Shown here one piece after another: positions 1 through 64,000 of a stretch of DNA of 64,000 nucleotides. How positions within the stretch are numbered: the first letter of the stretch is position 1; each line of letters begins with the position of its first letter. The DNA comes from Dehalococcoidia bacterium (GTDB lineage Bacteria; Chloroflexota; Dehalococcoidia; SHYB01). The translations under genes and the position numbers were made by a program. The stretch covers positions 604,062-668,061 of the forward strand of contig CBDCOW010000001.1 in assembly GCA_965219875.1 (NCBI GenBank), given 5' to 3'. The notes under the pieces were generated by a model that saw nothing but the letters and a program-made list of their open reading frames with translations, did not search any database and was not told the origin of the DNA.

Positions 1-5
1 GTAGC

Positions 6-215
6 TCAGGGCACGGGGTCCGACCCGGCGCCCCCCCAAGGAGCGCAGCGGGCAAGGCGCCGCACCGTCAGCCAGCCTCCTCGAACAAAGCCGTGGCGCG
101 TAATCGCCTCCTCCCCGTAGTGCGAACACGTAGGAGAGTAGCGGCACGCGCCCGGATAGTAGGGCGAAAGGGCGGCGCGGTAGAACTTGATGCCCAGGAG
201 CGCAATCGACTTCAT
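6..215 (-). CDS. yidD: membrane protein insertion efficiency factor YidD
   Basis: 69 aa ORF with the conserved Cys-rich RYxPTCSHY signature; 4-nt overlap with upstream rnpA; classic rpmH-rnpA-yidD order. Confidence 0.85.
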
Positions 216-565
216 ATTGTGTCTCTGCGCGGACCCGGCTCATACAGCCTGCCGCGCTTCAGGAGATGCTTCGCGGCGGCCTCGATTGCCTGAAAGGTGG
301 CGCCGGCGGCGGCCGGACGCGCAATGAAGACGAGGTCCCACCCCTTGGCAACCGGCGCGCGCCGCGCGATCTCTCTCAAGCGGCGCTTGACCCGATTCCT
401 TACGACCGCCTTTCCCACGCGGCGGCTTACCAGAAAGCCGAAGCGGCTAAACTCTGTTTCGTTCGCGAGAGCCCGTAGTGTAAGGAGAGGCCCCGACCAT
501 CCGCGCCCTTGTCGGCGCACCCTCGCGTAGTCCGAGCCCTTTCTGAGCCGCGCCTCTTTGCGCAT
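212..565 (-). CDS. rnpA: ribonuclease P protein component
   Basis: 117 aa, very basic, RnpA-like length and composition; position between rpmH and yidD. Confidence 0.85.
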
Positions 566-576
566 GCGGCTCCACG

Positions 577-714
577 CTACACGGTCAGGCGCTCTCGGCC
601 CTTCAGCCGACGCCGTTTCAGCACCTCACGGCCGTGTCGGTCACTCATCCGAGCCCGGAACCCGTGCACGCGCTTTCTTCGGCGCGCCTTGGGTTGATAC
701 GTTCGTTTTGGCAT
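577..714 (-). CDS. rpmH: 50S ribosomal protein L34
   Basis: Hand translation of minus strand gives [45 protein letters not shown] (45 aa, below ORF-track cutoff); ATG at 714, TAG at 577-579. Confidence 0.85.
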
Positions 715-740
715 AGAAGATTCCCTGGTAGAACCGACCC

Positions 741-770
741 ATTATAGGTTCAGCCCACCCCTAGGGGCAA
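741..770 (-). promoter_or_regulatory. candidate sigma70-type promoter for rpmH (TTGCCC - 18 nt - TATAAT on minus strand)
   Basis: perfect TATAAT hexamer (plus-strand attata 741-746) with TTGCCC-like -35 (765-770) in the 60-nt gap between mtnB stop and rpmH start. Confidence 0.35.
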
Positions 771-773
771 GCC

Positions 774-1463
774 TCATGGCTGCGACCGGCCCGTGCGCTC
801 CCCCCACAGGATATCGCAGATGAACTCGGCGGCTTCAAGCCGGTTGCGGGCCTGCTCGATACTCTCGCCCCAGACCGTAAGACCGTGGCCGGCGACGAGA
901 AGGGCCGGGAGGGGCGCGTCGGAGGCGTCGAGGAGAACCCCCACATCCTCGGCGAGGGCCTCCATGTCGGAGCGGTTGGCGAGCACGGGAATCTCGGCGC
1001 GGAGGACGCAGTCCTTCCAAGAGACGCCCAGTCCCTTTAGCATCTCCAACCCCTCGGCCACGACCGGGCGGAGCTCGCCGCCACCAGCCGCCGCCCGCGA
1101 CAGCGCCGTCGACGCCACGGTGTGGACGTGAAAGACCGCCCCGGCCTCCGGCAGCCGTTCGTAGATCGTCCGGTGGATCGCCGCCTCCGCCGAAGGACCG
1201 CGGCGCGGCGCGCCCAACGCGGGCAGCAGGAAGCGGCTCTCTTCAGGAATCACTGCGATGTCGGCGTAGCCCAGCGCCCCCTTACTCGCGCCGCTGCCCG
1301 TGATAGCGACCACCGGCTCGCCCTCCGCCACGGGGCCGGAGTCGAGGCGCGCCGACAGATTCCCCGACGTGCCCAGCATCCAGCCCCGTTCGTAGAACGA
1401 CCGCGCCGCCGCGATTAGTTCGTCGATGGCGGCCATGGCCTCGGAGGCGTCGGCGGGCGTCAT
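774..1463 (-). CDS. mtnB: methylthioribulose-1-phosphate dehydratase (class II aldolase/adducin family)
   Basis: 229 aa; GNLSAR motif and class II aldolase His-rich region; in mtnW-mtnX-mtnB-mtnD context. Confidence 0.7.
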   Translation of the reverse strand: MTPADASEAMAAIDELIAAARSFYERGWMLGTSGNLSARLDSGPVAEGEPVVAITGSGASKGALGYADIAVIPEESRFLLPALGAPRRGPSAEAAIHRTIYERLPEAGAVFHVHTVASTALSRAAAGGGELRPVVAEGLEMLKGLGVSWKDCVLRAEIPVLANRSDMEALAEDVGVLLDASDAPLPALLVAGHGLTVWGESIEQARNRLEAAEFICDILWGERTGRSQP

Positions 1464-2176
1464 GGCGGGCCCTCACCCAGAGGGGGCGTCGTGGCCGGAA
1501 ACGTGTAGGAGTCGCGCAGCGTGTCACGGACGTCCAGCAGCGTGTCGAACGCATGATAAGGAAGCCCGCGCTCGCGCATGATCGCGGCGAGCCGGTCGCG
1601 GGCGAAGACGGCGTCGGCGGCCAGCGCCCCGTGCTCGTCGGTGATGCTGTCGCCGACGACGATGCGGAAGGTGTCCTGGAAGCCCTCCATCGCCTTGGCC
1701 TTGCACAGCGCGCACGTCTCGCAGGCCATGTCAGTACGGGCGCGGATGACCTCGCCGGACAAGTCCGCCGGAATCGAGACGATGCGCGAGATGAGCCCGC
1801 GGTAGGGCTCTAGGACCGGCTCGACGAAGAAGTCGAGGGCGCCGGTCGTGACGGTGAACTCGATCGAGGCGGCGCGGCAGTAGCGCAGCAGATCGTCGAA
1901 CCCCGGCCGGAAGCGGACGATGCGCTTGGCGAAGGCGGCGATCTCCGGCGCGCGGCTCGCGGGGATCCGGGCGAAGACTTCGGGTACCCCTTGAAGCAAA
2001 CTCTTCCGCCCCGCCAGCATGGCCTCGACGTCGCGCTCCCAGCCCGGCGGCGCGAACGCGCGCCACACCTCGACGATCACTTCGTCCATCGTGATCGTGC
2101 CGTCGAAGTCGCAGAAGACCACGGGCCGCCGCTCGACGACCCGAACGTTCCCTGCGTCTGCGGGGCTTATGCCCAT
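1460..2176 (-). CDS. mtnX: 2-hydroxy-3-keto-5-methylthiopentenyl-1-phosphate phosphatase (HAD family)
   Basis: 238 aa; HAD motif I DFDGTIT near N-terminus; overlaps mtnB start by 4 nt; Bacillus-like mtnWXB order. Confidence 0.65.
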   Translation of the reverse strand: MGISPADAGNVRVVERRPVVFCDFDGTITMDEVIVEVWRAFAPPGWERDVEAMLAGRKSLLQGVPEVFARIPASRAPEIAAFAKRIVRFRPGFDDLLRYCRAASIEFTVTTGALDFFVEPVLEPYRGLISRIVSIPADLSGEVIRARTDMACETCALCKAKAMEGFQDTFRIVVGDSITDEHGALAADAVFARDRLAAIMRERGLPYHAFDTLLDVRDTLRDSYTFPATTPPLGEGPP

Positions 2177-3369
2177 AGCTTCAGAGCCGCGGCAAGCTCG
2201 GGCGTATCGGCGCTGCTGGGGTCAGCCCCTTCGAGTGCGAGTTCGATGGACTGGCGAAAGGCCACCGCCCCGGCGCGGCTGCCCATAGGGTGGCCGTGGA
2301 CCCCGCCGCCGGCGTTGATCACCACGTCCCGCCCATAGTCGGCGACAATGCGGGGAGTCAGGCCGGGGTGAATCCCCGCGGAGGGGCCGGGAAACGCCGC
2401 CGCCACGCCCGGCATGGGGCGGGTGAGACGGTCGCGGATCGCCTCCGTCTCATCGTGCCGCAGCGCGACCGTGCCATAGCTGGAAGGGAAGAGCACCACG
2501 TCGGCGCCCGCGGCGCGCATCAGCGTGCCAAGGATGACGTGGTAGGCGATGCCGTGGCGCGGCGCGCCGCCGAGCGCGCCCGACACCGCGGGATGGGCCA
2601 CGATGGGCACGCCGACCTCTGGGTCCCGGGCCAGCGCCTCCAACGTCCCGTACCCGTAGGCCAGCACGTTGAGCAGGAAGCACGACGCGCCCCGTCGTGC
2701 CAGGTCGCGGGCGCGCTCGACGATCTCACCGGCGCGTGCGGTCAAGTTGACCGCGTAGAGCGTCTTGTGCCCCGTCGCCGACTCGACGGCGCTGGCCGCT
2801 TCCAGGCAGCGCTCCAGCCGGCGCTCGGTGGGGCAGCTCTCCAGATCGGGCAGGATCTCGTCGTCCTTCACCACGTCGGCGCCGCCCTCCGCCTGCTCTC
2901 GGAACATGGCGGCGAGGTCGTCGGGCGTGAGCCCCACGCAGGGCTTGAAGATCGACATCACCAGCGGACGGTCCGCGACGCCTAGCAGCCGGCGCAGTCC
3001 TTCGACCCCGAACCGCGGGCCGGGCAGGCCGACCATGAACTCCGGCGGCAGCTCGAGGTCCGCCAGCCGTATCGCGCCGTCCATGCTGACCTTGCCGAAG
3101 ACCATCACCAGCAGCGTCGCCACGTCGCCCTCAGTATTCTCGGGAGGATAGCCGATGGTGACCTCGGCGGTGTGCACGCCGTCATGGACGGCGGCCTCGC
3201 CCGCGTCGAGCACGCGCCCCCGGTGGCGTTCCAGTCGCTCCAGCCCGCCGCGCTCCGTCGGCGTCCACGTATCGGTCGTCTGCCCCAAGGCAATCCCCAA
3301 CGCCTTCTTCTCGGCGTCAAAAGGCTCGGGCGACGAGACGATGTAGGTCGCGCGGATGAGATCGGCCAT
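2167..3369 (-). CDS. mtnW: RuBisCO-like protein, 2,3-diketo-5-methylthiopentyl-1-phosphate enolase
   Basis: 400 aa; RuBisCO large-subunit-like with KDDE motif; heads methionine-salvage operon. Confidence 0.75.
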   Translation of the reverse strand: MADLIRATYIVSSPEPFDAEKKALGIALGQTTDTWTPTERGGLERLERHRGRVLDAGEAAVHDGVHTAEVTIGYPPENTEGDVATLLVMVFGKVSMDGAIRLADLELPPEFMVGLPGPRFGVEGLRRLLGVADRPLVMSIFKPCVGLTPDDLAAMFREQAEGGADVVKDDEILPDLESCPTERRLERCLEAASAVESATGHKTLYAVNLTARAGEIVERARDLARRGASCFLLNVLAYGYGTLEALARDPEVGVPIVAHPAVSGALGGAPRHGIAYHVILGTLMRAAGADVVLFPSSYGTVALRHDETEAIRDRLTRPMPGVAAAFPGPSAGIHPGLTPRIVADYGRDVVINAGGGVHGHPMGSRAGAVAFRQSIELALEGADPSSADTPELAAALKLWA

Positions 3370-3409
3370 GATGCTTCACGTCAGAGGCGGAACGAAGAGC
3401 GCGGTGCGG

Positions 3410-3919
3410 CTAGGACTCGCGGTAGTGAGGCGCCCAGCCCGCGGTGTCTTTGAACAAACGGATGGCCTTAACGTGGCGGGCATCGGTGAGCGTGAACCAG
3501 TGGTACGTCCCCGCGGGGACGATGATGTAGTCGCCCGCCGACACGGTGACGGCGAAAGGGTCGCCGTCCTCCGGCTCGAAGCCGAAGACGCCCTCGCCGG
3601 CGAAGATGTAGCGCACCTCGTCATCGTCGTGGTAGTGCGCCTTGTCGAACTTCGCCAGCATCTCGTCAAGGCCGGGCGTCTCGGGGCTCAGCACGACCAT
3701 GTCGGCCATGATGTAGCCGCGGGCCTGGTTTTCGGACTCGAGGCGCGGGCGGAAGGCCGCCAGCACCGCCGCCTTCTCGTCGTCGGAGAGCGCAGGCTTG
3801 GCTTGGAGGGCGGCCACCTCGCCGGGGATGGGCCACGCGTCGTAGGGGATGCCGCGCGCTTGCAAGAAGTCGAGGGCCGCCCCGGAGCCGCCGCCAGGCG
3901 GCGCTTGGATCGCAACCAT
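3410..3919 (-). CDS. mtnD: acireductone dioxygenase (cupin)
   Basis: 169 aa cupin with ARD-like His/Glu pattern; upstream of mtnW on same strand. Confidence 0.7.
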   Translation of the reverse strand: MVAIQAPPGGGSGAALDFLQARGIPYDAWPIPGEVAALQAKPALSDDEKAAVLAAFRPRLESENQARGYIMADMVVLSPETPGLDEMLAKFDKAHYHDDDEVRYIFAGEGVFGFEPEDGDPFAVTVSAGDYIIVPAGTYHWFTLTDARHVKAIRLFKDTAGWAPHYRES

Positions 3920-4041
3920 GTGAGCCTCCTCTACGCGCCCATTCTACCGCCTCCCGCTGCCCAGCGGGCCGTGGCGGCTCTCGAAGTCGTAGTGGTATAG
4001 TGACAGGAGCGCGGAGGGCGGCAGGCTATCCGCGCCCCGGT

Positions 4042-4118
4042 CGCCAACGTAGCTCAGCTGGTCAGAGCGGGCGCTTCATAAGCGCTAGGTCGCAGGTTCA
4101 AGTCCTGCCGTTGGCACC
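4042..4118 (+). tRNA. tRNA-Met (anticodon CAT, elongator-type; could be lysidine-modified Ile2)
   Basis: cloverleaf folded by hand: acceptor GCCAACG/CGTTGGC, anticodon loop TTCATAA, T-loop TTCAAGT, encoded CCA. Confidence 0.8.
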
Positions 4119-4186
4119 ACAAAAAGTAAAGACATTGGCGCCGCGCCGCCGGCCCCGCCGCGGAACGGTCGCAACATTGAGCACGC

Positions 4187-4263
4187 GGGCGCTTAGCTCA
4201 GCCGGTTAGAGCGCATCCTTCACACGGATGAGGTCAGTGGTTCGAGTCCACTAGCGCCCACCA
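4187..4263 (+). tRNA. tRNA-Val (anticodon CAC)
   Basis: acceptor GGGCGCT/AGCGCCC, anticodon loop TTCACAC, T-loop TTCGAGT, encoded CCA. Confidence 0.8.
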
Positions 4264-4354
4264 TGACGCTCATGGCAGAGATGCGAGTGAGTGTGAGATG
4301 ATTGAAGTCCAAGTGATGACCAGGTATTGCTGAGTCCAGGCGACAGGTAAATGC

Positions 4355-4876
4355 ATGGCAGACGTGGTATTTGAGATCAAGACGAACAAGGGAGCGGCTG
4401 TTCGCGGCGCTGTGGTGCTGGTAGCCTATCCTGACGGAAGATACCTCACCGGTCAGACCGACGCCGACGGTAAGTGTCGGCTGAACCTATACCGCACCGA
4501 TCACGAAATGAAGGTGCTTGTAGCTGCGGAGGGCCATCTACCTTTCCATAAAACCACTATTCCGGGAAAATCAGAAATCGTGCCCGTGGAGCTAGAGCCG
4601 TCAAAGGACGACAAGAAGGCACTGCTCTTTACCCGCAGCACAGGATATATCCCAGGGATTGAGGGACGCCTCAATCCGCTCAAGGGTGGTTATGTCTATG
4701 GTGACAACATCGCCATCAACGGGCGACTCGCAAAACCTGCCGCACATTTTACGATAGGAGAATGCCTCCATTTGATCGACGTGTACGGCGTAGAGACGAC
4801 TATCCGGTTTCTGGAGGTTGAGGGGCAATTCTCTCTTATTGAGTACACCGAGCCCAAAGCTTACTCTGGGAAATAA
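4355..4876 (+). CDS. hypothetical protein, N-terminal carboxypeptidase-regulatory/transthyretin-like beta domain
   Basis: 173 aa; N-terminal ~80 aa fit the CarbopepD_reg-like pattern (G.V..G.P..GA.V.L....TGQTDADGK..L.L); C-terminal ~90 aa unassignable; AT-richer than flanks; stop 3 nt before next gene. Confidence 0.45.
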   Translation: MADVVFEIKTNKGAAVRGAVVLVAYPDGRYLTGQTDADGKCRLNLYRTDHEMKVLVAAEGHLPFHKTTIPGKSEIVPVELEPSKDDKKALLFTRSTGYIPGIEGRLNPLKGGYVYGDNIAINGRLAKPAAHFTIGECLHLIDVYGVETTIRFLEVEGQFSLIEYTEPKAYSGK

Positions 4877-4878
4877 AC

Positions 4879-5247
4879 GTGGCCACGGCGGAGCAACATC
4901 GAGCGATTAGCACTCAGTTCTTGGAGCACGCCGAGGACGAATTACGTAAAGGCGATCTGCTTCAGGCCTCCGAGAAGGCATGGGGGGCGATTTCCCACTA
5001 TGTGAACTCCGTTGCCCGTCAGCGGAACTGGCCTTTGGGATCGCACAGCCGACTGATCGCAAATGCCAACAAGCTAATCAGCGGCGACCCAGCCAACGCG
5101 AGCCATAAGCGGAGGCTGCTCCGATCAATCGAGGCGCTACATGCTAACTTCTATCAAGCATTCTTGGACGAGGATTCGGTGGGCGAGGGCATTCAGGACG
5201 CCAAGGAACTTATCAGAACCCTAGAAGTCCCTAACACGGACACATAG
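4879..5247 (+). CDS. HEPN-like protein (Rx4-6H motif)
   Basis: 122 aa all-helical; RSIEALH matches HEPN R-x4-6-H motif near C-terminus; tightly coupled to preceding ORF. Confidence 0.45.
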   Translation: MATAEQHRAISTQFLEHAEDELRKGDLLQASEKAWGAISHYVNSVARQRNWPLGSHSRLIANANKLISGDPANASHKRRLLRSIEALHANFYQAFLDEDSVGEGIQDAKELIRTLEVPNTDT

Positions 5248-5547
5248 TAGGTGTCTTGGACGTTTGAGTGGGCGCACTCTCTTCGTAACTCTGATTTCAT
5301 CAGGGCCGAACGAACGACCGGAACGGGGCTGCCAAGGCATCGCTTGCGTTCCTCAGCCCCGTCGCACCATAGTGCCCAAGCCGAGGGCCTCGGTAGGTTC
5401 ACAGCGCCCCCAACCACATCTCGAAGATGGTACTGCCTACCGTCCAATCAGGCTCACCACGCGTTACAAACCCCAGAACCTTCACGCTGAGGTTCCGGTT
5501 TAGCGCCTTCCATTCGGCGCGCTTCAGCGCCTTGTTTTGGTGCTCGG

Positions 5548-7542
5548 CTACAGCGTGCGTCCGGCGCGGGCGCCGTCGAGCATGGCGTGCATGATGCGCC
5601 GCGGGGCGAGGCTGTCCCCGATGAGGACAAGCTCTTTCGTCTTGCCCCGGAGCGCCTTCGCCAGGCGGTCGTCGGCCCTCGTGCCGCAGGCGAGGACCAC
5701 CGTGTCGACGCCTCGGACCTTCCGCTCCCGGCGGGTGAACGTCTGCAACAGCGTCGCCCCAGGGGCGTCGAAGCTCTGGATGCGGGTCATCATCGAGATC
5801 GTCACACCCTTGGTGAGAAGCCTCTTGAACAACAGATAACGCGTCGGGTGCTCGGCCCCGAGGGACAGATCGACTTGCTCGGAGATAAGCTCGACCTCCT
5901 TGCCCTGGTCGGCGAGGAACTCGGCCGCCGTCGGAGCCCCGATGTGGTCGTCCATGCCGCCGACGACGATCACCTTCTCACCGGCCACGGCAGCCCCTGA
6001 GAAAAGGTCGATCGCGGTGATCACGTGAGGACTCTCGACGCCGGGAAACTCGGGGATGTAGGGGCGGCCCCCGGTGGCGACGACGACCGCGTCGGGGGCC
6101 ATCTCGAGGACGACGTCGGCTTCTATCTCGTCGCCCAGGAGTAGCTCGACCTTGGCCTGGCGGAGCTCTCGTTGGAAGAAGACGATCATGTCGGCCAGGT
6201 TGCGGCGGTTGGGGTCCTGCGCCAGGATGCGGACCGTGCCGCCGAGCGCCTTCTCGCGGTCGCCCAGATAGACCTGGTGGCCGCGCAGGGCAGCCGCTCG
6301 GGCGGCCTCCATGCCCGCCGGCCCGGCGCCCACGACGAGGACCGTCTTCCTGACCTCCGCCGGCACGATCTCCATCTCGGCTTCCCGGCCCGCCGCCGGG
6401 TTCACCGCGCACATCACCGGCTTCCGGGCGTGTCCAATGTAGTGGCACTCGTCCATGCCGACGCACATGCGGATGTCGTCGGGGCGTCCTTCTTTCGCCT
6501 TGACCGGCAACTCGGGGTCGGCTATCAGGGCGCGGACCATGCCGACCATGTCGGCCGCGCCGTCGGCGAGGATGCTGTTCGCCATCGCGGGGTCGGTGAT
6601 CTTACCGGTAACGAAGACGGGCACGTCGACGAGCTTCTTGACCGCGGCCGCGGCCTCCACGTTGTGGGCGGGCCGCACGTACCACGGGCTGACGTAGGCG
6701 ATCTCGAGGCCGTCGGCCAGGCCGGTGTAGTTGCCGCCGCTGACACTGATAAAGGCGACGTGAGGCGAGAGCGACTGGCCGATGCCGGCAAGCTCGTCGA
6801 TGGTGAGGCCGCCGTGCCGGCCGTCGCCGTCCAGCCCGATCCGAATGCCGATGGGGTAGTCGGGACCGACGAGGTTGCGACCCGCCTCGATGATCTCCAA
6901 CACGAAACGGACACGGTTCTCGCGGCTTCCGCCGTAACGGTCCTCCCGCAGGTTGAACCGGGGCGAGAGGAACTCGGTGACCAGATATCCATGCGCGCCG
7001 TGGATCTCGGCGGCGTCGAGGCCCGCCTCCTTGGCCCGCCGGATGCCGTGGGCAAAGGTGGTCACCAGGTCGGCGATCTCCTCTTCGGTCAGCTCGTGAG
7101 GGACAGCGGCGTCGAAGGGCTCGGGGACCGTCGAGGGGCCGAAGGCGGGCTGCAGGCTGTCGCGATGCATGCCGGCCCCGGCGTTGTAGACCTGGCCGAA
7201 GACCTTGGCCCCCTCATCGTGGATCACCTCGGCGCGCTTGCGTAGGCCCGGGATGCCTATCTTGTCGAAGAACTCGATGCCCTCGGGCGTCGCCGGATTG
7301 GGTAGGCGCACGTCGAAGTCGCGACCGTGATTCTCCTTCCAGCGTCCCGGCCCAAGGGGGAAATTCGTCGTGCCCGCGGAATGGATGCCGATGAGCGCCG
7401 CCCCGCCCCGGGCCCGCTCTTGGAGGTACCGCAGATCGCGCTGCTCCGAGTGCCCCGTGCCATGGGTGGTCATCACGATGCGGTTCCGCACCGCGAAGTT
7501 GCCGATCTGGAGTGGTTCGAAGAGGCGTGGAAAGTCGGGCAT
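5548..7542 (-). CDS. NADH:flavin oxidoreductase (old yellow enzyme N-domain + FAD/NAD(P)-binding C-domain), 2,4-dienoyl-CoA reductase-like
   Basis: 664 aa; OYE TIM-barrel N-terminus, Cys cluster (CVGMDECHYIGH) and two GxGxxG Rossmann motifs C-terminally. Confidence 0.8.
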   Translation of the reverse strand: MPDFPRLFEPLQIGNFAVRNRIVMTTHGTGHSEQRDLRYLQERARGGAALIGIHSAGTTNFPLGPGRWKENHGRDFDVRLPNPATPEGIEFFDKIGIPGLRKRAEVIHDEGAKVFGQVYNAGAGMHRDSLQPAFGPSTVPEPFDAAVPHELTEEEIADLVTTFAHGIRRAKEAGLDAAEIHGAHGYLVTEFLSPRFNLREDRYGGSRENRVRFVLEIIEAGRNLVGPDYPIGIRIGLDGDGRHGGLTIDELAGIGQSLSPHVAFISVSGGNYTGLADGLEIAYVSPWYVRPAHNVEAAAAVKKLVDVPVFVTGKITDPAMANSILADGAADMVGMVRALIADPELPVKAKEGRPDDIRMCVGMDECHYIGHARKPVMCAVNPAAGREAEMEIVPAEVRKTVLVVGAGPAGMEAARAAALRGHQVYLGDREKALGGTVRILAQDPNRRNLADMIVFFQRELRQAKVELLLGDEIEADVVLEMAPDAVVVATGGRPYIPEFPGVESPHVITAIDLFSGAAVAGEKVIVVGGMDDHIGAPTAAEFLADQGKEVELISEQVDLSLGAEHPTRYLLFKRLLTKGVTISMMTRIQSFDAPGATLLQTFTRRERKVRGVDTVVLACGTRADDRLAKALRGKTKELVLIGDSLAPRRIMHAMLDGARAGRTL

Positions 7543-7634
7543 GATTTTCTCTTGGGGAAGGGTCGCACTGCGGGCCGGGCGCTACTACGCACGCCGCCCG
7601 CTGACCCCGATGCCGCCGACCACCATCATAAAAT

Positions 7635-7665
7635 GCTAGGTCGCAGGTTCAAGTCCTGCCCACCA
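7635..7665 (+). repeat. degenerate direct copy of tRNA-Met 3' part (26/26 nt GCTAGGTCGCAGGTTCAAGTCCTGCC, then CACCA after a 5-nt gap)
   Basis: exact 26-nt identity with tRNA-Met 4083-4108 (variable loop + T-arm); att-like remnant. Confidence 0.5.
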
Positions 7666-7804
7666 CCTCCAAGGTCGTCGGTTCCACCTCTACTCATTCG
7701 CTCGGGGGTCGCGAGAAGCGAACGGTCGCGCGGCGTGGGAACAAACCTACGCCGGGCCGCGTCTATAAATATGTAGACTCATCCCCACCACCGAGGCCGC
7801 CCGA

Positions 7805-8510
7805 ATGAAGACCACGACCAAGACCGCCCTCCTCTCCTTCCTGACCGTATCGACCATCCTTCTGGCGGCCGCCTGCCAGAGCGCGTCCGGGCCACCCAAC
7901 GCGACGTGGGAAGCCCCGTCGGGCCGGGAACCCAACGCCTCGGTAACCGGCAGCGTCTCCTACCGGGAGCGGTTGGCCCTGACGCCGGGCGCGGCCCTCG
8001 TCGTCGAGCTGCGGGACGTCTCCTACGCCGACGCCCCCGCTCCCCTCATCGCTCGCCAGACCATCTCCGGGCCCGGGCAAGTTCCCATCAAGTTCGAAGT
8101 GCGATACAACCGCCAGGACATCAACCCCCGGAACACCTATGGACTGAGCGCCCGGATCGTCGAATCCGACGGCCGCCTCGCCTTCACCAACGACACCGCC
8201 TACGACGTGATCACCCGCGGGAATCCCGACAAAGTGGACATGCTCCTCGTCCTAGTGGAGCCGCCCCCCCGACCAGGTAGGCGACAACGCGGACTGGCGC
8301 ACCTGGGTCGAGGTCCCCGCCCCCATCGTTTGGGCCAATCTGATACCCAACGAGACGGAAAACCTGCTGCGGATCGCCTACTACCAGTCCACGATCGAAG
8401 GCTGCGCCCGCCCCGGCAACCAGGAATTGGAGTTGGACGGCAACGACATCATCGTCCGGCTTACGCTGATGCAGCCGCCACCCAACCTCCTGGGCGATTC
8501 CTTGCGATGA
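7805..8510 (+). pseudogene. YbaY-family lipoprotein, frameshifted at poly-C tract (8264-8270); C-terminal continuation in +1 frame to 8510
   Basis: signal peptide + lipobox LAAAC; YbaY-like SVTGSVSYRERLALTPGA...RDVSYADAPAP pattern; after C7 tract ORF-track frame becomes R/P/G junk while the +1 frame reads a protein-like PPDQVGDNADWRTWVEVPAPIVWANLIPNETENLLRIAYYQSTIEGCARPGNQELELDGNDIIVRLTLMQPPPNLLGDSLR*. Confidence 0.45.
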
Positions 8511-8514
8511 GCAG

Positions 8515-8976
8515 GTGGTGGAGCTTGACGCCGTAGAGCCCATCAGACAGCCGCTTCGATCTGGCCAGACCTACCGGGTGATAGCAAACGGCCAGGAAAC
8601 CACCTCCTTTACCCTGCCACTGCTCGGCCGGCGGCACACGGTTATCGCCGAGTCGCCGATCGAGCTCGCCGAGGTGGTGCTCCTAGAAAGCGCTCCGCCC
8701 CAGTACCAGCTTCGCGTCCTCTCTGCCTTGGCGAAAGGGAGCAGCTGCTCGCAGTTCAACGGCTACGAAATCCGCCGAACAGACGCCGACCGCATCGACG
8801 TGGCCATCACCCACCATCAGACTGCCGACTCGGTTGGCCCCTTTACCGCTGCCCCCTGTACCGCCGACTACCCCATCGTAGAGACCAACGTCCCGTTAGG
8901 TTCCGACTTCGAGCGCGGCGTCGAGTACACCGTCACCGTGAACACAGACACCACGACGTCATTCGTAGCCCGGTAG
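8515..8976 (+). CDS. hypothetical protein (possible META/HslJ-like domain; GTG start 4 nt after preceding stop, may be third part of the lipoprotein)
   Basis: 153 aa with diverse composition; GSSCSQFNGYEI resembles META-domain GCN motif. Confidence 0.3.
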   Translation: MVELDAVEPIRQPLRSGQTYRVIANGQETTSFTLPLLGRRHTVIAESPIELAEVVLLESAPPQYQLRVLSALAKGSSCSQFNGYEIRRTDADRIDVAITHHQTADSVGPFTAAPCTADYPIVETNVPLGSDFERGVEYTVTVNTDTTTSFVAR

Positions 8977-9065
8977 CGACATCCGAACCGGCTACGCTTC
9001 GCTCACCGTCGGGTAGAATGTGACCGCACGGAACTTCCCTGCGCCTACCGGAAAGGACCAACGCC

Positions 9066-9719
9066 ATGCTGAGATTCGTCGAGGAAATCACCCTGCTCCT
9101 GCTCCACGACGACGACGGGAGGTTCGCGCGCGTCCCCAGTTGGTCGCTCAGCTACGCCCTCGCCGGCGGCGTGCTCATGGACCTCGCCATGGAGAACCGC
9201 ATCGACACCGACCTTGAGCATCTCATCCTGGTGGACGCCACCCCCACCGGCGACAGCCTGCTCGACCCAACGCTGGCCGAGGTCGCGGCTGGCGAGAAGC
9301 ACGACGCCCGCTACTGGGTCGAACAGACCGCGGAGCGCTCCGATGTCATCCAGGAGGAAGCCCTCACCCGCCTCATCGCCCTCGGCATCCTGGAGCGCCA
9401 GGAAGACCGCTTCCTCTGGGTCTTCCGTTCCAGGCGCTACCCGATGATCGACGGTCAGGCCGAGCGCGAGGTCAAGCTGCGCATCATGAGCGTGCTGTTC
9501 AGCGACGAGATCCCCGACCCGCGCGACGTGGTGATCATCTGTCTCGCCGACGCCTGCGGCATCTTCAAGGAGCTCCTGTCCAAGCGGGAGTTGGAACAAG
9601 CCGCCCCCCGCATCGAGCAGGTGCGCAAACTGGACCTCATCGGCCAAGCGATGACCCAGGCGATCCACGACATCGAACTCTCGGTCGCCGCCTCGGTACA
9701 GGGCCACTACCTCTACTAA
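9066..9719 (+). CDS. GPP34/GOLPH3 family protein
   Basis: 217 aa; N-terminal LLLLHDDDGRF...ALAGGVLMDL pattern typical of bacterial GPP34. Confidence 0.65.
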   Translation: MLRFVEEITLLLLHDDDGRFARVPSWSLSYALAGGVLMDLAMENRIDTDLEHLILVDATPTGDSLLDPTLAEVAAGEKHDARYWVEQTAERSDVIQEEALTRLIALGILERQEDRFLWVFRSRRYPMIDGQAEREVKLRIMSVLFSDEIPDPRDVVIICLADACGIFKELLSKRELEQAAPRIEQVRKLDLIGQAMTQAIHDIELSVAASVQGHYLY

Positions 9720-10160
9720 CGCACCGCCCTCCCGTTCCCCCTCCCGAATGCCGCTCTGCACCTCTCTCCGTCCGGAGACCTTTGCGTAACTCCGCCAACG
9801 GAGAGTTCGCAAACCTCCGGTCTTGGCGAGGGGAGCGGGTGAGCGGTCTTACCTCCTCTCCCAACGGAGACCTTTGCAAAACTCCGTCGAGGGGAGGAAC
9901 GCCGCCCGCGGCCTTGGGAAAGGGAGCCGGCGCGGGGTTTTACCCCCCTCTCCCGCTGGGTGAGGGCGGGGGGAGGCGGGGGCCGCGCGACCTTGCTGAA
10001 GCCCGCCCGCGTCAGTCGCTTCGGCTCACAGGGGTCCCCCCGGAGAGAGGGCACGCCCCAGCACCTGATAACGGTACCCGCCCGATCCCAAGGCCATCGA
10101 CCCACCCGCCGCTGGCCACGCCGTTGACCGGCGTCCGGAGACCGTCTACGCTCCGCACCA
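9720..10160. repeat. repeat-rich intergenic region with two direct copies of the 17-mer GGAGACCTTTGC(G/A)(T/A)AAC (9774, 9866) and G/C-rich CTCTCCC..GGGAGAGG palindromes
   Basis: read directly; same 17-mer as IS5-element termini. Confidence 0.6.
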
Positions 10161-10188
10161 CGTGCTAGCCGCGCGCAGGAGGACGGCG

Positions 10189-10737
10189 ATGCCCGGATCC
10201 ACGGACAACGGCGACAGCCTCGCGGCGCGGGTAGACCGCCTCGACGCCTACCGGCAGATCAGGCAGTTGCCCCACCGCTACGGCCTGGCCCTCGACACCC
10301 GCAACATCGACGACCTCGTGGCGCTCTTCATCGAGGATGTCCAGGTGGGCCGCGACAAGTGGGGCCGTGCCGCGCTGCGGGACTGGTTCGTCCGCTCGTC
10401 CAGCAAGTTCCAGGCGAGCATCCACTTCGTCGGCAACCACGTCATCGACCTCGACGACGAAGACCACGCCCACGGCGTCGTCTACTGCCGGGACGAGATC
10501 GACCGCCCCGGCGAGTGGATGGTCGGCATGATCCAGTACTGGGACACCTACGAGCGCCGCGACGGTGTGTGGTTCTTCAAGCGCCGCAGGCTCATGCGCT
10601 GGTACGGCGTCGACGCTCTCACCCGCCCCAGCGCCGGCGCCGGCATCGCCCGCGGCAGCGCGCCCGTGGGCCGCCTCCCCGAATCATGGCCAAGCTGGCA
10701 GCGCTACTGGGACGAAGTCGCCGCCCTCGGCGAGTGA
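10189..10737 (+). CDS. SnoaL-like / nuclear transport factor 2 family protein
   Basis: ATG at 10189 preceded by AGGAGGA; NTF2-like length and pattern. Confidence 0.55.
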   Translation: MPGSTDNGDSLAARVDRLDAYRQIRQLPHRYGLALDTRNIDDLVALFIEDVQVGRDKWGRAALRDWFVRSSSKFQASIHFVGNHVIDLDDEDHAHGVVYCRDEIDRPGEWMVGMIQYWDTYERRDGVWFFKRRRLMRWYGVDALTRPSAGAGIARGSAPVGRLPESWPSWQRYWDEVAALGE

Positions 10738-10815
10738 CGGCAAGCCCGCCTCGGCCCGCCGCCGACCTGCGTTCGTTGACAGCGCCCAAAAGCCGTGCCT
10801 AGAATCGACTCTCCT

Positions 10816-10890
10816 GCGGGCGTAACTCAGTGGTAGAGTGTTTGCTTCCCAAGCAAAAGGTCGTGGGTTCGAATCCCATCGCCCGCTCCA
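10816..10890 (+). tRNA. tRNA-Gly (anticodon CCC)
   Basis: acceptor GCGGGCG/CGCCCGC, anticodon loop TTCCCAA, T-loop TTCGAAT, encoded CCA. Confidence 0.8.
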
Positions 10891-10944
10891 CCCCCACAGA
10901 CTGCTATCGCCCTCTCCTTCGTCGAGGCAGGAATCTGTGGATTC

Positions 10945-11553
10945 CTAGCTCGGGCTGGCAATAGCGTCGGCAGCTTGCTCTATTCGGCCACCTTCCTTTA
11001 TCCCTGCGAGGGCAGCTTCCCTGCTGATGTGCGGTTTGAGCTCCGTGATCCAGTTCGCTAACCGATCGTCATCCATGTCGACGTATTCCCGTCTCAGGAA
11101 GAAGGCCGTCGCGATCCGCTCCAGATCAGCGACGTTAAGCGTGGCGATTCGTTGGGCGACGAAGCTGACCTGCTCCTTGTATCTGCTTCGCATCCGAGAA
11201 AACCTAGCCGCCACACTCTGGGCAAGCAGCCCCGGTTTGAAGCGAGGGCCATACGGGGGGTTCGGCTCAAGCCCGACCAAAGTGCTCGCCCGCATGGCCG
11301 TAAGCTCATCATGGAGATCGAACGAATACGGGCCGTGCTTGTAGATCACGTAGTCGTAATCGAGCGGGGGATCAAAGAGCGCTTGAAGAAAGAAGACGGA
11401 CTTCTGTACTTGGGTCTCGCCGCACCAACTTTTCGTAGCGTTCATGCGTTCGATCAGATAGGCCAACAGGGCTCGCTTCACGACATCGCTAGGCACCGGA
11501 CTCCTCCTCTGCTTTGCCCGCCGCTTCCAAGACCGCAGCCTTATTTTCTGCAA
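10945..11553 (-). CDS. Panacea-domain (DUF4065, SocA-like) protein; start uncertain (possibly GTG near 11484-11496)
   Basis: RALLAYLIERMNATKSWCGETQVQKSVFFLQ...YKHGPYSFDL parallels SocA N-terminus (AIANWFVRRAARDGRALSIMQLLKLVYMAH...WQYGPV); AT-richer islet after tRNA-Gly. Confidence 0.55.
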   Translation of the reverse strand: MQKIRLRSWKRRAKQRRSPVPSDVVKRALLAYLIERMNATKSWCGETQVQKSVFFLQALFDPPLDYDYVIYKHGPYSFDLHDELTAMRASTLVGLEPNPPYGPRFKPGLLAQSVAARFSRMRSRYKEQVSFVAQRIATLNVADLERIATAFFLRREYVDMDDDRLANWITELKPHISREAALAGIKEGGRIEQAADAIASPS

Positions 11554-12805
11554 TCCAAGCCCGCGACGCTTCCCTAATGGCCGGATCGACTAGGACGTAA
11601 TCGTATGTCGCTGGAGGAATCGTCCTCAAGGTTTGTGATAGCTCCTGCGCATCTACGACGCTCCCGTTGTCGTCGAGAACAGGGAAGCTGACAACGGCCC
11701 CGCCTTCCACGCGCTCTATCGCCTTGACCTTATCCGGCCCAAACTCTTGCTCGAGCGCACTCCCGACGACTCGACCAGGGTTCTGACAGTGAGTTAGGTC
11801 ACCTGGGCTCCGGGTGTACACGCGCCTGAAATGTTGCCGGTCGATAATCCTCCGTGCATAGGTATGCGCGGGATGCGCTGGGTCGTTCGCTGCTTCCAGC
11901 ATACCGACCGTGACTTCCGCGTCAGTATAATGCATGAATTTTTCGACATCTAACGGAATCACGCCTCCTGGAAGCCATTTCCGAAGAAAATCAATCAAGT
12001 GCTGGTCATAGGCCAGTCTCACCCGGTGATAGTACACCTACGTATACATGAAGTACCTGGCCAACAGCAGGGCTTCCGCCGAATGCAAACCTCCAGCGTC
12101 CACCCCAAGCGCCGGCGCGCCGGATTCTGGCTGAAGGAGGATGCGCAGCGTGTCGATGAGCCGATGATGATCGAACCGACCATATGCGACGCCTACGTGA
12201 TGGGAGTCTCTAAGGAGGTAGTCGATTCGATCTACGCCGAACGCGTCGTTCACAATCAATTCGGACAATAGCGCCTCCCAGTCCGAGAGGGTCTGTCCAC
12301 TCCTCTTGCGCCCAACTGCCAGTTTTGCGATGTGCTCTGGGAGCAAAGGAGGAATGGTCTCACGCCAGAGCCTCATCAGTTCCGGCGAGTTGATGAGTTG
12401 CACCGTCATGTCCTCATGGGTCTCGCCTTCAGGCAACAACTCCTTCTCTGCCGCATGGGAGAATGGCAGGTGTCCCAGATCGTGGCAAAGAGCCGCCATC
12501 CTGAGGACTCTGCGCCAATAGGCCCGCTTGTCAGGCTGAGCTAGCTCAGGGAGGCGTTCTCTGACTGCTGGCTGCAGGTTCTGCTCATGGGTGATGACGT
12601 CAAACGCACGCCCCGCTAGCTCCATTGCCCCTAGTGCATGCTCGAAGCGCCGATGCGTGGCGCCGGGGTAGACGAGATACGTAAGCGCTAGTTGATGGAG
12701 ATGCCGCAACCGCTGAACGGGCCGGGAGTCCAAGACCGCTCGTTCGTCCGAATCGAGCCGGATGAACACATGGATGGGATCCCTGATTTCGTGAAAAGCC
12801 TTCAA
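11489..12805 (-). pseudogene. HD-domain dNTP triphosphohydrolase (dGTPase/SAMHD1 family) interrupted by in-frame TAG at 12038-12040
   Basis: THRRFEHALGA, CHDLGHLPFSHAAE, VDRIDYLLRDSHHVGVAYG motifs; two adjacent ORFs are in the same frame, reading ...ARYFMYT*VYYHRVRLAY across a TAG. Confidence 0.7.
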
Positions 12806-12900
12806 TGGTTCGCCCGAAGCAAGTTGCCCTCCGGTTCAGGGGCATAAGTCTTCGTCATGGCCGGGTGGTCCCGCAAGGCCCACATGGCGCGAACCCGCTC

Positions 12901-14049
12901 CTACACCGCCGCCGGCTTCTTCTCCCGCTTCGCCAGCTCCGGGATGACGTACTTGCCCAGCAGCTCGATGCTCTTGAGGATGTCCGGGTGCTTGAGACCG
13001 CCGAACTGCATCAGGCAGATCAGGTTGTCCACGTCGATCTCCTCGTAGCTTTCGAGCTTGCGCAGGATCGTGTCGGGGTCGCCGACGACGATCATGTTCT
13101 GCCGGTCGTACTCGCCGACGTCGAACTCGCCCCGCGCCTGCTTCTCCATATCGGCCAGGCGCTCTTGGACGCCGCCGATGGCCGTCACCGTCCCCGACGC
13201 CTCAGCCTGGGCCTTCATGAGCGGCCCCTCCCACTTCAGGGTCACCTCGGCCAGGTGCTGGTACCACCAGTGGCAGGCGTCCATGCCCCCGTTCTCTATC
13301 GCCTTGGCGTTGGTCTCGGCGCAATGGACCAGCGTGTAAGCGGCGAGACGGTTGTTGACGAACTTGCCGATGGGCTTCGCCCGCTTCAGAGCGTCCCGGT
13401 AGGTCGCGATGCGCTGGCCCAGCTTTTCAAGCGGGACGAGGATCGAGAGGCTCAGCACACCCAGCCCGCTCTCCCCTGCCTTTGGATAGCTGTCGTCGCT
13501 CGACGCCGCCACCCACAGCGCGGGATGGGGCTCCTGCACCGGCTTGGGGAGCACGGCGCGCTCGCGGACCCGCCAGTACTTGCCCTCGTGCGAGAAAGTA
13601 TCCTGCGTCCAGATCTCGGGGAGCATCCGGATCGCCTCTTCCCACATCTCGCGGGACTCCTCGAAGGGCACGTCGAAGCCGTCCTGCTCGTACGGCGTCG
13701 AGCGCCCCGTGGCCAGCTCGACGCGGCCGTTCGACAGGATGTCGAGGACGGCGGCGCGCTCGGCGACCCGCACCGGGTGGTTGAACGGCTTGGGCAGCAG
13801 GACGACGCCGTGCCCCATGCGGATGTTCTTCGTCCGCATCGCCGCCGCGCCCAGGAAGACCTCCGGCCCCGAGCAGTGCGAGCGTTCCACTCGGAAGTGG
13901 TGCTCCACCATCCACACGATGTTGAAGCCCGCCTCGTCGGCCCGTTCGATCTGCTCCAGGGCCTCCCAATAGGCCTGCTGTTCGGCCTTCCGCTGGCCCT
14001 CCGGCCAGGGCTTCTCCACCTCGATCTCATACAGCAGGTCGAGTTTCAT
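12901..14049 (-). CDS. LLM-class (luciferase-like) flavin-dependent oxidoreductase
   Basis: 382 aa; luciferase-like TIM-barrel pattern. Confidence 0.75.
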   Translation of the reverse strand: MKLDLLYEIEVEKPWPEGQRKAEQQAYWEALEQIERADEAGFNIVWMVEHHFRVERSHCSGPEVFLGAAAMRTKNIRMGHGVVLLPKPFNHPVRVAERAAVLDILSNGRVELATGRSTPYEQDGFDVPFEESREMWEEAIRMLPEIWTQDTFSHEGKYWRVRERAVLPKPVQEPHPALWVAASSDDSYPKAGESGLGVLSLSILVPLEKLGQRIATYRDALKRAKPIGKFVNNRLAAYTLVHCAETNAKAIENGGMDACHWWYQHLAEVTLKWEGPLMKAQAEASGTVTAIGGVQERLADMEKQARGEFDVGEYDRQNMIVVGDPDTILRKLESYEEIDVDNLICLMQFGGLKHPDILKSIELLGKYVIPELAKREKKPAAV

Positions 14050-14074
14050 CCGCTGCTCTCCTTCTCTATCGTCG

Positions 14075-14563
14075 TTACTCGTCGGCGAACGCCTTGATGA
14101 CCTTGCCGCCCCACTCGTCGCCGCCGACGGCGCGCCGGAGCCGGAGCGCCAGGCGCCACCGGCCTTCCTTCCGTTCGAACTTGAAGTGATTGTAGCCGCA
14201 CGTCCAGGGGTAGTACCCTTCGTCGCCGCGCACGAAGACGATGGAATAGGCCTCGGCCCACGCCGTGTCGCCCTCGACGCGGATGAAGTGGTTCACCACG
14301 GTGTGCTGGGAGCGGTTCTCGATGGTCTTGTGCCCCTTGGGGTTGGTGATGATGTCGTAGAGCAGCCCGTCGGAGCCCACCGCTTTGTCGTCCGGCCCGA
14401 GGTCGTAGACCCCGTCCTCCGTCCACACGTCGACCCAGTCCTTCGACAGCCCCAAGTCGGCGGTGAAGCCGTAGCGGGCCAGGACCTCCCGGATCGCCTC
14501 CTTGTCCTCCAGCTCTTGGACCCGCCGCTCCAACGCCTCGATCCTGCTCGTTTCGTCGCTCAT
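14075..14563 (-). CDS. SnoaL-like/NTF2-family protein
   Basis: 162 aa; N-terminal helix then LFTEDGVYD-type SnoaL motif. Confidence 0.55.
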   Translation of the reverse strand: MSDETSRIEALERRVQELEDKEAIREVLARYGFTADLGLSKDWVDVWTEDGVYDLGPDDKAVGSDGLLYDIITNPKGHKTIENRSQHTVVNHFIRVEGDTAWAEAYSIVFVRGDEGYYPWTCGYNHFKFERKEGRWRLALRLRRAVGGDEWGGKVIKAFADE

Positions 14564-14654
14564 CGCCCACCTCCCGTCCGCCGGCTCAGGCCGGCGCAGC
14601 GGCCCGAACCGTACCCCAATGCCGCACCATTGACCACCCGTCCCACCTCAAGCC

Positions 14655-14745
14655 TCTCCCTTCTGGAGACCTTTGCACAACCGCCCGCGGGCAAGCATGG
14701 GTGGGGCCGGGAGGTCTTGCCTCTTCTCCCCACGGGAGAAGATTG
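14655..14745. repeat. copy of ~90-bp IS-end-related element (CTGGAGACCTTTGCACAACCGCCCGCGGGCAAGCATGGGTGGGGCCGGGAGGTCTTGCCTCTTCTCCCCACGGGAG)
   Basis: near-identical to sequences flanking the IS5 element at 15325-15412 and, inverted, 16594-16681. Confidence 0.6.
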
Positions 14746-14859
14746 AGATGAGGGGCCCCCTCGCAACCGCCACGGGTTATCGAAGCCCGCCACCTTCGCG
14801 GTCAGTCACCCCGGTTACGCAAAGGTCTCCTCCCGGGAAGACTGAGCGCGGGCAGCGCT

Positions 14860-15225
14860 CTACCGAGGAGTACGCGGATAGTCCACCACCTCCAGCGGCT
14901 GCAACGACTCCGGCTCGATCTCCTGAAACGAGTGCAGCGCGCCGACGGTCAGGAAATCGACGTGTCGGCCCTCGCCGAACGACGCGCGGGCGTGCGCCTT
15001 GATATCGGCGATCGACGCCTCGATGTCGTCGCTCTCGATCTCGTACAGCGCCAGGTACTGCGACGGCCCCACCCCCGGGTTGAGGTTGAAGAACCGCCGG
15101 GCGCTGACCACGCCCTTCGACTTCAGCAAGTCGGGCAGGTGCGTGTGCGTGTACCACCGGTTGAACTCCTCGTCCCGCTGCCGCTCGACGCAGTTGGTGT
15201 AGGCAAGAAAAATCCCCTTCGGCAT
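14860..15225 (-). CDS. hypothetical protein (possibly YciI/Dabb-like alpha+beta barrel)
   Basis: 121 aa with reasonable codon usage and composition; no firm family call. Confidence 0.35.
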   Translation of the reverse strand: MPKGIFLAYTNCVERQRDEEFNRWYTHTHLPDLLKSKGVVSARRFFNLNPGVGPSQYLALYEIESDDIEASIADIKAHARASFGEGRHVDFLTVGALHSFQEIEPESLQPLEVVDYPRTPR

Positions 15226-15394
15226 GGTCTCCTCCCGTCGGCTTGGCCCCGCCGCGGCCAGCCGTCCAAGATCTTAGTGCAACACCCGCCCAGCGGGCGA
15301 GTTCCCTCCGGCCTCTCCCCTGCTGGAGACCTTTGCGCAACCCGCCTGCGGGCAAGCATGGGTGGGGCCGAGAGGTCTTGCCTCTTCTCCCCAC

Positions 15395-16610
15395 GGAGAC
15401 CTTTGCGTAACCGGGATGTGGTTGTGGTGGTGACGCGGGGGCCTGTTCGAGGCCATGAGGGTGGTGTTGTTTGCGGACTCGGCGGCTTGAGGAGCCCCCT
15501 GCGAGGACCGATCGGGCCCTCAGCGGGCCCGATTTTGGCCCCGCCAGGCTGCTAGGGCGCACTCCGCCCTGGGACGGGTGCGTCGACAGCCAGGAGGCGC
15601 GCCGCCCGGCGCAGGTTGTAGGCCATGCACTTGAGCCACAGCTCCGTCGCGTTCCGCTCCAGTCCCATGTACCGCACCTGTCCATACCCGTAGCAGCGCT
15701 TCAGGGTTCCGAACACCTTCTCGACCGGCGCACGCACGCGGGAGATCAGCGCGTTCCGCCGCGTTTGCCAATGCGGCAGCTCCCGCTGGTGCTTGTGCGA
15801 CCGATGCATGATCCGGTCTTTGATCCCCCGCGACTTCAGCCGGGCGCGCCGTTCCTTCGACTCGTAGGCCTTGTCCGCGTAGACCGCCGCCTCGTCTCCC
15901 GACACCAAGGCGTCCGCCGCCTCGGTATCGTTCACGTTCGCGCTCGTCAGCACCGCCTTCCGTATCAGTCCCGACTCCCCGTCCACTCCCAGGTGCGCCT
16001 TGTAGCCAAAGTGGGCCGCGCCCCCTTTCCGCGTCCATCCCGCGTCGGGGTCGGTCGCGCTCCGCGCCCCAGGGCCTTCCTCCACCGACGGCCGCCGCGC
16101 CTGCGCCTTCACGATCGTCGCGTCGAGGAGCGTGCCCTTCTTCACCAGCAGCCGCTGCTCCTCAAACTGGCGGTTCACTTCGGTGAACAGCCGCTCGGTG
16201 AGCCCCCGTTCGGTCAACGCCTTCCGGAACCGACTGATCGTCGAGTGGTCCGGCGTCCCGTCCGTCCAGCCCAGGTTCACGAATCGGCGGAAAGAGATCC
16301 GGTCCCGTAACGCCTCCTCCATCGCCGGGTCCGACGCGGTGTACCACTGCTGCAGCAGCGCGATCTTCACCATCGTCAGCGGGGGGTAGCCCGGCCTGCC
16401 CTCCGGTGCCGCGTGCACCTCTCCTACCACCTTCCCGATCCGTTCCCAGTCCAGCATCGCGTCGATCCGTTCTAGCGTCTTGTTCGTCCCAAGCCCTTCC
16501 GGCACAAAGGCGTCCACGAATGTTGGCAGACCGGTCTGCTGGTGCATGCTTCCCTCCATCCGAGCGCTGCCCTCTACTCTGCCCCGCCCGTCCAGTTTTG
16601 CAAAGGTCTC
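15395..16610 (-). mobile_element. IS5-family insertion sequence (~1.2 kb), 17-bp terminal inverted repeats GGAGACCTTTGCGTAAC / GTTTTGCAAAGGTCTCC; second subterminal copy of the same motif ~70 bp outside each end (15325, 16665)
   Basis: DDE transposase ORF flanked by inverted copies of the 17-mer; length typical of IS5 family; no target-site duplication visible. Confidence 0.6.
15552..16559 (-). CDS. IS5-family DDE transposase
   Basis: architecture and motifs parallel E. coli IS5 InsH (N-terminal ...FVDAFVPEGL...IDAMLDWERI, central WTRKGGAAHFGYKAHLGVD, C-terminal RVRAPVEKVFGTLKRCYGYGQVRYMGLERN). Confidence 0.8.
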   Translation of the reverse strand: MEGSMHQQTGLPTFVDAFVPEGLGTNKTLERIDAMLDWERIGKVVGEVHAAPEGRPGYPPLTMVKIALLQQWYTASDPAMEEALRDRISFRRFVNLGWTDGTPDHSTISRFRKALTERGLTERLFTEVNRQFEEQRLLVKKGTLLDATIVKAQARRPSVEEGPGARSATDPDAGWTRKGGAAHFGYKAHLGVDGESGLIRKAVLTSANVNDTEAADALVSGDEAAVYADKAYESKERRARLKSRGIKDRIMHRSHKHQRELPHWQTRRNALISRVRAPVEKVFGTLKRCYGYGQVRYMGLERNATELWLKCMAYNLRRAARLLAVDAPVPGRSAP

Positions 16611-16971
16611 CAACGGGAGAAGAGGCAAGACTTCCCGGCCCCACCATGCTTGAGCCCTCGGGCGGGTTGCGCAAAGGTCTCCAGTGGGAGAGGGCGTTGA
16701 GACCCCCGCCGCGACTGTCCCATCCGCGGTAGGCCTGATCGGCCTCGCGTGTTACGCCACCATGGCCGGCGGGTCGTCCGGCGGACGCGGGGACGGCCGT
16801 TGGGGCCGCCTGAGTAAAGAACATACGTTCGCTAAGGTAACGATAAACCCCCTTGACAAGCCCTGTCAAGTATCATTTCGCCCCGAAATCCGTTTTCGCG
16901 GGGAATCCGTCAAGTATGATGGAGAGAGAAAATCCGCCGCCTTCTCCGCGGCCTCTCGAAGGAGACCCCCA

Positions 16972-17157
16972 ATGCCCATCATCCGAGTCGAAATGTGGAG
17001 CGGCCGGACCAAAGACCAGAAAGCCGAGCTCGCCGAAGCCCTCACCGACGCCATGGTCCGCATCGGCAACACCTCCGCCGACCACACCATCGTCGTCTTC
17101 CAAAGCATTGACAAGGAGGACTGGGCGGAAGGCGGCAAGCTGGCTTCGGAGCTGTGA
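16972..17157 (+). CDS. 4-oxalocrotonate tautomerase family enzyme
   Basis: 61 aa MPIIRVEMWSGRTKDQKAELAEALTDAMV...; Pro1 after Met, GGAG RBS upstream. Confidence 0.65.
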   Translation: MPIIRVEMWSGRTKDQKAELAEALTDAMVRIGNTSADHTIVVFQSIDKEDWAEGGKLASEL

Positions 17158-17294
17158 CTCGGCGCCTCCCCTCCCGGGGTCCGCCTTAAACCTCAACCCT
17201 CTCTGGGGGAGACTGAGAGAAGGCACGCGCCCCCAGGCGCACGGGCGCCCGCGGGGCGCCCCGTTTGCAGGTTCCGCGGAAGAAGGGCCGAGCC

Positions 17295-18947
17295 ATGGCC
17301 GAACACTACCGGGCGAGCTTCACGATCGAAGGGCCGGAGGCGCGTGGGCTGCCGCTGCTGGAGCAGGCGGCCCACGCGGTCCGCAGTTGGGCTTGGGAGC
17401 AGTTCGGCCAGCCTGAAGCGGATGCGTCGGTGGAGCAGTGGGAGGGCGACAACGGGACGCTGCGCATTGAGGCCGACCGGCTGGAGGAGGCGGGTTTCTT
17501 TGCGTTGTCCTGGGAGCAGCCTACCGCGTGGCTGCTTGAGTTCCGTCTCGCGACGCAGGGTGAAGCGGTCGAGGTGGAAGTCGAGGTCCAGGGGCCAAGC
17601 GAGGGCGCCGACGACCTCCATGCCGGACCGCCGCGAGCGCTGCTCGACGCCCTGCTTGACCGGTTCGAGTGCCGGAGCGACGGGCGGCGGCTCTCGACCC
17701 AGGCGGCGTGGGTGGAGCCGGAGGACGCAGCCGACTTTGTTCGCGATACGGTGTTCGGCCGTGAGCGACGAATGCCGTTGGTGGTCGTAACCGAAGACCG
17801 TTCCGGCCGGAGCGTAGTAAGCGCGGACCATTTGCAGACTCGTCTTCTCGGGCTGGCAAGGGTGGTCGGCTACGATGCCGAGACGGCTGAAGCGGTGAAC
17901 AAGGAGTTAGAGGCGCCAGTCCAGTCGGGGGCAGGCTATCCACTGGTGCGGGTGAACGAGCGCGTGCATGAGAAGATCGGCGACGACTACAGGCTCGCCT
18001 CGTGGACCAACTACTACAAATGGCTCAACGCTCAACTGGCGTGCTTCGCGGGAGCAGTGCGGGTCTATTTCCCCGGGTGCTCCGTAGGCGACGAGTCATG
18101 GAAGCACCGGTATTGGCCCATGGAGCGGGTCCGCACGGCGGGGCGCAAGTTCTGGGTCGAGTTACGGGATGCCTGCATGTCCTCGTTTCCGGCAGGGCCT
18201 CGAATCTACGACGAGGTCTTGCGGCGCATCCGCAGGCTGGAGCACGAACAACTCCTGGAGGAACGGCGCCAGAATTCGGAGACCGAAGAGCTTCTCAACG
18301 AATGGCGAGATGGGCTCGCCGAATATGAGGAACGCGAGGTCGAGCATCAGCAGGCTAAGGCGCGGCTACAGTCGGAAGTCAAGGAGAGGGACGCGCAGAT
18401 CCAACGGCTCATGGTGGATAACCATGAACTCAGCCGTCAGTTGCGCGACCCCGACTTCGGTTCCGCCGTGGAGGAGTCTGACCATGACTGGGTTGACCGC
18501 CCGGCGAGGCAGGAGACCCTGTTAGGCGCCGTGCGTGAGGCCAAGAAACTGAAAGGGTTGAAGTTTCTTCCCAGTGCGAGTGAGTCCGCTAAGGGATCAC
18601 TGTACCAGGGGCCGAGACGGTTGCAGAACGTACGACGGGTGTTTGGGAAGATGGCGGAGTGCGCCCAAACGCGGGCGCGAGGTCAGCTAGGGAAGACCGT
18701 AGCGGGCTGGTTCGCTGACGAGAAAATCGACTATGCGCCCTTCGAGAGCGAGGCGACGATGAACAAGTTTGGCTATCAACGACGGTTCTTCGACGCTGGC
18801 CGCTGGGTGGAAATGCAGGAGCACATCAAGTTGGGGAAGGGCGGCCCGGAAACATCCCTGCGGATTCACTTCTGCTGGAGCGACGATGACGAGGTGTTAC
18901 TGGTGGGGCACGTCGGGCGGCATCTGGACATAGTGTCGTCGGGCTGA
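17295..18947 (+). CDS. hypothetical 550-aa protein with central coiled-coil and conserved-looking C-terminal RIHFCWSDDDEVLLVGHVGRH segment
   Basis: long ORF with good codon usage; ATG at 17295; no recognisable NTPase, nuclease or HTH motif. Confidence 0.5.
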   Translation: MAEHYRASFTIEGPEARGLPLLEQAAHAVRSWAWEQFGQPEADASVEQWEGDNGTLRIEADRLEEAGFFALSWEQPTAWLLEFRLATQGEAVEVEVEVQGPSEGADDLHAGPPRALLDALLDRFECRSDGRRLSTQAAWVEPEDAADFVRDTVFGRERRMPLVVVTEDRSGRSVVSADHLQTRLLGLARVVGYDAETAEAVNKELEAPVQSGAGYPLVRVNERVHEKIGDDYRLASWTNYYKWLNAQLACFAGAVRVYFPGCSVGDESWKHRYWPMERVRTAGRKFWVELRDACMSSFPAGPRIYDEVLRRIRRLEHEQLLEERRQNSETEELLNEWRDGLAEYEEREVEHQQAKARLQSEVKERDAQIQRLMVDNHELSRQLRDPDFGSAVEESDHDWVDRPARQETLLGAVREAKKLKGLKFLPSASESAKGSLYQGPRRLQNVRRVFGKMAECAQTRARGQLGKTVAGWFADEKIDYAPFESEATMNKFGYQRRFFDAGRWVEMQEHIKLGKGGPETSLRIHFCWSDDDEVLLVGHVGRHLDIVSSG

Positions 18948-19181
18948 ACCGCACAGGCTTGGCGGAGAGGGTCGCCCTCTAGCGCCGGCACGCCCGGCGG
19001 CGCGTGGGCTTCCGATGCCTTTCCGATTCAGCCCTGGCGCATGAGGGTCCCTGGCCCAAGGTCCGTTCCGTCGAGTATTGTTCCTGATGTCGCAATCAGG
19101 CTTGGGGCCGGAGGGACGGGCCGGCGCCGCAGCGTTGGCGCAACGCAATCCTTGTCCGAAGGAGCCGAAGGAGATTGTCCG

Positions 19182-19985
19182 ATGGGAAAGCTTGATGGAA
19201 AGGTAGCCATCGTCACCGGTGGCGGCGGATGGCTCGGTTGCGGGATCGTGTTGGCGCTGGCGAAAGAAGGGGCGAAGGTCGCGATAGCGGATATCGACGA
19301 GAAGGCCGCGGCGTCCGTTGCCGAACAGGTGCGGAAGCTCGGAGGGGATTCCCTCGCCGCGCCCTGCGACGTGGCCGACAACGATCAAGTGAAGAGGATG
19401 GTTGGCGAGGTCGCAGGGCAGCTTGGGCCCCCGCGCATCCTCGTGAACGCGGCACAGAGCTGGGACATGGCGACGCCAACCCACGAGGGGTGGTCGACCA
19501 TCGAGTCCGTGACCGAGCAACAGTGGGACGCCTTCTACCAGTCCGGGATGAAGTCGACCTTGTACTGCTGCCGGGCCGTGCTCCCATATATGAAGGACGG
19601 CGGCGGTAAGATCGTCAACTTCGGCTCGATCACCGGCCTCGAAGGGTGGGAAGGGACCGCCGACTATAACGTGACGAAGGAGGCGGTCCGAGGCTTCAGC
19701 CGAACGGCGGCCCGAGAGTGGGGCAAATATCAGATCAACGTGAACGTCATCTGCCCGTCGGCGCTGACGCCGTCGAAGATCGAAGCGGCTTTCGGCAGGG
19801 ACTCCCAACAGGCAAAGGGCAGGAGGAAGTTCATAGAGGACTGGACGGCGAAGCTTCCCTTGCGTCGAGTTGGGGACCCGGAGAGAGACATCGGCCGCGC
19901 CGTCGTTTTCCTCGCCAGCGAGGACTCCGATTTCATCACCGGCCAAACACTCAACGTGGATGGCGGCGCCCATATGCCGAGCTGA
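19182..19985 (+). CDS. SDR-family oxidoreductase
   Basis: TGGGGWLG Rossmann motif, YxxxK catalytic pair; ATG 19182 with GGAG RBS. Confidence 0.8.
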   Translation: MGKLDGKVAIVTGGGGWLGCGIVLALAKEGAKVAIADIDEKAAASVAEQVRKLGGDSLAAPCDVADNDQVKRMVGEVAGQLGPPRILVNAAQSWDMATPTHEGWSTIESVTEQQWDAFYQSGMKSTLYCCRAVLPYMKDGGGKIVNFGSITGLEGWEGTADYNVTKEAVRGFSRTAAREWGKYQINVNVICPSALTPSKIEAAFGRDSQQAKGRRKFIEDWTAKLPLRRVGDPERDIGRAVVFLASEDSDFITGQTLNVDGGAHMPS

Positions 19986-19986
19986 G

Positions 19987-20889
19987 CTAGAGCTGTCGCA
20001 GACTCGGGTCCAGCGCGTCGCGGAGCCAGTCGCCCAGCATGTTGAAGGACACCACGACGAGCATGATCGCGATGCCGGGGAAGATGGACATCCACCACAG
20101 GGTGTCGATGAAGTTGCGCCCATCGGACACCATGCCTCCCCAACTTGGGGTTGGCGGCGGGACTCCGACTCCGAGGAAGCTGAGCGATGCGATCGCAAGT
20201 ATGGCCCACCCGACTTGAAGGGTCGAAAGCACGACGATGCTGTTCAGCACGTTGGGCAACAGGTGCACGAAGATGATGCGGGTCGATGAAGCCCCGGCGA
20301 CGCGGGCAAGGGCCACGAAGTCCCGTTGCTTCCATGACAGTACGTCGCCTCTGATCAACCTCGCGTAGCGCGCCCAGAGGATGATGCTCAACACCGTCAC
20401 CACCATCCAATAGCCGGGGCCCAGCGTCAACGCCAGGGTGAGGCCTATCAGGATACCGGGGATCGCGAGCCAGACGTCGACGGTCCGCATGATGAGCGCA
20501 TCGACCCATCCCCCACGATATCCGGCGATCAGTCCCAGGGCGGTGCCGACGAGTCCCCCGAGCAGGATCGAGAGGAAGGCGATGGATAGGGAGGTGCGAC
20601 TCCCGACGATGATCCGCGACAGGATGTCCCGGCCCTGGCGGTCGGTGCCCAGCAGATTGGTGAAACTCCCGTCCTCGGTCCACGCCGGCGGCAGCTCCCG
20701 GGCGACCAGGTCCGTTCTGGTCGCGTTGTGCGGGGCGATCCATGACGACAAGATGGCCACTACCAAGATGACGAGGAGGATTCCTCCGGGCACCTTGGGA
20801 ACGGACTTCAACCCGCCGAGGGCCCTGCGCCAGTCCCCCAGCACCGCCGAGAGCGGCCGATTGACGATCGAGTCTTCTGTTCCGGTCAC
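19987..20889 (-). CDS. ABC transporter permease (DppC/OppC-like)
   Basis: 300 aa, 6 TM, EAA-like loop; Dpp/Opp family. Confidence 0.8.
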   Translation of the reverse strand: MTGTEDSIVNRPLSAVLGDWRRALGGLKSVPKVPGGILLVILVVAILSSWIAPHNATRTDLVARELPPAWTEDGSFTNLLGTDRQGRDILSRIIVGSRTSLSIAFLSILLGGLVGTALGLIAGYRGGWVDALIMRTVDVWLAIPGILIGLTLALTLGPGYWMVVTVLSIILWARYARLIRGDVLSWKQRDFVALARVAGASSTRIIFVHLLPNVLNSIVVLSTLQVGWAILAIASLSFLGVGVPPPTPSWGGMVSDGRNFIDTLWWMSIFPGIAIMLVVVSFNMLGDWLRDALDPSLRQL

Positions 20890-21800
20890 ACCCTAATCCG
20901 CGGGTCCAAGAGGACGTACAGAATGTCGACAAGGAAGTTGATGGCGATGACGAGCGCGATCCAGGTGAGCACGACGATTTGGAGCAACGGAAAATCTCTG
21001 AAGAGCACCGCTTCATATGCGAGACGTCCGAGACCCGGCCAGGCGAACACGACCTCGATGGTCACCGCGGCGCCCACGATGATCCCATACATGAATCCGA
21101 TGAAAGTTACGACCGGGATCAACGCGTTGCGAAAGGCGTGCTTCAACACGACTTTGTACTCTTTGACTCCCTTGAGACGCGCCAGCCGCATGAATTCTTG
21201 ATCGAGCACTTCGAGCATGCTGGAGCGGAGCAATCGCACGATGCCCGCGCTGGAAAACCATCCCAATGCCAGGGCGGGCAGGATGTAGTGCGTCCAACCG
21301 CCAATTCCGGCCGCGGGCGCCCATCCCAGCGCGACGGAAAACAGCAGCACGAAGAGGATTGCCATGAAGAAGGCGGGCACGGACTGGCCTATCAGCGCCA
21401 CGCCCGTGGCCAGCCGGTCCCAGAAACGACCCCGGTTGACCGCGGCCACCACGCCCAGAGGGATACCGATTCCGACGGCTACCAGCATCGCGGCCGACGC
21501 CAGCTTGAGGGAGTTGCCCAGCCGGTTGGGGACAAGCTCGCTTGCGGGGCGCAGGGTACGCAGCGACGTGCCGAAATCTCCCCGCACGGCATCCTTGAGA
21601 TAGACCCAGTACTGATACAGCACGTGCCGGTCCAGGCCTTTGGCCTCAATGAGCGCCTCCCGCTCCTCCGCCGTCGCTTCGATGGGAAGGATCAGATCGA
21701 CCGGATTCCCAGTGATGCGTGCGAGGAGGAAGATCACGAGGCTGGCCACGAAGAGGGCCACGACCGCCTGGATAAGACGGCTGAGTACGAACCGGATCAT
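20886..21800 (-). CDS. ABC transporter permease (DppB/OppB-like)
   Basis: 304 aa, N-terminal MIRFVLSRLIQAVVALFV typical of DppB. Confidence 0.8.
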   Translation of the reverse strand: MIRFVLSRLIQAVVALFVASLVIFLLARITGNPVDLILPIEATAEEREALIEAKGLDRHVLYQYWVYLKDAVRGDFGTSLRTLRPASELVPNRLGNSLKLASAAMLVAVGIGIPLGVVAAVNRGRFWDRLATGVALIGQSVPAFFMAILFVLLFSVALGWAPAAGIGGWTHYILPALALGWFSSAGIVRLLRSSMLEVLDQEFMRLARLKGVKEYKVVLKHAFRNALIPVVTFIGFMYGIIVGAAVTIEVVFAWPGLGRLAYEAVLFRDFPLLQIVVLTWIALVIAINFLVDILYVLLDPRIRV

Positions 21801-21953
21801 CGCGCTAGCAGGACCTCCTCGTGCTGGCTCTTGGCAACCAGCGCCGGCCCGAAAGGCGCTTCAAGCGGGGATTATACACACCAACCACGCGCATAGCCGG
21901 AGGCGGCCCACGCCGCCCCCGGCTATGCCTTCGAGCCGGGAGGCCTACTACTT

Positions 21954-22832
21954 CTAGCGAGGGTTCTTCTTCTTGAAGTCCTCGGCGATCTCGTTGAACG
22001 TGACGAACTTCGCCCCCGGGTGGCTCTGGACGTAGGCAATGACCCGTTCCAGCATGAGGAGTACCTGAGGCCGTCCGCTGACGTCCGGATGGATCGTGAA
22101 GGTGAAAATGGCGTCGTCGTACTCGCGGTAGACCCAGTCGAACTGGTCGCGCCAGAGTTGCTCGATGTCGCGGGGGTTTACCCAGCCGTGGCTGTTCGCC
22201 GCCTTCTTGATGAACATCATCGGCGGTAGATCGTCCAGGTACCAACTCCCGGGGATCTCGACAATGTCCGTCTCCTGCCCGCGGACCAGCGGCTTCATCC
22301 ACGTCTCGGCTGGCTGCGAGTAGTCGATCTTGGTCCAGGTGTCCCCTACCCGCGCGTAGTAACACTCATGATCGGTGTGCGACAGGCTGTGGTCGTAGGT
22401 GAAGCCGTACTTCTGGAGCAGTCCGATGGTGGCGTTGCTCACTTCCCACCATGGCGCCACGTAGCCCGTCGGCGATTCTCCGGTGTACTTCTTGATGAGG
22501 TCGATGCACTTGACGAGAATCGCCTCTTCCTGCTCCGGAGACATGGCGAGGGGGTTCTCATGGGAATACCCATGCACGCCGATTTCGTGGCCCCCCTCGA
22601 CCATCATCTCGGTCTGGCGAGGGAAGGTCTCGATCGAGTGCCCGGGTGGGAACCAGGTCGTCTTGATCCCAAAATTGTCGAAGAGCTTGAGGAGCCGTGG
22701 CGTCCCGATCTCTCCGGCGAACATACCCTGGGAGATGTCGAAGGGCGAGTCCTCCCCTCCATACGAGCCGAGCTTTCCTGCAACCGCGTCCACGTCGATC
22801 CCGAATGCGCACAGAATCTGCTTCTCAGCCAT
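21954..22832 (-). CDS. polysaccharide deacetylase family protein (PuuE/allantoinase-like)
   Basis: NodB-like His motifs (HGYSHE); start MMAEKQ with AAGGAGG RBS. Confidence 0.65.
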
Positions 22833-22857
22833 CATGGCCTCCTTTTCAGCTTCACGG

Positions 22858-24384
22858 TCATGCTTTCTGTTCGCCCCGAACGGCGACCGGCGGATGGGCA
22901 TCATGCCATCCCGTGGCCCGCTCATAGGCGTTGGCAGCCTGGAGAAGGGTGACCTCGTCGAACGGGCTGCCCATCAACTGGAAGCCGATGGGCAGCCCAC
23001 CTCCCGAGAACCCGCACGGCAGGCTTATCGACGGATATCCGGTTAGGTTTCCCACCCTGTTGAGCCGTCCCAGGGCGTTTAGGACGGGGAGTTGCGCGCC
23101 CCCGGCCTGTACGTCCGTCTCCCCGCGCCTCGGCGCGACGACGACGGTGGTCGCGAAAGCCAGGACGTGCACGTCCCGCAGCGCGCTGAGGACTTCCCGG
23201 GTCAGCGCGGACCGTGCCTTCTGGGCCCCGATATAGTCCGAGGCGGTAACGTCCCCGCCGGCGGCGAGCCGGGGCCTCATCCGCGGGTCGATCTCTTCGG
23301 CATGAGCCTCAAGGAGAGCTCCATGCGACGCGAACGCCTCTGCCCCCATCAGAGTCGCAGCCAGATCGATGGCCGTTGGGAGCGACGGGATGGAGACCTC
23401 CACGATCGCTGCGCCGAGGCCTGCGAGGGTGTCGATGGCCGCCCTCACGGCTGTCTCGACCTCGGGGTCGAGGGTGTCCCACACAAACTCACGGGGCACG
23501 CCGACTCGGAGCCCCGTCGCGCCGCCCTCGAGGCCGGTGGTGAAGTCAGGCGCCGGCAGGTCGGCCGAGGTCGGGTCCTGGGGATCGTAGCCGGCGAGGG
23601 CGTTCAGCACGAGGGCCGAGTCCGCCACCGTCCGGGCGAAGATGCTGACGTGGTCGAGCGACCAGCACAGTTGGGTCGTACCCCGCTGGCTGATGCGCCC
23701 ATAGTTCGGCTTGAGGCCGACCAACCCGCAGAGCGACGCGGGGATGCGCCCGGAGCCTCCCGTATCGGTGCCCAGGGCCGCCGCGCACCCTCCCGCCGCG
23801 GTCGCGGCCGCCGAGCCTCCGCTCGAGCCCCCGCTCATCAGCTCCGGGGCCCAGGGGTTGCACGAGTCGCCATAGTGGGCGTTCTCACCGGTGGCCCCGA
23901 AGGCGAGCTCGTTCATGTTGAGCTTACCCACGATAACCGCGCCCGCGTCCTTGAGCCTTGCCACCGAAGAGGCGTCCTCATTCGGGACGTGGTGGGCCCA
24001 GACCGTCGTGCCGGACGTGGTGCGAAGGCCCTTGGTGGCGAACAGGTCCTTCAGCCCGACGGGTATTCCATGGAGCGGGCCGCGATACTCGCCGCGGGAG
24101 ATCGCCCGCTCGGCTTCCCTGGCCGCCGCTTTGGCCTCATCTCGGGCTACGGTGATGAAGGCGTTGAGGGTCTCTTCCAGCGCGTCGATGCGTTCCAGGT
24201 GGGCGTCCACGAGCTCCACTGGGGACAACTCGCGTCTCTCGATCAGAGATGAGAGCTCTGTGATGGGACGAAGGCACAGGGCTTGATGTCGTATCGGCGC
24301 CCCTCGCTTCGGCCTGCCCGTATCGGAAAGGGAGACCTTCTGACAGAGGGCGGCATGGTACTGTGCGGCTCCGCGGCTTGTCAA
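22858..24384 (-). CDS. amidase (amidase-signature family); N-terminal start uncertain
   Basis: [12 protein letters not shown]-signature, Ser-cisSer-Lys context; ORF-track Met likely too far upstream. Confidence 0.75.
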
Positions 24385-24458
24385 CAGCGAGCCGGCCTGG
24401 CGAACGAGTCCAATGCTAGGGAAGTTCCGGTTGCAAGCTTTCGGTAGGTTGGGTACGG

Positions 24459-25499
24459 TTGCCGGGCTCCGGCGGCGACGCCAGAGCAGAAAGGCGGTGT
24501 CGGACGAAGGCGAGGATAGGGCTGTGCATGGGCAACTGGCTGCCCGCCGAACTCCTTCGGCAGGCAGCCCGGTCCGCGGAGAGACAGGGCTACGAGATCT
24601 TCTGGCTCACCGAGTCGTCAACCGGCATGGGCAAGGACGTGTCGTCCCAGCTAGCCTCCGTTGCCCTCGGCACCTCAACCATCCGCGTGGGGACGGGCAT
24701 CATGCCCATCTATACCCGGACTCCCACCTTGATCGCCGAGGTTGCGACAAGCCTTGACGAGATCTCCGGAGGGCGGTTTACGCTCGGCCTCGGGGCAGGC
24801 CACGGCAACAACCTGGCGACGGCCCACGGGGTCACGGTCGAGCGCCCGCTTTGGAGAATGCGGGAGTGCGTGGCAATTCTTCGAGAGGCTCTGAGCACCG
24901 GACACGCCACATTCCACGGCGAGATCTTCGACATCCCGGACCTGGAGCTGCTGCTACCCAACCCGGACCGGCGGCCGCCAATCTACATAGGCGTCCTCAG
25001 ACCGGGTCTGGCCCAGCTCGCTGGCGAAATCGCCGATGGGGTGATTCTGAACATGGTCACCCCCGACTACCTCCAAGAGGTGGTCCCGCTGGTCCGGGCC
25101 GCCGCCGAGCGGGCGGGCCGCGAGCCCGACGAAGTGGACATCGCCTGCCTCGTCTTGGCCTGCGCCGACGACCGGGAAGCAGAGCGCGTGTGCAGCGAAC
25201 GGATCGCGAACTATCACACGATGCCGTTCTACCAGGAGCACATGAAGCGCAGCGGCTTCGCGGCCGAGGTCGAAGCCATCGTGGCCGGGCTGCGCCGAGG
25301 AGGTCTCGCGGAGGGTGCCAGAGCGGTATCTCCACGAATGCTGGAGACGCTGGCTCTCGTTGGCGACCCGAAGAGTTGGCCTGAGAAAATCAACCGATAC
25401 CGCGAGGCGGGGATCGGCCTGCCGTGCCTGTTCCTCTTTCCTGCCGAGAATGACGAAGCTGGATCGGTCCTCAGAGGAGTCGAGGCGCTCCAGGGCTGA
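24459..25499 (+). CDS. LLM-class flavin/F420-dependent oxidoreductase (alternative start 24528)
   Basis: paralogue of 45039..46031 (RIGLCMGNW vs TGLCIGNW). Confidence 0.7.
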   Translation: MPGSGGDARAERRCRTKARIGLCMGNWLPAELLRQAARSAERQGYEIFWLTESSTGMGKDVSSQLASVALGTSTIRVGTGIMPIYTRTPTLIAEVATSLDEISGGRFTLGLGAGHGNNLATAHGVTVERPLWRMRECVAILREALSTGHATFHGEIFDIPDLELLLPNPDRRPPIYIGVLRPGLAQLAGEIADGVILNMVTPDYLQEVVPLVRAAAERAGREPDEVDIACLVLACADDREAERVCSERIANYHTMPFYQEHMKRSGFAAEVEAIVAGLRRGGLAEGARAVSPRMLETLALVGDPKSWPEKINRYREAGIGLPCLFLFPAENDEAGSVLRGVEALQG

Positions 25500-26645
25500 T
25501 CAGACCTCGAACTTGAGCAAGCGCACCGCGTTCTCGGACGTGACCTTGTATCTGTCCTCGTCGGGGACTCCCGTGAAGATCCTGTCGAGATACTCCATCG
25601 ACTTGGGCCACGTGGCCTCCGAGTGCGGATAGTCGTTGCCCCAGACCATGTTCTCTACTCCGATGATGTCGCGAAGCCGTTGCACCCCAACGTGGTCCTC
25701 GAGGAACGTGGCAAACATGTTCTCGTGCCAGTAGTCGCTGGGGATCATGCCCCGCTTCGAACGCCAGCCCCTGCCGTAGAAACCCCGCTCCTTGTACGTC
25801 TCGTCGAGCCTGGCGAGCCAGTAGGGGATCCACGACAGCTCGTGCTCTCCGGCGCACATCTTCAGGCCGGGGTAGCGGTCGAAGACGCCGGCGAAGATCA
25901 TCGCGCCGAGCGAGTAGCGGACCCAGTAGTCGTGGTTGGACCTCCCGGCCGGGGTGTACTCGCTAAAGTCGGTCGTCTGCTCCAAACCGGGGATGCCATG
26001 CCGGACGTAGCCGCTATGCATGATGAGGGGCATCTCGAGGTGAGCGGCAGTCCACCAAAGACGGTCGTAGATGGGGTGGCGGTAGGGTCTGTCGGGAAGG
26101 GGATAGACCGGGATGAGAGCCCCGGTGAGCCCCAGCTCCGCGCATCGCTCCAGGTCTTCGCATGCGTCGTCGACATCGTCAACGTTGATGAAGCCCGGCG
26201 CCTTGAGCCGACCTGGGTACGGCTTGATGAAGTCAGCGATGGCTTCGGTATACGCCCGGCAGATGGCGGTGAGGAGCTTACTATCCTCGATCCGGGTGAA
26301 GCAGGCCCCGATGCTCGAGTAGATGTACGCGCCCCAGACCCCGTCCTCCTCCAGGTCCTTGACCATCTCGTGGGGGTCGTATGCTCCCTTGCGCACGTCT
26401 TCCCACGTGGCGACGAAGTCGATCCGGGACGGGTCCTCGAACCGGAGCGCGGTCTGAGTAAAGGCCCCGAGAGTAATCAACTCCTGCCCATCGAGAAACC
26501 AGGCATCGTACTCTCTGCCCTGGGCATTCTCGGACCGCACTAGCCGGGGGGCCCGTTCTCGGAACGCCGGCTCGATCCGATCGATATAGGTGTCCGGCGG
26601 CTCCACGATATGGGTGTCGCACGAAATGATTTTGTAGTCAGGCAT
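25500..26645 (-). CDS. amidohydrolase-2 (ACMSD-like TIM-barrel metal hydrolase)
   Basis: CDTHIVEPPD HxH-type motif near N-terminus; start MPDYKIISCDTH. Confidence 0.7.
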   Translation of the reverse strand: MPDYKIISCDTHIVEPPDTYIDRIEPAFRERAPRLVRSENAQGREYDAWFLDGQELITLGAFTQTALRFEDPSRIDFVATWEDVRKGAYDPHEMVKDLEEDGVWGAYIYSSIGACFTRIEDSKLLTAICRAYTEAIADFIKPYPGRLKAPGFINVDDVDDACEDLERCAELGLTGALIPVYPLPDRPYRHPIYDRLWWTAAHLEMPLIMHSGYVRHGIPGLEQTTDFSEYTPAGRSNHDYWVRYSLGAMIFAGVFDRYPGLKMCAGEHELSWIPYWLARLDETYKERGFYGRGWRSKRGMIPSDYWHENMFATFLEDHVGVQRLRDIIGVENMVWGNDYPHSEATWPKSMEYLDRIFTGVPDEDRYKVTSENAVRLLKFEV

Positions 26646-26713
26646 TCGGGCCCCCTCATCTTCCGCCTCGGTTGCCAAGCTAACAGAATCCCCGAGACTT
26701 GTCATATACGGGC

Positions 26714-28087
26714 TCATTCACCCAAGGCGCGGACCGCCGGACCGGTCGCCAGGGCCATTGCATCAACGACGCTGTCGAGGTCGTCCATCTTCAGGACCAG
26801 ATCGCGGAGGCGGTCGCAGTCCTCGGGGGAGAGCACCCGCAGGGCATTGTCGCGGTACTTCCGCGCGATCTCGTCCAGGCTGAGCGGGTCGCCCCACTCG
26901 CCGTGCGCCACGTCGACCTGTTCCCGTAGCTCGCACCCGTTTTTCAAACGGATGGTGACCGGGTTTGAAGCATCGCGATATTGGGACGACATCGATGGAT
27001 CGACGACGAGCTCGACTCTCTCTGCCATGGCCCGGGCCTCGGCCGATGACACCTCGGTGTCGTCGAAGCTCTCAATACCGACCTGCCGGTGCAGGATCGC
27101 CTCTGCCACGTTGTGCTGAAGGCTGACCTTGGCGGCGAGCCCGTCCTGGGGGCGAGGCAGGTTCATCCATCCCGCGTTGGGTACCGTCACCGTCACGTGC
27201 TCGACTTGCTCGGGTCTGATGTCATGTTCCAGGACAAGCTTCAGGACCGCGTCGACCCCACGGACGTTCCGATGACAGGTGGGATAGCCCTTGATCGCGA
27301 TGCCCGGATCAACGACATGAAATGGGCGTCCCAGCCCGCGCGTTGTGATCTCCGGGTCGAACCGGTCCAGGCCCATGAATTCGTCGGCCAAGCCGAGCGC
27401 TCCTTCGATTGGCTCCGGTGTGGCCGTCCAGCCGGCGCGAGCGAGCACGGCGGCCCGAACGCCGCCGCCGGCGGCGTTCCCCGCGTGATAGGGCTTCGTC
27501 ATCGTCCCCGTGTTTTTTTTGATTCCGCCCGCGTGAGAGGCGGCGATGCCCAGGGCCATGCGCGTCTGCCACGGATCAAGACCGAGGAGCTTTGCCGAGG
27601 CGGCGGCGGCTCCGATCACGCCGTAGACGCCGACGCTCGAGCCTCTCGCCGGCCCTTCCTGAAGGCCATAGCCATAGGCGACCTTGCCGTGGACCTCGAG
27701 ACCGATCACGAAGGCCTCAATGACCTTCCTCCCCGGCAGCTCCAGCTTCTCGGCGAGGGCGAAGACCGCGGGGAAGATGCTGCAGACGGGATGGCCTACG
27801 GGGAGGGCCGTCGCATCGAAGTCGAGGGCGTTGGCGAGGACCCCGTTGGCAAAGGCCGCGTTGGCGGCGCCGGTCCGATAGCCTCCGGCGATGACCCCGG
27901 CGTCGGGCGTTCCCCCTTCGCCCCGGGTATAGTCGATCACGAGTTGACCGACGGGTTGCGTCGCTCCCGCCAGGGCGACGCCGAAGGTGTCCAGCATCAC
28001 TTCTTTGCTAACGCGGATGGCTTCGGGCGGCAGGTCTTCGTAGCCGGTGCCGGCAATCCATTCAGCGATGGCTTCGGTGACGCTCAT
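26714..28087 (-). CDS. MmgE/PrpD family protein
   Basis: 457 aa; family length and pattern; 4-nt overlap with upstream gene. Confidence 0.75.
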   Translation of the reverse strand: MSVTEAIAEWIAGTGYEDLPPEAIRVSKEVMLDTFGVALAGATQPVGQLVIDYTRGEGGTPDAGVIAGGYRTGAANAAFANGVLANALDFDATALPVGHPVCSIFPAVFALAEKLELPGRKVIEAFVIGLEVHGKVAYGYGLQEGPARGSSVGVYGVIGAAAASAKLLGLDPWQTRMALGIAASHAGGIKKNTGTMTKPYHAGNAAGGGVRAAVLARAGWTATPEPIEGALGLADEFMGLDRFDPEITTRGLGRPFHVVDPGIAIKGYPTCHRNVRGVDAVLKLVLEHDIRPEQVEHVTVTVPNAGWMNLPRPQDGLAAKVSLQHNVAEAILHRQVGIESFDDTEVSSAEARAMAERVELVVDPSMSSQYRDASNPVTIRLKNGCELREQVDVAHGEWGDPLSLDEIARKYRDNALRVLSPEDCDRLRDLVLKMDDLDSVVDAMALATGPAVRALGE

Positions 28088-29382
28088 CGGCGCTGCGCTC
28101 TCCGGCAGATGTCCTCGATCTCCTCCTCATTCAGCATAACGGGGAACTTGTTACCCAGGGCGTCGAGACGCTCCTTCATCGCGTCGTAGACCTCCCGGAT
28201 GCGGTCGTCGTCCGTCGGCAGGCCCATCTCCTCGAGTTTCGCCCGCACCGTCTGCGGGCTGAGGAGGCCGTACGTCATCGCCGGCGTGGGGCGCATCCCG
28301 ACGAGGTCCAGATCGTAGGAGCTCAGCTCCAACTCCCGGTAGCTCTTTCCCCGCAGGTAGCCGAGGTAGTGCGGCGGATAGTCGATCAGGCTCATGTGTT
28401 CCCCGGTAATCGGCTGGAAGGGGAGTCGTTGAACGCCCGTGATCCGCTCGACGGTGGCCGAGAGCTCATGCAGCCTGGTCAAGTCGGCGCCCGTTTCGAT
28501 CCCGTAGAGCAACTGCAGGGACACGACGACCTCCTCGAGACTGGCAAAGCCCTGGTCGCCGATCGCGTTGACCGAGACCTGCGGCCATGCGCCCGCGGAC
28601 GTCGCGGCGAGGACCAGCGCCGTCGCCGACCCGAGGTTGTTGCGGGCGTGGAAGTAGATTGGCACGTCCCGCACCAGCCCCGCCCGCATGGTTTTCACGA
28701 GATATCGGGTAGCGTCTGGGGTCGATGCCCCCCTCGAGTCCGCCATCAAGAGGCTCTCGGCGCCGCTATTGAGATAGAAGTTCTGTCGATCGACGACCGT
28801 CTGCATATCCTCGAGGAAGTCGCCGTCGCCGCCGATGTAGACCGAGGAAACGCAGACGCCGAGACCCTTCTTGCTGGCATAGTCGATCGCTTTCGGGAGA
28901 TCGCGCAGGCGCTCATCGGACTCGGGGGCCTCGGCCGTACGACCGAGTTGACTGCGCGCCGGGACTGCCGATAGGCCGAGGGCCTGGGCGCCGCTATCCA
29001 CGATGCGGTCGATCTGCTCCTTATACTCCCCTTCCTGCCAGGTGCCGAACAGGCCCCACACCCGTATCTTGGTCTTGAGCCCCAATGAGGCGACCGCCCG
29101 AAGCCCCTCCCAGACCCGCTGGTCCTTTGCCGTTCCGTATTGGTTGGCTAGGAATACGGTTTCCTGGACGCCGACCGCGTCGAGAAGACGGGCTACCTCC
29201 TGGTACTCCTCCACCGAGTAGAGACGGCTCGCGGGAAGGTGGTCCAGTTTCAGGGGCGTCCAGTCCTGAATGACCAGCGGCTCACGGAAGTCGTACTGTT
29301 CCTGGATCTCGGGAAGGAAGTTATATGGGCTAACCTTGTGAAGATCGCCTTCCCACGGGCTGCCCGTGCCGGAGGCGCTCAT
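28084..29382 (-). CDS. divergent DRE-TIM (HMGL-like) metallolyase, paralogue 1 of 3
   Basis: IYFHARNNLGSATALVLAATSAGAW matches H-x-H...N..G.A HMGL-like metal motif; N-terminal ViQDwT..KlDH in place of canonical RDGEQ. Confidence 0.55.
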   Translation of the reverse strand: MSASGTGSPWEGDLHKVSPYNFLPEIQEQYDFREPLVIQDWTPLKLDHLPASRLYSVEEYQEVARLLDAVGVQETVFLANQYGTAKDQRVWEGLRAVASLGLKTKIRVWGLFGTWQEGEYKEQIDRIVDSGAQALGLSAVPARSQLGRTAEAPESDERLRDLPKAIDYASKKGLGVCVSSVYIGGDGDFLEDMQTVVDRQNFYLNSGAESLLMADSRGASTPDATRYLVKTMRAGLVRDVPIYFHARNNLGSATALVLAATSAGAWPQVSVNAIGDQGFASLEEVVVSLQLLYGIETGADLTRLHELSATVERITGVQRLPFQPITGEHMSLIDYPPHYLGYLRGKSYRELELSSYDLDLVGMRPTPAMTYGLLSPQTVRAKLEEMGLPTDDDRIREVYDAMKERLDALGNKFPVMLNEEEIEDICRRAQRR

Positions 29383-30410
29383 CGTTCCATCGCTCCCGCT
29401 CCGCCAGACGCGGCGTACTGCGGGTTGTTTACCATGTGACAGGCGACGGTATGCGAGCCCTCGGCTCCGACGAGCGGCGGCTCGTCTTCCTCGCAGATCG
29501 CTCGGGCGTAGAGGCAGCGGGTGCGAAACCGGCAGCCCGAGGGTGGATCAATGGGACTGGGGACCTCGCCGGGCAGGATGATCTCCTCGCGATCGATGTC
29601 GGGATGGGAGGGAAGTGCCGCCGAGAGGAGGGCCTGGGTGTAGGGGTGAAGCGGGCTCTCGAAGAGGGTCTCCGTCTCGGCTTGCTCGACGATCTTTCCC
29701 AGGTACATCACCGCGATCTTCATCGTCATGTACCGCACGGTGGCTAGGTCATGGGCTATGAGCAGATACGTCAGCCCCAGGCTCTCCTGGAGGTCTTTGA
29801 AGAGGTTCATGACCTGGGCCCGGATGGAGACATCCAGTGACGATACCGGCTCGTCAAGGATGATGACGCTCGGGTTGAGTGCCAGGGCCCGGGCCAGCGC
29901 AAGGCGTTGCCGCTGGCCGCCGCTGAACTCGTGGGGATACTGGGAGGCGACGCTAGGGGCCAACCCCACCTGCTCGAAGACCCACTTCACTCTGGCATCG
30001 ATCTCCTGGGCGGAGCCGAAGCCGTTGATCACCAGCGGCTCAGCGACGATGGAGCCCACCCGCATCCTCGGATTGAGCGAGCTGTACGGGTCCTGGAAGA
30101 CCGCCTGGAAGTTCGCGCGGTAGTCTCTGAGCTGCTTCCCGCGGAGGCTTCGGACGTCCCGGCCCCGGAATATGATCGTTCCGGCCGTCGGCTCTTCGAG
30201 GAGGAGGATCAGCCGGCCCGTCGTCGTCTTGCCGCACCCCGACTCGCCAACAAGACCCCACGTATCGCCCTCCTCCACGGAGAACGAGATGTCGTCGACG
30301 GCCTTGACCCAACTATTCGGCGCAAGGAACGGGATGCTCCTCCCTACGGGGAAGTGCTTTTTGAGGTGCTGGACCTCCAGGATTGTCTCAGTCACGTTTC
30401 TCCTCGACAT
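29379..30410 (-). CDS. ABC transporter ATP-binding protein (DppF/OppF-like)
   Basis: Walker [10 protein letters not shown], signature LSGGQRQR, Walker B ILDEP. Confidence 0.8.
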   Translation of the reverse strand: MSRRNVTETILEVQHLKKHFPVGRSIPFLAPNSWVKAVDDISFSVEEGDTWGLVGESGCGKTTTGRLILLLEEPTAGTIIFRGRDVRSLRGKQLRDYRANFQAVFQDPYSSLNPRMRVGSIVAEPLVINGFGSAQEIDARVKWVFEQVGLAPSVASQYPHEFSGGQRQRLALARALALNPSVIILDEPVSSLDVSIRAQVMNLFKDLQESLGLTYLLIAHDLATVRYMTMKIAVMYLGKIVEQAETETLFESPLHPYTQALLSAALPSHPDIDREEIILPGEVPSPIDPPSGCRFRTRCLYARAICEEDEPPLVGAEGSHTVACHMVNNPQYAASGGAGAMER

Positions 30411-31377
30411 GGAGCCAGCAGCTGGCTGTGTGCTCCCGTCCAACCGCTGCCGCGGGCGGGAACTCCTTCCAACAGACATCCATCACGTGCGGGCAACGCG
30501 GGGCGAACGTGCACCCTGCCGGCAGGTCCAGAAGCGATGGCGGCTGTCCCTGGATGGAATGGAGACGATCGACTTTCTGCTCCATCTTGGGCACGGAGTT
30601 CAGCAGGGCCTGGGTGTAGGGATGGCTGGGGCTATTGAAGATTTCGCGGACAGGGCCGGCCTCGACGATCTTGCCGGCGTACATCACCGCGACCTTGTGA
30701 CACATCTTGGCCACGATACCGAAATCGTGCGTGACGAAGATGATGGAGGTGCCCGTTTCCTGTTGCAGCTCGTTGAGCAGCCTCAGGTACTGGGCCTGGA
30801 TCGTGACGTCGAGGGAGGTGGTGGGCTCGTCGGCGATGATGAGCTGTGGCTCGTTGGCGAGGGAAAGCGCCCCAACCAGGCGCTGACGGATGCCCCCACT
30901 CATCTGGTGTGGGAACTGCCCCGCCCGAACCTCCGGGGATGAGATTTTTACCATACGGATCAGGTCCTGCACCCGTCCCTTCACCGCGGACCCGGAAAGC
31001 TTCTGATGGGTGGTAAGAGCCTCTCCCAACTGGTCGCCAATGGTGAAGACGGGATTGAGTGACGTCATCGGGTCCTGCAGGATCATGGCGATCTGCTGCC
31101 CCCGAACCCGGCGCATCTCTTCATCCGTGAGCTTGAGGAGATCCCGGCCGTCGAAGATGACCTCGCCGCCGACGATTGTCCCAGCCGGCTTGGGGACGAC
31201 TCGAAGAATCGAGAGGCAAGTGATGCTCTTGCCACAGCCCGACTCCCCAACCAGTCCGAGGGTCTCCCCACGATTGAGGGTGAAGCTCACCCCATCGACG
31301 GCTTTGACGATCCCCCGCCGAACGAAGAAATGGGTACGGAGGTCCCGCACCTCCAGGAGGGGTTGAGCCGTCTCCAT
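30388..31377 (-). CDS. ABC transporter ATP-binding protein (DppD/OppD-like)
   Basis: Walker A GESGCGKS, signature MSGGIRQR; C-terminal oligopeptide-type extension. Confidence 0.8.
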   Translation of the reverse strand: METAQPLLEVRDLRTHFFVRRGIVKAVDGVSFTLNRGETLGLVGESGCGKSITCLSILRVVPKPAGTIVGGEVIFDGRDLLKLTDEEMRRVRGQQIAMILQDPMTSLNPVFTIGDQLGEALTTHQKLSGSAVKGRVQDLIRMVKISSPEVRAGQFPHQMSGGIRQRLVGALSLANEPQLIIADEPTTSLDVTIQAQYLRLLNELQQETGTSIIFVTHDFGIVAKMCHKVAVMYAGKIVEAGPVREIFNSPSHPYTQALLNSVPKMEQKVDRLHSIQGQPPSLLDLPAGCTFAPRCPHVMDVCWKEFPPAAAVGREHTASCWLHVEEKRD

Positions 31378-31390
31378 CACTTGCCCCGCA

Positions 31391-31852
31391 TCAAGCGTCC
31401 CCTGCACCGCGGACCGCCGTCGCCGGCATGCTTGCATGCCGCGACACCACCTGCCACCGGCCGCCCCGCTTGATCCACACGTCGGTCAAGAGGAACGTCA
31501 CCTGGTGAATATCGGGCCCGGTATCGCTCTGACTATGCTCTTCCACCGACCCTCCGTAGATCCGGGCCAGCAGATCGCCGGTTGTCTCCTCCGTGTACTG
31601 CCACACCACCACAGCCGCGTCGGGGAACACCCGTACCTGCATGTCGCCGTACTCGAAGGACTTCGGCGCGTAGCGGGCCATCGACCCATCGATCCACTCT
31701 CGCTTCGACTCTCGAAGTCCCTTGCCGGCGGTGGTGATGACGAAGTCATCGGCGACGAACCGGTCGAGGGCCGCTTCGTCGTGGCTAAGCCAAGCCTCGA
31801 TCCAGTCCGTTTGCATCTGGATGATGGTCTGCGCTGTGTCGGCCTGAGTCAT
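31391..31852 (-). CDS. NTF2-like/SnoaL-like (DUF4440-type) protein
   Basis: 153 aa; ATG at 31852. Confidence 0.5.
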   Translation of the reverse strand: MTQADTAQTIIQMQTDWIEAWLSHDEAALDRFVADDFVITTAGKGLRESKREWIDGSMARYAPKSFEYGDMQVRVFPDAAVVVWQYTEETTGDLLARIYGGSVEEHSQSDTGPDIHQVTFLLTDVWIKRGGRWQVVSRHASMPATAVRGAGDA

Positions 31853-31866
31853 CGGCGAGCCTCTTG

Positions 31867-32670
31867 TTACGGCTGGTACACACCACTGATGCACAGGGTG
31901 CCCGCGTCCACCGGGAGCGACACGCCGGTGATCCACCTGGCCTCGTCGCTGGCGAGGAAGAGGGCCGCCCAAGCGATGTCCCAGGCTGTCCCCGGGGTCC
32001 CGAGGGGCGTCATCTGGGCGCGGGCCGCCATCGCCTCGTCGCTCAGGTCCAGGTTGACTGCCGCCATCGGCGTGTTGATCTGGCCGGGCAAGATACAGTT
32101 CACGCGGACGCCTTCCCGGGCGTGGGCCAGGGCCATGGACATCGTCAGACCGACGACGCCTATCTTCGATACCGAGTACGCCAGCGCTCCTGGAGGGCTC
32201 GCTCGCCACGCGGCCAGGGACGAGATGTTGACGATGGCGCCGCCGCCACCTTCGATCATCTTCGGGATCGCGTACTTGCTCGTGAGCATCATGCTCTTCA
32301 AATTCACGTCCATCGTCCGGTCCCAGGTCTCCTCACTGACCTCGACGGCGGTGCCCCATCCCGCGATTCCCACGTTGTTGACGAGGATGTCGAACCGTCC
32401 GAACCGACCGGCCGCGGCCTCGACCATGCGGCGGCAGCCGTCGCCGGAGCTCACGTCCGCCTCGAAGGTCGCCGCCTCGCCGCCCTCGTCGCGGATCATC
32501 GTCAGGGTCTCTTCGGCCCGCTCGGCGAGCTGGTCCACCAGAAGCACCCGAGCGCCCTCTCGGGCGAATAAGACAGCTATCGCCTTGCCGGTCCCGACAC
32601 CGGGACCGCTGGACCCGGCGCCGGTAACCAGGGCGACCTTTCCTTCCAGTCTTGGGCGACCCTGGTCCAT
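31867..32670 (-). CDS. SDR-family oxidoreductase
   Basis: VTGAGSSGPGVG motif, YxxxK. Confidence 0.8.
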   Translation of the reverse strand: MDQGRPRLEGKVALVTGAGSSGPGVGTGKAIAVLFAREGARVLLVDQLAERAEETLTMIRDEGGEAATFEADVSSGDGCRRMVEAAAGRFGRFDILVNNVGIAGWGTAVEVSEETWDRTMDVNLKSMMLTSKYAIPKMIEGGGGAIVNISSLAAWRASPPGALAYSVSKIGVVGLTMSMALAHAREGVRVNCILPGQINTPMAAVNLDLSDEAMAARAQMTPLGTPGTAWDIAWAALFLASDEARWITGVSLPVDAGTLCISGVYQP

Positions 32671-32860
32671 CCTGCTCCCGTCGTGACCTCGGGCTGAAGT
32701 TACCCGCACGCCACCCGGCTGTCAATTCCGGACAGCATGCTGGCCCCGCGTACGTTGACAGCGGCCAACGTGGAACCTAGCCTTGGGCCACCCCACCACG
32801 GGCTCCTTGTAGCGCCCTCTGGCCCGAGTTGGGATTGTCGCAAGGGAGAGGAGAACCGCT

Positions 32861-34168
32861 ATGGCCCAGAACGACACTCCTTGGGAGACAGACCTCTTCA
32901 AGGTCAGCCCGTTCAACTATGTACCGGAGGTGCGGGCGCAGTACAACTTTCGCGAGCCCATGGTCGTCCAGGACTTCACCTTCGCCAAGATGGATCACCT
33001 GGAGGCGACACGCCTGTACTCGCTCGAGGAGTACCAGGAGCTAGCGACGCTCATGGACGACATCGGCGTGAAGGAGACGGTCTTCATGACCTCTCACCAC
33101 GCCGGGACCCCCAAAGACGTGCGCGCCATGGAGGGGCTTCGGGCCGTCAGCAAGCTGGGCCTCAAGAACCTCAAGATACGAGTGTGGGGATGGTTCAACG
33201 CCTGGGATGCGGGAGAATACAAGGACCGAATCGACATGATGGCGGATACCGGAGCCCACTCCATGGGGCTGTCCGCTCTGCCGCCCCACATCCTCGACCA
33301 GTTTCGGCTGGCGAAGGCCGGGCCCGACTTCGACGAGCGCATTCGCGAGCTGCCGGACGCGATCGCCTACGCGAGAAAGAAGGGGCTCGACGTCTGCATC
33401 TCCTCCGCTCACGCCGGCCGGGTTGAGTTGCCGACGATCATCGAACGGGCCAACTTCTACATCGAGCAGGGAGCCACCAGCCTTCTCATGGCGGACTCAA
33501 AGGGCGTGGCGACGCCCGAGGCGACGAGATACTTCCTCACAAACGTCCGCGCGGGGCTGAAGGAAGACGTTCCGATCTACTACCACGTGCACGACAACTT
33601 TGGGACCGGGACCGCGCTCGCGCTCGCGGCCGCGACCGCGGGTGCCTGGCCGCAGGCGACGGTCAACGGGATCGCCGACCGGGGCTTCGCGGCGTTGGAA
33701 GAGGTCGTGATGTCGCTGGAGCTGCTCTACGGAGTCCGCACCGGCATCGACGTGAAAAAGCTGCAGCGGCTGTCGCGGACCATGGAGAGAATCATCGGGA
33801 TAAGCAATCCGCCGTACAAGGCCATCACGGGAGACTTCGTGAACATTCCAAGCCTGGTCCCCGGATACATTGGGGCGCTCCAGGGCAAGGGCTTTCTCGA
33901 GCTCGAACTCATGACCCCCTATGAGCTCGAGCTGGTCGGGCAGTACCCCCAGATGGTGATGACGTACAACATTCTCTGTAACGAGACGGTACAGGCCAAG
34001 CTGGAACAGATGGGTCTTCCCACCGGGCAGCGTGAGGTAGAGGAAGTCAAAGCAGCCCTCAGGCAACGGCTCGACGCCCAGGGCAACCTCTTTCCCGTGA
34101 TGCTCAACGACACGGAGGTCGAAGAGGTCTGCCGGGAACAGGTCGCGGCCATGGGCGCTGGGGCGTAG
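32861..34168 (+). CDS. divergent DRE-TIM (HMGL-like) metallolyase, paralogue 2 of 3
   Basis: IYYHVHDNFGTGTALALAAATAGAW; collinear with the paralogues at 28084..29382 and 46028..47323. Confidence 0.55.
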   Translation: MAQNDTPWETDLFKVSPFNYVPEVRAQYNFREPMVVQDFTFAKMDHLEATRLYSLEEYQELATLMDDIGVKETVFMTSHHAGTPKDVRAMEGLRAVSKLGLKNLKIRVWGWFNAWDAGEYKDRIDMMADTGAHSMGLSALPPHILDQFRLAKAGPDFDERIRELPDAIAYARKKGLDVCISSAHAGRVELPTIIERANFYIEQGATSLLMADSKGVATPEATRYFLTNVRAGLKEDVPIYYHVHDNFGTGTALALAAATAGAWPQATVNGIADRGFAALEEVVMSLELLYGVRTGIDVKKLQRLSRTMERIIGISNPPYKAITGDFVNIPSLVPGYIGALQGKGFLELELMTPYELELVGQYPQMVMTYNILCNETVQAKLEQMGLPTGQREVEEVKAALRQRLDAQGNLFPVMLNDTEVEEVCREQVAAMGAGA

Positions 34169-34413
34169 CCCCGTCGGCCCCACCGTGCTGCAGGCAATCT
34201 GCCCGTCGGCCTGGTCCGCTGACCTATCGTGCCCACCGTCGCGCGGTGTCCGACACGCAACAGAGTGCCAACTTGACAGGATAGAGAAGGAAACGTATAT
34301 TCTGCCGATTCACTTGAAGCCCGCCAGACTGCCATGATCCGGGGCTTTGCAGACGTATCGATCCGCCTGGCAGAGAAGCTGAAGAGAACGCCGTAGGGAC
34401 AAGGAGACGAGCC

Positions 34414-36222
34414 ATGCGATTCGGTCCCAAGATGTTGTTTGGTATCGTTGCGGGGCTCGCCGTCGTGGCCCTCGTGGTGGCCGCGTGCGGGGGGGCGCAA
34501 GGACCGCCCGGGCCGGCAGGGCCGGCAGGCGCTCAAGGCCCAGCGGGCGCCGAAGGCCCGGCGGGCGCCGAAGGCCCGGCGGGCGCTCAAGGCCCGGCGG
34601 CGGGTGTGGCTCCGGCTCCCACGGCCATGCCGGCGCCGACGGCCGCTCCCACGGCCATGCCGGCGCCGACGGCAACGCCCAGGCCGGCTCCGACGGCCGC
34701 TCCCACGGCCATGCCGGCGCCCTCGGGGAATGTCGCCATTGCCGTGCCTTCCTTCGGCAAGGAGAACCTGGACAAATCGCAGTCCGGCGGTCTCGAGCTG
34801 ATCTTCGTCGCAGCGCTGTTGGACTACTTCATCGGCGCTGATGAGACGGGCCAGCTTGACTTCAGTCTCGGCATCCTGGAAAGCCTCGAGACACCTGACG
34901 GCAAAGTCTATACGTTCAATCTCAAACCGGGTGCCAAGTGGCACGACGGCGAGACGATAGATGCCGCCGACGTGGTCTTTACCATGAGCCACTACAACAG
35001 GGAGGAGAGCTCTTGCGTCTCCTGTGGCTTGGTCAGAAGCGCCTTGGACCGGGTTGAGATCGTCGACGACACGACGGCCACGGTCCACCTCAAAGACACG
35101 AACATCTCGTTCATTCCCAGCCTCGGGGCCCTCGAGGGAGACCTGCTGCTGCTGCCGGAGCACCACTTCGCCAAGGTCGGAATCGAAGGTGGCTTCGAGG
35201 ACGATCCTCTAGGGAGCGGCCCCTTCAAGTTCGTGGACCGCAACATCGGTGAGTTCATCGAGTTCGAAGCCAATCTCGACTACTGGGATGCGGGCCGCGT
35301 GCCTTCCTTCGCCGGCCTTAGAATGGTCGTGGCCCCCGAAGCCAACACAAGGGTCGCGCTCATACGGAACGGGCAGGCGGACTTGGCGGAGGTGGACAAC
35401 GCGTCCGTGAACGGGCTGGCGGCGGACGGCTTCCGCATCAGCGGCCCCGACAGCGTGGGCTCCGCGATGCTCCAGTTCCTGCGGAGCTACGAGCCCGACC
35501 AACTGACGAACAAGCTGGACTTCCGGAAGGCCCTCATCCTCTCGGTGGACTGGGCGGCGATCTCCGGGGCGTTCTACGCGACTGGAGAAGAGGCTCGGCC
35601 GCTGGGCACGGCTCTCTTTACGCCGGTTGCTCTGGGCTATGACCCCTCGCTTCCGCCCTACGAGTTCGACCAGGACGAGGCGAGGAGACTCCTGGCCTCC
35701 TCAGGATACGCAGGTGAGACCGTGGTCCTCTGGAGTTGGGCGACCACCGGCAACCCATCTGGGCTGGACGTACCCCAGGCGGTTACCAGCGCCTGGCGGG
35801 ACATCGGCATCAACACGGAGATCATCCCCGTCGATCAGGGAGTCTTTATCTCCAAGGTCCGGGCGGACCCACAGGACTTCGATGCCGAAGTGTCTGTGAC
35901 CCTCGTGTCGCCGTCCTCCAGGCCGTCGATGCTCACCAACATCCGCATCTTCATGAACGGTCGTGAGGCGGGTGGCCTGGTAGAGGGCTTCTACGACAAG
36001 GAATTCATCAACAGCGCCTACGGCGAACTGATCGCTATCACGGACATTAACGAACGCGAGCAGCGACTACGGGCGCTTAACCGACAACTGCATGAGACGT
36101 ATTGGGCTGCTCCTATCTCGATACGCATTGTGCCGTACGCGGTGGGCGAGCGGATCGACAGTTGGACGCCTGGCCCTGGGGCGCCCACGAACCTTCGCCT
36201 GGAGACCATTACCCTCAAGTAA
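34414..36222 (+). CDS. ABC transporter substrate-binding lipoprotein (family 5, DppA/OppA-like) with collagen-like (GPAGAQ/GPAGAE) and APTAMPAPTA-repeat linker
   Basis: signal peptide + lipobox VAAC; G-X-Y triplets x9 then 10-aa Pro/Ala/Thr repeats; SBP_bac_5-like C-terminal body. Confidence 0.8.
   Translation: MRFGPKMLFGIVAGLAVVALVVAACGGAQGPPGPAGPAGAQGPAGAEGPAGAEGPAGAQGPAAGVAPAPTAMPAPTAAPTAMPAPTATPRPAPTAAPTAMPAPSGNVAIAVPSFGKENLDKSQSGGLELIFVAALLDYFIGADETGQLDFSLGILESLETPDGKVYTFNLKPGAKWHDGETIDAADVVFTMSHYNREESSCVSCGLVRSALDRVEIVDDTTATVHLKDTNISFIPSLGALEGDLLLLPEHHFAKVGIEGGFEDDPLGSGPFKFVDRNIGEFIEFEANLDYWDAGRVPSFAGLRMVVAPEANTRVALIRNGQADLAEVDNASVNGLAADGFRISGPDSVGSAMLQFLRSYEPDQLTNKLDFRKALILSVDWAAISGAFYATGEEARPLGTALFTPVALGYDPSLPPYEFDQDEARRLLASSGYAGETVVLWSWATTGNPSGLDVPQAVTSAWRDIGINTEIIPVDQGVFISKVRADPQDFDAEVSVTLVSPSSRPSMLTNIRIFMNGREAGGLVEGFYDKEFINSAYGELIAITDINEREQRLRALNRQLHETYWAAPISIRIVPYAVGERIDSWTPGPGAPTNLRLETITLK
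34490..34745 (+). repeat. in-frame tandem DNA repeats encoding the collagen-like and PT-rich linker of the SBP
   Basis: near-identical units (GGCCCGGCGGGCGCCGAAGGC; GCTCCCACGGCCATGCCGGCGCCGACGGC) read directly. Confidence 0.6.
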
Positions 36223-36366
36223 CCCTGCCCCGCGAGGCAGTGGGCGAACGTTGACTGCGTGCTGAGACGGAGCTTAGTCTGGGCAGCGCCCGCTACGGGC
36301 GCTGCCCAGTAACGTTACAGGCCCGGGTGCTTCGGTCTCGCTTGTCCGTCGCGCCCGGAAGGAGGA

Positions 36367-38076
36367 GTGTGCTCCGTGGTCCAAATGCGGGCCGGTGAAG
36401 CGGTCGTCGAAGCCCTGCGCGCCGAAGGAGTGACCCATGCATTCGGGGTCGTCGGCTCGAGCTACATCGAGGTGCTCGACGCGCTGTACGGTCGTTCTGA
36501 CATCGACTTCATCGGTACCCGGCACGAGCAGGGGGCCTCATTCATGGCCCTTGGCTATGCCCGAGCCACCGGGCGTCCCGGCGTCTGTATGGCTACCAAT
36601 GGGCCGGGGGCCGTCAACCTCGTTACGGGTATCGCGGGCGCTCACTTAGCGCCCGCGCCGGTGATCGCGGTTACCGGGGCCGTCATGGTCGAGCATATTG
36701 GCCGTGGCGCCATCCAGGAGATCGATCAGGTAGCGCTGCTGCGACCCATCACCAAGGCCGCCATACAGCTAAGCAAGGCGGAACGCATCCCAGAGGTCTT
36801 CCGGCGGGCCTTCAGCATCGCGATGTCTGGAAGAAAAGGCCCCGTGCTCGTCGACCTCCCTCGCGACCTCCTGAACCCGCAGGCGCTCGAAGTCGACCTC
36901 TGGCCCCCCGAGCGTTACCGGCCGTCGCAGCGGATAGCCCCGGAGCCGGAGCTCGTGCGACAGGCCGTCGAGGTCCTGTCGCGGGCCCAATTCCCCGTCC
37001 TCGTCGCAGGGGGCGGCGTTATCGAGGCCGACTGCGCGGCCGACACGGTCCGCCTCGCCGAAATGCTCTCGATGCCCATGACGACGTCCTACGCCAGGGG
37101 CGACGCCGTCCCGAACGACCACCCGCTCTACATTGGCCCGCTGGGCCGGGGCGGCGCCGAAGAGGCCTTTGAGACAGTCCGCAAGGCGGACGCAATCCTG
37201 GCCCTCGGGACCCGGCTCGGACATTTCACGATGTGGCTCGACAATCGATATGTCCCGGCGGACGCGAAGATCGTGCAGGTAGAGCTCGATAGCAACGAGA
37301 TCGGCCGGCACTATCCCGTGAGTGTAGGCCTGCTTGCCGACGCCGGCGTGGCGGCCCGCATGATGGTGAAGGCTCTCGAGGCGGGACCCCAAGAGTTCCC
37401 CGGGACCGAGCAGCGGTTGTCCTGGGCGGGCGACATGCGGGCGGCGCGAGCCCAGCGGCTGGAACGGGCCTTCGACCTCCCCGACACTCCCATCAACCCG
37501 CAGCGGGTCTACGCCGAACTCCGGAGCTGGCTGCCTAAGGAAACGATCGTGGTGCTCGACGCCGGCACCAACTCTCACTACGGCTATGACGGCCTCAACT
37601 TCAACGAAACAAGGACCCAGATCACGCCGGCGGATTTCGCCTGCGTCGGCTCCGGCTACCCGTCGGCCCTGGGGGCCAAGGTAGGCTGTCCTGATAGGCC
37701 CGTGCTGTCTATCAACGGCGACGGGGGCTTCTTCATGAACATACAGGAGCTCGAGACCGCGGTGCGCCACGACATCGGGGTGGTGGCGGTGGTGATGAAC
37801 AACAACAGCTGGGGCGCGGAGAAGGCGTATCAGAAGTTCCTCTATGACGAGCGTTACCTGGAAGCCGATATCGGCAATCCTCGGTTCGACAAAGTCGCGG
37901 AGCTTTGCGGCGCGCGTGGGATGTACGTCGATCGACCTCAAGACATCACCCCGGCCATCCGCGAGGCCCTCGATTCGGGGAAGCCAACGGTAATAGAGAT
38001 CCCCGTGGACCCCGATGAGCTCTCCTACCCCGTCCGAGCTGGGGATGTGCTCAAGGACCGCGCTGCCAACCGCTAG
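36367..38076 (+). CDS. thiamine-pyrophosphate-dependent enzyme (acetolactate synthase/benzoylformate decarboxylase-like); likely start 36385
   Basis: TPP N-, central and C-terminal domains; GDGGF TPP-binding motif. Confidence 0.8.
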   Translation: MCSVVQMRAGEAVVEALRAEGVTHAFGVVGSSYIEVLDALYGRSDIDFIGTRHEQGASFMALGYARATGRPGVCMATNGPGAVNLVTGIAGAHLAPAPVIAVTGAVMVEHIGRGAIQEIDQVALLRPITKAAIQLSKAERIPEVFRRAFSIAMSGRKGPVLVDLPRDLLNPQALEVDLWPPERYRPSQRIAPEPELVRQAVEVLSRAQFPVLVAGGGVIEADCAADTVRLAEMLSMPMTTSYARGDAVPNDHPLYIGPLGRGGAEEAFETVRKADAILALGTRLGHFTMWLDNRYVPADAKIVQVELDSNEIGRHYPVSVGLLADAGVAARMMVKALEAGPQEFPGTEQRLSWAGDMRAARAQRLERAFDLPDTPINPQRVYAELRSWLPKETIVVLDAGTNSHYGYDGLNFNETRTQITPADFACVGSGYPSALGAKVGCPDRPVLSINGDGGFFMNIQELETAVRHDIGVVAVVMNNNSWGAEKAYQKFLYDERYLEADIGNPRFDKVAELCGARGMYVDRPQDITPAIREALDSGKPTVIEIPVDPDELSYPVRAGDVLKDRAANR

Positions 38077-38119
38077 AGACGAGACCCGACCAAACAGCTC
38101 GTCTTTGACGAGAGAGCCG

Positions 38120-39790
38120 ATGACGCTGGACAAGAGCCTCGATCCGATTGGGTTCTCCATCATTTGGGGCCGTCTCGTCTCGATCGTAGACGAGGCCGCG
38201 CTCACCCTGGGGCGCACCGCATTCTCTCCGCTGATCACCGAATCGAACGATTTCGGCGTGGTGTTGCTCGATACCGACGGATACGCCGTGGCACAGAGCT
38301 CGTTCAGCATCCCGCCCTTCCTCGGGACGATTCCCGAGGCGGTCCGGAGCATCCTCAAGAAGTTCCCTCAGGAGACCTGGGTGGAAGGCGACGCCGCCCT
38401 GACCAACGACCCGTGGTACGCCGGAGGCCACCTGCTGGACATTACCCTCCTAACCCCCATCTTCTACGAGGGTCGGCTGGTGGCCTTCACCGGCAGCACC
38501 GCCCACTGGGCGGACATCGGCGGGACGGGCTTCAGCACCGATACCAATGACCTGTTCGAGGAGGGCCTGCTGATACCTCCCTCCAAGCTCTACCGGGGCG
38601 GCCACGTGGAGCAAGACTTGTTGGACCTGATCCTGCAGAACACCCGCGTGCCCGACAAGGTATTCGGGGACCTCAATGCCCAGATCGACGCCGGCACGGT
38701 CTGCGAACGTCGACTGGGCGACCTTCTGCGGGAGCACGACCTGTCCGACCTCGGCACGCTGGCCGCCTCTATTCACGATGTCGGAGAGCAGGCGATGCGG
38801 CGGCGCATCGCCGAGCTTCCCGACGGCCGGTATTGCCACGAGATCAACATAGATGGGCTCGGCTACGCGATCACGATCAGCGCGGCGATCGATGTCAAGG
38901 GCGACGAGATGGAGATCGACCTCGCCGGTACCACATCGCAGCTGCCGGGCGCGGTGAACTGCCCACCCGGGTACACCAAGGCGTTACTGTTCCACGCGCT
39001 CAAGTGCGTTCTCGACCCCACGACACCGAACAATGACGGCTGCCATCGGCCGATCACGGTGCACGCGCCGGTGGGGACCGTGGTCAATCCCCGGCCCCCG
39101 GCGGCGGTGAACGGAAGGCATCTCGTGGGACACATGATGTCGCGCGTCGTCTACGGCGCGCTGAAGCACGTATTCCCCGAGCACGTGATCGCCGACTGCG
39201 GCAGCATGCCGACGGTGGCCGCCAAGTTCAACAGCGTGGCAGCGAGCCAACACCCCTTCTCGTTCATCTTCATGGCGAATGGGGGCATGGGCGCTCGCGC
39301 CGCGAAGGACGGGCTCGCGTGTGCTCCCTTTCCGACAAACCCGAGCTGTGGCTCGGTGGAGATCATGGAGACAGACGTGCCGCTTCGAGTCCTCCGCAAG
39401 GAGATCTCGGCAGACTCGGGTGGCGCCGGGAGGTTCCGGGGCGGTCTGGGTCAGGAAGTGGAGATTGAGATCACGGGCACGGAACCTGTCGTCCTCTCGC
39501 TGTTCCTCGGCGGAGCGGTGTCGCCGCCGCACGGCTTCTTCGGAGGCGGCGATGGGACGTGCAACACCGCATCGCTCAACGGAGGCGGCCCACTGAACGC
39601 AGCCGAGCGGGTGCGGCTGCAACCCGGAGACAGGATCACCCTCAACTACGGCGGCGGCGGCGGCCAGGGGGCGCCGGAGGACCGTGACCCTGAGCTTGTG
39701 TGCGACGACCTCCGCAAAGGCTTCATTACAGCCCGCGCGGCGAAGGAAGTCTACGGGCTCGAGGCTTCCGGGGTGGCGGATGGCGCTTAG
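38120..39790 (+). CDS. hyuB: hydantoinase B/oxoprolinase family protein
   Basis: N-terminal DPIGFSIIWGRLVSIVDEAALTLGRTAFSPLITESNDFGVVL typical of HyuB; ATG 38120. Confidence 0.8.
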   Translation: MTLDKSLDPIGFSIIWGRLVSIVDEAALTLGRTAFSPLITESNDFGVVLLDTDGYAVAQSSFSIPPFLGTIPEAVRSILKKFPQETWVEGDAALTNDPWYAGGHLLDITLLTPIFYEGRLVAFTGSTAHWADIGGTGFSTDTNDLFEEGLLIPPSKLYRGGHVEQDLLDLILQNTRVPDKVFGDLNAQIDAGTVCERRLGDLLREHDLSDLGTLAASIHDVGEQAMRRRIAELPDGRYCHEINIDGLGYAITISAAIDVKGDEMEIDLAGTTSQLPGAVNCPPGYTKALLFHALKCVLDPTTPNNDGCHRPITVHAPVGTVVNPRPPAAVNGRHLVGHMMSRVVYGALKHVFPEHVIADCGSMPTVAAKFNSVAASQHPFSFIFMANGGMGARAAKDGLACAPFPTNPSCGSVEIMETDVPLRVLRKEISADSGGAGRFRGGLGQEVEIEITGTEPVVLSLFLGGAVSPPHGFFGGGDGTCNTASLNGGGPLNAAERVRLQPGDRITLNYGGGGGQGAPEDRDPELVCDDLRKGFITARAAKEVYGLEASGVADGA

Positions 39791-41882
39791 GGTCGGCGTC
39801 GATATTGGCGGCACCTTCACCGACTTTGTGCTCATCGACGACGTCTCCGGCGCCGTGCGCCAGAGCAAGGCCCTCACAACCTACCCGGATCCCAGCGAGG
39901 GCGTCACTGAAGGGCTGGGCAATCTGCTCGATAGCAACGGCACCGAGCCCCGGCGGCTCAAGGGCCTCGTCCATGGCACCACGCTGGTCGCCAATGCCAT
40001 GATCCAGCGGCGCGGCTCACGGACGGCGTTGCTGACGACCCAGGGCTACGGCGATGTGCTGGAGATCGGCCGGGAGCTCAAATACGACCTCTACGACCTC
40101 GACCAGGAGCGCCCGGAACCGCTTGTCCCCCGTTTCTGGAGGCGTCAGATAGATGAGCGCATCGGCGCTGACGGCTCAGTAGTGCGTCCCTTGGCGCTGG
40201 ACGGCCTGGCCTCCATCGCCCGCGAGTTGGAGGGGGATGAGATCGAGTCCGTCGCGGTGTCCATGATTCACGCCTACCTCAACCCCGACCACGAGCGCCG
40301 GGTGCGTGCTTGGCTCGAGGAGCACTACCCTGGTTGGACGGTGAGCATCTCCTCCGAGGTTGCTCCAGAGATTCGCGAGCTCGAACGGACGTCGACCACC
40401 GTGGCCAACGCCTACGTGCAGCCCTTGGTGGAGCAGTACCTGGAGAAGTTGGAGCGCGAGTTCCGTGGGGTCGGCTTCGCCGGATCGTTCCATCTCATGC
40501 TGTCGTCGGGCGGGGTCGGCTCTCCGGAAACCGCGCGGAGGCTGCCGATATGGCTCATCGAGTCCGGCGCCGCGGCGGGCGCCATGGCCGCGGGCTTCTA
40601 CGCGCGGACAGCGGAGATTCCGAGGGTGCTGTCGTTCGACATGGGCGGCACCACCGCGAAGATCTGCCTGGTCGACGACGGCGAGCCGATGCGCACGAAC
40701 GAGATCGAAAGCGCCCGCATCGCCCGATTCAAGAGGTTCAGCGGCATTCCCCTCAGGATGCCGGCGCTGGAACTGATCGAGATCGGGGCCGGTGGCGGCA
40801 GCATCGCCAACGTCGACCCGATGGGGCTCCTCCGCGTCGGCCCGCTCAGCGCGGGGGCGGACCCCGGCCCGGCATGCTACGGGCGGGGCGGCGACCGACC
40901 CACCGTTACGGACGCCGATCTTCTGCTCGGCTATCTCAACCCCGACCACTTTCTGGACGGAGCGATGACCCTCGATATGAGCGCGGCCGAACGGGCCATC
41001 GAAGAGCACGTTGCCGACCCGCTCGGACTCGACGTCACCGAGGCCGCGATCGGTATCAGCCAAGTCGTGAACGACAACATGGCCACGGCATCGCGCATGC
41101 ACGTCATCGAAAAGGGTCGTGACCCGCGTCTCTACACACTGGTCGTCTTCGGGGGCGCCGGACCGGTGCACGGGTACGAGATCGCTCGCATGCTGCACGC
41201 GCAACGGGTCGTGTACCTTTTGAACGCGGGGGTGGCCTCGGCCATGGGCCTCCTCATGGCTCCATTCTCGATGGACCTCGTGGGGACTCATTTCTCCGAG
41301 ATCGAGGCCTTGGACTGGGCGGAAGTCAAGGGACTGTACTCCCGGTTCGAGAGGGAGGCGACGGCGACCCTGGTCGAGGCCGGCGCCGACGTCGCGACCA
41401 TCCACATGCGGCGCACCGCCGACATGCGCTACGCGGGGCAGGCGCGCGAGGTCTCCGTCGAAATTCCTCAAGTCGACTTCGGCCCGGACATGACCGGCGC
41501 CCTGCGAGACGCATTCTTCAACGCGTACCGGAACCTCTACGGACGGCACCTGACCAACGTCGCGGTCGAGGCTGTGAACTGGCGCCTTCACGCGGTCGCA
41601 CCTCCGAGCCCGTTCAAACTGGAGCCGGCGTCCGCCGACGGGTCCCAGCGGGCCGGCCCCGCCGAATCGCGCCGCGCCTACTTTCAGGAATTGGGGGCCT
41701 TCGTGGACTGCCCCACCTACGACGCCGTGGACTTGACCCCCGACAGCGTCATCGCGGGCCCGGCGATCGTCGAGCAGCCCGGCTCCACCATCGTCATCGG
41801 CCCATCGGGCACGGGCCGGGTCGATCGATACCTGAACCTTGTTGTTGAGCTCAGCCACGCCGGAAGCACGCGGAAGGAGTAA
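39780..41882 (+). CDS. hyuA: hydantoinase A/oxoprolinase family protein
   Basis: N-terminal RVGVDIGGTFTDFVLID; start overlaps hyuB stop (ATGGCGCTTAG). Confidence 0.8.
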   Translation: MALRVGVDIGGTFTDFVLIDDVSGAVRQSKALTTYPDPSEGVTEGLGNLLDSNGTEPRRLKGLVHGTTLVANAMIQRRGSRTALLTTQGYGDVLEIGRELKYDLYDLDQERPEPLVPRFWRRQIDERIGADGSVVRPLALDGLASIARELEGDEIESVAVSMIHAYLNPDHERRVRAWLEEHYPGWTVSISSEVAPEIRELERTSTTVANAYVQPLVEQYLEKLEREFRGVGFAGSFHLMLSSGGVGSPETARRLPIWLIESGAAAGAMAAGFYARTAEIPRVLSFDMGGTTAKICLVDDGEPMRTNEIESARIARFKRFSGIPLRMPALELIEIGAGGGSIANVDPMGLLRVGPLSAGADPGPACYGRGGDRPTVTDADLLLGYLNPDHFLDGAMTLDMSAAERAIEEHVADPLGLDVTEAAIGISQVVNDNMATASRMHVIEKGRDPRLYTLVVFGGAGPVHGYEIARMLHAQRVVYLLNAGVASAMGLLMAPFSMDLVGTHFSEIEALDWAEVKGLYSRFEREATATLVEAGADVATIHMRRTADMRYAGQAREVSVEIPQVDFGPDMTGALRDAFFNAYRNLYGRHLTNVAVEAVNWRLHAVAPPSPFKLEPASADGSQRAGPAESRRAYFQELGAFVDCPTYDAVDLTPDSVIAGPAIVEQPGSTIVIGPSGTGRVDRYLNLVVELSHAGSTRKE

Positions 41883-41891
41883 GAGAGAGAG

Positions 41892-42290
41892 ATGGAAAAA
41901 GAGGTCATCTTCACCAAAGGCGCGGCCGTTCCGATCTTCAAGATCGCGCACGCGGTCCGTTGGGGCGACCTGGTCTTCACCTCGGGCCACGTCCCGCGAA
42001 ACCCCGAAGACGGCGTCTTCGTGGGCGGCGATATTCAGAACCAGACCCGGCGAGTGTTCAAGACCCTTGCCTCGGTGCTCGAAGCGAGCGATAGCAGCTT
42101 GGACAACGTCATCAAAGCGACGGTATACCTGCGTCACATCGAAGACCGTCTCGGGTTCAACGAGGTGTGGCACGAGCACTATTCCGACGCGGCGAACTGT
42201 CCGGCACGCACCACGATCAAAGCGGGGGACCTGGCGCCTGGGGTGGGGGACATCGAGATCGAGGTCATCGCCCACGTCAACCAGGCGTAG
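41892..42290 (+). CDS. RidA/YjgF family enamine/imine deaminase
   Basis: 132 aa with YjgF signature region. Confidence 0.8.
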   Translation: MEKEVIFTKGAAVPIFKIAHAVRWGDLVFTSGHVPRNPEDGVFVGGDIQNQTRRVFKTLASVLEASDSSLDNVIKATVYLRHIEDRLGFNEVWHEHYSDAANCPARTTIKAGDLAPGVGDIEIEVIAHVNQA

Positions 42291-42326
42291 GCGGTCCCAA
42301 TCAATCCTGGAACGAGGAGACGTCCC

Positions 42327-43124
42327 ATGGCCGGACAGAGCGCGCTATTCGACAAGCAGGTTGCCCTCGTGACCGGCGCCCACCGGGGGATCGGCAAGGC
42401 CATCGCCTTGCAACTCGCCGGCCAGGGCGCCAGGACCGTGGTGAACGACCTCGAGCCGGAGGGCATCAGCGGCGTTGCCGACGAGATCAACGGCGCGGGC
42501 GGCGACGCGCGCGCCGTGGCCGCGGACATCGCGACCGAGGACGGCGCGCGGCGTCTCGTCGACACCGCACTCTCGGCTTTCGGCGGGGTGGACATCCTGG
42601 TCAACAACGCCGGCGTCCTGACGCGCGGGCCGCTGCTGGACCTCCAGGACGCCGACTGGGAGGAGCAGTTCCGCGTCAACGTCAAGGGCCCCCTGCTCTG
42701 CTCCCAGGCCGCGTTCCCGATCATGGAGAAGGGCGGCCGCGGAGGGCGCATCGTCAACATCGCCTCGACCGCCGCACGGATTCCCAGGTATCACCTGGCC
42801 GCCTACTCGGCTTCCAAAGCGGCGCTGGTGCAGCTCACCAAGGTGATGGCTCTGGAGTTCGCCGGCGCGAGAGTCACCGTCAACGCCGTCTCCCCCGGTC
42901 CGACCGAAACGGAGATGGCCCTTGGCTCGTTCGGGGGCGGCGACTCCAGCAAGATGGACGAGGTAGTCAAGGGGAATCTCCAGGAGTATCGCTTGGGGAT
43001 TCCACTGGGACGCCTGCTGACACCGGATGAGATCGCGAGTGCGGTGGTCTTCCTGGCGTCGCCCGGGGCGTCGGGAATCACCGGCCAGGCCCTGTACGTG
43101 GACGGCGGCCAGGAGATGCTCTAG
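42327..43124 (+). CDS. SDR-family oxidoreductase
   Basis: VTGAHRGIG motif, YSASK. Confidence 0.8.
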   Translation: MAGQSALFDKQVALVTGAHRGIGKAIALQLAGQGARTVVNDLEPEGISGVADEINGAGGDARAVAADIATEDGARRLVDTALSAFGGVDILVNNAGVLTRGPLLDLQDADWEEQFRVNVKGPLLCSQAAFPIMEKGGRGGRIVNIASTAARIPRYHLAAYSASKAALVQLTKVMALEFAGARVTVNAVSPGPTETEMALGSFGGGDSSKMDEVVKGNLQEYRLGIPLGRLLTPDEIASAVVFLASPGASGITGQALYVDGGQEML

Positions 43125-43136
43125 CGGCCCGGCGCG

Positions 43137-44057
43137 ATGAACGCCCTCAAGGACAAGGTGGCGATCGTCACCGGCGCGGGACGGGGCATCGGCAGGGGCA
43201 TTGCCCTCTTCTTTGCCCGGGAAGGGGCTGCGGTTGTCGTCAACGATCTCGGCACGGCCGTCGACGGCCCCGGCTCGTCCATGGAGCCCGCGGACCGGGT
43301 TGTCGAAGAGATCGCCAACGCCGGCGGCCGCGCCGCCGCCAATCATGACACGGCGGCCACGATGACGGGCGCGGAGCGCATCGTCGACACGGCGGTCGCG
43401 GCCTTCGGCAAGCTCGACGTGGTCGTGACCTGCCACGGGATCCTGCGTGACCGCATGCTGTTCAACATGACTGAGGAGGAGTGGGACGCGGTCGTTGCGA
43501 CGCACCTGAAGGGGACCTTTGCGGTGTGCAAGTACGCCGCGACGGTGTTTCAGAGGCAGCGGTCGGGGAGGATCATCACCTTCAGCGCCGAATCGGGCCT
43601 CTTCGGCAACTCCGGACAGGCCAACCACGGCGCCGCGACTTCGGCCGTGGCCGGCTTTACAAAGGCGATCTCTCGTGAGCTGGAGTCTTTCGGCGGCACC
43701 GCCAACTGCGTCGCGCCGAGGGCCGCGACCCGGTTGAGCGCCACCGTCTCTCAGGCGCACCGAGCCGTCCGTTCCGAGCGAAGCATCGATCAGGCCGAGC
43801 AGCCTGCCGAATTGGCCCCCGAGGACATCGCTCCGTTCGTGGCCTATCTCGCCGGCGACTTGACCGCCAACGTGAACGGGCAGACCTTCCTCGTCCATGG
43901 CAAGACAATCTCCCTGGTCTCTCAACCAAGGATCGTCGAGACGCGGTACAAAGAGCACGGTTTCTGGAGCCTTAAGGAGCTGCGGAGCGTCTTGCCGGAG
44001 TTGCTGGACAAACGAACGGCAAACCCAGCTCCGGCGCAACGGAAGGCCGGCGCATGA
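43137..44057 (+). CDS. SDR-family oxidoreductase (C-terminally extended)
   Basis: VTGAGRGIGRG motif. Confidence 0.75.
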   Translation: MNALKDKVAIVTGAGRGIGRGIALFFAREGAAVVVNDLGTAVDGPGSSMEPADRVVEEIANAGGRAAANHDTAATMTGAERIVDTAVAAFGKLDVVVTCHGILRDRMLFNMTEEEWDAVVATHLKGTFAVCKYAATVFQRQRSGRIITFSAESGLFGNSGQANHGAATSAVAGFTKAISRELESFGGTANCVAPRAATRLSATVSQAHRAVRSERSIDQAEQPAELAPEDIAPFVAYLAGDLTANVNGQTFLVHGKTISLVSQPRIVETRYKEHGFWSLKELRSVLPELLDKRTANPAPAQRKAGA

Positions 44058-45034
44058 CCCGCGATACGACAAAGCTGCTGGAGGGGAAGGTCGGGATCGT
44101 CACCGGCGCCGGCCGGGGCATAGGGAGAAGCGTCGCCAAAGCGCTGGCGGAGCAGGGCGCCCGCGTCGTCGTCAACGACCTGGGCGGAGCGGTCCAGGGC
44201 ACCTCCGAGTCGAGCAGCGCCGCGGCGGATGAAGTCGTGGCGGAGATCGAAGCCGGCGGTGGCGTCGCCGTGGCCAACTACGAATCGGTGGCCACGATGG
44301 AGGGAGGCGAGAGCATCGTCAGGACCGCGGTCGACGCCTTCGGGCGAGTCGATATCCTGGTGACCCCGGCCGGCAACCTCGCCGAGAACACGCTGGTCGA
44401 CATGACTGAAGCGGAGTGGGATGCGGTGATCGCAGTCCACCTGAAGGGCACCTTCACCGTCGCCAAATTCGCCTCGAAGGTGATGCGCGAGCAGCGCTGG
44501 GGCCGCATCATCCCCATTACGTCCGTCGCCGGGCTCTGGGGAAACCGAGGGCAGGCAAACTACGCCGCCGCTAAGGATGGCGTCGCCGGGTTCGCCCGGT
44601 CGATCGCCCGCGACCTGGGATGGTACGGCATCACGGTGAACTGCATTTCCCCGGGAGCGGACACACGGATGATGTCCGCCGTCGCCAAGTCCCCCGAATC
44701 GCGCCACGGCTCGGAGATGGGGGACGGACTGGTACCCACACAGTTCCAGAGGCCGCCCGAGGCCATCGCCCCCGTCGTCGTGTGGCTCGCCTCCGACGAA
44801 GCCGCCAACGTGAATGGACAGATCGTCCACGTGGCCGGGGGGGTCCTGGGTCTCATGAGCCAGCCGGCCGTCGTCCGCGGCATGACCAAGCCGGACGCAC
44901 CCTGGAGCGTCGAGGACATCGCCGCGGTCTTTCCCACGACGCTAGGGGTCGACCTGTCCCCACAGATCCTGTGGGGGGGCTGGCGCCCGCCCATCGCGGC
45001 GCCTCCGGGCACCTGGGGAAAGGGCTGGTACTAG
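44054..45034 (+). CDS. SDR-family oxidoreductase (C-terminally extended), paralogue of preceding gene
   Basis: VTGAGRGIGRS motif, YAAAK; 4-nt overlap with upstream gene. Confidence 0.75.
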   Translation: MTRDTTKLLEGKVGIVTGAGRGIGRSVAKALAEQGARVVVNDLGGAVQGTSESSSAAADEVVAEIEAGGGVAVANYESVATMEGGESIVRTAVDAFGRVDILVTPAGNLAENTLVDMTEAEWDAVIAVHLKGTFTVAKFASKVMREQRWGRIIPITSVAGLWGNRGQANYAAAKDGVAGFARSIARDLGWYGITVNCISPGADTRMMSAVAKSPESRHGSEMGDGLVPTQFQRPPEAIAPVVVWLASDEAANVNGQIVHVAGGVLGLMSQPAVVRGMTKPDAPWSVEDIAAVFPTTLGVDLSPQILWGGWRPPIAAPPGTWGKGWY

Positions 45035-45038
45035 CGCC

Positions 45039-46031
45039 GTGCCGCGGACGGGGCTTTGCATCGGCAACTGGGCGCCCGTCGAGCTCGTCCAGGAGGCTGC
45101 GAGGCTAGCCGAGGCGCGGGGTTACGACACGCTCTGGATGACCGAGTCGTCCACGGGGATCGGCAAGGATGCCCCTTCCCAGCTCGCCGCCGCGGCGCTG
45201 GCAACGACAGACATTCGCCTCGGTACCGCCGTTCTCCCTATCTATACCCGGACTCCGACGCTCCTGGCCCAAGTGGCGACGAGCATGGACGAGATCTCGG
45301 AAGGCCGCTTCGTATTGGGCCTTGGGAGCAGCCACGGGCCGAACATGCTCGCCCACCATGGCGTCGCCCACGAGCGGCCCTTCCAGCGGATGCGCGAGTG
45401 CGTCGCCATCCTGCGCGATGCGTTGGGGACGGGGGAGGCGAGCTTCGAGGGGGAGATCTTCAGCATCCCCAGCCTCGAACTGCTGCGGCCAAGACCGGAG
45501 CGTCGCGTTCCAGTCTATCTCGCCGCACTGGCGCCAAAGATGACCAATTTCGCCGCCACGGCGGCGGACGGGGTGATCCTCAACATGACCACCCCCGAGC
45601 ACCTCGGCGAAGCCGTCCCACGGATGAGGGATGCGGCGGCCCAGGCGGGCCGGGACCCCGACGCCTTCGACGTTGCGTGCCTGGTGTTGGCGTCCGCCGA
45701 CGGCGCCCGCGCCGAGGAGGTCTGCAGCCTCCAGATCGCGTTCTACTTGCGCATGCCCTTCTACCAGAGCCATCTCAGGCGCGGCGGGTTCGCGCCCGAG
45801 GTCGACGGTATCCTCAAAGGACTCGAGCGCGGCGGTGTTGAAGAGGGCGCCAGAGCGGTGTCGGCCCGAATGCTCGACAGCCTGGCGCTGGCCGGCAGCC
45901 CCGGCCGCTGGGATGAGCGGCTCCAGCGCTACCGCGACGCGGGCGTCGACCTGCCCTGTCCGTTCTTCTTCCAGCAGGAAGGCGATCTGAGGACGCCGCT
46001 GCTCGAGGGAATCGCCGCTCTGGACGGCTAG
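45039..46031 (+). CDS. LLM-class flavin/F420-dependent oxidoreductase
   Basis: paralogue of 24459..25499 (collinear identity along whole length). Confidence 0.75.
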   Translation: MPRTGLCIGNWAPVELVQEAARLAEARGYDTLWMTESSTGIGKDAPSQLAAAALATTDIRLGTAVLPIYTRTPTLLAQVATSMDEISEGRFVLGLGSSHGPNMLAHHGVAHERPFQRMRECVAILRDALGTGEASFEGEIFSIPSLELLRPRPERRVPVYLAALAPKMTNFAATAADGVILNMTTPEHLGEAVPRMRDAAAQAGRDPDAFDVACLVLASADGARAEEVCSLQIAFYLRMPFYQSHLRRGGFAPEVDGILKGLERGGVEEGARAVSARMLDSLALAGSPGRWDERLQRYRDAGVDLPCPFFFQQEGDLRTPLLEGIAALDG

Positions 46032-47323
46032 CCGACGGCGCCGCGGCAGACCGCCTCCACCTCGGCGTCGTTCAGCATCACGGGGAACTTGTTGCCCAGG
46101 GCCTCGAGCTGCACGAGAAGGGCTTCATAGGCCTTTTGCACAGCGGCGCTGTCGCTCCGCAGGCCCATTTGCTTGAGCTTTGCCTCGACCGTCCTGGTGC
46201 TGAGCCCAAGGTTGGTCATGAGCAGGTTAGGACGCGCTCCAACCAGTTCAGGCTCGTAAGGCGTCTTGACGCCGAGGTCCTTGAAACTCTTCCCGTTCAC
46301 CATGCCGATATAGGTGTCCGGCAACCCCGATGCCGTCTGGAACGGTCCGGTGATCGCCTTGTATGGAGGGTTCACTATGCCGGTGATCCTCTCGATGGTA
46401 TGAGAGAGTTTCGGCAATTTGCGCAGGTCGACACCGGTGTGGATCCCGTACTGGAGCTCGAGCGACACGACGACCTCTTCGAGGCTGGCGAAGCCCATGT
46501 CGGCGAGGCCGTTCACGGACACCTCTGGGCAGGCCCCCGCGGAGGTCGCCGCCAACGCCTGCGCCGTGGCAGTGCCGAAACAGTCGTGAACGTGATAGAA
46601 GATCGGGATGTCCTTCTTGAGGCCGGCGCGGATCTGCGACACGAAGTACCGGGTGGCGTCGGGGGTCGCGATCCCTTTGGAGTCGGACATCAGCAGGCTC
46701 TCAGCACCCAGATCGATGTAGTGGTTCTGCCGCGCGATCGCTGTTGGGAAGTCCTCTGGACCGCCCACGTAGACGAACCCCACGCATACCGGAAGTCCCT
46801 TCTTCCTCGCGTAGTCGATGGCGTCGGGAAGCTCGTCCACCGGCTCCTCGGCAGCGCCGTTGCCCTTCGCCTGCGCCAAGACCTTCGGCAGGGAGGCGGA
46901 AAGACCGATGGAGTCCGCCCCATAGTCGGCCATCTTGTCGATGCGGGATTTGTACTCGCCGGGTGCCCACGTCCCGAAGTGGCCCCACGTCCGCACCTTG
47001 ATCTTCAACCCCAGCTTGGTGACGCCGCGGACCGCTTCCCAGACACGGGTCTCTTTCGGTGCGCCGGTGTACTGGTCCGTCAAGAACACCGTCTCCGGGA
47101 TGCCTATCTCGTCGAGCTGTCGGGCGATCTCCTGGTACTCTTCGACCGAGTACAGGCGTGTGCCTTCCAGATGGTCCATCTTGACAAGCGTGAAGTCCTG
47201 GATGAAGACAGGCTCCCGAAAGTTGTACTGGTCCCGCACCTCGGGGATGAAGTTATAGCGGCTCGTCTCGTAGAGCTCGCCTTCCCATGGCGTTCCGTTC
47301 GTGTCCATTAGGGCCCCCTCCAT
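46028..47323 (-). CDS. divergent DRE-TIM (HMGL-like) metallolyase, paralogue 3 of 3
   Basis: IFYHVHDCFGTATAQALAATSAGAC; collinear with the other two paralogues. Confidence 0.55.
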   Translation of the reverse strand: MEGALMDTNGTPWEGELYETSRYNFIPEVRDQYNFREPVFIQDFTLVKMDHLEGTRLYSVEEYQEIARQLDEIGIPETVFLTDQYTGAPKETRVWEAVRGVTKLGLKIKVRTWGHFGTWAPGEYKSRIDKMADYGADSIGLSASLPKVLAQAKGNGAAEEPVDELPDAIDYARKKGLPVCVGFVYVGGPEDFPTAIARQNHYIDLGAESLLMSDSKGIATPDATRYFVSQIRAGLKKDIPIFYHVHDCFGTATAQALAATSAGACPEVSVNGLADMGFASLEEVVVSLELQYGIHTGVDLRKLPKLSHTIERITGIVNPPYKAITGPFQTASGLPDTYIGMVNGKSFKDLGVKTPYEPELVGARPNLLMTNLGLSTRTVEAKLKQMGLRSDSAAVQKAYEALLVQLEALGNKFPVMLNDAEVEAVCRGAVG

Positions 47324-47378
47324 TCGATTGGGAGTCTTCGAGAACCTAGCGTTCCTTTGTCAAAGGGCCGGGTCCTTA

Positions 47379-47414
47379 GTATTGTCACGGGTGGTGTCCC
47401 TCACCCGACAATAC
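47379..47414. promoter_or_regulatory. imperfect palindrome GTATTGTCACGGGTG-N8-CACCCGACAATAC upstream of DRE-TIM paralogue 3 (candidate operator); second palindrome CCTTTGTCAAAGG at 47356-47368
   Basis: read directly; lies in the 5' region of the minus-strand gene starting at 47323. Confidence 0.3.
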
Positions 47415-47480
47415 CAAGAACTCTGACGGTTTACGAGGCTCGGTGCACACCGGCTTAGTGGCGGACCCTGGGGGGACGGG

Positions 47481-47534
47481 CGCGCCCCCTCTCAGTCTGC
47501 CCCAGAACGCGCCCCCTCTCAGTCTGCCCCAGAA
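47481..47534 (+). repeat. perfect 27-bp tandem duplication CGCGCCCCCTCTCAGTCTGCCCCAGAA x2
   Basis: read directly. Confidence 0.7.
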
Positions 47535-47584
47535 AAGGAGAAGTTGGAAGAAAAAGTGTCCCCTATAGAAGGTTGCGCTACCGA

Positions 47585-47613
47585 TTGACCGGTTCGGGGG
47601 CGTGTGCTACGCT
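47585..47613 (+). promoter_or_regulatory. candidate promoter for tRNA-Lys/tRNA-Leu (TTGACC - 17 nt - TACGCT)
   Basis: consensus-like -35 and -10 with 17-bp spacer ~25 nt upstream of tRNA-Lys. Confidence 0.4.
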
Positions 47614-47636
47614 CCGCGCTCCATCGGGAGGGTCCG

Positions 47637-47712
<76 letters not shown>

Positions 47713-47746
47713 TCGCAGCAGGTTCGGACGCTGGCCCGGCCGCGAT

Positions 47747-47828
47747 GGGGAAGTGTCGGAATTGGCAGACGAGCATGATTTAGGATCATGTGCCGAAAGG
47801 CGTAGGAGTTCGAGTCTCCTCTTCCCCA
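47747..47828 (+). tRNA. tRNA-Leu (anticodon TAG), long variable arm, CCA not encoded
   Basis: acceptor GGGGAAG/CTTCCCC, anticodon loop TTTAGGA, long variable arm, T-loop TTCGAGT. Confidence 0.75.
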
Positions 47829-47947
47829 CTTCCAAAAAAATCCACACGCCGAGCACGTTACGCGCGAACATGGTATAAGGTAAGGTGGGTCGGGCGGGTC
47901 GCCGAATGCACCCGCCGGCAGATTAGGTCCAGGCGAGGAGGTCGGAA

Positions 47948-49024
47948 GTGGCCGACAACGAAGCCGCAGGCGCCGTCGAAGACGTCGCCGCAGAAGCTGC
48001 GACCGGTTCCAACGGAGCGTCGTCCGATTCCAACGAGTTCCTTCTCGACGTCCAGGATCTCAGGACCTACTTCTACACGCACACCGGCGTCGTCAAAGCC
48101 GTCGATGGCGTGGACTGGAACCTGAAGGAAGGCGAGACCCTCGCCCTCGTAGGCGAAAGCGGCTCGGGCAAGAGCGTGAGCGCCCTTTCCGTGATGCGCC
48201 TGATTCCGGAGCCGCCGGGCAAGATCGTCAGCGGTAAGATCCTGTTCCAGGGCAAGGACATGGTCCAGATGCCGGCGGATCAGATCCGGAAGATCCGGGG
48301 CAACCAGATCTCGATGGTCTTCCAGGAGCCCATGACCTCGTTGAACCCGGTGTTGACTATCAGCCGCCAGCTCACCGAGACTTTGGAGCTGCACCTGGAC
48401 TTGGACAAGAGAGCCGCCAAGGACCGCGCCATCGAGCTGCTCGACATCGTCGGTATTCCCGACGCGGGCCGACGGGTCGACGACTATCCCCACCAGTTCA
48501 GCGGCGGCATGCGCCAGCGCGTGATGATCGCTATGGCGCTGTCGTGCGACCCCAAGCTGATCATCGCCGACGAGCCCACGACGGCGCTCGACGTGACGAT
48601 TCAGGCGCAGGTGCTCGAGGTCATCAACGAGCTCGCGCAGCAGTTCAACACCTCGATCATGATCATCACCCACAACCTGGGCGTCGTGGCCCGCCACGCC
48701 GACCGGGTGAACGTGATGTACGCGGGGCACATCGTGGAGACCTCCACAGCGTTGAAGGTCTACGGCGACCCCCACCATCCCTACACCGAGGGCCTGCTGC
48801 AGTCGGTGCCGCGCCTCGACGAGACGGTCAGGCAGCGGCTGGTGCCTATCGAAGGGCAGCCGCCCGACCTCTCGAACCTGCCCGTGGGCTGCCCCTTCCA
48901 GCCCCGCTGCCGCTACGCGTTCGACCGATGTAAGGAAGAGAACCCGCCCCTGATCCCCGTGGCCGATGACCACTGGACCGCCTGCTGGTACGACATGAAG
49001 GAAGGAAAGCCGAGGGCCGTATGA
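47948..49024 (+). CDS. ABC transporter ATP-binding protein (DppD/OppD-like), second ATPase pair
   Basis: Walker A GESGSGKS, signature FSGGMRQR, Walker B IIADEP. Confidence 0.8.
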
Positions 49025-50067
49025 CGCAGGAAGCCGCTACCCAAGCCGCCGCACAAGACACCGCCGCCAACGGCGGCCGGACCGCCGCCCACGGCGAACT
49101 CCTGCTTGAGGTCCGCAACCTCAAGATGTACTTCCCTGTGACCCAGGGGATCGTCTTCCAGCGGAAGGTCGCCGATATCAAAGCCGTAGACGACGTCAGT
49201 TTCCACATCAACCGCGGCGAGACCTTGGGCCTCGTCGGCGAGAGCGGCTGCGGCAAGACCACCACGGGCAGGGCCATCCTCCAGCTCTACCAGCCCACCG
49301 ACGGCTCGGTGGTCTACGATGGCCGCGACCTCACCGCGATGCGACCGTCCGAGATGCGGCCGATGCGGCAGCGGATGCAGATCATCTTCCAAGACCCCTA
49401 CGGCTCCCTGAACCCCCGCATGACCGCGGGCGGCATCATCGGCGAGCCGCTGGTCATTCACAACCTGGCATCCACCAAGGAAGAGCGCAACGCGCGGGTT
49501 GAAGAACTGCTCACCATTGTGGGGCTCAACCCCCACATGAAAGACCGCTACCCCCATGAGTTCTCCGGCGGCCAGCGCCAGCGCATCGGGGTCGCCCGGG
49601 CGCTCGCGGTGCAGCCCGACCTGATCGTCTGCGACGAGCCGGTCTCGGCGCTCGACGTCTCGATTCAAGCCCAGATCATCAACCTTCTGGAAGAGCTCCA
49701 GGAGCAGTTCGGCCTGACCTACCTGTTCATCGCCCACGACCTCGCCGTTGTCCGTCACATCAGCGACCGCATCGCCGTCATGTACCTCGGCAAGGTCATG
49801 GAGCTTGCCGACCGCAACGAGCTCTACGAGAACCCGCTGCACCCCTACACCAAGGCGCTGCTCTCCGCCGTCCCGGTTCCCGACCCGGTGGTCGAGGCCA
49901 AGCGCGAGCGCATCGTCCTGCAAGGCGACGTGCCGAGCCCGCTCAACCCGCCCACCGGTTGCGTCTTCCACACGCGCTGCCCCATCGCCATCGACGTCTG
50001 CAAGGCGGAGATACCGGAGTGGCGCGAGATGGCCAAGGACCACTTCGTCGCCTGCCACCGCGTCTAG
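49021..50067 (+). CDS. ABC transporter ATP-binding protein (DppF/OppF-like)
   Basis: Walker [10 protein letters not shown], signature FSGGQRQR. Confidence 0.8.
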
Positions 50068-50069
50068 AC

Positions 50070-50290
50070 GCGCATTCGACAAACGGCTGCTTTCGAGGGC
50101 GTCCCGAAATGGGGCGCCCTCGTTTTTTGCCGTTGACCCTCTCCTTTGGAGACCTGTGCAAAGCGTTAGCGCGGAGGGAACGGGCGCCCACAAGGGGCGC
50201 CCCTACGGGAGGGGATGGATTCCCGCGAAAGCGGGAAGATCTCCTTTGGGACACGCTTGCGTGACCCGCTTGGCGGCATCAAACAACCAT
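50070..50290. repeat. REP/MITE-like repeat cluster: GGAGACCTGTGCAAAGC variant, GGGCGCCCACAAGGGGCGCCCCTACGGGAGGG hairpin module, GGATGGATTCCCGCGAAAGCGGGAAG hairpin module
   Basis: same modules recur at 53776, 57208, 58670, 58835. Confidence 0.6.
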
Positions 50291-50400
50291 TATCTACTTG
50301 ACGTTTTCTAGCAGGGGTGCCAAGATCAGGCTATGCGGTTGGGAGGGCTGCCTTAGCGGTCCGTTGAGACATGGTTCTCGCCCGGCCGCCTTTTCTTTGT

Positions 50401-51129
50401 ATGCACCTGTTATATCTAGACGACGCTGGTTCGGTTGGGAATCCGAACGACAAGCACTTCATTCTAGCGGGAATCGCCGTATTCGAGCGTCAGGCCCATT
50501 GGCTTGACGCCGAACTGGAGAAACTGGCTGCAAGTCTTGGATATAGCAATCCCGCCAACATCGAGTTCCATGGGGGTCAGATTCTTTCGGGCCGCGGTCT
50601 CTGGCGACGGGAGCCAACAGTTGAGCGCCGCAGCATCATAAGGCGCGGGCTAGAAACGGCGCGGGCGCTTCTTGGAGACTGGCGGCTCTTCGGGGCTGTG
50701 GTCGACAAGCGTGAACGCTCTCCTGAGGACCCGACCGAATACGCCTTCGAGCAACTCTGCAACAGGTTTGATCGTTTTCTCCAGCGCTTGCACCATCAGG
50801 GTGACAGCCAGAGAGGACTGATCGTTCTGGACAAGTCTACGAGGGAAACGCGACTCCAATCCCTTGCTGCTGAATTCAAAACAGCAGGACATCGATGGGG
50901 TGTCACCCGGAATCTGGCCGACGTGCCATTCTTCGTCGATTCGAAGGCGACGCGCCTAATCCAGTATGCCGATCTCGTTTCTTACGCGTTGTGGCGGAAA
51001 TTCGAGAAGCAGGACGACGAGTTCTTCGATGCGGTCTCGGATGCCTTTGACCGGGAGGGAAGCGTCGTCCACGGTCTTCATCACTACAAGAACCGTAGCG
51101 AGTTCTGTGACTGCCCCGGTTGCGCTTGA
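50401..51129 (+). CDS. DUF3800-family protein with C-terminal CxCxxC-type Cys cluster
   Basis: starts MHLLYLDDAGS...FILAGIAV (DUF3800 N-terminal signature YiDESG-like); AT-richer than flanks; ends ...EFCDCPGCA. Confidence 0.5.
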   Translation: MHLLYLDDAGSVGNPNDKHFILAGIAVFERQAHWLDAELEKLAASLGYSNPANIEFHGGQILSGRGLWRREPTVERRSIIRRGLETARALLGDWRLFGAVVDKRERSPEDPTEYAFEQLCNRFDRFLQRLHHQGDSQRGLIVLDKSTRETRLQSLAAEFKTAGHRWGVTRNLADVPFFVDSKATRLIQYADLVSYALWRKFEKQDDEFFDAVSDAFDREGSVVHGLHHYKNRSEFCDCPGCA

Positions 51130-51150
51130 CTTCCTGATCAGCCCGGCGAC

Positions 51151-52704
51151 ATGCGCTGGATGTCGCACTGGCGTACCACCGAGGAAAGCGCGACATTGAC
51201 CCCTGTCGGTAAGGGCGTCTATACTGAACTTCCGTTCCTTGGTGGCTTCGATTCTCCCGAACGCTCGGCTGCGGCGCAGTGTAAGGAACAAGTGCTCGAA
51301 AGTCTGAAGGAGAGTTGCGGCGTCTTCGGCGTCTACGCCCCTGGCGAAGACGTATCCCGTATCACCTTCTTCGGCATCTACGCTCTCCAGCACCGCGGGC
51401 AGGAGAGCGCGGGCATCGCGACCGGCGACGGTTCGCGCCTCCACCTGCACACCCGCATGGGGCTGGTGAACCAGGCGTTCGAGGAGCACGACCTCGAGCG
51501 CCTCACCGGCCACCTTGCCATCGGGCACACCCGCTACTCGACGACCGGCTCGAGCCGGGCGCACAACGCGCAGCCCTTGCTCGTCAAAGGGCCGTGGGGA
51601 CCGTTGGCCCTGGCCCACAACGGGAACGTCGTCAACGCCCTCGAGCTGCGGCGCGGCCTCGAAAAGGAAGGCATCGTCTTCCAGACGGCGACCGACTCCG
51701 AGGTGATCGCGTGGCTGATCGCCACCGCCCCCGGCCATGATTGGCAGGAGCGCGTCCGCTACGCCATGGGACGCCTTCGCGGGGCGTACAGCCTCGCCAT
51801 CGCCACGCCCGATGCCTTGATCGCCTGCCGCGACCCCTTGGGCGTGCGGCCCCTGTGCTTCGGGCGGTACAAGGATGGCTGGGTCGTCGCATCTGAGACG
51901 TGCGCCCTCGACCACTTGGGCGCCGAGCTAGAGCGGGAGATCCATCCAGGCGAGGCGCTGGTGATCGACGGGGACGGGCTCCACCTGTGGCAGGCGGCCC
52001 CGAGCAAGAAGCGCGCCTCCTGCGTCTTCGAGAACATCTACTTTTCCCGCCCCGACAGCATGGCCGGCGAGGCGCTGATCTACCAGCAACGCGAAGCGAT
52101 GGGCGCGGAGCTTGCCAGGGAGCATCCCGTCGAGGCCGACTTGGTGACCGGCGTCCCCGACTCCGCCACCGCCGCCGGCTTCGGCTACGCCCGCGAGTCC
52201 GGCATCCCCTACAGCGACATCTTGGTGAAGAACCGGTACGTGGGGCGGACCTTCATCCAGCCCGATCAGGGGCTGCGCGATCGCGGCGTCGCGCTCAAGT
52301 TCAACCCCTTGCCGGAGGTGGTGCGCGGCAAGCGTATCGTCCTCGTCGACGACAGCATCGTGCGCGGCACGACGACGCCGCATGTGGTGAACCTGGTGAG
52401 GCGCTCCGGCGCCTCCGAGGTGCACGTGCGCGTCTGCGCCCCGCCCATCCGCTGGCCGTGTCACTTCGGAGTCGACATGGCTACGAGGGGCGAGCTGATC
52501 GCCGCGAAGACGTCGGTCGAGCAGATACGCCGGATCATCGGCGCCGACTCGCTGGGCTACCTCAGCGTCGAGGGGCTCTCCAAGGTCGTCGAGGGCGACG
52601 GCGCGACGTCCAACGGCTCGCGCTTCTGTAAGGCCTGTTTCACCGGCAAGTACCCCATCCCCGTCCAGCTTGAGCTCGACAAGTTCGCGCTGGAAACGGT
52701 GTAG
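51151..52704 (+). CDS. purF: amidophosphoribosyltransferase (true start probably downstream, short propeptide before Cys at 51316)
   Basis: CGVFGVY N-terminal nucleophile, PRTase motif VLVDDSIVRGTT. Confidence 0.85.
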   Translation: MRWMSHWRTTEESATLTPVGKGVYTELPFLGGFDSPERSAAAQCKEQVLESLKESCGVFGVYAPGEDVSRITFFGIYALQHRGQESAGIATGDGSRLHLHTRMGLVNQAFEEHDLERLTGHLAIGHTRYSTTGSSRAHNAQPLLVKGPWGPLALAHNGNVVNALELRRGLEKEGIVFQTATDSEVIAWLIATAPGHDWQERVRYAMGRLRGAYSLAIATPDALIACRDPLGVRPLCFGRYKDGWVVASETCALDHLGAELEREIHPGEALVIDGDGLHLWQAAPSKKRASCVFENIYFSRPDSMAGEALIYQQREAMGAELAREHPVEADLVTGVPDSATAAGFGYARESGIPYSDILVKNRYVGRTFIQPDQGLRDRGVALKFNPLPEVVRGKRIVLVDDSIVRGTTTPHVVNLVRRSGASEVHVRVCAPPIRWPCHFGVDMATRGELIAAKTSVEQIRRIIGADSLGYLSVEGLSKVVEGDGATSNGSRFCKACFTGKYPIPVQLELDKFALETV

Positions 52705-52710
52705 CCGGCG

Positions 52711-53751
52711 ATGGGGAAGGGCTCCGGGAGCGGCGCGGGCGCGCTGACCTACGCCGACGCCGGCGTCGACATCGACGCAGGCGAACGGGCCGCCGCGCTC
52801 ATCAAGCCCCTGGCGGCCTCGACGCGCCGCCCTGAAGTCGTCGGTGGCGTCGGATTCTTCGGCGGCCTCTTCGAGCTCGGCGGCTACGCCAACCCCGTCC
52901 TCGTCTCCAGCACCGACTCCGTGGGCACCAAGGTGCTGCTCGCCATCCAGATGGGCCGTTTCTGCACCATCGGCGTCGACCTGGTGAACCACTGCGTCAA
53001 CGACATTTTCGTCGGCGGCGCGGAGCCCCTCTTCTTCCTCGACTACATCGGCCTGGGCAAGCTCGATCCCGAGCAGGTCGAGCGCCTCGTCATGGGGGTG
53101 GCCTCGGCCTGCCGCGACAACAACTGCGCCCTTGTCGGCGGGGAGACGGCCGAGCTGCCCGGCCTCTATAAGCGCGGCGACTTCGATCTCGTCGGCTTCA
53201 TCGTCGGCGCCGTCGAGCGCGACGGCGTCATCGACGGCAGCGGCATTCAATGCGGCGACGCGATCTTGGGCCTCCCGTCCAGCGGTCTGCATACCAACGG
53301 CTACACCCTGGCGCGGCGCGCCCTGGGCACCGACGACGACCCCCGGCGGCTCGACGAGCGCCACGACGCCCTCGGCGGGACGCTGGGCGAGGCGCTCCTC
53401 GAACCGCACCGCTCCTACGTGAAGCCGTTGGGGCCCGCGCTGGAGTGGATTCGCGGCATGGCGCACATAACCGGCGGCGGCTTGCCCGGCAACGTTCCGC
53501 GCGTCCTTCCCGCCGGACTCGCCGCCCGGTTCGACCGCTCGGCATGGGAGGTCCCCGAGATCTTCCGTATGATTCAGCGGGCGGGCGGTGTTCCCGAAGA
53601 AGAAATGTGGCGCGCCTTCAACATGGGGATCGGCATGGCGGTCTTCACCGCGCCGGAGCACGTGGGCGCGATCCTCGAACGGGTCCCGGAAGCTTTCCCC
53701 ATCGGTGAAGTCGTCGAACAGGGCGGCAGCGAGCGGGTTTTGCTCGACTAG
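52711..53751 (+). CDS. purM: phosphoribosylformylglycinamidine cyclo-ligase
   Basis: AIR synthase-like N/C domains, DSVGTK motif. Confidence 0.85.
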   Translation: MGKGSGSGAGALTYADAGVDIDAGERAAALIKPLAASTRRPEVVGGVGFFGGLFELGGYANPVLVSSTDSVGTKVLLAIQMGRFCTIGVDLVNHCVNDIFVGGAEPLFFLDYIGLGKLDPEQVERLVMGVASACRDNNCALVGGETAELPGLYKRGDFDLVGFIVGAVERDGVIDGSGIQCGDAILGLPSSGLHTNGYTLARRALGTDDDPRRLDERHDALGGTLGEALLEPHRSYVKPLGPALEWIRGMAHITGGGLPGNVPRVLPAGLAARFDRSAWEVPEIFRMIQRAGGVPEEEMWRAFNMGIGMAVFTAPEHVGAILERVPEAFPIGEVVEQGGSERVLLD

Positions 53752-53759
53752 CGCGATAC

Positions 53760-53860
53760 GGGGATGGCCCCCACGGGACCGGGCGCCCACAAGGGGCGGC
53801 CACAAGGGACCGGGCGCCCACAAGGGGCGCCCCTACGGGAGAGGCTAGTTTGAGAAGCAG
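53760..53860. repeat. two tandem copies of the GGGCGCCCACAAGGGGCG(C/G)CC hairpin module between purM and purH
   Basis: read directly. Confidence 0.6.
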
Positions 53861-53869
53861 GAGCGTGGC

Positions 53870-55222
53870 GTGAAGGCAATCGTCGGCGTTTGGGATGACC
53901 GTGGACTCTCCGTTTTCCTCGACCGCCTGCGGATGGCCGGCGGGTTCGACGTGGTCCCCGCCGGAAGGGCCGTCGGCGTGAAGGAAATCGAAGGCTCCGG
54001 CCTTGTGGTGATGAACCTCCGTCCCTTCCCCGGCACGGTCGAAGACATCGACATCGGCGGGACGGCGCTCTTACGCGCCGCGGCGAAGCGCTTCGCCGCC
54101 GTCGCCGTAGTCGTCGACCCCGACGACTACCCCTGGGTCGCGGCAGCGCTCACCGGCGGCGGTCTTTCGCTCGGCCAGCGGCGCACGCTGGCACACAAGG
54201 CGTTCCAGCACGTCTCGGCCTACGACGCCTCGGTGGCCGCCTCCCTGCGCGGCGACGAGGACCCCTCCGACCCGACGCTGGGCCCCGACCTCGTTATCGG
54301 GCTGCGGCGGCTCCAAAGCCTCCGCTACGGAGAGAACCCGCATCAGAAGTCGGCGTTCTACCAGGAGCTCCCCGCCCGTGCCGGCGTCATCGCAACGGCG
54401 AGGCAGCTGCACGGCAAGGAGCTCTCCCACAACAACATCATCGACGCCGACGCGGCCTGGTCCGTCGCGCGCGACTTCGATGAGCAGACCTTCGCCATCG
54501 TCAAGCACACCAATCCCTGCGGTCTCGCCGCACGCACCGATCAGGCCGAGGCCTACCGGCTCGCCTTCGCCGGCGACCCCGTCTCCGCCTTCGGCGGGAT
54601 CGCCGCCTGCAACCGCGAGCTGACCCTCGCCGCCGCCGAGGAGATGCGCAAGATCTTCTTCGAGATCGTCATCGCCCCAGCGTTCCAGGCCGATGCGTTG
54701 GCGCTGCTGCGGAAGAAGCGCGATCTACGCATCCTGGAAATCAGCGGGGGCGCGGACGGCCCGCCGCCGCTCGACTACCGTCGCGTGTCGGGCGGCATGC
54801 TGGTGCAGACCCCCGACGAACTCGCCGAAAACCCGAAGTCGTGGCGGGTCGTGACCGGCCGCGTCCCCTCCTCCGACGAGCTCGCCGAGCTCGCCTTCGC
54901 GTGGAGGGCGGTGAAGCACGTCAAGTCCAACGCCATCGTCCTCACCAAGGAGCGGGCGCTGCGCGGCATGGGCGCGGGCCAGCCCAACCGGGTGACGAGC
55001 GTGCAACTCGCGCTGCGGGCCGCCGGCGACGAGGCCAAGGGATGCGTGGTGGCGTCCGACGCCTTCTTCCCCTTCGCCGACGGGGTCGAAGCCGCCGCCG
55101 AGGGCGGCGTCACCGCGATCGTCCAGCCGGGCGGCTCCATCCGCGACGAAGAGGTCATCGCCGCCGCCGACGCGGCGGGCCTCGCGATGGTCTTCACCGG
55201 CACGCGCCACTTCAAGCATTAG
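53870..55222 (+). CDS. purH: bifunctional AICAR transformylase/IMP cyclohydrolase
   Basis: DIGGTALLRAAAKRF, GENPHQ, GGSIRD, TGTRHFKH motifs. Confidence 0.8.
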   Translation: MKAIVGVWDDRGLSVFLDRLRMAGGFDVVPAGRAVGVKEIEGSGLVVMNLRPFPGTVEDIDIGGTALLRAAAKRFAAVAVVVDPDDYPWVAAALTGGGLSLGQRRTLAHKAFQHVSAYDASVAASLRGDEDPSDPTLGPDLVIGLRRLQSLRYGENPHQKSAFYQELPARAGVIATARQLHGKELSHNNIIDADAAWSVARDFDEQTFAIVKHTNPCGLAARTDQAEAYRLAFAGDPVSAFGGIAACNRELTLAAAEEMRKIFFEIVIAPAFQADALALLRKKRDLRILEISGGADGPPPLDYRRVSGGMLVQTPDELAENPKSWRVVTGRVPSSDELAELAFAWRAVKHVKSNAIVLTKERALRGMGAGQPNRVTSVQLALRAAGDEAKGCVVASDAFFPFADGVEAAAEGGVTAIVQPGGSIRDEEVIAAADAAGLAMVFTGTRHFKH

Positions 55223-55240
55223 CCGGAGTGGTGGGGCGCG

Positions 55241-55642
55241 TCAGCGGAAAGCGAGTTGCGGGGGCCGGTGCTCGAGGATGCTCTTGATGTAGTTCATCAA
55301 GAGGCTCAAGTAGTCCGAGAAACGGTCGTGTTTCTTGAACCGCTTGAGGATCGTGGGCTTGACCCGTTCCCAGCCCACCGCCATCTCGGGGAATTTCACG
55401 AGGAAGACCTTCTCGAAGTCTTCTATCTCGACTCCCACGACTTCGCCGGTCTCGGGATCGAAGCGAATCCACACGTAGCCGGCGACGTCGAGGGACACCG
55501 CAGGCCGCTTCGGGGTCTCATGGATGAACAGCACGTCCCGCCCCTTGTCGTAGGAATAGGAAAAGCCTGCGTAGTCTTGCTTCCAGCGAAGCCTTGGGAC
55601 CGGGGGAGACAAATTGGGCTGATCGTCTAGCGCCTTGACCAT
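55241..55642 (-). CDS. DUF2283 domain protein with C-terminal extension (putative antitoxin-like partner)
   Basis: YSYDKGRDVLFIHE...DPETGEVVGVEIEDF matches DUF2283 pattern YDxEADxLYI...G.lvGIEI; ATG 55642; AT-richer region. Confidence 0.5.
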   Translation of the reverse strand: MVKALDDQPNLSPPVPRLRWKQDYAGFSYSYDKGRDVLFIHETPKRPAVSLDVAGYVWIRFDPETGEVVGVEIEDFEKVFLVKFPEMAVGWERVKPTILKRFKKHDRFSDYLSLLMNYIKSILEHRPPQLAFR

Positions 55643-55971
55643 AGCAGCATGTCTCCGTGTTTGATATTGGCAGTCAAATACGACGTAATGAGCGTGCCTG
55701 TTGCGGTTTGCCCGGAGCCTCGATACCCAACAACTACCAAAAGGTAGTACTGCTGGAGTGGTGGTGGAAGGACGTGAGGGCGGTAGTAGAGCCTCCTGTT
55801 CGCAAAACGACCGCTTTGGTAGACGTAGAGAGGGTCTCTGAGGGCCGTGCAAACAGCGGCCTCATGGCCCTGCATCTCAGGGTGTTCTTCAACAACGTGC
55901 CGTTCCCACGTCTCCCTGTCGCATCTAACCGTGCATCCTTCTCGGTCCGTGCACCGAAATGCGTCTGGCAT
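55627..55971 (-). CDS. DUF4258 domain protein (putative toxin-like partner)
   Basis: TVRCDRETWERH...YYLLVVVGYR...TLITSY resembles DUF4258 pattern (i.ft.HA.eR ... lvVVv ... viTay); 16-nt overlap with downstream DUF2283 gene. Confidence 0.45.
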   Translation of the reverse strand: MPDAFRCTDREGCTVRCDRETWERHVVEEHPEMQGHEAAVCTALRDPLYVYQSGRFANRRLYYRPHVLPPPLQQYYLLVVVGYRGSGQTATGTLITSYLTANIKHGDMLLWSRR

Positions 55972-56041
55972 CGACAGTTTTTACCCTGCGACGCCACTAT
56001 AGCAGATGCAATAGAGATTTCTCAAAGACGGGAGGAGGGCC

Positions 56042-57055
<1,014 letters not shown>

Positions 57056-57099
57056 AACGCCTCCAAGTTTGCGCCGCCGGCCCACGGGCCCATTCCGGC

Positions 57100-57260
57100 T
57101 TGCCTAACCGGGCTCTAACTCTATCATAATGGGGGCGTTCGTCCGGCCTGGGCGGGCTCTCTCGGGGATGGGGCGATTCGCGTATCGCCCCTACGGGAGG
57201 CCGGAGGGGAGGGCGCCCACAAGGGACGCCCCTACGGGAAGGGAACTATCCGGAAAGGAC
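57100..57260. repeat. REP-like hairpin modules (GGCGATTCGCGTATCGCCCCTACGGG; GGGCGCCCACAAGGGACGCCCCTACGGG) between gap and the M20 gene
   Basis: read directly. Confidence 0.55.
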
Positions 57261-57265
57261 CGCTC

Positions 57266-58447
57266 ATGGCTACCACTCTCGCCGATGAGGCCGCCGCTCT
57301 TGCCCCGCAGATCGTGGCTCTCCGCCGCGACCTCCACGCGCACCCCGAGCTTGCCTTTAAGGAGACGCGCACCGCTGGGATAGTGGCGGAGCGGCTCGAA
57401 GCCCTGGGCCTTGAGGTGCGGACCGGTGTGGGGCAGACCGGCGTCGTCGGGCTGCTGCGCGGCGCGCGGCCGGGCAAGACGGTCGCCCTCCGGGCGGACA
57501 TCGACGCTCTCCCCATCGAGGAAACGAACGACGCCGGCTACCGGTCGGTCAATCCGGGCGTGATGCATGCCTGAGGGCACGACGGCCACACCGCGGCGGT
57601 CTTAGCCGCGGCCGAAATGCTCGCCCGCCGCCGCGACACCCTGGCGGGTAACGTCAAATTCATCTTCCAGCCCGCCGAGGAGATGGCCGCCGGGGCACCG
57701 GCGATGATCGAGGACGGCGTCCTCGAAGACCCGGCGGTCGACGCCATCTTCGCCTTCCACCTGTGGAACTTCCTGCCCGCCGGCGCCGTCGGGCTGCGCG
57801 CGGGGCCCATCTGGGCCTCCGTGGATCGTCTGCGGATCAAGATCATGGGTCGCGGCGGTCACGCCGCGACCCCGCATCAGACCATCGACCCCATCCCCAC
57901 GGCCTCCCAGGTCGTCCTCGCGCTGCAGACCCTGGTGAGCCGCGAGTCGCGCCTCGGGAGCCCCGCCGTCCTGAGCGTCACGTCGCTCCAGGCGGGGACG
58001 ACGTGGAACGTCATACCCGGCGAGGCGGTGCTTCAGGGCACCCTGCGGACCTTCGACCACGCCCAGCGCGACGTGCTGGTCGAGCGCGCCGAGGACATCG
58101 TGCGCGGCATCTGCCTCGCCGCGCGGGCGGAGTACGAGTTCACGTCGGAGTACCTCGCGCCGCCCGTGGTGAACGACGAAGCGATGACCGAGCTGGTGCG
58201 CGGCGTTGCCGCCCGCGAGCTTGGCCCCGAGTGCGTTGCCTCGGTCGAACAGGCAGCGCTCGGCGACGACATGGCCTTCTTCCTCGACCGCGTCCCGGGC
58301 TGCTACATCATGATGGGATCGCGCAACGAGGCCCGCGGCCTCACCCAAGGCCACCACAACGCCGCCTTCGACTTCGACGAGTCCGTCCTGCCCACGGCGG
58401 CGCGCCTCCTCGCCGCCACGGCGCTCGACTCCCTCGGCGAGTCTTAG
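57266..58447 (+). CDS. M20D-family amidohydrolase (hippurate hydrolase/aminoacylase-like) with in-frame TGA at 57572-57574 replacing the conserved metal-ligand Cys (MHA-TGA-GHDGH); candidate selenoprotein or pseudogene
   Basis: the two ORF-track pieces (57266..57574, 57617..58447) are in one frame and together read a complete M20D protein; the TGA sits exactly where the family has Cys in MHACGHD; hairpin CCGCGGC-GGTCTTA-GCCGCGG begins 16 nt downstream. Confidence 0.55.
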
Positions 58448-58551
58448 CCACGGCTAGTCGAGACCAAGCTCCTTGCCCCAATGGGGCCGCGGCTACGTTG
58501 ACGCCGGCGCACCCCTCCCAGGCCCCCGCCCTCACCCCTGCCTCTCCCGTG

Positions 58552-58755
58552 GGAGACCTTTGCGTAACCGGGGTCGAGGAGGGAGAAGCGCCCTGTCGGG
58601 CGCTCGCGCGCCTAGCGGCGCGCGCCCTCTCTCAAATCTCCCCCAGAGGGGGAGAGGCCGGAGGGGAGGGCGACCACAAGGGTCGCCCCTACGGGAGGGA
58701 TGGATTCCCGCTTTCGCGGGAATGACGGATATGGTCAGGTTACGCAAGGGTCTCC
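58552..58755. mobile_element. MITE-like element (204 bp) bounded by inverted copies of the IS 17-mer (GGAGACCTTTGCGTAACC ... GGTTACGCAAGGGTCTCC), containing the CGCTCGCGCGCCTAGCGGCGCGCGCC, GGGCGACCACAAGGGTCGCCCC and GGATTCCCGCTTTCGCGGGAAT hairpin modules
   Basis: read directly; termini identical to the IS5 element ends at 15395/16610. Confidence 0.55.
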
Positions 58756-58808
58756 AGCGGGAGAGGGGGCAGACCGCCCCGCGCCACCCGTTTTCCGGCT
58801 CACCGGCG

Positions 58809-58900
58809 GGTTACGCAGAGGTCTCCGGAGGGAGGGCGCCCACAAGGGACGCCCCTACGGGCTGCGCTGTTGCGCGGCGCTGGTTGTTGCAAAGGTCTCA
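58809..58900. repeat. two further inverted solo copies of the 17-mer (58809-58826, 58886-58900) flanking another GGGCGCCCACAAGGGACGCCCC module
   Basis: read directly. Confidence 0.55.
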
Positions 58901-59035
58901 TTTCATTCTGGTATCGTAACCGTGCGCCTTCGGGCCCCGCCGCGCTGAGAGAGAGCCGCTCTGCCCACCCCGTTCAAGTCCAACCCGCGCAGGTCCCGGC
59001 CTCGCGCCGCTAGGCCGCTCCGGCCCGCGCAGCCC

Positions 59036-60310
59036 AAGCTCTACCGGGGCTGGATCATCGTCGCCGTCGGCTTCGTCGTCGCGTTTAGCTCGGGGCCGGG
59101 ACAGTCGTTCGGGATCTCGTCGTTCATCGACCCGATCATCGAAGACACCGGCATCTCCCGCACCACGATCTCGCTGCTGTTCGCGATCAGCACGGGGGTG
59201 AGCGCGGTGATGGCGGCGACGGTAAGCCGCCTGTCCGACCGGTACGGCGCGCGGCGCATCCTTGTGCTGGTGGCCGCCGCGCTGGGGACCGCTTGCTTCG
59301 GCATGGCGCTGTCGTCGGGGATCGTGGGCTTCTTCTTCGCTCTGGCCGCGCTGCGGGCGCTGGGGCAGGGGTCGATGTTCGTCAACTCGACGCTGCTAGT
59401 GGCGCAGTGGTTCGTGGCCAAGCGGGGCCGCGCCATCGCGCTCATGTCGCTGGGCTTCTCCGCCTCGAACGCGGTAGTCCCGGTGGTGTCGCGGGCGCTC
59501 ATCGAAAGCGTGGGCTGGCGGGAGACCTACTACGTGCTCGGCATCGCGGTGTGGGTCCTGGTGATTCCCGCCACGCTGCTCTTCGTCCGCAACACGCCCG
59601 AGGAGGTCGGGCTCCACCCTGACGGCGCGAACGGACCACCCCCCGGAGAACCGTCACCGGCGGAGCGGGACGAAGGCCCCGACCGGCGCAGGGTCTTCAC
59701 CTCGCCCGCCTTCTGGCGGCTCGCGCTGCCCCTGGCCGTCCCCGCGTTCGTGGTGACCGGGCTGATCTTTCACCAGACCTCCATCTTCAAGGAGCGCGGC
59801 TTGAGCGAGGCCGTTGCCGCGGGCGTCTTCGTGGCGTTCGCCATCTCCTCCGCGTCCGGCACGGGCGTCGGCGGCTTCCTGATCGAACGCATCGGCCCGG
59901 CGCGGCTCTTCTCCCTGGCCATGGCGGTGATGGCGGCCGCGGTCACGCTGGGGCTGTTCATGTCGTCGCCGGTGGCCGCGGCGGGCTACGCGGCGCTGCT
60001 GGGGGTATCGGCCGGCATGGCGCAGATCGTCATGGGGGTGATCTGGGCCCACTTCTACGGACGCCACCGGCTGGGGCGGGTGCAGGGATCGGCGGTGATG
60101 ATCATGATCTCCGCGGCGGCCCTCGGGCCGCTGCCCCTCGCCGCTCTCCAGGCCCTGTTCGACAGCTTCCGCATCGCCGTCATTGTGATGGCGGTCATGC
60201 CGGCGCTCGCGATCGCGGCGATCACCCTGGCGCGTCCCAACGCCGCCGCCTTCGCCGAGGAGGCGCGGGGCGCTGGGGAAGGAGAGGAAAGACGCCCCGC
60301 CGAGGGGTGA
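59036..60310 (+). CDS. MFS transporter; no canonical start codon in frame upstream of TM1 (frame opens after TGA at 58946-58948)
   Basis: 12-TM MFS-like hydrophobic pattern; N-terminal LYRGWIIVAVGFVVAFSSGPGQSFGISSF is in frame upstream of the ORF-track Met at 59198 but only a CTG (58961) could start it. Confidence 0.55.
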   Translation, partial: KLYRGWIIVAVGFVVAFSSGPGQSFGISSFIDPIIEDTGISRTTISLLFAISTGVSAVMAATVSRLSDRYGARRILVLVAAALGTACFGMALSSGIVGFFFALAALRALGQGSMFVNSTLLVAQWFVAKRGRAIALMSLGFSASNAVVPVVSRALIESVGWRETYYVLGIAVWVLVIPATLLFVRNTPEEVGLHPDGANGPPPGEPSPAERDEGPDRRRVFTSPAFWRLALPLAVPAFVVTGLIFHQTSIFKERGLSEAVAAGVFVAFAISSASGTGVGGFLIERIGPARLFSLAMAVMAAAVTLGLFMSSPVAAAGYAALLGVSAGMAQIVMGVIWAHFYGRHRLGRVQGSAVMIMISAAALGPLPLAALQALFDSFRIAVIVMAVMPALAIAAITLARPNAAAFAEEARGAGEGEERRPAEG

Positions 60311-60366
60311 CGCGGGGCGCGAAAGCGGGTACCTTGACCCCCGACGCGCCTAGAGGAGGGAACGCC

Positions 60367-60816
60367 ATGCTCGACGCACAGGAAGTTGCCGACGGCGTTG
60401 AAATCAGCGGGCTGCTGACCCGCTATTGCACCGCCATCGACTCGAAGCGCTTCGACCTACTCGACGACGTGTTCGCCGAGGACGCCATGATCGACTACAA
60501 CTCCTCCGCGCCCGACGTGCGGGGGACGCGGGCCGAGATGAAGCAGTGGCTCTCCGAGGTGCTGGCCTTCTTCCCCGTGACGCAGCACCTCGTCAGCAAC
60601 ACCGAGTTCGAGATCGACGGCGACCGCGCCTCGACCCGCACCATGTTCTTCAATCCGATGGGCTGGCTGGACGAGGCCGGCGAGTTGCAGCTCTTCTTCG
60701 TCGGCGGCTACTACGAGGACAAGTTCGTGCGCACCGAGGCCGGTTGGCGCATCACCGAACGCGTCGAGCAAGCGTCGTGGTCGAAGGGCACGATGCCGAC
60801 CGCCCTGCCGTCCTAA
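60367..60816 (+). CDS. SnoaL-like/NTF2-family protein
   Basis: 150 aa; LLTRYCTAIDSKRFDLLDDVFAEDAMID pattern. Confidence 0.55.
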   Translation: MLDAQEVADGVEISGLLTRYCTAIDSKRFDLLDDVFAEDAMIDYNSSAPDVRGTRAEMKQWLSEVLAFFPVTQHLVSNTEFEIDGDRASTRTMFFNPMGWLDEAGELQLFFVGGYYEDKFVRTEAGWRITERVEQASWSKGTMPTALPS

Positions 60817-60821
60817 CCGCC

Positions 60822-61967
60822 ATGTCCGACGTCACGGTCCAAGGACACGCCGACGCGCGCTTTCGCGCCGTCGCCGACGCCTTCGCCGCCAATTTCGACC
60901 AGGAAGGGTCCGGCCCCGCCGAGTGCGGCGTGGCCCTGGCCGTCTACCTCGAAGGCGAGCTTGTCGTCGATCTTTGGGGCGGGTACGCCGACAGGGAACG
61001 CTCGCGCCCGTGGGAGCGCGACACCATCGTCTGCGTCATGTCCACGACGAAGGGCGCGGCGTCGCTGTGCGCGCACCGGCTCGCCGACGAGGGCAAGCTC
61101 GACTTCGACGCGCCGGTGGCCCGCTACTGGCCCGAGTTCGCCGCCGGCGGCAAGGCGTCCATCCCTGTCCACATGCTGTTGAGCCACCGGTCCGGCCTCG
61201 CCGCGGTGCGCGAGCCGCTCCCCGCCGAAGCGCTGTTCGACTGGGAGGCGATGACGGAGGCCCTCGCCAGGGCCGAGCCGTGGTGGGAGCCGGGGACGAT
61301 GCACGGCTACCACGCCTTCACCTTCGGCTGGCTCGTCGGGGAACTCGTGCGCCGGATCGACGGGCGCGGCCTGGGGACCTACTTCCGCGACGAGATCGCC
61401 GGCCCGTTGGGCCTCGATTGGCTGATCGGCTTCGGCCCCGAGCACGACGGCCGCGTCGCCCAGGTCCTCTCGCCACCCTACAACCCCAACGTCGCGCGCC
61501 CCGATCCCGAATCGCTCGCGGGCAAGGCGGTGGGGAACCCGCCGGGTATCTTCAGAATGCTGAACACGCGGGAGTGGCGCGCCGCGGAGATTCCCGCCGC
61601 CAACGGCCACACCAACGCCCGCGCCACGGCGCGGATGTACGCGGCCTTGGCCCAGGGCGGCGAGCTTGACGGCGTCCGTGTCGTGAGCCAGGAGGCCATC
61701 GAGCGCGCCATCGTCGAGCGCTCCGACGGCGTCGAGGCGACGTTGAGCGGGGAGATGCGGTTCGGCCTCGGCTTCCAACTCAACGGGCCGCCCGTATTGG
61801 GCCCCAATCCCCGCGCCTTCGGGCACGCGGGGTACGGCGGGTCTCTCGGCTTCGCCGACCCCGACGCCCGGCTCGGTTTCGGCTATACCCCGAACCAATA
61901 TCTCGCGGGCCTGGGCGACGACCCCCGCCGCGCCCGGATACTCAGGGCGCTCTACGACGCGCTGTAG
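60822..61967 (+). CDS. serine hydrolase, beta-lactamase/transpeptidase-like (class C/esterase family)
   Basis: S-x-x-K active site STTK; ORF-track start is in wrong place, ATG at 60822. Confidence 0.75.
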   Translation: MSDVTVQGHADARFRAVADAFAANFDQEGSGPAECGVALAVYLEGELVVDLWGGYADRERSRPWERDTIVCVMSTTKGAASLCAHRLADEGKLDFDAPVARYWPEFAAGGKASIPVHMLLSHRSGLAAVREPLPAEALFDWEAMTEALARAEPWWEPGTMHGYHAFTFGWLVGELVRRIDGRGLGTYFRDEIAGPLGLDWLIGFGPEHDGRVAQVLSPPYNPNVARPDPESLAGKAVGNPPGIFRMLNTREWRAAEIPAANGHTNARATARMYAALAQGGELDGVRVVSQEAIERAIVERSDGVEATLSGEMRFGLGFQLNGPPVLGPNPRAFGHAGYGGSLGFADPDARLGFGYTPNQYLAGLGDDPRRARILRALYDAL

Positions 61968-61976
61968 CTCCCAAAA

Positions 61977-62150
61977 GGAGACCTTTGCGTAACCTTGGGC
62001 CTTGCCCCACGAGGCCGTTCGGGGGTAGGAACGGGCGATTCGCGAATCGCCCCTACGGAGACCTTGGCGTAACTTGGGGCGAGCAGGGAACAGCGCCCTA
62101 CGGGCGCTCGCGCGCCTGGCGGCGCGCGCCCTCTCTCAATCTCCCCATGA
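61977..62150. repeat. repeat cluster: two direct 17-mers (61977, 62057), GGCGATTCGCGAATCGCCCCTACGG module, CGCTCGCGCGCCTGGCGGCGCGCGCC module
   Basis: read directly. Confidence 0.55.
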
Positions 62151-62475
62151 TTGCGAAGCAATCGCAACGGAAAACTGCGGTACTCGTGGGCCGTGGGCCT
62201 GGAGCCGATTGAAGACGGCCACAGATGACGGGACCCCCGTGCGGTTCGAGTCTCCGCAGGATCACCATTCTTGATGGTAGACAGTACTGAGCCGTCTAGG
62301 GCCATCTCCACGGCTTTCCCGCCGGGTATCAGGCAGTCGTCGGGCATGGGTATGGTGTAGGGCACCACAGCGTTGCCGGGTCTCACCACGATCCCCTTGA
62401 CGAAGCTCTCGATGAAGGCCCTGCGCTCCGTCAGCTCACTCTCGTTAAGAAACCGCCCTCGCTTCGAAGCTCCGT

Positions 62476-62512
62476 TCACACTGGGCCAACGGGCGCTGGT
62501 TCGAATCCACGA
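62476..62512 (+). other. tRNA-like 3' fragment (canonical T-loop GGTTCGAATCC + acceptor-like ACCGCGCC) without a matching 5' half
   Basis: GGTTCGAATCC T-loop consensus; no complementary acceptor 5' strand within 100 nt upstream. Confidence 0.3.
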
Positions 62513-62646
62513 CCGCGCCTTCACCGGTTAAAGCCTGGAATCCCAGAGAGCCTGTCTCGGCCCACGGTCTGCTGCCGTGGTATCCTCGCCGGAACGAAAC
62601 CCGACGCGCAAGGCGGCGTGAGCTGACGCTTTGCGGAGAAGCGCCC

Positions 62647-63129
62647 ATGGCTGCGAACGATGAACGAGAAGTCCTTATCCAGACCCTGGACAAGACGGTA
62701 AGGGAGGGCTTGGGCTTCTTTGGCAGGCTCGCGGACACCCCCGTCAGAGTAGGAGTTTGGGGCCCGAAAGAGGTGCTCTCACACTTTCTTTTCTACCACC
62801 AACTGGCTGTCGAGGGCATGAAGTCCAGGCGCGGTGGAGGGGCTCCGTACAAGATGGATGCGCACGTGGACCAGCTCAACGCCCGCGCAGTGGCCCGCGA
62901 GGCTGGGAGAACCATCGAGGAGTTAGTCGCAGACATCCAGCGAGCCCATAAGGACCTTCGAGAGGAAGGTCGTCTGGCTCCCGACTTGGGAGCTGTGGCG
63001 GTCGTTCGTTGGGATGACACGACGTCAACCGTGCGCCATCGGTTCACGTCCTACAACGATCACTGGTTGGAACACATGCGGGACTGGACAGCAGCCATCA
63101 ACGAACTCGAGGGCCGAACGATCGAATAG
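62647..63129 (+). CDS. hypothetical four-helix-bundle-like protein (DinB/ClbS-like guess)
   Basis: 160 aa, helical; His-containing FLFYHQLAVEGM and HWLEHMRDW segments. Confidence 0.35.
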   Translation: MAANDEREVLIQTLDKTVREGLGFFGRLADTPVRVGVWGPKEVLSHFLFYHQLAVEGMKSRRGGGAPYKMDAHVDQLNARAVAREAGRTIEELVADIQRAHKDLREEGRLAPDLGAVAVVRWDDTTSTVRHRFTSYNDHWLEHMRDWTAAINELEGRTIE

Positions 63130-63152
63130 GGGGAGGCAGATACGGCGCCAGC

Positions 63153-63494
63153 TTGCACACGCGGGAGTCGCTACACGACATCGGCGGATTCGTCTACGAC
63201 AGCAACTCGGTGAGCAACGACCTGCCCTACTACACGACCGTCAACGGGCAGCCATGGCTCGTGATTCCGTACACCCCCGAAGGCAACGACGCACGCTTCT
63301 GGAGGCGTGGCCTGGTCAGCACGGAAGACTTCTACCAGTACATGAAGGACTCCTTCGAATGTCTCTACGAAGACGAAGAGGGGGAAGGAGACACCGAAGA
63401 TGATGTCCGTAGGTCTCCACTGCCGCATCGCAGGACGGCCGCCACGCTCGGTCGCAGTAGAGCGCTTCCTCGAATGTGTGACAGCCTGTCCTAA
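63153..63494 (+). pseudogene. C-terminal fragment of a PuuE-like polysaccharide deacetylase
   Basis: YDSNSVSNDLPYY...WLVIPYTPEGNDARFW...STEDFYQYMKDSFECLYEDEE parallels the C-terminal third of the deacetylase at 21954..22832; no N-terminal part upstream. Confidence 0.35.
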
Positions 63495-63589
63495 GGTTGA
63501 ATGGCACGCCGCATCGACATCGCGAATTGGCGGCTCGACGATTGAGCGAACCTCCGGCCACGTGGCGAGCGGGCTGACGCGGAATACCC

Positions 63590-63781
63590 ATGAAAGAATC
63601 GCCTGACGGGTTGAACATGGATGGGTTACGGGCGCTGGCGGAAGCGTCGGGCCTGTCGATACCGGAAGAGGACCTCCAAGAGGTCGCATTCCGGCTCAAG
63701 GCACTGATGATCGAGGTCAAGAAAGTGGAGGGCCTCGATCTGGCAACGAGAGACCCGAATCCACTCTTTGCAAACGAGTAA
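63590..63781 (+). CDS. AtzG-like small protein (DUF4089, GatC-derived)
   Basis: 63 aa, immediately upstream of an amidase-signature gene, as AtzG sits upstream of AtzE; LSIPEEDLQEVAFRLKALMIEV pattern. Confidence 0.45.
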   Translation: MKESPDGLNMDGLRALAEASGLSIPEEDLQEVAFRLKALMIEVKKVEGLDLATRDPNPLFANE

Positions 63782-63785
63782 CGAC

Positions 63786-64000
63786 ATGCCGGTCCCGGAA
63801 CTAACGAGCTACACGGTGAGCAGCCTCGCGAAGCTCATCCGGCAAAAGAAGGTCGCGCCAGTTGAGGTCGTCGAGGGTTGCGTGGATCTGGTCCGTGACC
63901 AGATGATGGAGGCGTTCCAGCGGTTCGACATCCTTCTTTCACCCATCGCGCATGCCCCTCCGGTAACCATCGACGAAGGCACCCGCCCCTTTTCGAGCGA
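63786..64000 (+). CDS. amidase-signature enzyme, N-terminal part (runs off window end)
   Basis: LTSYTVSSLAKLIRQKKVAPVEVVEGCVDLV is the canonical amidase N-terminus. Confidence 0.6.
   Translation, partial: MPVPELTSYTVSSLAKLIRQKKVAPVEVVEGCVDLVRDQMMEAFQRFDILLSPIAHAPPVTIDEGTRPFSS

Follow-up and report, generated by a model that had tools for sequence, protein, structure and literature searches.

A short recombinase-less cassette directly following a tRNA-Val gene carries a coupled HEPN gene pair in Dehalococcoidia

Which DNA has moved beside the two tRNA genes at this Dehalococcoidia locus, and what does it carry? The preliminary description had proposed an integrase-less islet anchored at a tRNA-Met gene, extending over 4119-7665 and enclosing tRNA-Val, a coupled gene pair with a HEPN-type member, and a flavoprotein gene. 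A tRNA-associated, integrase-less islet with a HEPN pair is indeed present in the window (the whole 64-kb stretch that was analyzed), but neither the boundaries nor the contents proposed for it hold, since the moving unit is 4264-5459. We favor, at a probability of about 0.55, a recombinase-less tRNA-end cassette that carries a toxin-antitoxin-like or abortive-infection pair, with gene B as the HEPN effector and gene A as its sensor or regulator.

The cassette (4264..5459, forward strand) is delimited by homology boundaries and GC content. It is 1,196 bp long, has a GC content of 0.549, and consists of genes A and B, the only ones encoded, between a leader and a trailer. The insertion target is an intact tRNA-Val(CAC) gene (4187..4263, forward strand), identified with ARAGORN, Rfam, and junction alignment. 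The cassette starts exactly 3' of the encoded CCA of this gene, and homology between loci begins right there. The last 8 nt of the tRNA, GCCCACCA (4256-4263), are the left copy of a terminal repeat only 7-9 nt in length. The direct repeat of this tRNA end at the far boundary is GGCTCACCA (5451-5459), an imperfect copy that reads GGCCCACCA in relatives. Left and right homology edges are sharp in eight other contexts. The drop in GC, from about 0.68 to 0.52-0.56, is confined to about 4270-5500, and the cassette has the lowest GC among 629 equal-size windows of the 64 kb (z = -3.2). GC3 is 0.59 for gene A and 0.67 for gene B, compared with 0.89 for the OYE-family flavoprotein gene downstream and 0.91 for ARD. 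The gene pair is therefore AT-richer, as had been described, but foreign composition is limited to 4264-5459 and does not extend to the rest of 4119-7665.

The 91-nt leader (4264..4354, forward strand), compared using blastn and the upstream sequences of all loci, is 88-97% identical within the mobile clade. Positions 4293-4302 of the leader, GTGAGATGAT, read GTGAGATAAT in many relatives family-wide and represent a putative -10-like box; a consensus promoter scan found nothing. Comparison across the mobile clade shows that the 212-nt trailer (5248..5459, forward strand) is kept only in that clade, and that its terminus (AGGCTCACCA, or AGGCCCACCA in relatives) is an element-borne copy of a tRNA 3' end. 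Evaluated as a structured RNA, the trailer gave no convincing covariation and a fold z-score of -1.85.

In 52 of 56 genome loci the A-B pair is intact and its spacing essentially unchanged, and two more have gene B frameshifted or split. All 56 are in Chloroflexota/Dehalococcoidia. The loci represent about 26 distinct contexts, including a 15-locus context group that appears vertically inherited, and the neighbors present in the window are absent from all the other A-B loci. Near-identical cassettes (91-95% protein identity) are found in other Dehalococcoidia. Within the clade of at least 91% identity, they are located right after the CCA of tRNA-Val(CAC), tRNA-Val(GAC), tRNA-Val(TAC) (two genomes), or tRNA-Lys(TTT), and gene A always starts 92 nt past the tRNA end. 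Further copies are located at non-tRNA "...CCA" sites. The left junction, CCA followed directly by TGACGCT, falls at the same base in eight contexts, three of them non-tRNA. The right end, ...AGGCCCACCA, is the same whatever the target, so the right-hand copy of the repeat belongs to the element. Cassette length is 1,192-1,197 bp in loci L004, L005, L006, and L043. In most hosts the module has a GC content of 0.50-0.57 (0.53-0.55 within the mobile clade), compared with 0.58-0.68 for the host, and dS within the mobile clade is about 0.11. The occurrence of one unit at different sites suggests that the cassette is mobile. Its neighbors are mostly housekeeping genes, the pair is not situated in defense islands, and no homologue of the pair was found in phage and viral collections. 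The same window also contains a second, unrelated islet, at a tRNA-Gly gene, with the same geometry and an 8-nt repeat of its own; this islet shows presence and absence among relatives.

No recombinase was found in or beside any copy of the cassette, and no recombinase domains were found among the neighbors in 30 contexts. The far end of the cassette is an element-borne GGCYCACCA that copies the last bases of the target tRNA. Since this geometry matches site-specific integration into tRNA genes, the cassette would most likely depend for its movement on a recombinase supplied in trans from elsewhere. No circular form and no empty site turned up; L058, the single syntenic relative detected, carries the cassette. 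We also considered spread without a site-specific enzyme, through DNA uptake and homology-facilitated or microhomology illegitimate recombination anchored on the conserved tRNA 3' end (GGTTCGA...GCCCACCA). Such a route would fit the lack of a recombinase, the short repeat, and the fact that targets have only GCCCACCA or just CCA in common. It would also fit the ends of several copies, which are ragged or truncated, and the approximately 44 nt (77% identity) that the window and L005/L043 share beyond the right repeat, as if donor flank had travelled; because of this shared flank, the right boundary is less clear-cut in some loci than in others. Illegitimate recombination is nevertheless fairly unlikely, since it would have to place the left junction at one base across tRNA and non-tRNA targets alike while leaving a constant, element-borne right end. 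The matching geometry of the unrelated tRNA-Gly islet likewise points to a systematic mechanism.

The cassette has partial counterparts among known elements. As with tRNA-targeted islands and cis-mobilizable elements, the latter att-flanked but devoid of an integrase of their own, insertion is at a tRNA 3' end, the tRNA remains intact, GC is foreign, and a distal repeat is present. Unlike these elements, the cassette is only 1.2 kb in length, its repeat measures 7-9 nt instead of 15-60 nt, it uses several tRNAs as well as non-tRNA CCA sites, and no copy has an integrase. IS200/IS605-type single-strand transposons and their non-autonomous derivatives are similar in lacking both terminal inverted repeats and a target duplication, in inserting directly 3' of a fixed short sequence, and in having a similar short sequence at the right end. 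The cassette differs from them in having no TnpA or TnpB and no convincingly supported subterminal hairpins, and the similarity is a resemblance only. An integron gene cassette was rejected, by inspection only: the cassette ends, TGACGCTCAT... and ...GGCCCACCA, lack the GTTRRRY junction expected of an attC site (inverse-core/core, RYYYAAC...GTTRRRY), and neither an array nor intI is present.

The repeat that gave rise to the tRNA-Met proposal is real and longer than claimed. An intact tRNA-Met(CAT) gene (4043..4119, forward strand; ARAGORN; Rfam tRNA, 72.4 bits) is the source sequence of a 3'-half fragment located downstream. The exact 26-nt direct repeat, GCTAGGTCGCAGGTTCAAGTCCTGCC, joins 4084-4109 to 7635-7660, with a chance expectation in 64 kb of about 5e-7 by our own estimate. 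Repeat search and alignment extend it to a pseudogene fragment of the tRNA-Met 3' half (about 7626-7666, forward strand) that starts in the anticodon loop (TCAT), reaches CCA, and has lost 5 nt. Up to CACCA+C, 38 of 40 aligned bases are identical, interrupted by a 1-nt gap and a 5-nt gap (loss of GTTGG). Neither ARAGORN nor Rfam gave a tRNA model match in 7600-7700. The 26-mer comprises the variable loop and T-arm and occurs too in an unrelated tRNA-Asn on a viral contig, so only the anticodon-loop match links the fragment to tRNA-Met.

Could 4120-7634 then be one decayed tRNA-Met-integrated island, with 7626-7666 as attR and tRNA-Val, the HEPN pair, and the flavoprotein gene as cargo? The fragment has the appropriate extent: as Williams is said to have set out in 2002, the block duplicated by integrases crossing over in the anticodon loop is the tRNA 3' half to CCA. 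Long tRNA-containing direct repeats also flank segments in L046, so tRNA islands of the classical type are present in this lineage. The enclosed DNA argues the other way. The gene at 5548..7542 (reverse strand), identified by Pfam and its host composition, does encode an OYE-family flavoprotein as described (FadH/OYE family, 664 aa; Oxidored_FMN, E 5e-61, plus Pyr_redox_2). With a GC content of 0.68 and host-like GC3, and being absent from all other A-B loci, it lies outside the mobile unit and is not cassette cargo. Low GC is restricted to 4264-5459, which has boundaries of its own, and in all 56 other loci the A-B pair travels with neither the OYE gene nor the fragment. The unit delimited by comparison with eight other contexts abuts tRNA-Val, not tRNA-Met, and has a short terminal repeat of its own. 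A tRNA-Met/tRNA-Val(CAC) pair with similar spacing, although with spacers that are not alignable, is present in L046 and weakly argues that tRNA-Val is not island cargo. The ORF list and domain search contain no integrase-like ORF between 4119 and 7665, in agreement with the preliminary description. Presence/absence variation of the enclosed DNA, which that description had expected among related genomes, is not seen in L058, which has 95% nucleotide identity, the same fragment, and identical content at the locus. Overall, a single tRNA-Met island is rather improbable. The fragment is better read as a relic separate from the cassette and older than it, possibly an old att relic, and neither it nor the OYE gene belongs to the cassette.

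Gene A (4355..4876, forward strand) encodes a protein of 173 aa, which was analyzed by domain search, AlphaFold, Foldseek, and profile comparison. Its N-terminal domain (residues 1-82) is a transthyretin/CarboxypepD_reg-like beta-sandwich, as had been recognized from the letters (weak HMM match, E 0.002; Foldseek). The C-terminal domain (about 87-173) is all-beta and without a counterpart in Pfam, NCBIfam, or PDB. The AlphaFold model has a pLDDT of 90.5, and its Foldseek matches span the N-terminal domain only. A profile of the C-terminal domain matched 264 cluster representatives. Among 75 remote homologues, the N-terminal domains include TIR_2 and TIR (matched by 10 and 5 members, respectively), SEFIR, DUF4062, caspase, trypsin, kinase, Schlafen, PIN, and EAD11. 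Residues 25-173 align at 35% identity (E 1e-18 to 2e-23) with TIR and SEFIR proteins, in the C-terminal half of each, and a Sinorhizobium plasmid encodes a protein annotated as 'TIR domain-containing protein' that includes the module. Related single-chain immune proteins with the effector at the N-terminus and the sensor at the C-terminus (bSEFIR, ThsB-like TIR, and the PADLOC candidate PDC-S66) have TIR or SEFIR domains that match PADLOC models, and in the homologues found the C-terminal 150 residues are homologous to all of gene A. The models match only the effector parts of these proteins and do not cover the A-like module. In contrast to the single-chain proteins, gene A has no effector domain, and the effector at this locus is a separate HEPN gene. 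The dN/dS ratio of gene A, 0.15, indicates purifying selection.

Gene B (4879..5247, forward strand; 122 aa, GTG start) was characterized by Pfam, PDB profile, Foldseek, and motif analysis. Only 2 nt separate the stop of gene A from its start, confirming the tight coupling noted earlier, and in relatives the ATG of gene B overlaps the stop of gene A (ATGA). Gene B is translationally coupled to gene A and is a HEPN protein of the PaREP1 clade (HEPN-T). It matches PF05942 (PaREP1) with 47.1 bits against a curated cut-off of 24.4 (E 2.6e-12) and falls just under the cut-off of 22 for the generic HEPN family PF05168 (19.8 bits). PF05942 is found in all of at least 120 gene B homologues among the matches listed. 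The PDB profile match is 2jpu/2q00. The structural model (pLDDT 89.7) is a HEPN-fold bundle of five helices, with Foldseek TM scores of 0.71 for 2q00, 0.70 for 2hsb, 0.68 for the sacsin HEPN domain 3o10, 0.64 for 1o3u, and 0.61 for 1wol. The predicted R-x5-H motif is present as R82-S-I-E-A-L-H88; among 31 homologues H88 is invariant and R82 at least 90% conserved, while the R82 equivalent in 2q00 is Lys. The dN/dS ratio of 0.10 again indicates purifying selection. Archaeal PaREP1/PaREP8 proteins (PF05942; 2Q00/2JPU) are the best match and share GDLxQAxEK and LHxxF(Y/H) motifs with gene B. In contrast to these, gene B comes from bacteria (Chloroflexota), retains R-x5-H, and is tied to a new, fixed partner. 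Members of the PaREP1/PaREP8 group are mostly archaeal, have no conserved Arg, and occur in tandem PaREP arrays or with MNT or REase genes (PMC3710099). The catalytic Arg is often missing from the PaREP1 clade (Anantharaman et al. 2013, PMC3710099), so RNase activity of gene B is not assured.

The closest precedent for the arrangement of the pair is the HEPN-MNT (HepT-MntA) type II/VII toxin-antitoxin system. Both consist of two small, co-directional, translationally coupled genes, of which the downstream one encodes a minimal HEPN protein of about 120 aa with an Rx4-6H-type motif, and HEPN-MNT modules, like A-B, are often mobile and compositionally foreign. Gene B superposes on HepT structures with TM scores of 0.56-0.60 but belongs to the PaREP1 (HEPN-T) clade, not to DUF86/HepT. 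The upstream partner is all-beta, a sandwich plus a new domain, in place of a nucleotidyltransferase, and no NTase match was found for gene A in Pfam, NCBIfam, or PDB. PADLOC-DB 2.0 returned zero families at E<=1 for either gene. Gene A, whose combination of domains was unfamiliar in the preliminary description, is not among the recognized HEPN partners: it is no MNT and has no PADLOC match.

In the cassette reading, gene B would be a probable RNase effector or toxin, given the retained basic-x5-His motif. Gene A would be the stand-alone form of a two-domain module, beta-sandwich plus new C-terminal domain, that in other bacteria follows, within one protein, a TIR, SEFIR, caspase, trypsin, kinase, PIN, or Schlafen effector domain. 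In analogy to these fusions, gene A may act as an antitoxin-like sensor or regulator that restrains B until triggered. Stand-alone A-like proteins at greater distance have no PaREP1 partner, so it is the operon coupling that suggests an interaction between A and B. A toxin-antitoxin-like or abortive-infection function would explain the persistence of so small a selfish unit. The opposing view, in which B is a catalytically inert binding or adaptor HEPN protein and the pair is regulatory or housekeeping in Dehalococcoidia, draws on very high sequence conservation, the apparently vertical 15-locus group, housekeeping neighbors, the lack of PADLOC matches, and a clade often described without the canonical Arg (PMC3710099), but is distinctly unlikely given foreign composition in nearly every host, about 26 contexts, recent spread as indicated by the low dS, conservation of R82 and H88, and repeated fusion of the A module to immune or suicide effector domains.

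Cassette and gene pair together form a well-delimited candidate, with a proposed function and a proposed mechanism of mobilization. If the assignment is correct, gene A represents a new type of HEPN toxin partner whose domain recurs behind many immune effector domains and may be a general trigger-sensing or autoinhibitory module, as yet without a database name. To our knowledge, the PaREP1 family is represented almost only by archaeal genomes and one structural-genomics structure; a bacterial member with a full catalytic motif would offer a tractable entry to it. So small a recombinase-less cassette would also bear on accessory-gene exchange in uncultured Dehalococcoidia and on why tRNA 3' ends are hot spots. 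A broader proposal is more tentative: the sandwich and C-terminal domain of A could be an undescribed sensor/regulatory module common to many immune effectors, with A-B as a split form driving a PaREP1-type HEPN RNase in a new defense or addiction system, and tRNA-end cassettes, the tRNA-Gly islet included, could be a lineage-wide feature of Dehalococcoidia moved by a recombinase that they do not carry. Just outside the cassette, a terminator-like hairpin with a T-run (5516..5541, forward strand) probably served the tRNA operon originally as its terminator.

The HEPN gene pair of the window forms a compact operon that evolves under purifying selection, has a foreign composition and is present at many sites in Dehalococcoidia. 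It comprises gene A (4355..4876, 173 aa) and gene B (4879..5247, 122 aa). Homologues of A and of B, at 50-95% identity, number more than 200 each and are encoded on the same contigs. Scanning one genome per species gave 56 A-B loci, every one in Chloroflexota/Dehalococcoidia MAGs. B is intact after A, with essentially constant spacing, in 52 of the 56 loci, and is frameshifted or split in two more. Clustering of flanking genes separates approximately 26 distinct contexts, and the window's neighbouring genes are found in none of the 56 loci.

The boundaries of the unit were determined by comparing these loci. In the clade at least 91% identical to the window's A, the module begins exactly 92 nt past the end of a tRNA whose identity varies by locus. 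The adjacent tRNA is Val(CAC) in the window (4187-4263, called by both ARAGORN and Rfam), Val(GAC) in L003, Val(TAC) in L005/L043 and L046, and Lys(TTT) in L006. On the left, similarity sets in abruptly after ...GCCCACCA, with the junction falling between CCA and TGACGCTCAT; on the right, it stops sharply at ...AGGCCCACCA in most loci. The unit so bounded, the terminal repeat of which is short, is 1,192-1,197 bp long, and the comparison places the mobile unit of the window at 4264-5459, inserted at tRNA-Val. At three loci (L001, L002 and L004) the site of the cassette is not a tRNA, yet it likewise ends in CCA. Since the right repeat copy is constant for every target, it is part of the element, not a duplication of the target. 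No second copy of the left-end junction motif occurs within the window.

A terminator-like hairpin on the plus strand lies just past the right end of the cassette. Between the window and L005/L043, approximately 44 nt beyond the right repeat are 77% identical (window 5460-5505; L005 7392-7440; L043 9106-9155), and this shared stretch holds a hairpin, AACCTTCACGCTGAGGTT, both arms of which have changes; the other loci diverge right at CACCA. The shared stretch could be target homology, donor flank that was carried over, or a longer variant of the element. An 18-nt exact match to the AACCTTCACGCTGAGGTT hairpin is present in L007 and L010, where it follows gene A at a distance of approximately 3.9 kb. 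Some cassette copies are truncated, and others have been invaded. An IS1595-type transposase insert (L001 6863-9242) has come between B's 3' end and the cassette trailer, and an IS630-like element (HTH + DDE_3; L072 1818-2962) sits in the cassette leader, between tRNA-Val(TAC) and gene A.

Base composition agrees with these limits. GC content falls from approximately 0.68 to 0.52-0.56 only within approximately 4270-5500, and the unit itself (GC 0.549, z -3.2) is the lowest among 629 windows of equal size in the 64 kb. Across the at least 91% identical clade, where synonymous divergence is approximately 0.11, module GC is 0.53-0.55 against 0.58-0.68 in the host flanks. Third-position GC is 0.59 in gene A and 0.67 in gene B, compared with 0.89 in the FadH/OYE-type flavoprotein gene (5548..7542, minus strand), 0.91 in the ARD gene and 0.88 in the RuBisCO-like gene. 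The OYE gene is therefore judged native. Other 1-kb dips in GC, compared with an average of 0.65, occur at 50001-51000 (0.58) and 63001-64000 (0.60).

The preliminary description had proposed a decayed tRNA-Met islet at 4119-7665 that enclosed tRNA-Val, the HEPN pair and the OYE gene. This proposal is partly borne out: there is an integrase-less islet that adjoins a tRNA and carries a HEPN pair, but at other coordinates and at another tRNA. The pair has its own tighter boundaries, and the host-like composition of the OYE gene removes it from the cargo. The 26-nt exact direct repeat on which the proposal was built is real (4084-4109 = 7635-7660). By local alignment it is longer, running from the anticodon loop (TCAT) of tRNA-Met(CAT) (4043-4119; ARAGORN, Rfam) to CACCA plus one base, with 38 of 40 aligned bases identical and two gaps, one of 1 nt and one of 5 nt (GTTGG missing). 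The downstream copy (approximately 7626-7666) is thus a decayed 3' half of tRNA-Met, and neither ARAGORN nor Rfam calls a tRNA there. It may be what remains of attR from an earlier integration at tRNA-Met. The 26-mer is also present in a viral contig, there as part of an ordinary tRNA-Asn. The genes directly upstream of tRNA-Met (2167-3919) belong to methionine salvage; they encode a 400-aa RuBisCO-like protein and a 169-aa acireductone dioxygenase of the ARD/cupin type.

The comparison of related genomes that had also been proposed could be made with one syntenic relative, L058 (95% nucleotide identity over window 1-9727). It carries the cassette too, and no empty site was found at the window locus. 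The closest OYE homologues led to this relative and to one non-syntenic locus, and a metagenome scan for empty sites with the ARD protein returned two contigs, both short and distant. In L058, HAD and aldolase-II genes come after the methionine-salvage genes, an ordinary host context. L046 also has a Met-Val(CAC) tRNA pair with similar spacing; because the L046 and window spacers are not alignable, this hints only weakly that the pairing is native.

Gene B encodes a HEPN-fold protein with a catalytic-type motif. It matches Pfam PaREP1 above the cut-off (E 2.6e-12) and the generic HEPN model slightly under its cut-off, and the family profile matches the Sulfolobus PaREP1 structure 2JPU/2Q00. 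The AlphaFold model (pLDDT 89.7) superposes on 2Q00 with a TM-score of 0.71, on AF_0298 HEPN with 0.70, on sacsin HEPN with 0.68, and on HepT toxins with 0.56-0.60. In the R-x5-H motif noticed earlier, H88 is invariant and R82 at least 90% conserved across 31 homologues. In the mostly archaeal PaREP1/8 clade the His is retained and the Arg is not conserved (Anantharaman et al. 2013, PMC3710099), so the motif of the bacterial B subfamily is more complete. In relatives, the ATG of B overlaps the TGA stop of A (ATGA). A G-to-A change in the window (4873-4881) creates a TAA stop and abolishes this ATG, so that B must start at GTG 4879 and has 122 instead of 124 residues. In L039, two diverged PaREP1 paralogues (9085-9444 and 9651-10010; 31-38% identity to B) stand in tandem downstream of A-B, recalling archaeal tandem PaREP arrays.

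Protein A is modelled as all-beta (pLDDT 90.5). Residues 1-82 form a transthyretin/CarboxypepD_reg/CnaB-like sandwich, and residues 87-173 have no match in Pfam, NCBIfam, PDB or BFVD. The C-terminal half is the better conserved (dN/dS 0.10 vs 0.23). Searched against 1.8 billion proteins, a profile of this domain alone matched 264 cluster representatives, almost always at the C-terminus of longer proteins. In 75 of them a CarboxypepD_reg sandwich comes before the domain, and among the N-terminal regions of these 75 are TIR_2/TIR (10 and 5 members match), SEFIR, DUF4062, caspase, trypsin-like protease, protein kinase, Schlafen+HATPase_c_4, PIN_8, PIN_12, EAD11 and AAA_14+DUF4143. Suicide or immune effector domains are repeatedly followed by the complete architecture of A. 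All of A aligns at 35% identity (E 1e-18 to 2e-23) to the last 150 residues of TIR and SEFIR proteins; a plasmid-encoded Sinorhizobium protein annotated as TIR (WP_331375610.1) aligns with it as well. PADLOC models (bSEFIR, ThsB, PDC-S66 and others) cover only the N-terminal effector domains of such proteins, and we found no description in the literature of the TIR + CarboxypepD_reg + C-terminal-domain architecture. The TIR and SEFIR homologues examined are apparently solitary, without a partner gene, and no PaREP1 neighbour was found for more distant stand-alone A-like proteins.

We infer that B would act as an RNase effector and that A would be a sensor or regulator restraining it, either as an antitoxin does or in the manner of the sensor found at the C-terminus of fused toxin-antitoxin immune proteins. 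A role in defence is disfavoured by the lack of any PADLOC match for A-B, and across 30 contexts the neighbours are mostly housekeeping genes, with no defence-island setting. An addiction (toxin-antitoxin) reading is at least as compatible with the solitary and selfish distribution of the pair. Known relatives exist for every ingredient, namely HEPN toxin-antitoxin pairs, PaREP1, tRNA-targeted islands and effector-sensor immune proteins. What is new is that they are combined, with a novel family of HEPN partner domains, a bacterial PaREP1 with R-x5-H, and a 1.2-kb recombinase-less cassette at several tRNA CCA ends.

None of the cassette copies examined has a recombinase gene inside it or next to it. 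A viral origin was rejected, with no A homologue in IMG/VR or among GenBank phages. A structured RNA or attC-like site in the sequence 3' of gene B was likewise unsupported (fold z-score -1.85, only three compensatory pairs, unfavourable covariation term), and Rfam reports nothing besides tRNA-Met and tRNA-Val. The cassette is probably moved by a trans-acting recombinase that would recognise GCCCACCA-type tRNA ends. An empty site would then read tRNA-Val ...GCCCACCA joined to CGCGTTACAAAC, and an excised circle ...AGGCCCACCA joined to TGACGCTCAT.

The same geometry is repeated with other cargo at tRNA-Gly(CCC) (10816-10890), which suggests a general tRNA-end mechanism in this lineage. A 2.0-kb stretch of low GC (10891-12894; 0.55-0.59) directly follows this tRNA, has an 8-nt repeat of the tRNA end, CCCGCTCC, at its boundaries, and is absent from L058. 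Its minus strand encodes ORFs of 202 aa, 182 aa and 255 aa (HD-domain), the last two of which may be one split gene. No integrase is present among the ORFs of this islet, the L046 tRNA array or the L001 upstream gene. The L046 array (3335-7909) comprises Leu(TAG), Met, Val(CAC), Leu(CAG), Arg(GCG) and Val(TAC); partly degenerate repeats of its Arg-Val(TAC) block surround segments of 2.8 kb and 1.1 kb immediately 5' of the L046 A-B cassette, an arrangement resembling islands with long att repeats that accumulated in tandem. In L058 another insert, of 2.2 kb, separates a SnoaL-like gene from tRNA-Gly, where the window (approximately 10737-10816) has nothing; the two genes of this insert (3476-4558 and 2379-3425) encode proteins of 360 and 348 aa with no Pfam match.

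Follow-up and report, generated by a model that had tools for sequence, protein, structure and literature searches.

Among insertion sequences (ISs), IS5 itself is usually described as generating a 4-bp target duplication at YTAR sites. The element analysed here resembles the IS5 subgroup (e.g. E. coli IS5) and its MITEs in having a ~330-aa DDE transposase with DUF772/DDE_Tnp_1 domains, a length of ~1.2 kb, short TIRs beginning GG, a small target duplication (imperfect in the window copy) and accompanying gene-less short elements that carry its ends alone. It is unlike IS5 in duplicating 3 bp (4 bp at some targets) and in entering palindrome loops, the sequence of which varies.

The movement of REPINs is generally attributed to RAYT (Y1/HUH) transposases, and DDE-type terminal repeats are absent from them. 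BIMEs and REPINs are similar to the repeats described below, being intergenic mosaics of GC-rich hairpins that fall into several families and cluster downstream of genes. They differ in that, here, IS5-type ends bound the mobile units and the palindromes serve as targets.

PIF/Harbinger transposases are related to that of IS5, and Tourist-type MITEs share the PIF/Harbinger ends and are mobilised in trans. The PIF/Harbinger target is TAA/TTA and not a hairpin loop, and a second, Myb-like protein is needed. Compared by description only, PIF/Harbinger and Tourist elements have TIRs, a 3-bp duplication and common nested insertions, as here, but are eukaryotic. The account given in PMC2213677 is of DDE/DDD transposons with TIRs and a 3-bp duplication.

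ISs that target REP sequences include IS1397, ISKpn1 (IS3), ISPpu9, ISPpu10, ISPa11 (IS110) and ISRm22 (Tobes and Pareja 2006, PMC1525189). In that paper the insertion point of ISRm22 is the axis of a highly palindromic consensus, and IS5 is named as one of five families with REP-associated members (PMC1525189). As with these elements, all copies of the present IS lie within an intergenic palindromic repeat that can be rebuilt from the two flanks. However, the transposase lineage and host phylum are different, and the targets here are of at least two unrelated palindrome types. Moreover, the present IS has abundant same-ended MITEs with target hairpins, whereas none are described for the ISs in PMC1525189.

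We analysed a 64-kb stretch of DNA, referred to throughout as the window. Our preferred reading, to which we give a probability of about 0.75, is that an intact, loop-targeted IS5-family IS sits within a MITE that has the same ends, and that the other copies of its terminal 17-mer are ends or fragments of such MITEs.

An IS5-family insertion sequence

The element and its boundaries comprise the following features.

15395..16611, minus strand: IS5-family insertion sequence of 1217 bp, bounded by inverted 17-20-mers; the transposase gene is its only gene
15552..16547, minus strand: transposase CDS, 331 aa, with an N-terminal DUF772 domain and a DDE_Tnp_1 catalytic domain
15395..15414, plus strand: transposase-distal TIR, GGAGACCTTTGCGTAACCGG; a GCGTAAC-type end also lies downstream of the transposase in loci L001-L007
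16592..16611, minus strand: transposase-proximal TIR, GGAGACCTTTGCAAAACTGG (minus strand); a GCAAAAC-type end also lies upstream in L001-L007
15392..15394, no strand: left copy of the target-site duplication, CAC; the loop of an empty paralogous hairpin is also CAC
16612..16614, no strand: AAC, right copy of the target-site duplication; differs from CAC at one base

The transposase matched the NCBIfam IS5 model NF033581 (transpos_IS5_4; 2e-87, 293 bits, cutoff 140), PF01609 (DDE_Tnp_1; 1e-30, 107 bits against a cutoff of 23) and PF05598 (DUF772; 5e-25, 88 bits against a cutoff of 23), and aligned over its full length with 331-aa homologues at 92% identity. Candidate DDE residues are found in LDAT (141), ADKAY (224) and PVEKVF (274), with a candidate R(3)E(6)K signature, RAPVEKVFGTLK, around the catalytic E from about residue 271. 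We take these to be the DDE and R(3)E(6)K residues by eye, from known IS5 motifs and not from a structure. The ORF initially annotated at 15552-16559 on the minus strand is real; the ATG at 16559 is an alternative upstream start (335-aa version), and the homologues begin at the ATG at 16547.

The two IS ends agree at 17 of 20 positions, with an identical 12-bp tip. Both the assignment to the IS5 family and the proposal that the 17-mer is its TIR were borne out, by the profile matches and by the ends of related copies (see below). The inner motif pair likewise stood as the boundary, although its coordinates shifted from 15395-15412 and 16594-16610 (1216 bp) to 15395-15411 and 16595-16611 (1217 bp). 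The immediate flanks, CAC/AAC, match at two of three positions, short of a perfect duplication. As judged from its sequence, 15395-16611 is an intact IS5-family insertion sequence of a Chloroflexota (Dehalococcoidia-like) genome, and its transposase would bind the 17-20-bp TIRs (GGAGACCTTTGC-RY/AA-AAC).

A recurrent intergenic 17-mer

A motif scan with GGAGACCTTTGCAAAAC, allowing up to 3 mismatches, located 15 copies of the 17-mer GGAGACCTTTGCNNAAC in the 64-kb window, against a chance expectation of 0.01; none of 100 shuffles attained 15. Their start positions are as follows.

Plus strand, 17-mer: 9774, 9866, 14665, 15325, 15395, 50148, 58552, 61977, 62057
Minus strand, 17-mer: 14814, 16595, 16666, 58739, 58810, 58884 (58884 degenerate)

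The recurrence of the motif in both orientations, reported in the initial annotation, is therefore confirmed. All of the sites given there stood, with positions corrected by 1-2 bases at five of them (16594-16610 to 16595-16611, 16665 to 16666, 58738 to 58739, 58809 to 58810 and 58886 to 58884). An inverted copy at 14814-14830 had been overlooked; its partner is 14665, and the two bound a 166-bp element. Thirteen of the 17-mers are not IS ends and are spread over six intergenic sites. All 15 lie outside ORFs with coding-type GC3, in agreement with the earlier statement that they are always intergenic, and the sole overlap with an ORF is with a stop-to-stop extension upstream of the transposase start. 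A known RNA family was considered as the identity of the repeats and rejected, as an Rfam gathering scan of the window returned nothing on them. The 17-mer was not found in the bacterial literature searched.

At least 119 matches to the 17-mer were found in genome contigs, with 76 from Chloroflexota among the matches listed. A half palindrome precedes 81 of 109 Chloroflexota sites compared with 7 of 43 elsewhere, again among the matches listed. With 15 specified bases, 596 Gb of sequence would give approximately 1100 matches by chance, and isolated matches outside Chloroflexota were therefore treated as chance.

Related copies share the same ends

On other contigs, 11-12 related IS copies (61-90% aa identity) all terminate in the motif. 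Eight are in loci L001-L007 (89-90% aa) and four in L015, L070, L081 and L083 (61-68% aa). DNA similarity to the former eight ends 11-17 bp beyond the ends of the window IS, and this extra sequence is only a shared palindrome arm. In L001-L006 an identical 331-aa transposase is found at several sites with one 17-mer at each end and differing flanks. The initial annotation had asked whether full-length copies might end in other repeats; the related copies share the motif whatever their flanks, which removes that objection. A relative (L202) carries an intermediate form, an IS shortened to 1028 bp by internal deletion, which has the same ends and no target duplication. A motif pair at 2766-3944 of L119 was rejected as a full-length member of the family, since it encloses an IS30-like transposase.

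Beyond Chloroflexota, IS5 relatives on Rhizobium and Azospirillum plasmids (44% identity) have similar ends, GGGGACTGTTGCAAAA and GAGGGCTTTGCG, and are likewise inserted in hairpin loops. No plasmid-borne IS5 in the plasmid collection has a transposase more than 45% identical to that of the window IS. A comparison of the Rhizobium relative with this collection found nothing close from Sinorhizobium, and no link to ISRm22 is made.

These ends bear on a different explanation, in which the 17-mer is a host site (protein-binding or regulatory) of pre-existing intergenic repeats and the IS inserted beside it or captured it. Such a site might well be always intergenic, mostly after a gene end, and always adjoin palindromic repeats, as the motif does. 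However, full-length IS copies at 61-90% aa identity all begin and end exactly with the motif, these termini are constant in two unrelated target types, the Alphaproteobacterial relatives have similar ends at 44% identity and no Rfam family matches the repeats. We consider a host site highly improbable.

The outer motif pair as ends of a probable host MITE

The sequence on either side of the IS comprises the following predicted features.

15312..15324, no strand: half palindrome CCTCTCCC(C) and spacer, directly left of the host MITE; complementary to 16686-16694
15325..15391, plus strand: left arm of the host MITE: 17-mer (15325-15341), then ~50 bp, then GGTCTTGCCTCTTCTCCC as left stem of a central hairpin
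16615..16682, minus strand: right arm of the host MITE, with the right stem GGGAGAAGAGGCAAGAC, ~50 bp and the 17-mer (16666-16682)
16683..16694, no strand: spacer AGT and half palindrome GGGAGAGGG, directly right of the host MITE

A second motif copy had been placed ~70 bp outside each IS end, and these copies are present (15325 and 16666), 70-71 bp beyond the ends. The entire flanks of the IS are mutually inverted repeats (84% over 108 bp). The left arm is 84% complementary to the right arm and 91% identical to 14646-14735.

From this arrangement the initial annotation concluded that each IS terminus carries two binding sites, which did not survive closer inspection. The corresponding model gives the IS compound termini of ~88 bp with a spaced pair of transposase-binding 17-mers in each, and the element would then be 15325-16682. 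The flanks are indeed inverted over ~108 bp with two motif copies each, and an outer copy is likewise present in L007, 73 bp past one of the IS ends. However, the six close-relative copies in L001-L006 have one 17-mer per end and unrelated sequence past a short palindrome arm, and L007 has another module on its other side, where the 17-mer is at a distance of 271 bp. Moreover, the outer module is found without the IS at 14646-14742, its hairpin unbroken exactly where the IS would sit, and in related copies the 3-bp duplication is at the inner boundary. Compound termini are thus a most unlikely arrangement. The single-17-mer ends in relatives and the IS-free outer module argue instead that the outer pair is a separate palindromic MITE which the IS entered. 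We therefore regard the outer 17-mers not as putative parts of the IS but as the predicted ends of a ~141-bp palindromic MITE, flanked by GCT/AGT with no perfect duplication. The sampled loci contained the arms and the central hairpin of the host-type palindromic MITE, but no intact copy free of an IS.

The IS would have joined into the central hairpin of this ~141-bp MITE, which bears the same 17-mer ends, and its position there would account for the motif copy ~70 bp outside each IS end. The host MITE itself appears to lie between the halves of another palindrome (CCTCTCCC ... GGGAGAGG).

Insertion into palindrome loops

Each IS copy is flanked either by CYTCTCCC-NNN/NNN-GGGAGARG or by ATTCCTGC-NNNN/NNNN-GCAGGAAT. 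In all 13 IS copies examined, complementary arms on both sides abut the duplicated loop. Every copy lies in the loop of a palindromic REP-like repeat, a feature that the initial annotation overlooked. The duplication is 3 bp long in CTCTCCC-N3-GGGAGAG targets and 4 bp long in ATTCCCGC-N4-GCGGGAAT targets, so that the 4-bp duplication originally expected applies to the second type only.

Perfect 3- or 4-bp duplications were found at 7 of 11 other sites of related full-length IS copies. Among the 44 innermost inverted pairs, 21 have one, whereas 2000 permutations over these pairs gave 2.2 on average and never more than 9. Direct duplications in IS copies and elements include CAA/CAA, CAG/CAG, TCT/TCT, GGG/GGG, AGA/AGA, TCAA/TCAA and CCCC/CCCC. 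As these junction repeats are direct and non-palindromic, they are duplications and not longer inverted repeats. The possibility that the IS ends extend into the palindrome arms was also rejected, as identical transposases are associated with different arms; it is further contradicted by the 3-4 bases between arm and end, which repeat directly and not in inverted form.

Uninterrupted target hairpins are found at 14723-14741 of the window, at 185-208 of L128 and in the spacer of L200/L201. When the IS of L007 is deleted in silico, the rejoined site is homologous to the window MITE at 14665-14830, including its hairpin.

Short elements in the window and in related genomes

The remaining 17-mers in the window belong to the following putative features.

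14665..14830, no strand: MITE, 166 bp, with inverted 17-mer ends; left arm paralogous to the host MITE of the IS
9774..9957, plus strand: two direct ~92-bp units, each with a 17-mer (9774, 9866), ~60 bp and a left palindrome arm
50148..50164, plus strand: solo variant 17-mer GGAGACCTGTGCAAAGC, after CCTCTCC-TTT and before other hairpin repeats
58552..58826, no strand: composite of the MITE family found in L095 and L035 (ends 58552 plus, 58826 minus) with an insert
61977..62146, plus strand: two direct end-bearing fragments with similarity to L110, L095 and 58552-58643

The 166-bp element is flanked by TCT/TCC and also occurs in an independent short-read contig (L127). Its central hairpin at 14723-14741, CTTCTCCC-CAC-GGGAGAAG, is the empty form of the IS target. 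The units at 9774-9957 show no obvious right end. Within 58552-58826, the insert is ~100 bp (about 58657-58758) and has one end only (58739-58755); a further, degenerate 17-mer end lies past the composite at 58884-58900. The stretch 58552-58755 had been interpreted as a classic 204-bp MITE. The bracketing inverted copies are there, but its flanks (GTG and AGC) form no duplication, and the 204-bp unit is probably a chimera, part of a 275-bp composite of a ~170-bp MITE and a ~100-bp one-ended insert. Further along, 61970-62056 corresponds to the right arm of the L110 MITE at 89%, and 62057-62146 is 88% identical to 58552-58643 and 89% to L095. No perfect duplication was found around short elements within the window (TCT/TCC, GCT/AGT, GTG/AGC).

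Gene-less elements of 123-124, 134, 143-144 and 181-236 bp were found in related Chloroflexota loci. They have only their ends in common, and these are identical to the IS ends over 12-17 bp. In related genomes, 14 short elements lie in palindromes of these two types with the 3- or 4-bp loop perfectly duplicated; perfect MITE duplications include TTT, TCT, AGA, CCA, GAAA, GCAG, GAAG, GCAA and GTCC. Of 25 MITEs, 24 enclose a perfect hairpin whose stem measures 7 bp or more, compared with 0.8 expected.

The abundance in relatives of short same-ended elements with perfect duplications makes it reasonable to read the dispersed 17-mers as putative ends of MITEs or MITE fragments of one family. To that extent the initial annotation, in which the dispersed repeats were taken for MITEs, can be retained. 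The MITEs and the IS have only ~18 bp of sequence in common, so that an origin of the former from this IS by internal deletion is no more than a possibility.

Close relatives (L200 and L201; 86-92% DNA identity) lack the 14645-14860 insert at the orthologous site. The gap takes in ~50 bp of palindrome arms and is not bounded by 17-mers; being wider than the 17-mer bounds, it does not represent a precise empty site of the MITE at 14665-14830. With two relatives and no outgroup, this presence/absence difference could be a gain in the window or a deletion in the relatives. At 9730-10110, L200/L201 have an intact hairpin, CCTCTCTCCC-TCT-GGGAGAG, instead of the 17-mer units, in a spacer that is otherwise rearranged. 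No 17-mer was found in 13 kb of L200 or L201. A search of metagenome contigs with the LLM oxidoreductase found no orthologue closer than 62%.

The short repeats might alternatively be relatives of the IS ends that are no longer mobile and have spread by recombination, duplication and deletion as a BIME-like mosaic. This would fit the short elements of the window, none of which has a perfect duplication, the occurrence of direct ladders and one-ended units (9774/9866, 61977/62057 and L063), the chimeric structure at 58552-58826 and the orthologous gap at 14645-14860, which exceeds the element. It is at odds with the 14 short elements in relatives that have perfect loop duplications, with the 21 of 44 pairs against 2.2 expected, with the intact IS in the window and with a repeat content that varies among genomes just 8-14% diverged. 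On balance we judge immobile repeats unlikely and prefer mobile MITEs.

Discussion

In the mechanism that we propose, short GC-rich palindromes receive the element in their loop. The two strands would be joined in a staggered fashion at both stem-loop junctions, and the loop, here 3 bp (CAC/AAC), would thereby be duplicated. We infer that the transposase of this IS moves the MITEs in trans. As the MITEs carry hairpins of the target type, new copies may land within old ones, and the internal hairpins would explain nested and truncated mosaics. Several copies are one-ended or in direct ladders and are not accounted for by simple transposition; deletion or recombination between direct palindrome arms could give rise to such one-ended units, ladders and mosaics.

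The element is of an ordinary mobile-DNA kind, yet its family is undescribed in Chloroflexota. Current concepts are unchanged, as IS-MITE pairs and REP-targeting ISs are already established. What it adds is an IS5 lineage that appears to combine strict palindrome-loop targeting with self-nesting MITEs. The 3-bp and 4-bp duplications in the two target types can be used to test whether structure or sequence sets the joining positions. We tentatively suggest that this IS5 clade (Chloroflexota and at least the Rhizobium/Azospirillum relatives) may read hairpin or cruciform geometry and not sequence, with the MITEs supplying landing sites. If so, the loop would set the duplication at 3 bp, 4 bp or possibly 5 bp (the Azospirillum copy), and the family could be the main source of intergenic repeat mosaics in these genomes.

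Such repeats fragment short-read assemblies (the Logan contig L127 stops inside a MITE) and give rise to many spurious ORFs. The IS and its putative MITEs would provide a concrete account of the dense intergenic repeats in soil and groundwater Dehalococcoidia-like genomes.

Termini of the IS and the dispersed 17-mer

The 17-mer GGAGACCTTTGCAAAAC (up to 3 mismatches) was matched 15 times in the 64-kb window, against 0.01 matches expected by chance, and no shuffled sequence reached 15. All 15 copies lay outside ORFs with coding-type GC3, so the description of the motif as always intergenic stands. The positions listed for it in the initial annotation were correct within 1-2 bases, with one copy overlooked (14814-14830, minus strand). 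An Rfam scan of the window placed no family on the 17-mer repeats. The transposase gene and repeat loci are as follows.

Transposase gene and repeat loci in the window
15552-16547/16559, minus strand: IS5-family transposase ORF (NCBIfam and Pfam matches)
14665-14830: two-ended 166-bp MITE, flanks TCT and TCC
58552-58826: probable composite of a ~170-bp MITE family (also in L095 and L035, two fetched loci) and an inserted ~100-bp segment
9774/9866: direct one-ended units
61977/62057: direct one-ended units
50172-50215, 53805-53844, 57197-57244, 58654-58699 and 58825-58861: GGGCGCCC-ACAA-GGGGCGCCCCTACGGG hairpins

The ORF is an IS5-like transposase gene, as had been proposed, matching NCBIfam NF033581 (2e-87, 293 bits, cutoff 140) and Pfam DUF772 plus DDE_Tnp_1, and is full length against 331-aa homologues, with up to 92% identity. 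Two of its close relatives from the homologue search are carried on the metagenome contigs L001-L007. These hold eight IS copies of 1208-1226 bp, ~85% identical to the window IS at the DNA level, each bounded by GGAGACCTTTGCAAAAC on the upstream side of the transposase and, on the downstream side, by GGAGACCTTTGCGTAAC in reverse complement. Those in L001-L006 have a single 17-mer at each end. Full-length copies with the same ends were also found in four Chloroflexota loci (L015, L070, L081, L083; 61-68% amino acid identity). Since related copies share these ends, and L001-L006 have one 17-mer per end, sequence comparison identifies the inner pair (15395 and 16611) as the true termini. The 17-mer is thus the end of the IS, as first suggested, and none of the related copies compared ended differently, which was the outcome named beforehand as a refutation.

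On one metagenome contig (L002/L003, ERZ25766727 ctg316835) an MCP-like sensor gene lies between two inverted IS copies. L004 and L006 have flanks near-identical to these sites, yet carry one IS each, that of L004 in the opposite orientation. The duplications also differ (CAA versus CAG/CTG).

The IS lies within a MITE

The flanks of the window IS are inverted repeats of one another over ~108 bp. The left flank (15305-15396) shares 91% identity with 14646-14735, a site without an IS in which the hairpin CTTCTCCC-CAC-GGGAGAAG is uninterrupted. Joined in silico, the two flanks form a palindromic element of ~141 bp that carries the 17-mer at both ends and a long hairpin at its centre. Moreover, in L007 a related IS lies inside a homologous element which, after removal of the IS in silico, aligns with the IS-free 166-bp element at 14665-14830, the loop being GGG in L007 and GTG in the window. 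Taken together, the IS-free paralogue, the joined flanks and the rebuilt L007 element indicate that the outer motifs are the ends of a MITE entered by the IS. The initial reading of two binding sites per terminus is therefore wrong, as the outer copies stem from nesting and belong to the entered MITE.

Insertion into palindrome loops

Every IS copy had complementary arms next to a short direct repeat, as in CCTTCTCCC-CAA|IS|CAA-GGGAGAAGG, with the same pattern seen for CAG, TCT and GGG. The duplication was TCAA in L015 and CCCC in L081, the latter within a ATTCCTGC/GCAGGAAT palindrome, and the window IS is flanked by CAC/AAC. Copies with identical transposases have differing arms, and the repeats between arm and IS end are direct and non-palindromic, which argues that the arms are target sequence and not part of the IS. 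Across the window and fetched loci, 21 of 44 innermost inverted 17-mer pairs showed a perfect 3- or 4-bp duplication, compared with 2.2 on average and at most 9 when right flanks were permuted (2000 trials). Targets of the type CTCTCCC-N3-GGGAGAG gave a 3-bp duplication and those of the type ATTCCCGC-N4-GCGGGAAT a 4-bp duplication; in both, the entire loop was duplicated.

Short elements sharing the IS ends

In related Chloroflexota the same ends occur on elements of 123-124, 134, 143-144 and 181-236 bp, with diverse interiors and, in many, perfect duplications. At least one perfect hairpin (stem of at least 7 bp, loop of 3-5 nt) was present in 24 of 25 short elements, where shuffles predict 0.8. 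Most of these hairpins are of one of the two target types. Carrying such hairpins explains the nesting. The motif scan of genomes returned at least 119 stretches, 76 of them from Chloroflexota, Dehalococcoidia or Anaerolineae MAGs among the matches listed. A half palindrome precedes 81 of 109 sites in stretches from these groups and 7 of 43 in the remaining loci, again among the matches listed; the non-Chloroflexota matches are mostly consistent with chance.

The dispersed 17-mers can therefore be retained as MITE-type partners of the IS, and mobilisation in trans by its transposase is plausible. The 204-bp unit that had been put forward as a classic MITE is probably a chimera and lacks a duplication. 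The ~100-bp segment in 58552-58826 has one end only and lies between direct GGGAGAGG arms, and the locus is best read as a member of the ~170-bp MITE family interrupted by this segment. One-ended units may have arisen by deletion between directly repeated right palindrome arms made by insertion. The GGGCGCCC-ACAA-GGGGCGCCCCTACGGG hairpins, a third family with five copies in the window, also occur within MITEs of related genomes (e.g. L110, L064).

At L119 2766-3944 inverted 17-mers surround an IS30-like transposase (336 aa), not an IS5 one, probably a further case of an IS nested within a MITE. At L063 7272-7493, L070 2241-2552 and L084 871-2047, three to five end-bearing units in direct orientation form ladders, with units of 33, 84 and ~255-270 bp, some ladders being closed by one inverted end. 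The pattern suggests several rounds of nesting with later deletion, or tandem duplication.

Repeat turnover among close relatives

The orthologous region is present on two ERZ21830300 contigs (L200, L201), 86-92% identical in DNA sequence; their neighbouring oxidoreductases share 96% and 85% protein identity with that of the window. Both lack window positions 14645-14860, that is, the MITE plus ~50 bp of palindrome arms. In the spacer matching 9730-10110 both have an uninterrupted hairpin, CCTCTCTCCC-TCT-GGGAGAG, where the window has CCTCTCTCC-GTCC followed by 17-mer units. No 17-mer was found in 13 kb of L200 and L201, nor did their comparison with the window reveal an empty site cleanly bounded by 17-mers. 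The 698-kb contig that carries L200 also holds an internally deleted IS (L202 1428-2455; 1028 bp, 268-aa ORF) with intact ends, the same as those of the window IS. The loops on its two sides, TCT(G) and AGA, are inverted relative to each other, the arrangement that recombination between IS copies is expected to leave. L127 (Logan ERR13605531, 3831 bp), an independent short-read contig from the same strain as the window, breaks off 11-27 bp inside the 14665 MITE. The MITE is thus not an assembly artefact, and such repeats fragment short-read assemblies. These comparisons show repeat turnover, whether by gain or by loss, over a short evolutionary scale.

Synteny with L200 and L201 stops at ~15291, short of the IS/MITE complex by ~20 bp. 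On the right side of the break the relatives carry an Amidohydro_2 gene; in the window, a 4-oxalocrotonate tautomerase-like ORF (16972-17157) and a HEC-07-like ORF occur instead, from 16695 onward.

Other features of the window

Additional features
17265-18947, plus strand: 560-aa ORF, PADLOC HEC-07 (1.9e-25) and NsnC (3.5e-11)
50336-50388, plus strand: DUF3800-VI RNA motif (Rfam; 60.6 bits, gathering score 35)
4084-4109 and 7635-7660: perfect 26-bp direct repeat

The 560-aa ORF, which lies immediately to the right of the IS complex, past the synteny break, had no match in Pfam or NCBIfam, and its PADLOC matches make it a candidate anti-phage defence protein. GC nearby drops to ~0.60-0.62. The variant 17-mer at 50148 precedes the RNA motif by ~170 bp. 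One copy of the 26-bp repeat falls within a tRNA (4043-4116). In the intervening 3.5 kb are an OYE-type flavin oxidoreductase and a HEPN/PaREP1-like ORF (4879-5247), and no integrase was seen.

Relation to known elements

The window transposase shares at most 45% identity with plasmid-borne IS5s, and two of the best plasmid relatives show the same palindrome-loop insertion. On Rhizobium sp. Kim5 plasmid pRetKim5b (L128 318-1575; 44% amino acid identity) the IS ends, GGGGACTGTTGCAAAA and GGGGACTGTTGCATAA, are similar to those of the window IS, and the flanks read CACTTCTCCCC-GAC|IS|GAC-GGGGAGAAGTG, a 3-bp duplication. An empty copy of the target hairpin, CTTCTCCCC-GAC-GGGGAGAAG, lies 130 bp away (L128 185-208). 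The relative on an Azospirillum argentinense plasmid (L130 260-1485; ends GAGGGCTTTGCG) is flanked as CAGCC-ATTCC|IS|ATTCC-GGCTG, which suggests that a 5-bp loop was duplicated in a further palindrome. As both relatives insert likewise, palindrome-loop insertion seems to be a clade-level trait.

Five families, including IS5, are known to contain REP-targeting ISs, and the insertion point of ISRm22 is the axis of a palindromic REP (PMC1525189). The 17-mer appeared in no bacterial paper among those searched. The window IS is an undescribed member of well-known classes, namely IS5 elements with MITEs and REP-targeting ISs. The only point here that could bear on mechanism is that, in two different palindromes, the duplication is the same as the loop.

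Follow-up and report, generated by a model that had tools for sequence, protein, structure and literature searches.

A mosaic uptake-and-breakdown gene cluster in uncultured Dehalococcoidia, apparently built from two independently conserved modules

The 64,000-nucleotide stretch of DNA analysed here (the window), from an uncultured member of the Dehalococcoidia (Chloroflexota), contains a cluster of about 28 kb (positions 19182-47323) which synteny in five other metagenomic lineages shows to be a mosaic rather than the single 31-kb unit described in a sequence-only reading. The cluster is real and is common to related uncultured soil Dehalococcoidia. We interpret it, with moderate confidence, as an uptake-and-breakdown cluster built from two independently conserved gene modules (Table 1). 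Module A would comprise one complete Dpp-type importer interleaved with three TIM-barrel paralogues, a PrpD-like protein, a candidate amidohydrolase-related dinuclear oxygenase (ARO), an amidase, a deacetylase-fold hydrolase, SDRs and F420-type LLMs, and module B, which lies as an insert between the gene for the solute-binding protein (SBP) and SDR4, would be a portable cassette of five genes (TPP enzyme-HyuB-HyuA-RidA-SDR3). The conserved centre of the cluster is the importer together with three divergent homocitrate-synthase-like paralogues, and not hydantoinase ring opening. ABC systems that need an SBP are importers, and because such a transporter implies uptake, the catabolic role already proposed is reasonable; the substrate may be an aliphatic compound with carboxylate and amide groups. 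The locus is of an ordinary kind overall, with a few unusual enzymes.

Table 1. Features of the cluster and its right flank, with the supporting matches and percent amino acid identity of orthologues in related loci (L numbers).
Feature	Position	Strand	Basis	Orthologues
SDR1, module A, convergent with permease genes	19182-19985	+	Pfam adh_short_C2, 1.2e-52	
DppC-like permease, module A	19987-20889	-	Pfam BPD_transp_1, OppC_N	77% L005, 66% L004
DppB-like permease, module A	20886-21800	-	Pfam BPD_transp_1, BPD_transp_1_N	73% L005, 71% L004
NodB/PuuE-like polysaccharide-deacetylase-family protein	21954-22838	-	Pfam Polysacc_deac_1, 1.3e-19	
Amidase-signature enzyme, module A	22858-24219	-	Pfam Amidase, 1.6e-121	
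LLM1, opposite strand between two minus-strand units	24528-25499	+	Pfam Bac_luciferase	
Candidate ARO	25500-26645	-	Pfam Amidohydro_2	75% L005
MmgE/PrpD-family protein	26714-28087	-	Pfam MmgE_PrpD_N, _C	66% L005
TIM-barrel paralogue A, HMGL-like, homocitrate-synthase-like	28084-29382	-	Pfam HMGL-like, 60.3 bits	
DppF-like importer ATPase	29379-30395	-	Pfam ABC_tran, oligo_HPY	74% L005, 70% L004
DppD-like importer ATPase	30388-31437	-	Pfam ABC_tran, oligo_HPY	75% L005
NTF2-like (DUF4440/SnoaL) protein	31391-31852	-	Pfam DUF4440, 1.2e-14	
SDR2, first gene of leftward operon	31867-32670	-	Pfam adh_short_C2, 4.4e-62	
Divergent intergenic region between the two arms; outward-facing TGTCAA and TTGACA hexamers 28 nt apart	32671-32860		Read from sequence	
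TIM-barrel paralogue B	32861-34168	+	Pfam HMGL-like, 92 bits	
SBP_bac_5 lipoprotein, the importer's substrate-binding protein	34414-36222	+	Pfam SBP_bac_5, 1.8e-51	
Hairpin, 12-bp stem, at junction of SBP gene and cassette B	36281-36307	+	No T-run follows	
TPP-dependent enzyme, acetolactate synthase/Xsc-like	36376-38076	+	All three Pfam TPP domains	81% L100, 74% L101
HyuB-type subunit	38120-39790	+	Pfam Hydantoinase_B, 3.6e-147	72% L100, 69% L101
HyuA-type subunit	39780-41882	+	Pfam Hydant_A_N, Hydantoinase_A, Hydant_A_C	
RidA-family protein	41892-42290	+	Pfam Ribonuc_L-PSP	76-78% L100, L101
SDR3, last gene of cassette B	42327-43124	+	Pfam	70-71% L100, L101, after RidA
SDR4, about 300 aa, PRK07791 type, module A right arm	43137-44057	+	Pfam	
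SDR5	44054-45034	+	Pfam	66% L005, 70% L100
LLM2	45039-46031	+	Pfam Bac_luciferase	59-63% L003, L004, L005
TIM-barrel paralogue C, convergent with right arm	46028-47323	-	Pfam HMGL-like, 78.8 bits	
tRNA-Lys(CTT) and tRNA-Leu(TAG)	47637-47829 (47637-47712, 47747-47829)	+	ARAGORN, Rfam	
Second DppD/DppF-like ATPase pair	47948-50067 (47948-49024, 49021-50067)	+	Pfam	

Searches with tblastn and precomputed Pfam gene calls show 22 protein genes out of 25 to lie next to other members of the cluster in related contigs as well, the exceptions being LLM1 and the second ATPase pair; the identities, 45-81%, exclude these contigs being the same strain. Module A genes recur together at 45-77% identity in rearranged order, most clearly in one lineage represented by L003, L005, L006 and L007 and in L004, and L016 presents it in minimal form (SBP-TIM barrel-AMDase-DppBCDF). 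A search of 185,579 species genomes found close homologues in two Dehalococcoidia MAGs only. The sequence-only reading had proposed synteny as a check on whether these are unrelated neighbours, and in other contigs from the Dehalococcoidia most of the genes are indeed conserved together. The alternative that unrelated enzyme and transporter genes have come to lie together by chance, in a genome that abounds in them throughout, is thus already largely refuted and we consider it hardly credible: the recurrence is in independent contigs, and several gene pairs overlap, indicating translational coupling. The window flanks do also hold LLM, SnoaL, tautomerase, beta-lactamase-fold, M20 and MFS genes, so dense enzyme content is a property of the genome and not of this region alone. 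Overlaps between genes and gaps of at most 43 nt inside the arms indicate operons. We note that gene order varies among lineages and that pseudogenised copies occur (AH2 fragments in L005, a split PrpD gene in L004), so that co-function of all members is not guaranteed.

The importer consists of the lipoprotein SBP, DppBC and DppDF, and it looks 'split' because its genes are shared out between two divergent arms. The SBP has a VAAC lipobox (Cys25) followed by a Gly/Pro/Ala-rich linker, its orthologues in L003, L005 and L100 are 60-65% identical, and its nearest solved relatives (HbpA, AccA, DppA and NikA) match at only about 1e-25; a promoter-like TTGACA-17-TATATT lies ahead of its gene at 34273-34301. 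The DppB-like and DppC-like permease genes overlap by 4 nt. Of the four places to which the ABC set had been assigned, three hold co-conserved parts, including the first ATPase pair, which is present as described but ends at 31437 and not at 31377. The two ATPases of the second pair share just 48% and 54% identity with those of the first; the pair is found in no related locus, and no locus among the relatives matches it better than it matches the first pair. Lying beyond the two tRNAs, the second pair is probably a separate orphan outside the unit. The tRNAs, whose presence was correctly reported, are a boundary marker and not members of the unit, and paralogue C is the right-hand boundary of what is conserved.

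The absence of transcription factors from the window, to which the sequence-only reading drew attention, holds in that no such domain was detected by Pfam in any scanned ORF, several of the ORFs having no Pfam match at all, namely those at 8515-8976, 10945-11553, 11489-12037, 17265-18947, 61952-62524 and 63153-63494. It is not special to the cluster, however, because regulators are scarce throughout these genomes: mobile elements aside, some 145 kb of related loci contain no more than two genes that resemble transcription factors. The Rfam scan returned no riboswitch, and no operator-like motif common to the divergent region and other intergenic regions was found.

The three TIM-barrel paralogues belong to a rare protein family and are anciently diverged, falling into three orthologous clades, which places the triplication before the divergence of these lineages. 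Paralogue A, whose gene overlaps the PrpD-like gene by 4 nt, has D-W-T-P-L-K and H-A-R in place of the canonical T-L-R-[DE] and H-x-H, and clades orthologously with P0008, P0012 and P0013, all with H-A-R. Orthologues of paralogue B are 71% identical in L003/L006 and 70% in L004, and its AF2 model (pLDDT 88) has homocitrate synthase 6ktq as top fold match at 21% identity; those of paralogue C occupy the same convergent position in L003/L007 (64%), L004 (60%) and L100 (72%). Their earlier designation as DRE-TIM paralogues is apt insofar as all three are HMGL-like, but A/L/V and Lys stand at the positions aligned to the defining Arg and acidic metal ligand, both of which are, to our knowledge, essential in all characterised DRE-TIM enzymes. 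Because these residues are absent, the paralogues may have a chemistry different from that of a C-C lyase or synthase.

One neighbouring enzyme also departs from its initial label. The Amidohydro_2 protein, first taken for a hydrolase, carries the motifs of an oxygenase instead: both ARO-defining motifs (D-x-H and D-Y-P-H-S-E) are present in it and in 120 of its 120 closest homologues, and among solved structures it is closest to PtmU3 (6omp, 1.6e-41) and DitZ (8uyr, 4.8e-34), so that, as judged from sequence, it is probably an ARO-type C-H hydroxylase with a dinuclear metal centre. As further support, in homologues of about 60% identity from other phyla a Rieske ferredoxin gene follows; no Rieske or other reductase partner is present within the window. 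The MmgE/PrpD protein is closest in the PDB to cis-aconitate decarboxylase (CAD; 1.1e-52) and IDS epimerase (4.3e-51), whereas 2-methylcitrate dehydratase matches at only 7e-4 and the PrpD equivalog gives 43.8 bits against a cut-off of 458. Such relatives could suggest that the cluster instead makes a specialised metabolite, perhaps an acid of the alkylcitrate or itaconate kind that an oxygenase and reductases then modify, since the TIM-barrel proteins are related to homocitrate, isopropylmalate and methylthioalkylmalate synthases, PtmU3 belongs to platensimycin biosynthesis, cis-aconitate decarboxylase is among the nearest characterised relatives, and acetolactate synthase (ALS) is, after BbmA, the TPP enzyme's closest characterised relative in the PDB. 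We regard this as very unlikely, as a complete SBP-dependent importer is interleaved with the enzymes and is nearly the sole partner of the TIM barrel in L016, Pfam identifies no exporter, PKS, NRPS or terpene synthase, and the amidase and deacetylase suit breakdown better.

Cassette B is intact elsewhere, at 69-81% identity. Within it, the end of hyuB and the beginning of hyuA share 11 nt (39780-39790, reading ATGGCGCTTAG), in keeping with the translational coupling previously noted. HyuA is closest in the PDB to N-methylhydantoinase (1.6e-121), followed by a chain deposited as 5-oxoprolinase, and not to acetone carboxylase; it scores 525 bits against 1000 on the caprolactamase-alpha model; the TPP enzyme's best NCBIfam model is sulfoacetaldehyde acetyltransferase (474 bits against 620), and RidA reaches 93.3 bits against 106.25 on its Rid subfamily model. 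The window encodes no CoA ligase or transferase, though relatives of the cassette adjoin such genes.

These likenesses bear on the proposal, which we judge to be unlikely, that all 31 kb form one catabolic supercluster devoted to a single substrate, N-heterocyclic or amide-rich, whose ring is opened by the hydantoinase in the key step. A link to such compounds does persist in a weak and indirect form: besides HyuA and the presence of a RidA protein, the amidase, with its GGSSGG motif and a 65% orthologue in L005, resembles AtzE and allophanate hydrolase, the deacetylase is weakly PuuE-like, and in the TIM-barrel family distant members carry a fused OHCU decarboxylase or adjoin creatininase, AllG and Amidohydro_1 genes. 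L100, a second lineage, also joins cassette B to the SBP, SDR4, SDR5 and paralogue C. The likenesses to ureide-pathway enzymes, however, are all far under family cut-offs; the amidase scores 343 bits on the AtzE-family model (cut-off 461), and the deacetylase, while confirmed as to family, only 69.7 bits on the PuuE model (cut-off 424.6). L003/L005-L007, which form the closest syntenic lineage, retain module A without the Hyu, TPP and RidA genes, as does L004; SDR3 is absent from L003-L007; in L101 the cassette lies between the transposases of IS elements, accompanied by four CoA-transferase genes and two MaoC genes but not by the importer core or the rest of module A; and no related locus places the second ATPase pair with the cluster. 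The deacetylase itself, which probably starts at Met30 of a long ORF beginning at 22925, is represented in L004 by a 294-aa orthologue at 67% identity and is absent from L005.

For the two-module uptake-and-breakdown cluster that we prefer, a route can be sketched in which each reaction step is drawn from superfamily alone, since no enzyme of the cluster reaches an NCBIfam equivalog cut-off. The importer would bring in a small aliphatic compound with carboxylate and amide groups, amide-linked groups would be taken off by the amidase and deacetylase, and the ARO enzyme would hydroxylate an unactivated carbon, with the SDRs and F420 enzymes adjusting oxidation state. A resulting hydroxy- or oxo-polycarboxylate intermediate could then be isomerised or decarboxylated, and its C-C bonds cleaved, by the PrpD-like and TIM-barrel proteins. 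Where present, cassette B might contribute ATP-dependent opening of a cyclic amide, hydrolysis by RidA of the enamine or imine so formed, and TPP-dependent processing of a 2-oxo acid.

The remaining enzymes largely bear out the original inventory, whose gene families are confirmed by Pfam, with some starts off by a few bases. Five SDRs are present as listed. SDR1 has a 68% orthologue in the same convergent position in L005, and SDR2 orthologues (69-72%) lead the same arm in L003, L004, L005 and L007. SDR4 (268 bits against 373 on NCBIfam PRK07791) has orthologues of 53% in L005 and 63% in L100, and SDR5 is its paralogue at 49% identity. Just one NTF2-like protein, not two, lies inside the region, other SnoaL_4 genes (10162, 14075 and 60307) being outside it; it has a 49% homologue at a different position in L005. 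Both LLMs inside the region, and the third at 12901-14049, were correctly identified. LLM1 and LLM2 are 60% identical, and no separate LLM1 orthologue was found in related loci. The top NCBIfam matches of LLM1 are all F420-class LLM models, each under its own cut-off, and the best solved relatives of LLM2 are F420-dependent Mer enzymes (5e-34), so that LLM1 is a probable F420-dependent luciferase-like oxidoreductase and LLM2 a probable F420-dependent oxidoreductase.

Dehalococcoidia-class Chloroflexota occur widely in soils and sediments, are mostly uncultured and of poorly known diet, and catabolic clusters linked to an importer are a well-known type of locus, of which there are many in Chloroflexota genomes. 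Calling the genes of the window by third-position G+C and annotating them with Pfam shows that all of the families named by a sequence-only reading between 19.2 and 50.1 kb are present at essentially the coordinates proposed, with some starts off by a few bases; of the two NTF2-like genes that it places there, only one (31391-31852) lies inside the region. The enzymes comprise five SDRs, two LLMs (LLM1 and LLM2, which from their sequences look F420-dependent), an amidase, one protein each of the Polysacc_deac_1, Amidohydro_2 and MmgE/PrpD families, a TPP enzyme with three domains, HyuB, HyuA, RidA and three HMGL-like proteins, and the transport genes encode two permeases, two oligo_HPY ATPase pairs and one SBP_bac_5 protein. 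The overlap of the hyuB stop with the hyuA start reads ATGGCGCTTAG at 39780-39790, and the two embedded tRNAs are tRNA-Lys and tRNA-Leu. Gene overlaps and short gaps define seven transcription units (see table). No cluster protein reaches an NCBIfam equivalog cut-off. Positions 22855-44168 are matched at 99.9% identity by a contig of an ENA metagenome assembly, and to the left of a 6-bp indel the coordinates of contig L001 shift by 6 nt against those of the window.

Coordinates of the transcription units and other features of the window
Feature	Coordinates	Content
Cluster	19182-47323	
Leftward operon	32670 down to 25500	SDR2-NTF2-DppD-DppF-paralogue A-PrpD-like-ARO
Second leftward unit	24219 down to 19987	amidase-deacetylase-DppB-DppC
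Rightward arm		SBP-TPP-HyuB-HyuA-RidA-SDR3-SDR4-SDR5-LLM2
Paralogue B unit	32861-34168	head of rightward arm; 245-nt gap, with a promoter-like site, to the SBP gene
Opposite-strand single genes (three)		SDR1, LLM1, paralogue C
Paralogue A	28084-29382	HMGL-like TIM barrel
Paralogue C	46028-47323	HMGL-like TIM barrel
ARO gene	25500-26645	381-aa product
First ATPase pair	29379-31437	DppF, DppD
Cassette B	36376-43124	TPP enzyme-HyuB-HyuA-RidA-SDR3
SBP linker DNA	34491-34715	imperfect tandem repeats, 18-nt period
Hairpin	36281-36307	12-bp stem, 3' of SBP gene
tRNAs	47637-47829	tRNA-Lys, tRNA-Leu
Second ATPase pair	47948-50067	beyond the tRNAs
560-aa ORF	17265-18947	between IS/tautomerase genes and SDR1
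IS element	15361-16645	transposase 15552-16628
Solo IS repeat ends	14681-14735; 9831-9882	
HD-domain gene	11489-12037; 12038-12805	apparently split
DUF3800-VI RNA motif	50336-50388	Rfam RF02915
DUF3800 gene	50371-51129	
PurH-like gene	53870-55222	450 aa
M20 peptidase	57266-57574; 57617-58447	two adjacent ORFs
REP-like repeat copies	50168-50213; 53767-53843; 57197-57242; 58654-58699; 58820-58865	
rpmH-rnpA-yidD	6-714	L34 peptide at 577-714
Methionine-salvage set	774-3919	

The 31-kb block is a mosaic of two independently conserved modules, since these recur apart in related contigs. Contigs encoding homologues were fetched and compared by tblastn, and in one lineage (contigs L003, L005, L006 and L007) orthologues 49-77% identical form two arms. 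One carries, in order, paralogue C, LLM2, SDR5, SDR4 and two SBP genes; the divergent arm carries SDR2, DppD, DppF, paralogue A, PrpD-like, ARO, amidase, DppB and DppC, followed by a convergent SDR1 and then NTF2, with paralogue B nearby. TPP, Hyu, RidA and SDR3 genes are absent from this lineage. A further lineage, L004, has four TIM-barrel paralogues, PrpD, one ATPase, SDR2, two SBPs, LLM2, DppBC and the deacetylase, and a minimal unit, SBP-TIM barrel-AMDase-DppBCDF, is found in L016. Cassette B recurs intact at 69-81% identity in two loci, in L100 together with SBP, SDR4, SDR5 and paralogue C, and in L101 between transposases, alongside four genes for CoA-transferases and two for MaoC proteins. 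Chance juxtaposition of the genes is excluded by this synteny and has, in our estimation, a very low probability. The co-conservation expected of the block thus holds for module A, comprising the importer, the TIM-barrel paralogues and their associated enzymes, and for cassette B, each separately; it does not extend to the block as a single unit, nor to the second ATPase pair, which shares 48% and 54% identity with the first and occurs in none of the related loci compared. Large 'superclusters' can, as here, be mosaics of portable cassettes, which matters wherever function is inferred from neighbourhood. We note that a second ARO copy lies in pieces (123, 93 and 81 aa) upstream of the intact copy in L005 (12799-13940), and that a PrpD-like gene is broken into two in L004 (1-1356); related clusters thus show decay.

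Module A encodes the complete part list of a Dpp/Opp ABC importer, with an SBP_bac_5 protein, two BPD_transp_1 permeases (OppC_N, BPD_transp_1_N) and two ATPases with oligo_HPY tails encoded together, and these parts are likewise co-located in L004, L005 and L016. In contrast to other Dpp/Opp importers, this one has its parts at three sites along two divergent arms, with enzymes interleaved. The ABC system had been described as split over four places, but from this operon layout the 'split' system is one importer distributed over two divergent arms, with the second ATPase pair probably outside it. A biosynthetic role for the cluster, suggested by the nearest characterised relatives, fits poorly with an importer interleaved with the enzymes, and we consider it very unlikely. 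The SBP carries a lipobox and a linker rich in Gly, Pro and Ala, and is only distantly related (~1e-25) to SBPs of known ligand. The linker is encoded by the tandem repeats listed in the table, and because these specify Gly/Pro/Ala-rich sequence a Pfam 'Collagen' match in the SBP is spurious. At the junction of the SBP gene with cassette B is a perfect hairpin, GGGCAGCGCCCG-CTA-CGGGCGCTGCCC, with no T-run downstream, which may be an mRNA-stabilising or processing element.

Three paralogous HMGL-like proteins, A, B and C, accompany the importer. They share 54-58% mutual identity, and each groups with its orthologues in other lineages, which makes the triplication an old one. Their membership of the TIM-barrel fold is reflected in matches of 60-92 bits to Pfam PF00682 (HMGL-like; gathering cut-off 29), in an AF2 model (pLDDT 88) whose predicted structure best matches homocitrate and isopropylmalate synthases (6ktq, 6e1j, 3ivs and 3rmj), and in a family profile that finds 6ktq in the PDB at 4e-36. 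They share this fold and a C-terminal helical subdomain with the Claisen-condensing DRE-TIM metallolyases (homocitrate, 2-isopropylmalate, citramalate and methylthioalkylmalate synthases), although identity to these is only ~20%, and against NCBIfam synthase models they score 100-130 bits, below cut-offs of 460-600; for the homocitrate, isopropylmalate and citramalate synthase equivalogs the best scores are 97-129 bits, below cut-offs of 463-517.

The catalytic signature is altered. The canonical T-L-R-[DE]-G-E-Q of the DRE-TIM synthases is T-x-x-K-x-D-H in the paralogues, and G-E-R-x-G-N is A-D-R-G-F-A. The active-site Arg of DRE-TIM enzymes is reported to be invariant and essential (PMC11532901), whereas the aligned residue here is Leu (A), Ala (B) or Val (C) and varies across the close family; the position of the acidic metal ligand is Lys without exception (K43 in paralogue B), in 20/20 aligned sequences. 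This motif alignment is fixed by distant family members that read D-S-T-L-R-K. The first His of H-x-H is invariant in the family alignment, and the motif reads H-V-H in paralogues B and C but H-A-R in paralogue A and all of its orthologues. One possible, if doubtful, reading is that the three paralogues represent an unrecognised enzyme class in which the Arg and the acidic ligand of a homocitrate-synthase-like barrel have been swapped for a Lys-centred site. Such a site could support a Schiff-base or metal-independent mechanism, and the enzyme might also be a hetero-oligomer whose H-A-R subunit is metal-free. If the proposed class is real, its enzymes would always be coupled to Dpp-type importers and would mark a dedicated route in soil Dehalococcoidia for cleaving a class of carboxylate-rich organic molecules. 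The practical importance of the locus is modest unless its TIM-barrel chemistry proves to be new.

The family is rare, with 349 members among 1.84 billion representative proteins at E<=1e-30, and a comparison with 185,579 species-representative genomes finds close homologues in just two, both of them MAGs labelled Dehalococcoidia bacterium. With these homologues the proteins share 48-71% identity, which makes an uncultured Dehalococcoidia-class Chloroflexota the most likely source of the window. The cluster thus retains three separate paralogues from a rare homocitrate-synthase-like clade. Distant members carry only automatic 'citramalate synthase' labels in a cluster-member look-up, and a few are fused to an OHCU-decarboxylase domain. 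Two of these fusions (P0173 and P0195, in the D-S-T-L-R-K clade) have a C-terminal PF09349 domain at 4e-32, which may point to chemistry involving ureides or tertiary hydroxy acids. A scan of JGI metagenomes with the TIM-barrel alignment yielded 80 loci; in the best 40 of these the readable motifs, except for those of one locus (L020), are all of the canonical T-L-R-[DE]-G-E synthase type, so the scan adds nothing to the synteny.

The product of the 'amidohydrolase-2' gene of the sequence-only reading has PtmU3 (1.6e-41) and DitZ (4.8e-34) as its best solved relatives. Both belong to the amidohydrolase-related dinuclear oxygenases (AROs), which have a dinuclear Fe/Mn cofactor. This recently defined superfamily is marked by an N-terminal D-x-H, which binds metal, and a C-terminal D-x-P-H-x-D/E, the latter reported to be absent in characterised PF04909 hydrolases and decarboxylases (PMC13154177). 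The window protein shares the PF04909 fold with the AROs PtmU3, DitZ, SfbO and AibH1H2, and contains both motifs, as D-T-H at residues 10-12 and as D-Y-P-H-S-E, the last position being Glu as in PtmU3; both motifs are also present in 120/120 of its closest homologues. Judged by these motifs it is likely an ARO-type C-H hydroxylase rather than a hydrolase. This candidate lies in an importer operon as opposed to a terpenoid cluster, and it extends the superfamily to Chloroflexota transport operons. Homologues ~60% identical are widespread in soil Alphaproteobacteria and Rokubacteria, and at each of the examined loci the gene is directly followed by one for a Rieske ferredoxin of ~100 aa (L011/L012, 11246-11566; L013, 11163-11471); no such partner is encoded in the window.

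The PrpD-like protein has both Pfam domains of the MmgE/PrpD family and is closest to cis-aconitate decarboxylase (IRG1/CAD), matched at ~1e-52, and iminodisuccinate (IDS) epimerase, at ~1e-51. An assignment as the 2-methylcitrate dehydratase PrpD was rejected (43.8 bits against an equivalog cut-off of 458, with a match to the solved PrpD of only 7e-4). Its gene and that of a TIM-barrel paralogue overlap by 4 nt, an arrangement that to our knowledge is not described for CAD or IDS epimerase.

In cassette B, HyuA combines Hydant_A_N, Hydantoinase_A and Hydant_A_C in one protein with Hydantoinase_B in its partner, the two-subunit A/B organisation with overlapping stop and start that is shared by ATP-dependent hydantoinases, oxoprolinases and lactamases such as N-methylhydantoinase and caprolactamase CapAB. 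HyuA is closest to N-methylhydantoinase (1.6e-121), and the caprolactamase equivalogs are not reached (alpha 525 and beta 249 bits, each against 1000). Here HyuAB belongs to a fixed five-gene cassette that also encodes a TPP enzyme, RidA and an SDR, and we know of no characterised Hyu system with this arrangement. The relationship of HyuA to N-methylhydantoinase and the OHCU-decarboxylase fusions lend some indirect support to a single supercluster acting on an N-heterocycle; this conflicts with the occurrence of the modules apart, and we regard it as unlikely.

The modular architecture comes from tool results; the chemistry of the pathway we infer only from superfamily membership. The Dpp-type importer would bring in a small compound with carboxylate and amide groups, whose amide bonds the amidase and deacetylase could cut; the ARO enzyme would hydroxylate an unactivated carbon, and the SDRs and putative F420 enzymes would set the redox state. 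The PrpD-like and TIM-barrel proteins may rearrange and cleave a hydroxy- or oxo-polycarboxylate. Cassette B would contribute ATP-dependent opening of a cyclic amide, hydrolysis of an enamine or imine by RidA, and processing of a 2-oxo acid by the TPP enzyme. The locus offers a set of testable proteins, and the ligand of the SBP would name the substrate.

Landry et al. (2017, PMC5395668) describe paralogue-rich oxidative gene sets in SAR202 and other Chloroflexota and propose that they degrade recalcitrant organic matter. The present cluster shares with the sets described there the class-level lineage and the theme of luciferase-like oxidoreductases and SDRs whose paralogues have multiplied in uncultured relatives among the Dehalococcoidia; it differs from them in that the family which has expanded, a divergent HMGL-like TIM barrel, is tied to Dpp-type importers, and in that its source appears to be metagenome assemblies and not marine SAGs. 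What is new is the conserved triple homocitrate-synthase-like set with an altered catalytic signature, its tie to a Dpp-type importer, and the candidate ARO in this setting.

In line with the proposal, Pfam detects no transcription-factor domain anywhere in the 64 kb of the window. Rfam at gathering thresholds reports no riboswitch in the window, its only matches being the tRNAs and a DUF3800-VI motif outside the cluster. The related loci are also regulator-poor: transposase HTH domains aside, ~145 kb contain only a single MerR gene and a single HTH_3 gene adjacent to a relaxase, as counted from precomputed Pfam lists that may be incomplete. The scarcity of regulators is thus a property of these genomes and not of the cluster. 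A search of the intergenic regions of the cluster and its relatives for common 11-mers and for palindromes with 7-nt arms found no shared operator, the sole match being the hairpin 3' of the SBP gene. The 560-aa ORF left of SDR1 was considered as a hidden regulator or second SBP and rejected, having no Pfam, NCBIfam or PDB match and no similarity to a 555-aa SBP-like ORF of L004; its third-position G+C is 0.77, and its central segment is charged and rich in Glu, Arg and Gln.

An IS element with a DDE_Tnp_1/DUF772 transposase and 54-nt terminal inverted repeats lies 2.5 kb left of the cluster, with solo copies of its repeat end farther left. Together with the tRNAs on the right it could mark an island, but G+C (~65% overall, and 0.62-0.69 across the window) is not distinctive, and the genomic-island reading was set aside. 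Just downstream of the second ATPase pair, the DUF3800-VI motif (60.6 bits, gathering score 35) overlaps the start of a DUF3800 gene. A REP-like intergenic repeat with the hairpin GGGCGCCC-ACAA-GGGGCGCCC is present in six copies, all of them right of the cluster and none inside it. The PurH-like protein matches the AICARFT_IMPCHas domain only, and with just 118 nt to purM there is no room for an N-terminal MGS-like IMP cyclohydrolase domain. An M20 peptidase divided between two adjacent ORFs suggests a frameshift or pseudogene, and the HD-domain gene appears likewise split. The left end of the window carries rpmH-rnpA-yidD, identified by an L34 peptide (MPKRTYQPK...) with Ribonuclease_P and YidD matches alongside, adjoined by genes for methionine salvage, among them those for a RuBisCO-like protein, an ARD dioxygenase, a class II aldolase and a HAD enzyme.
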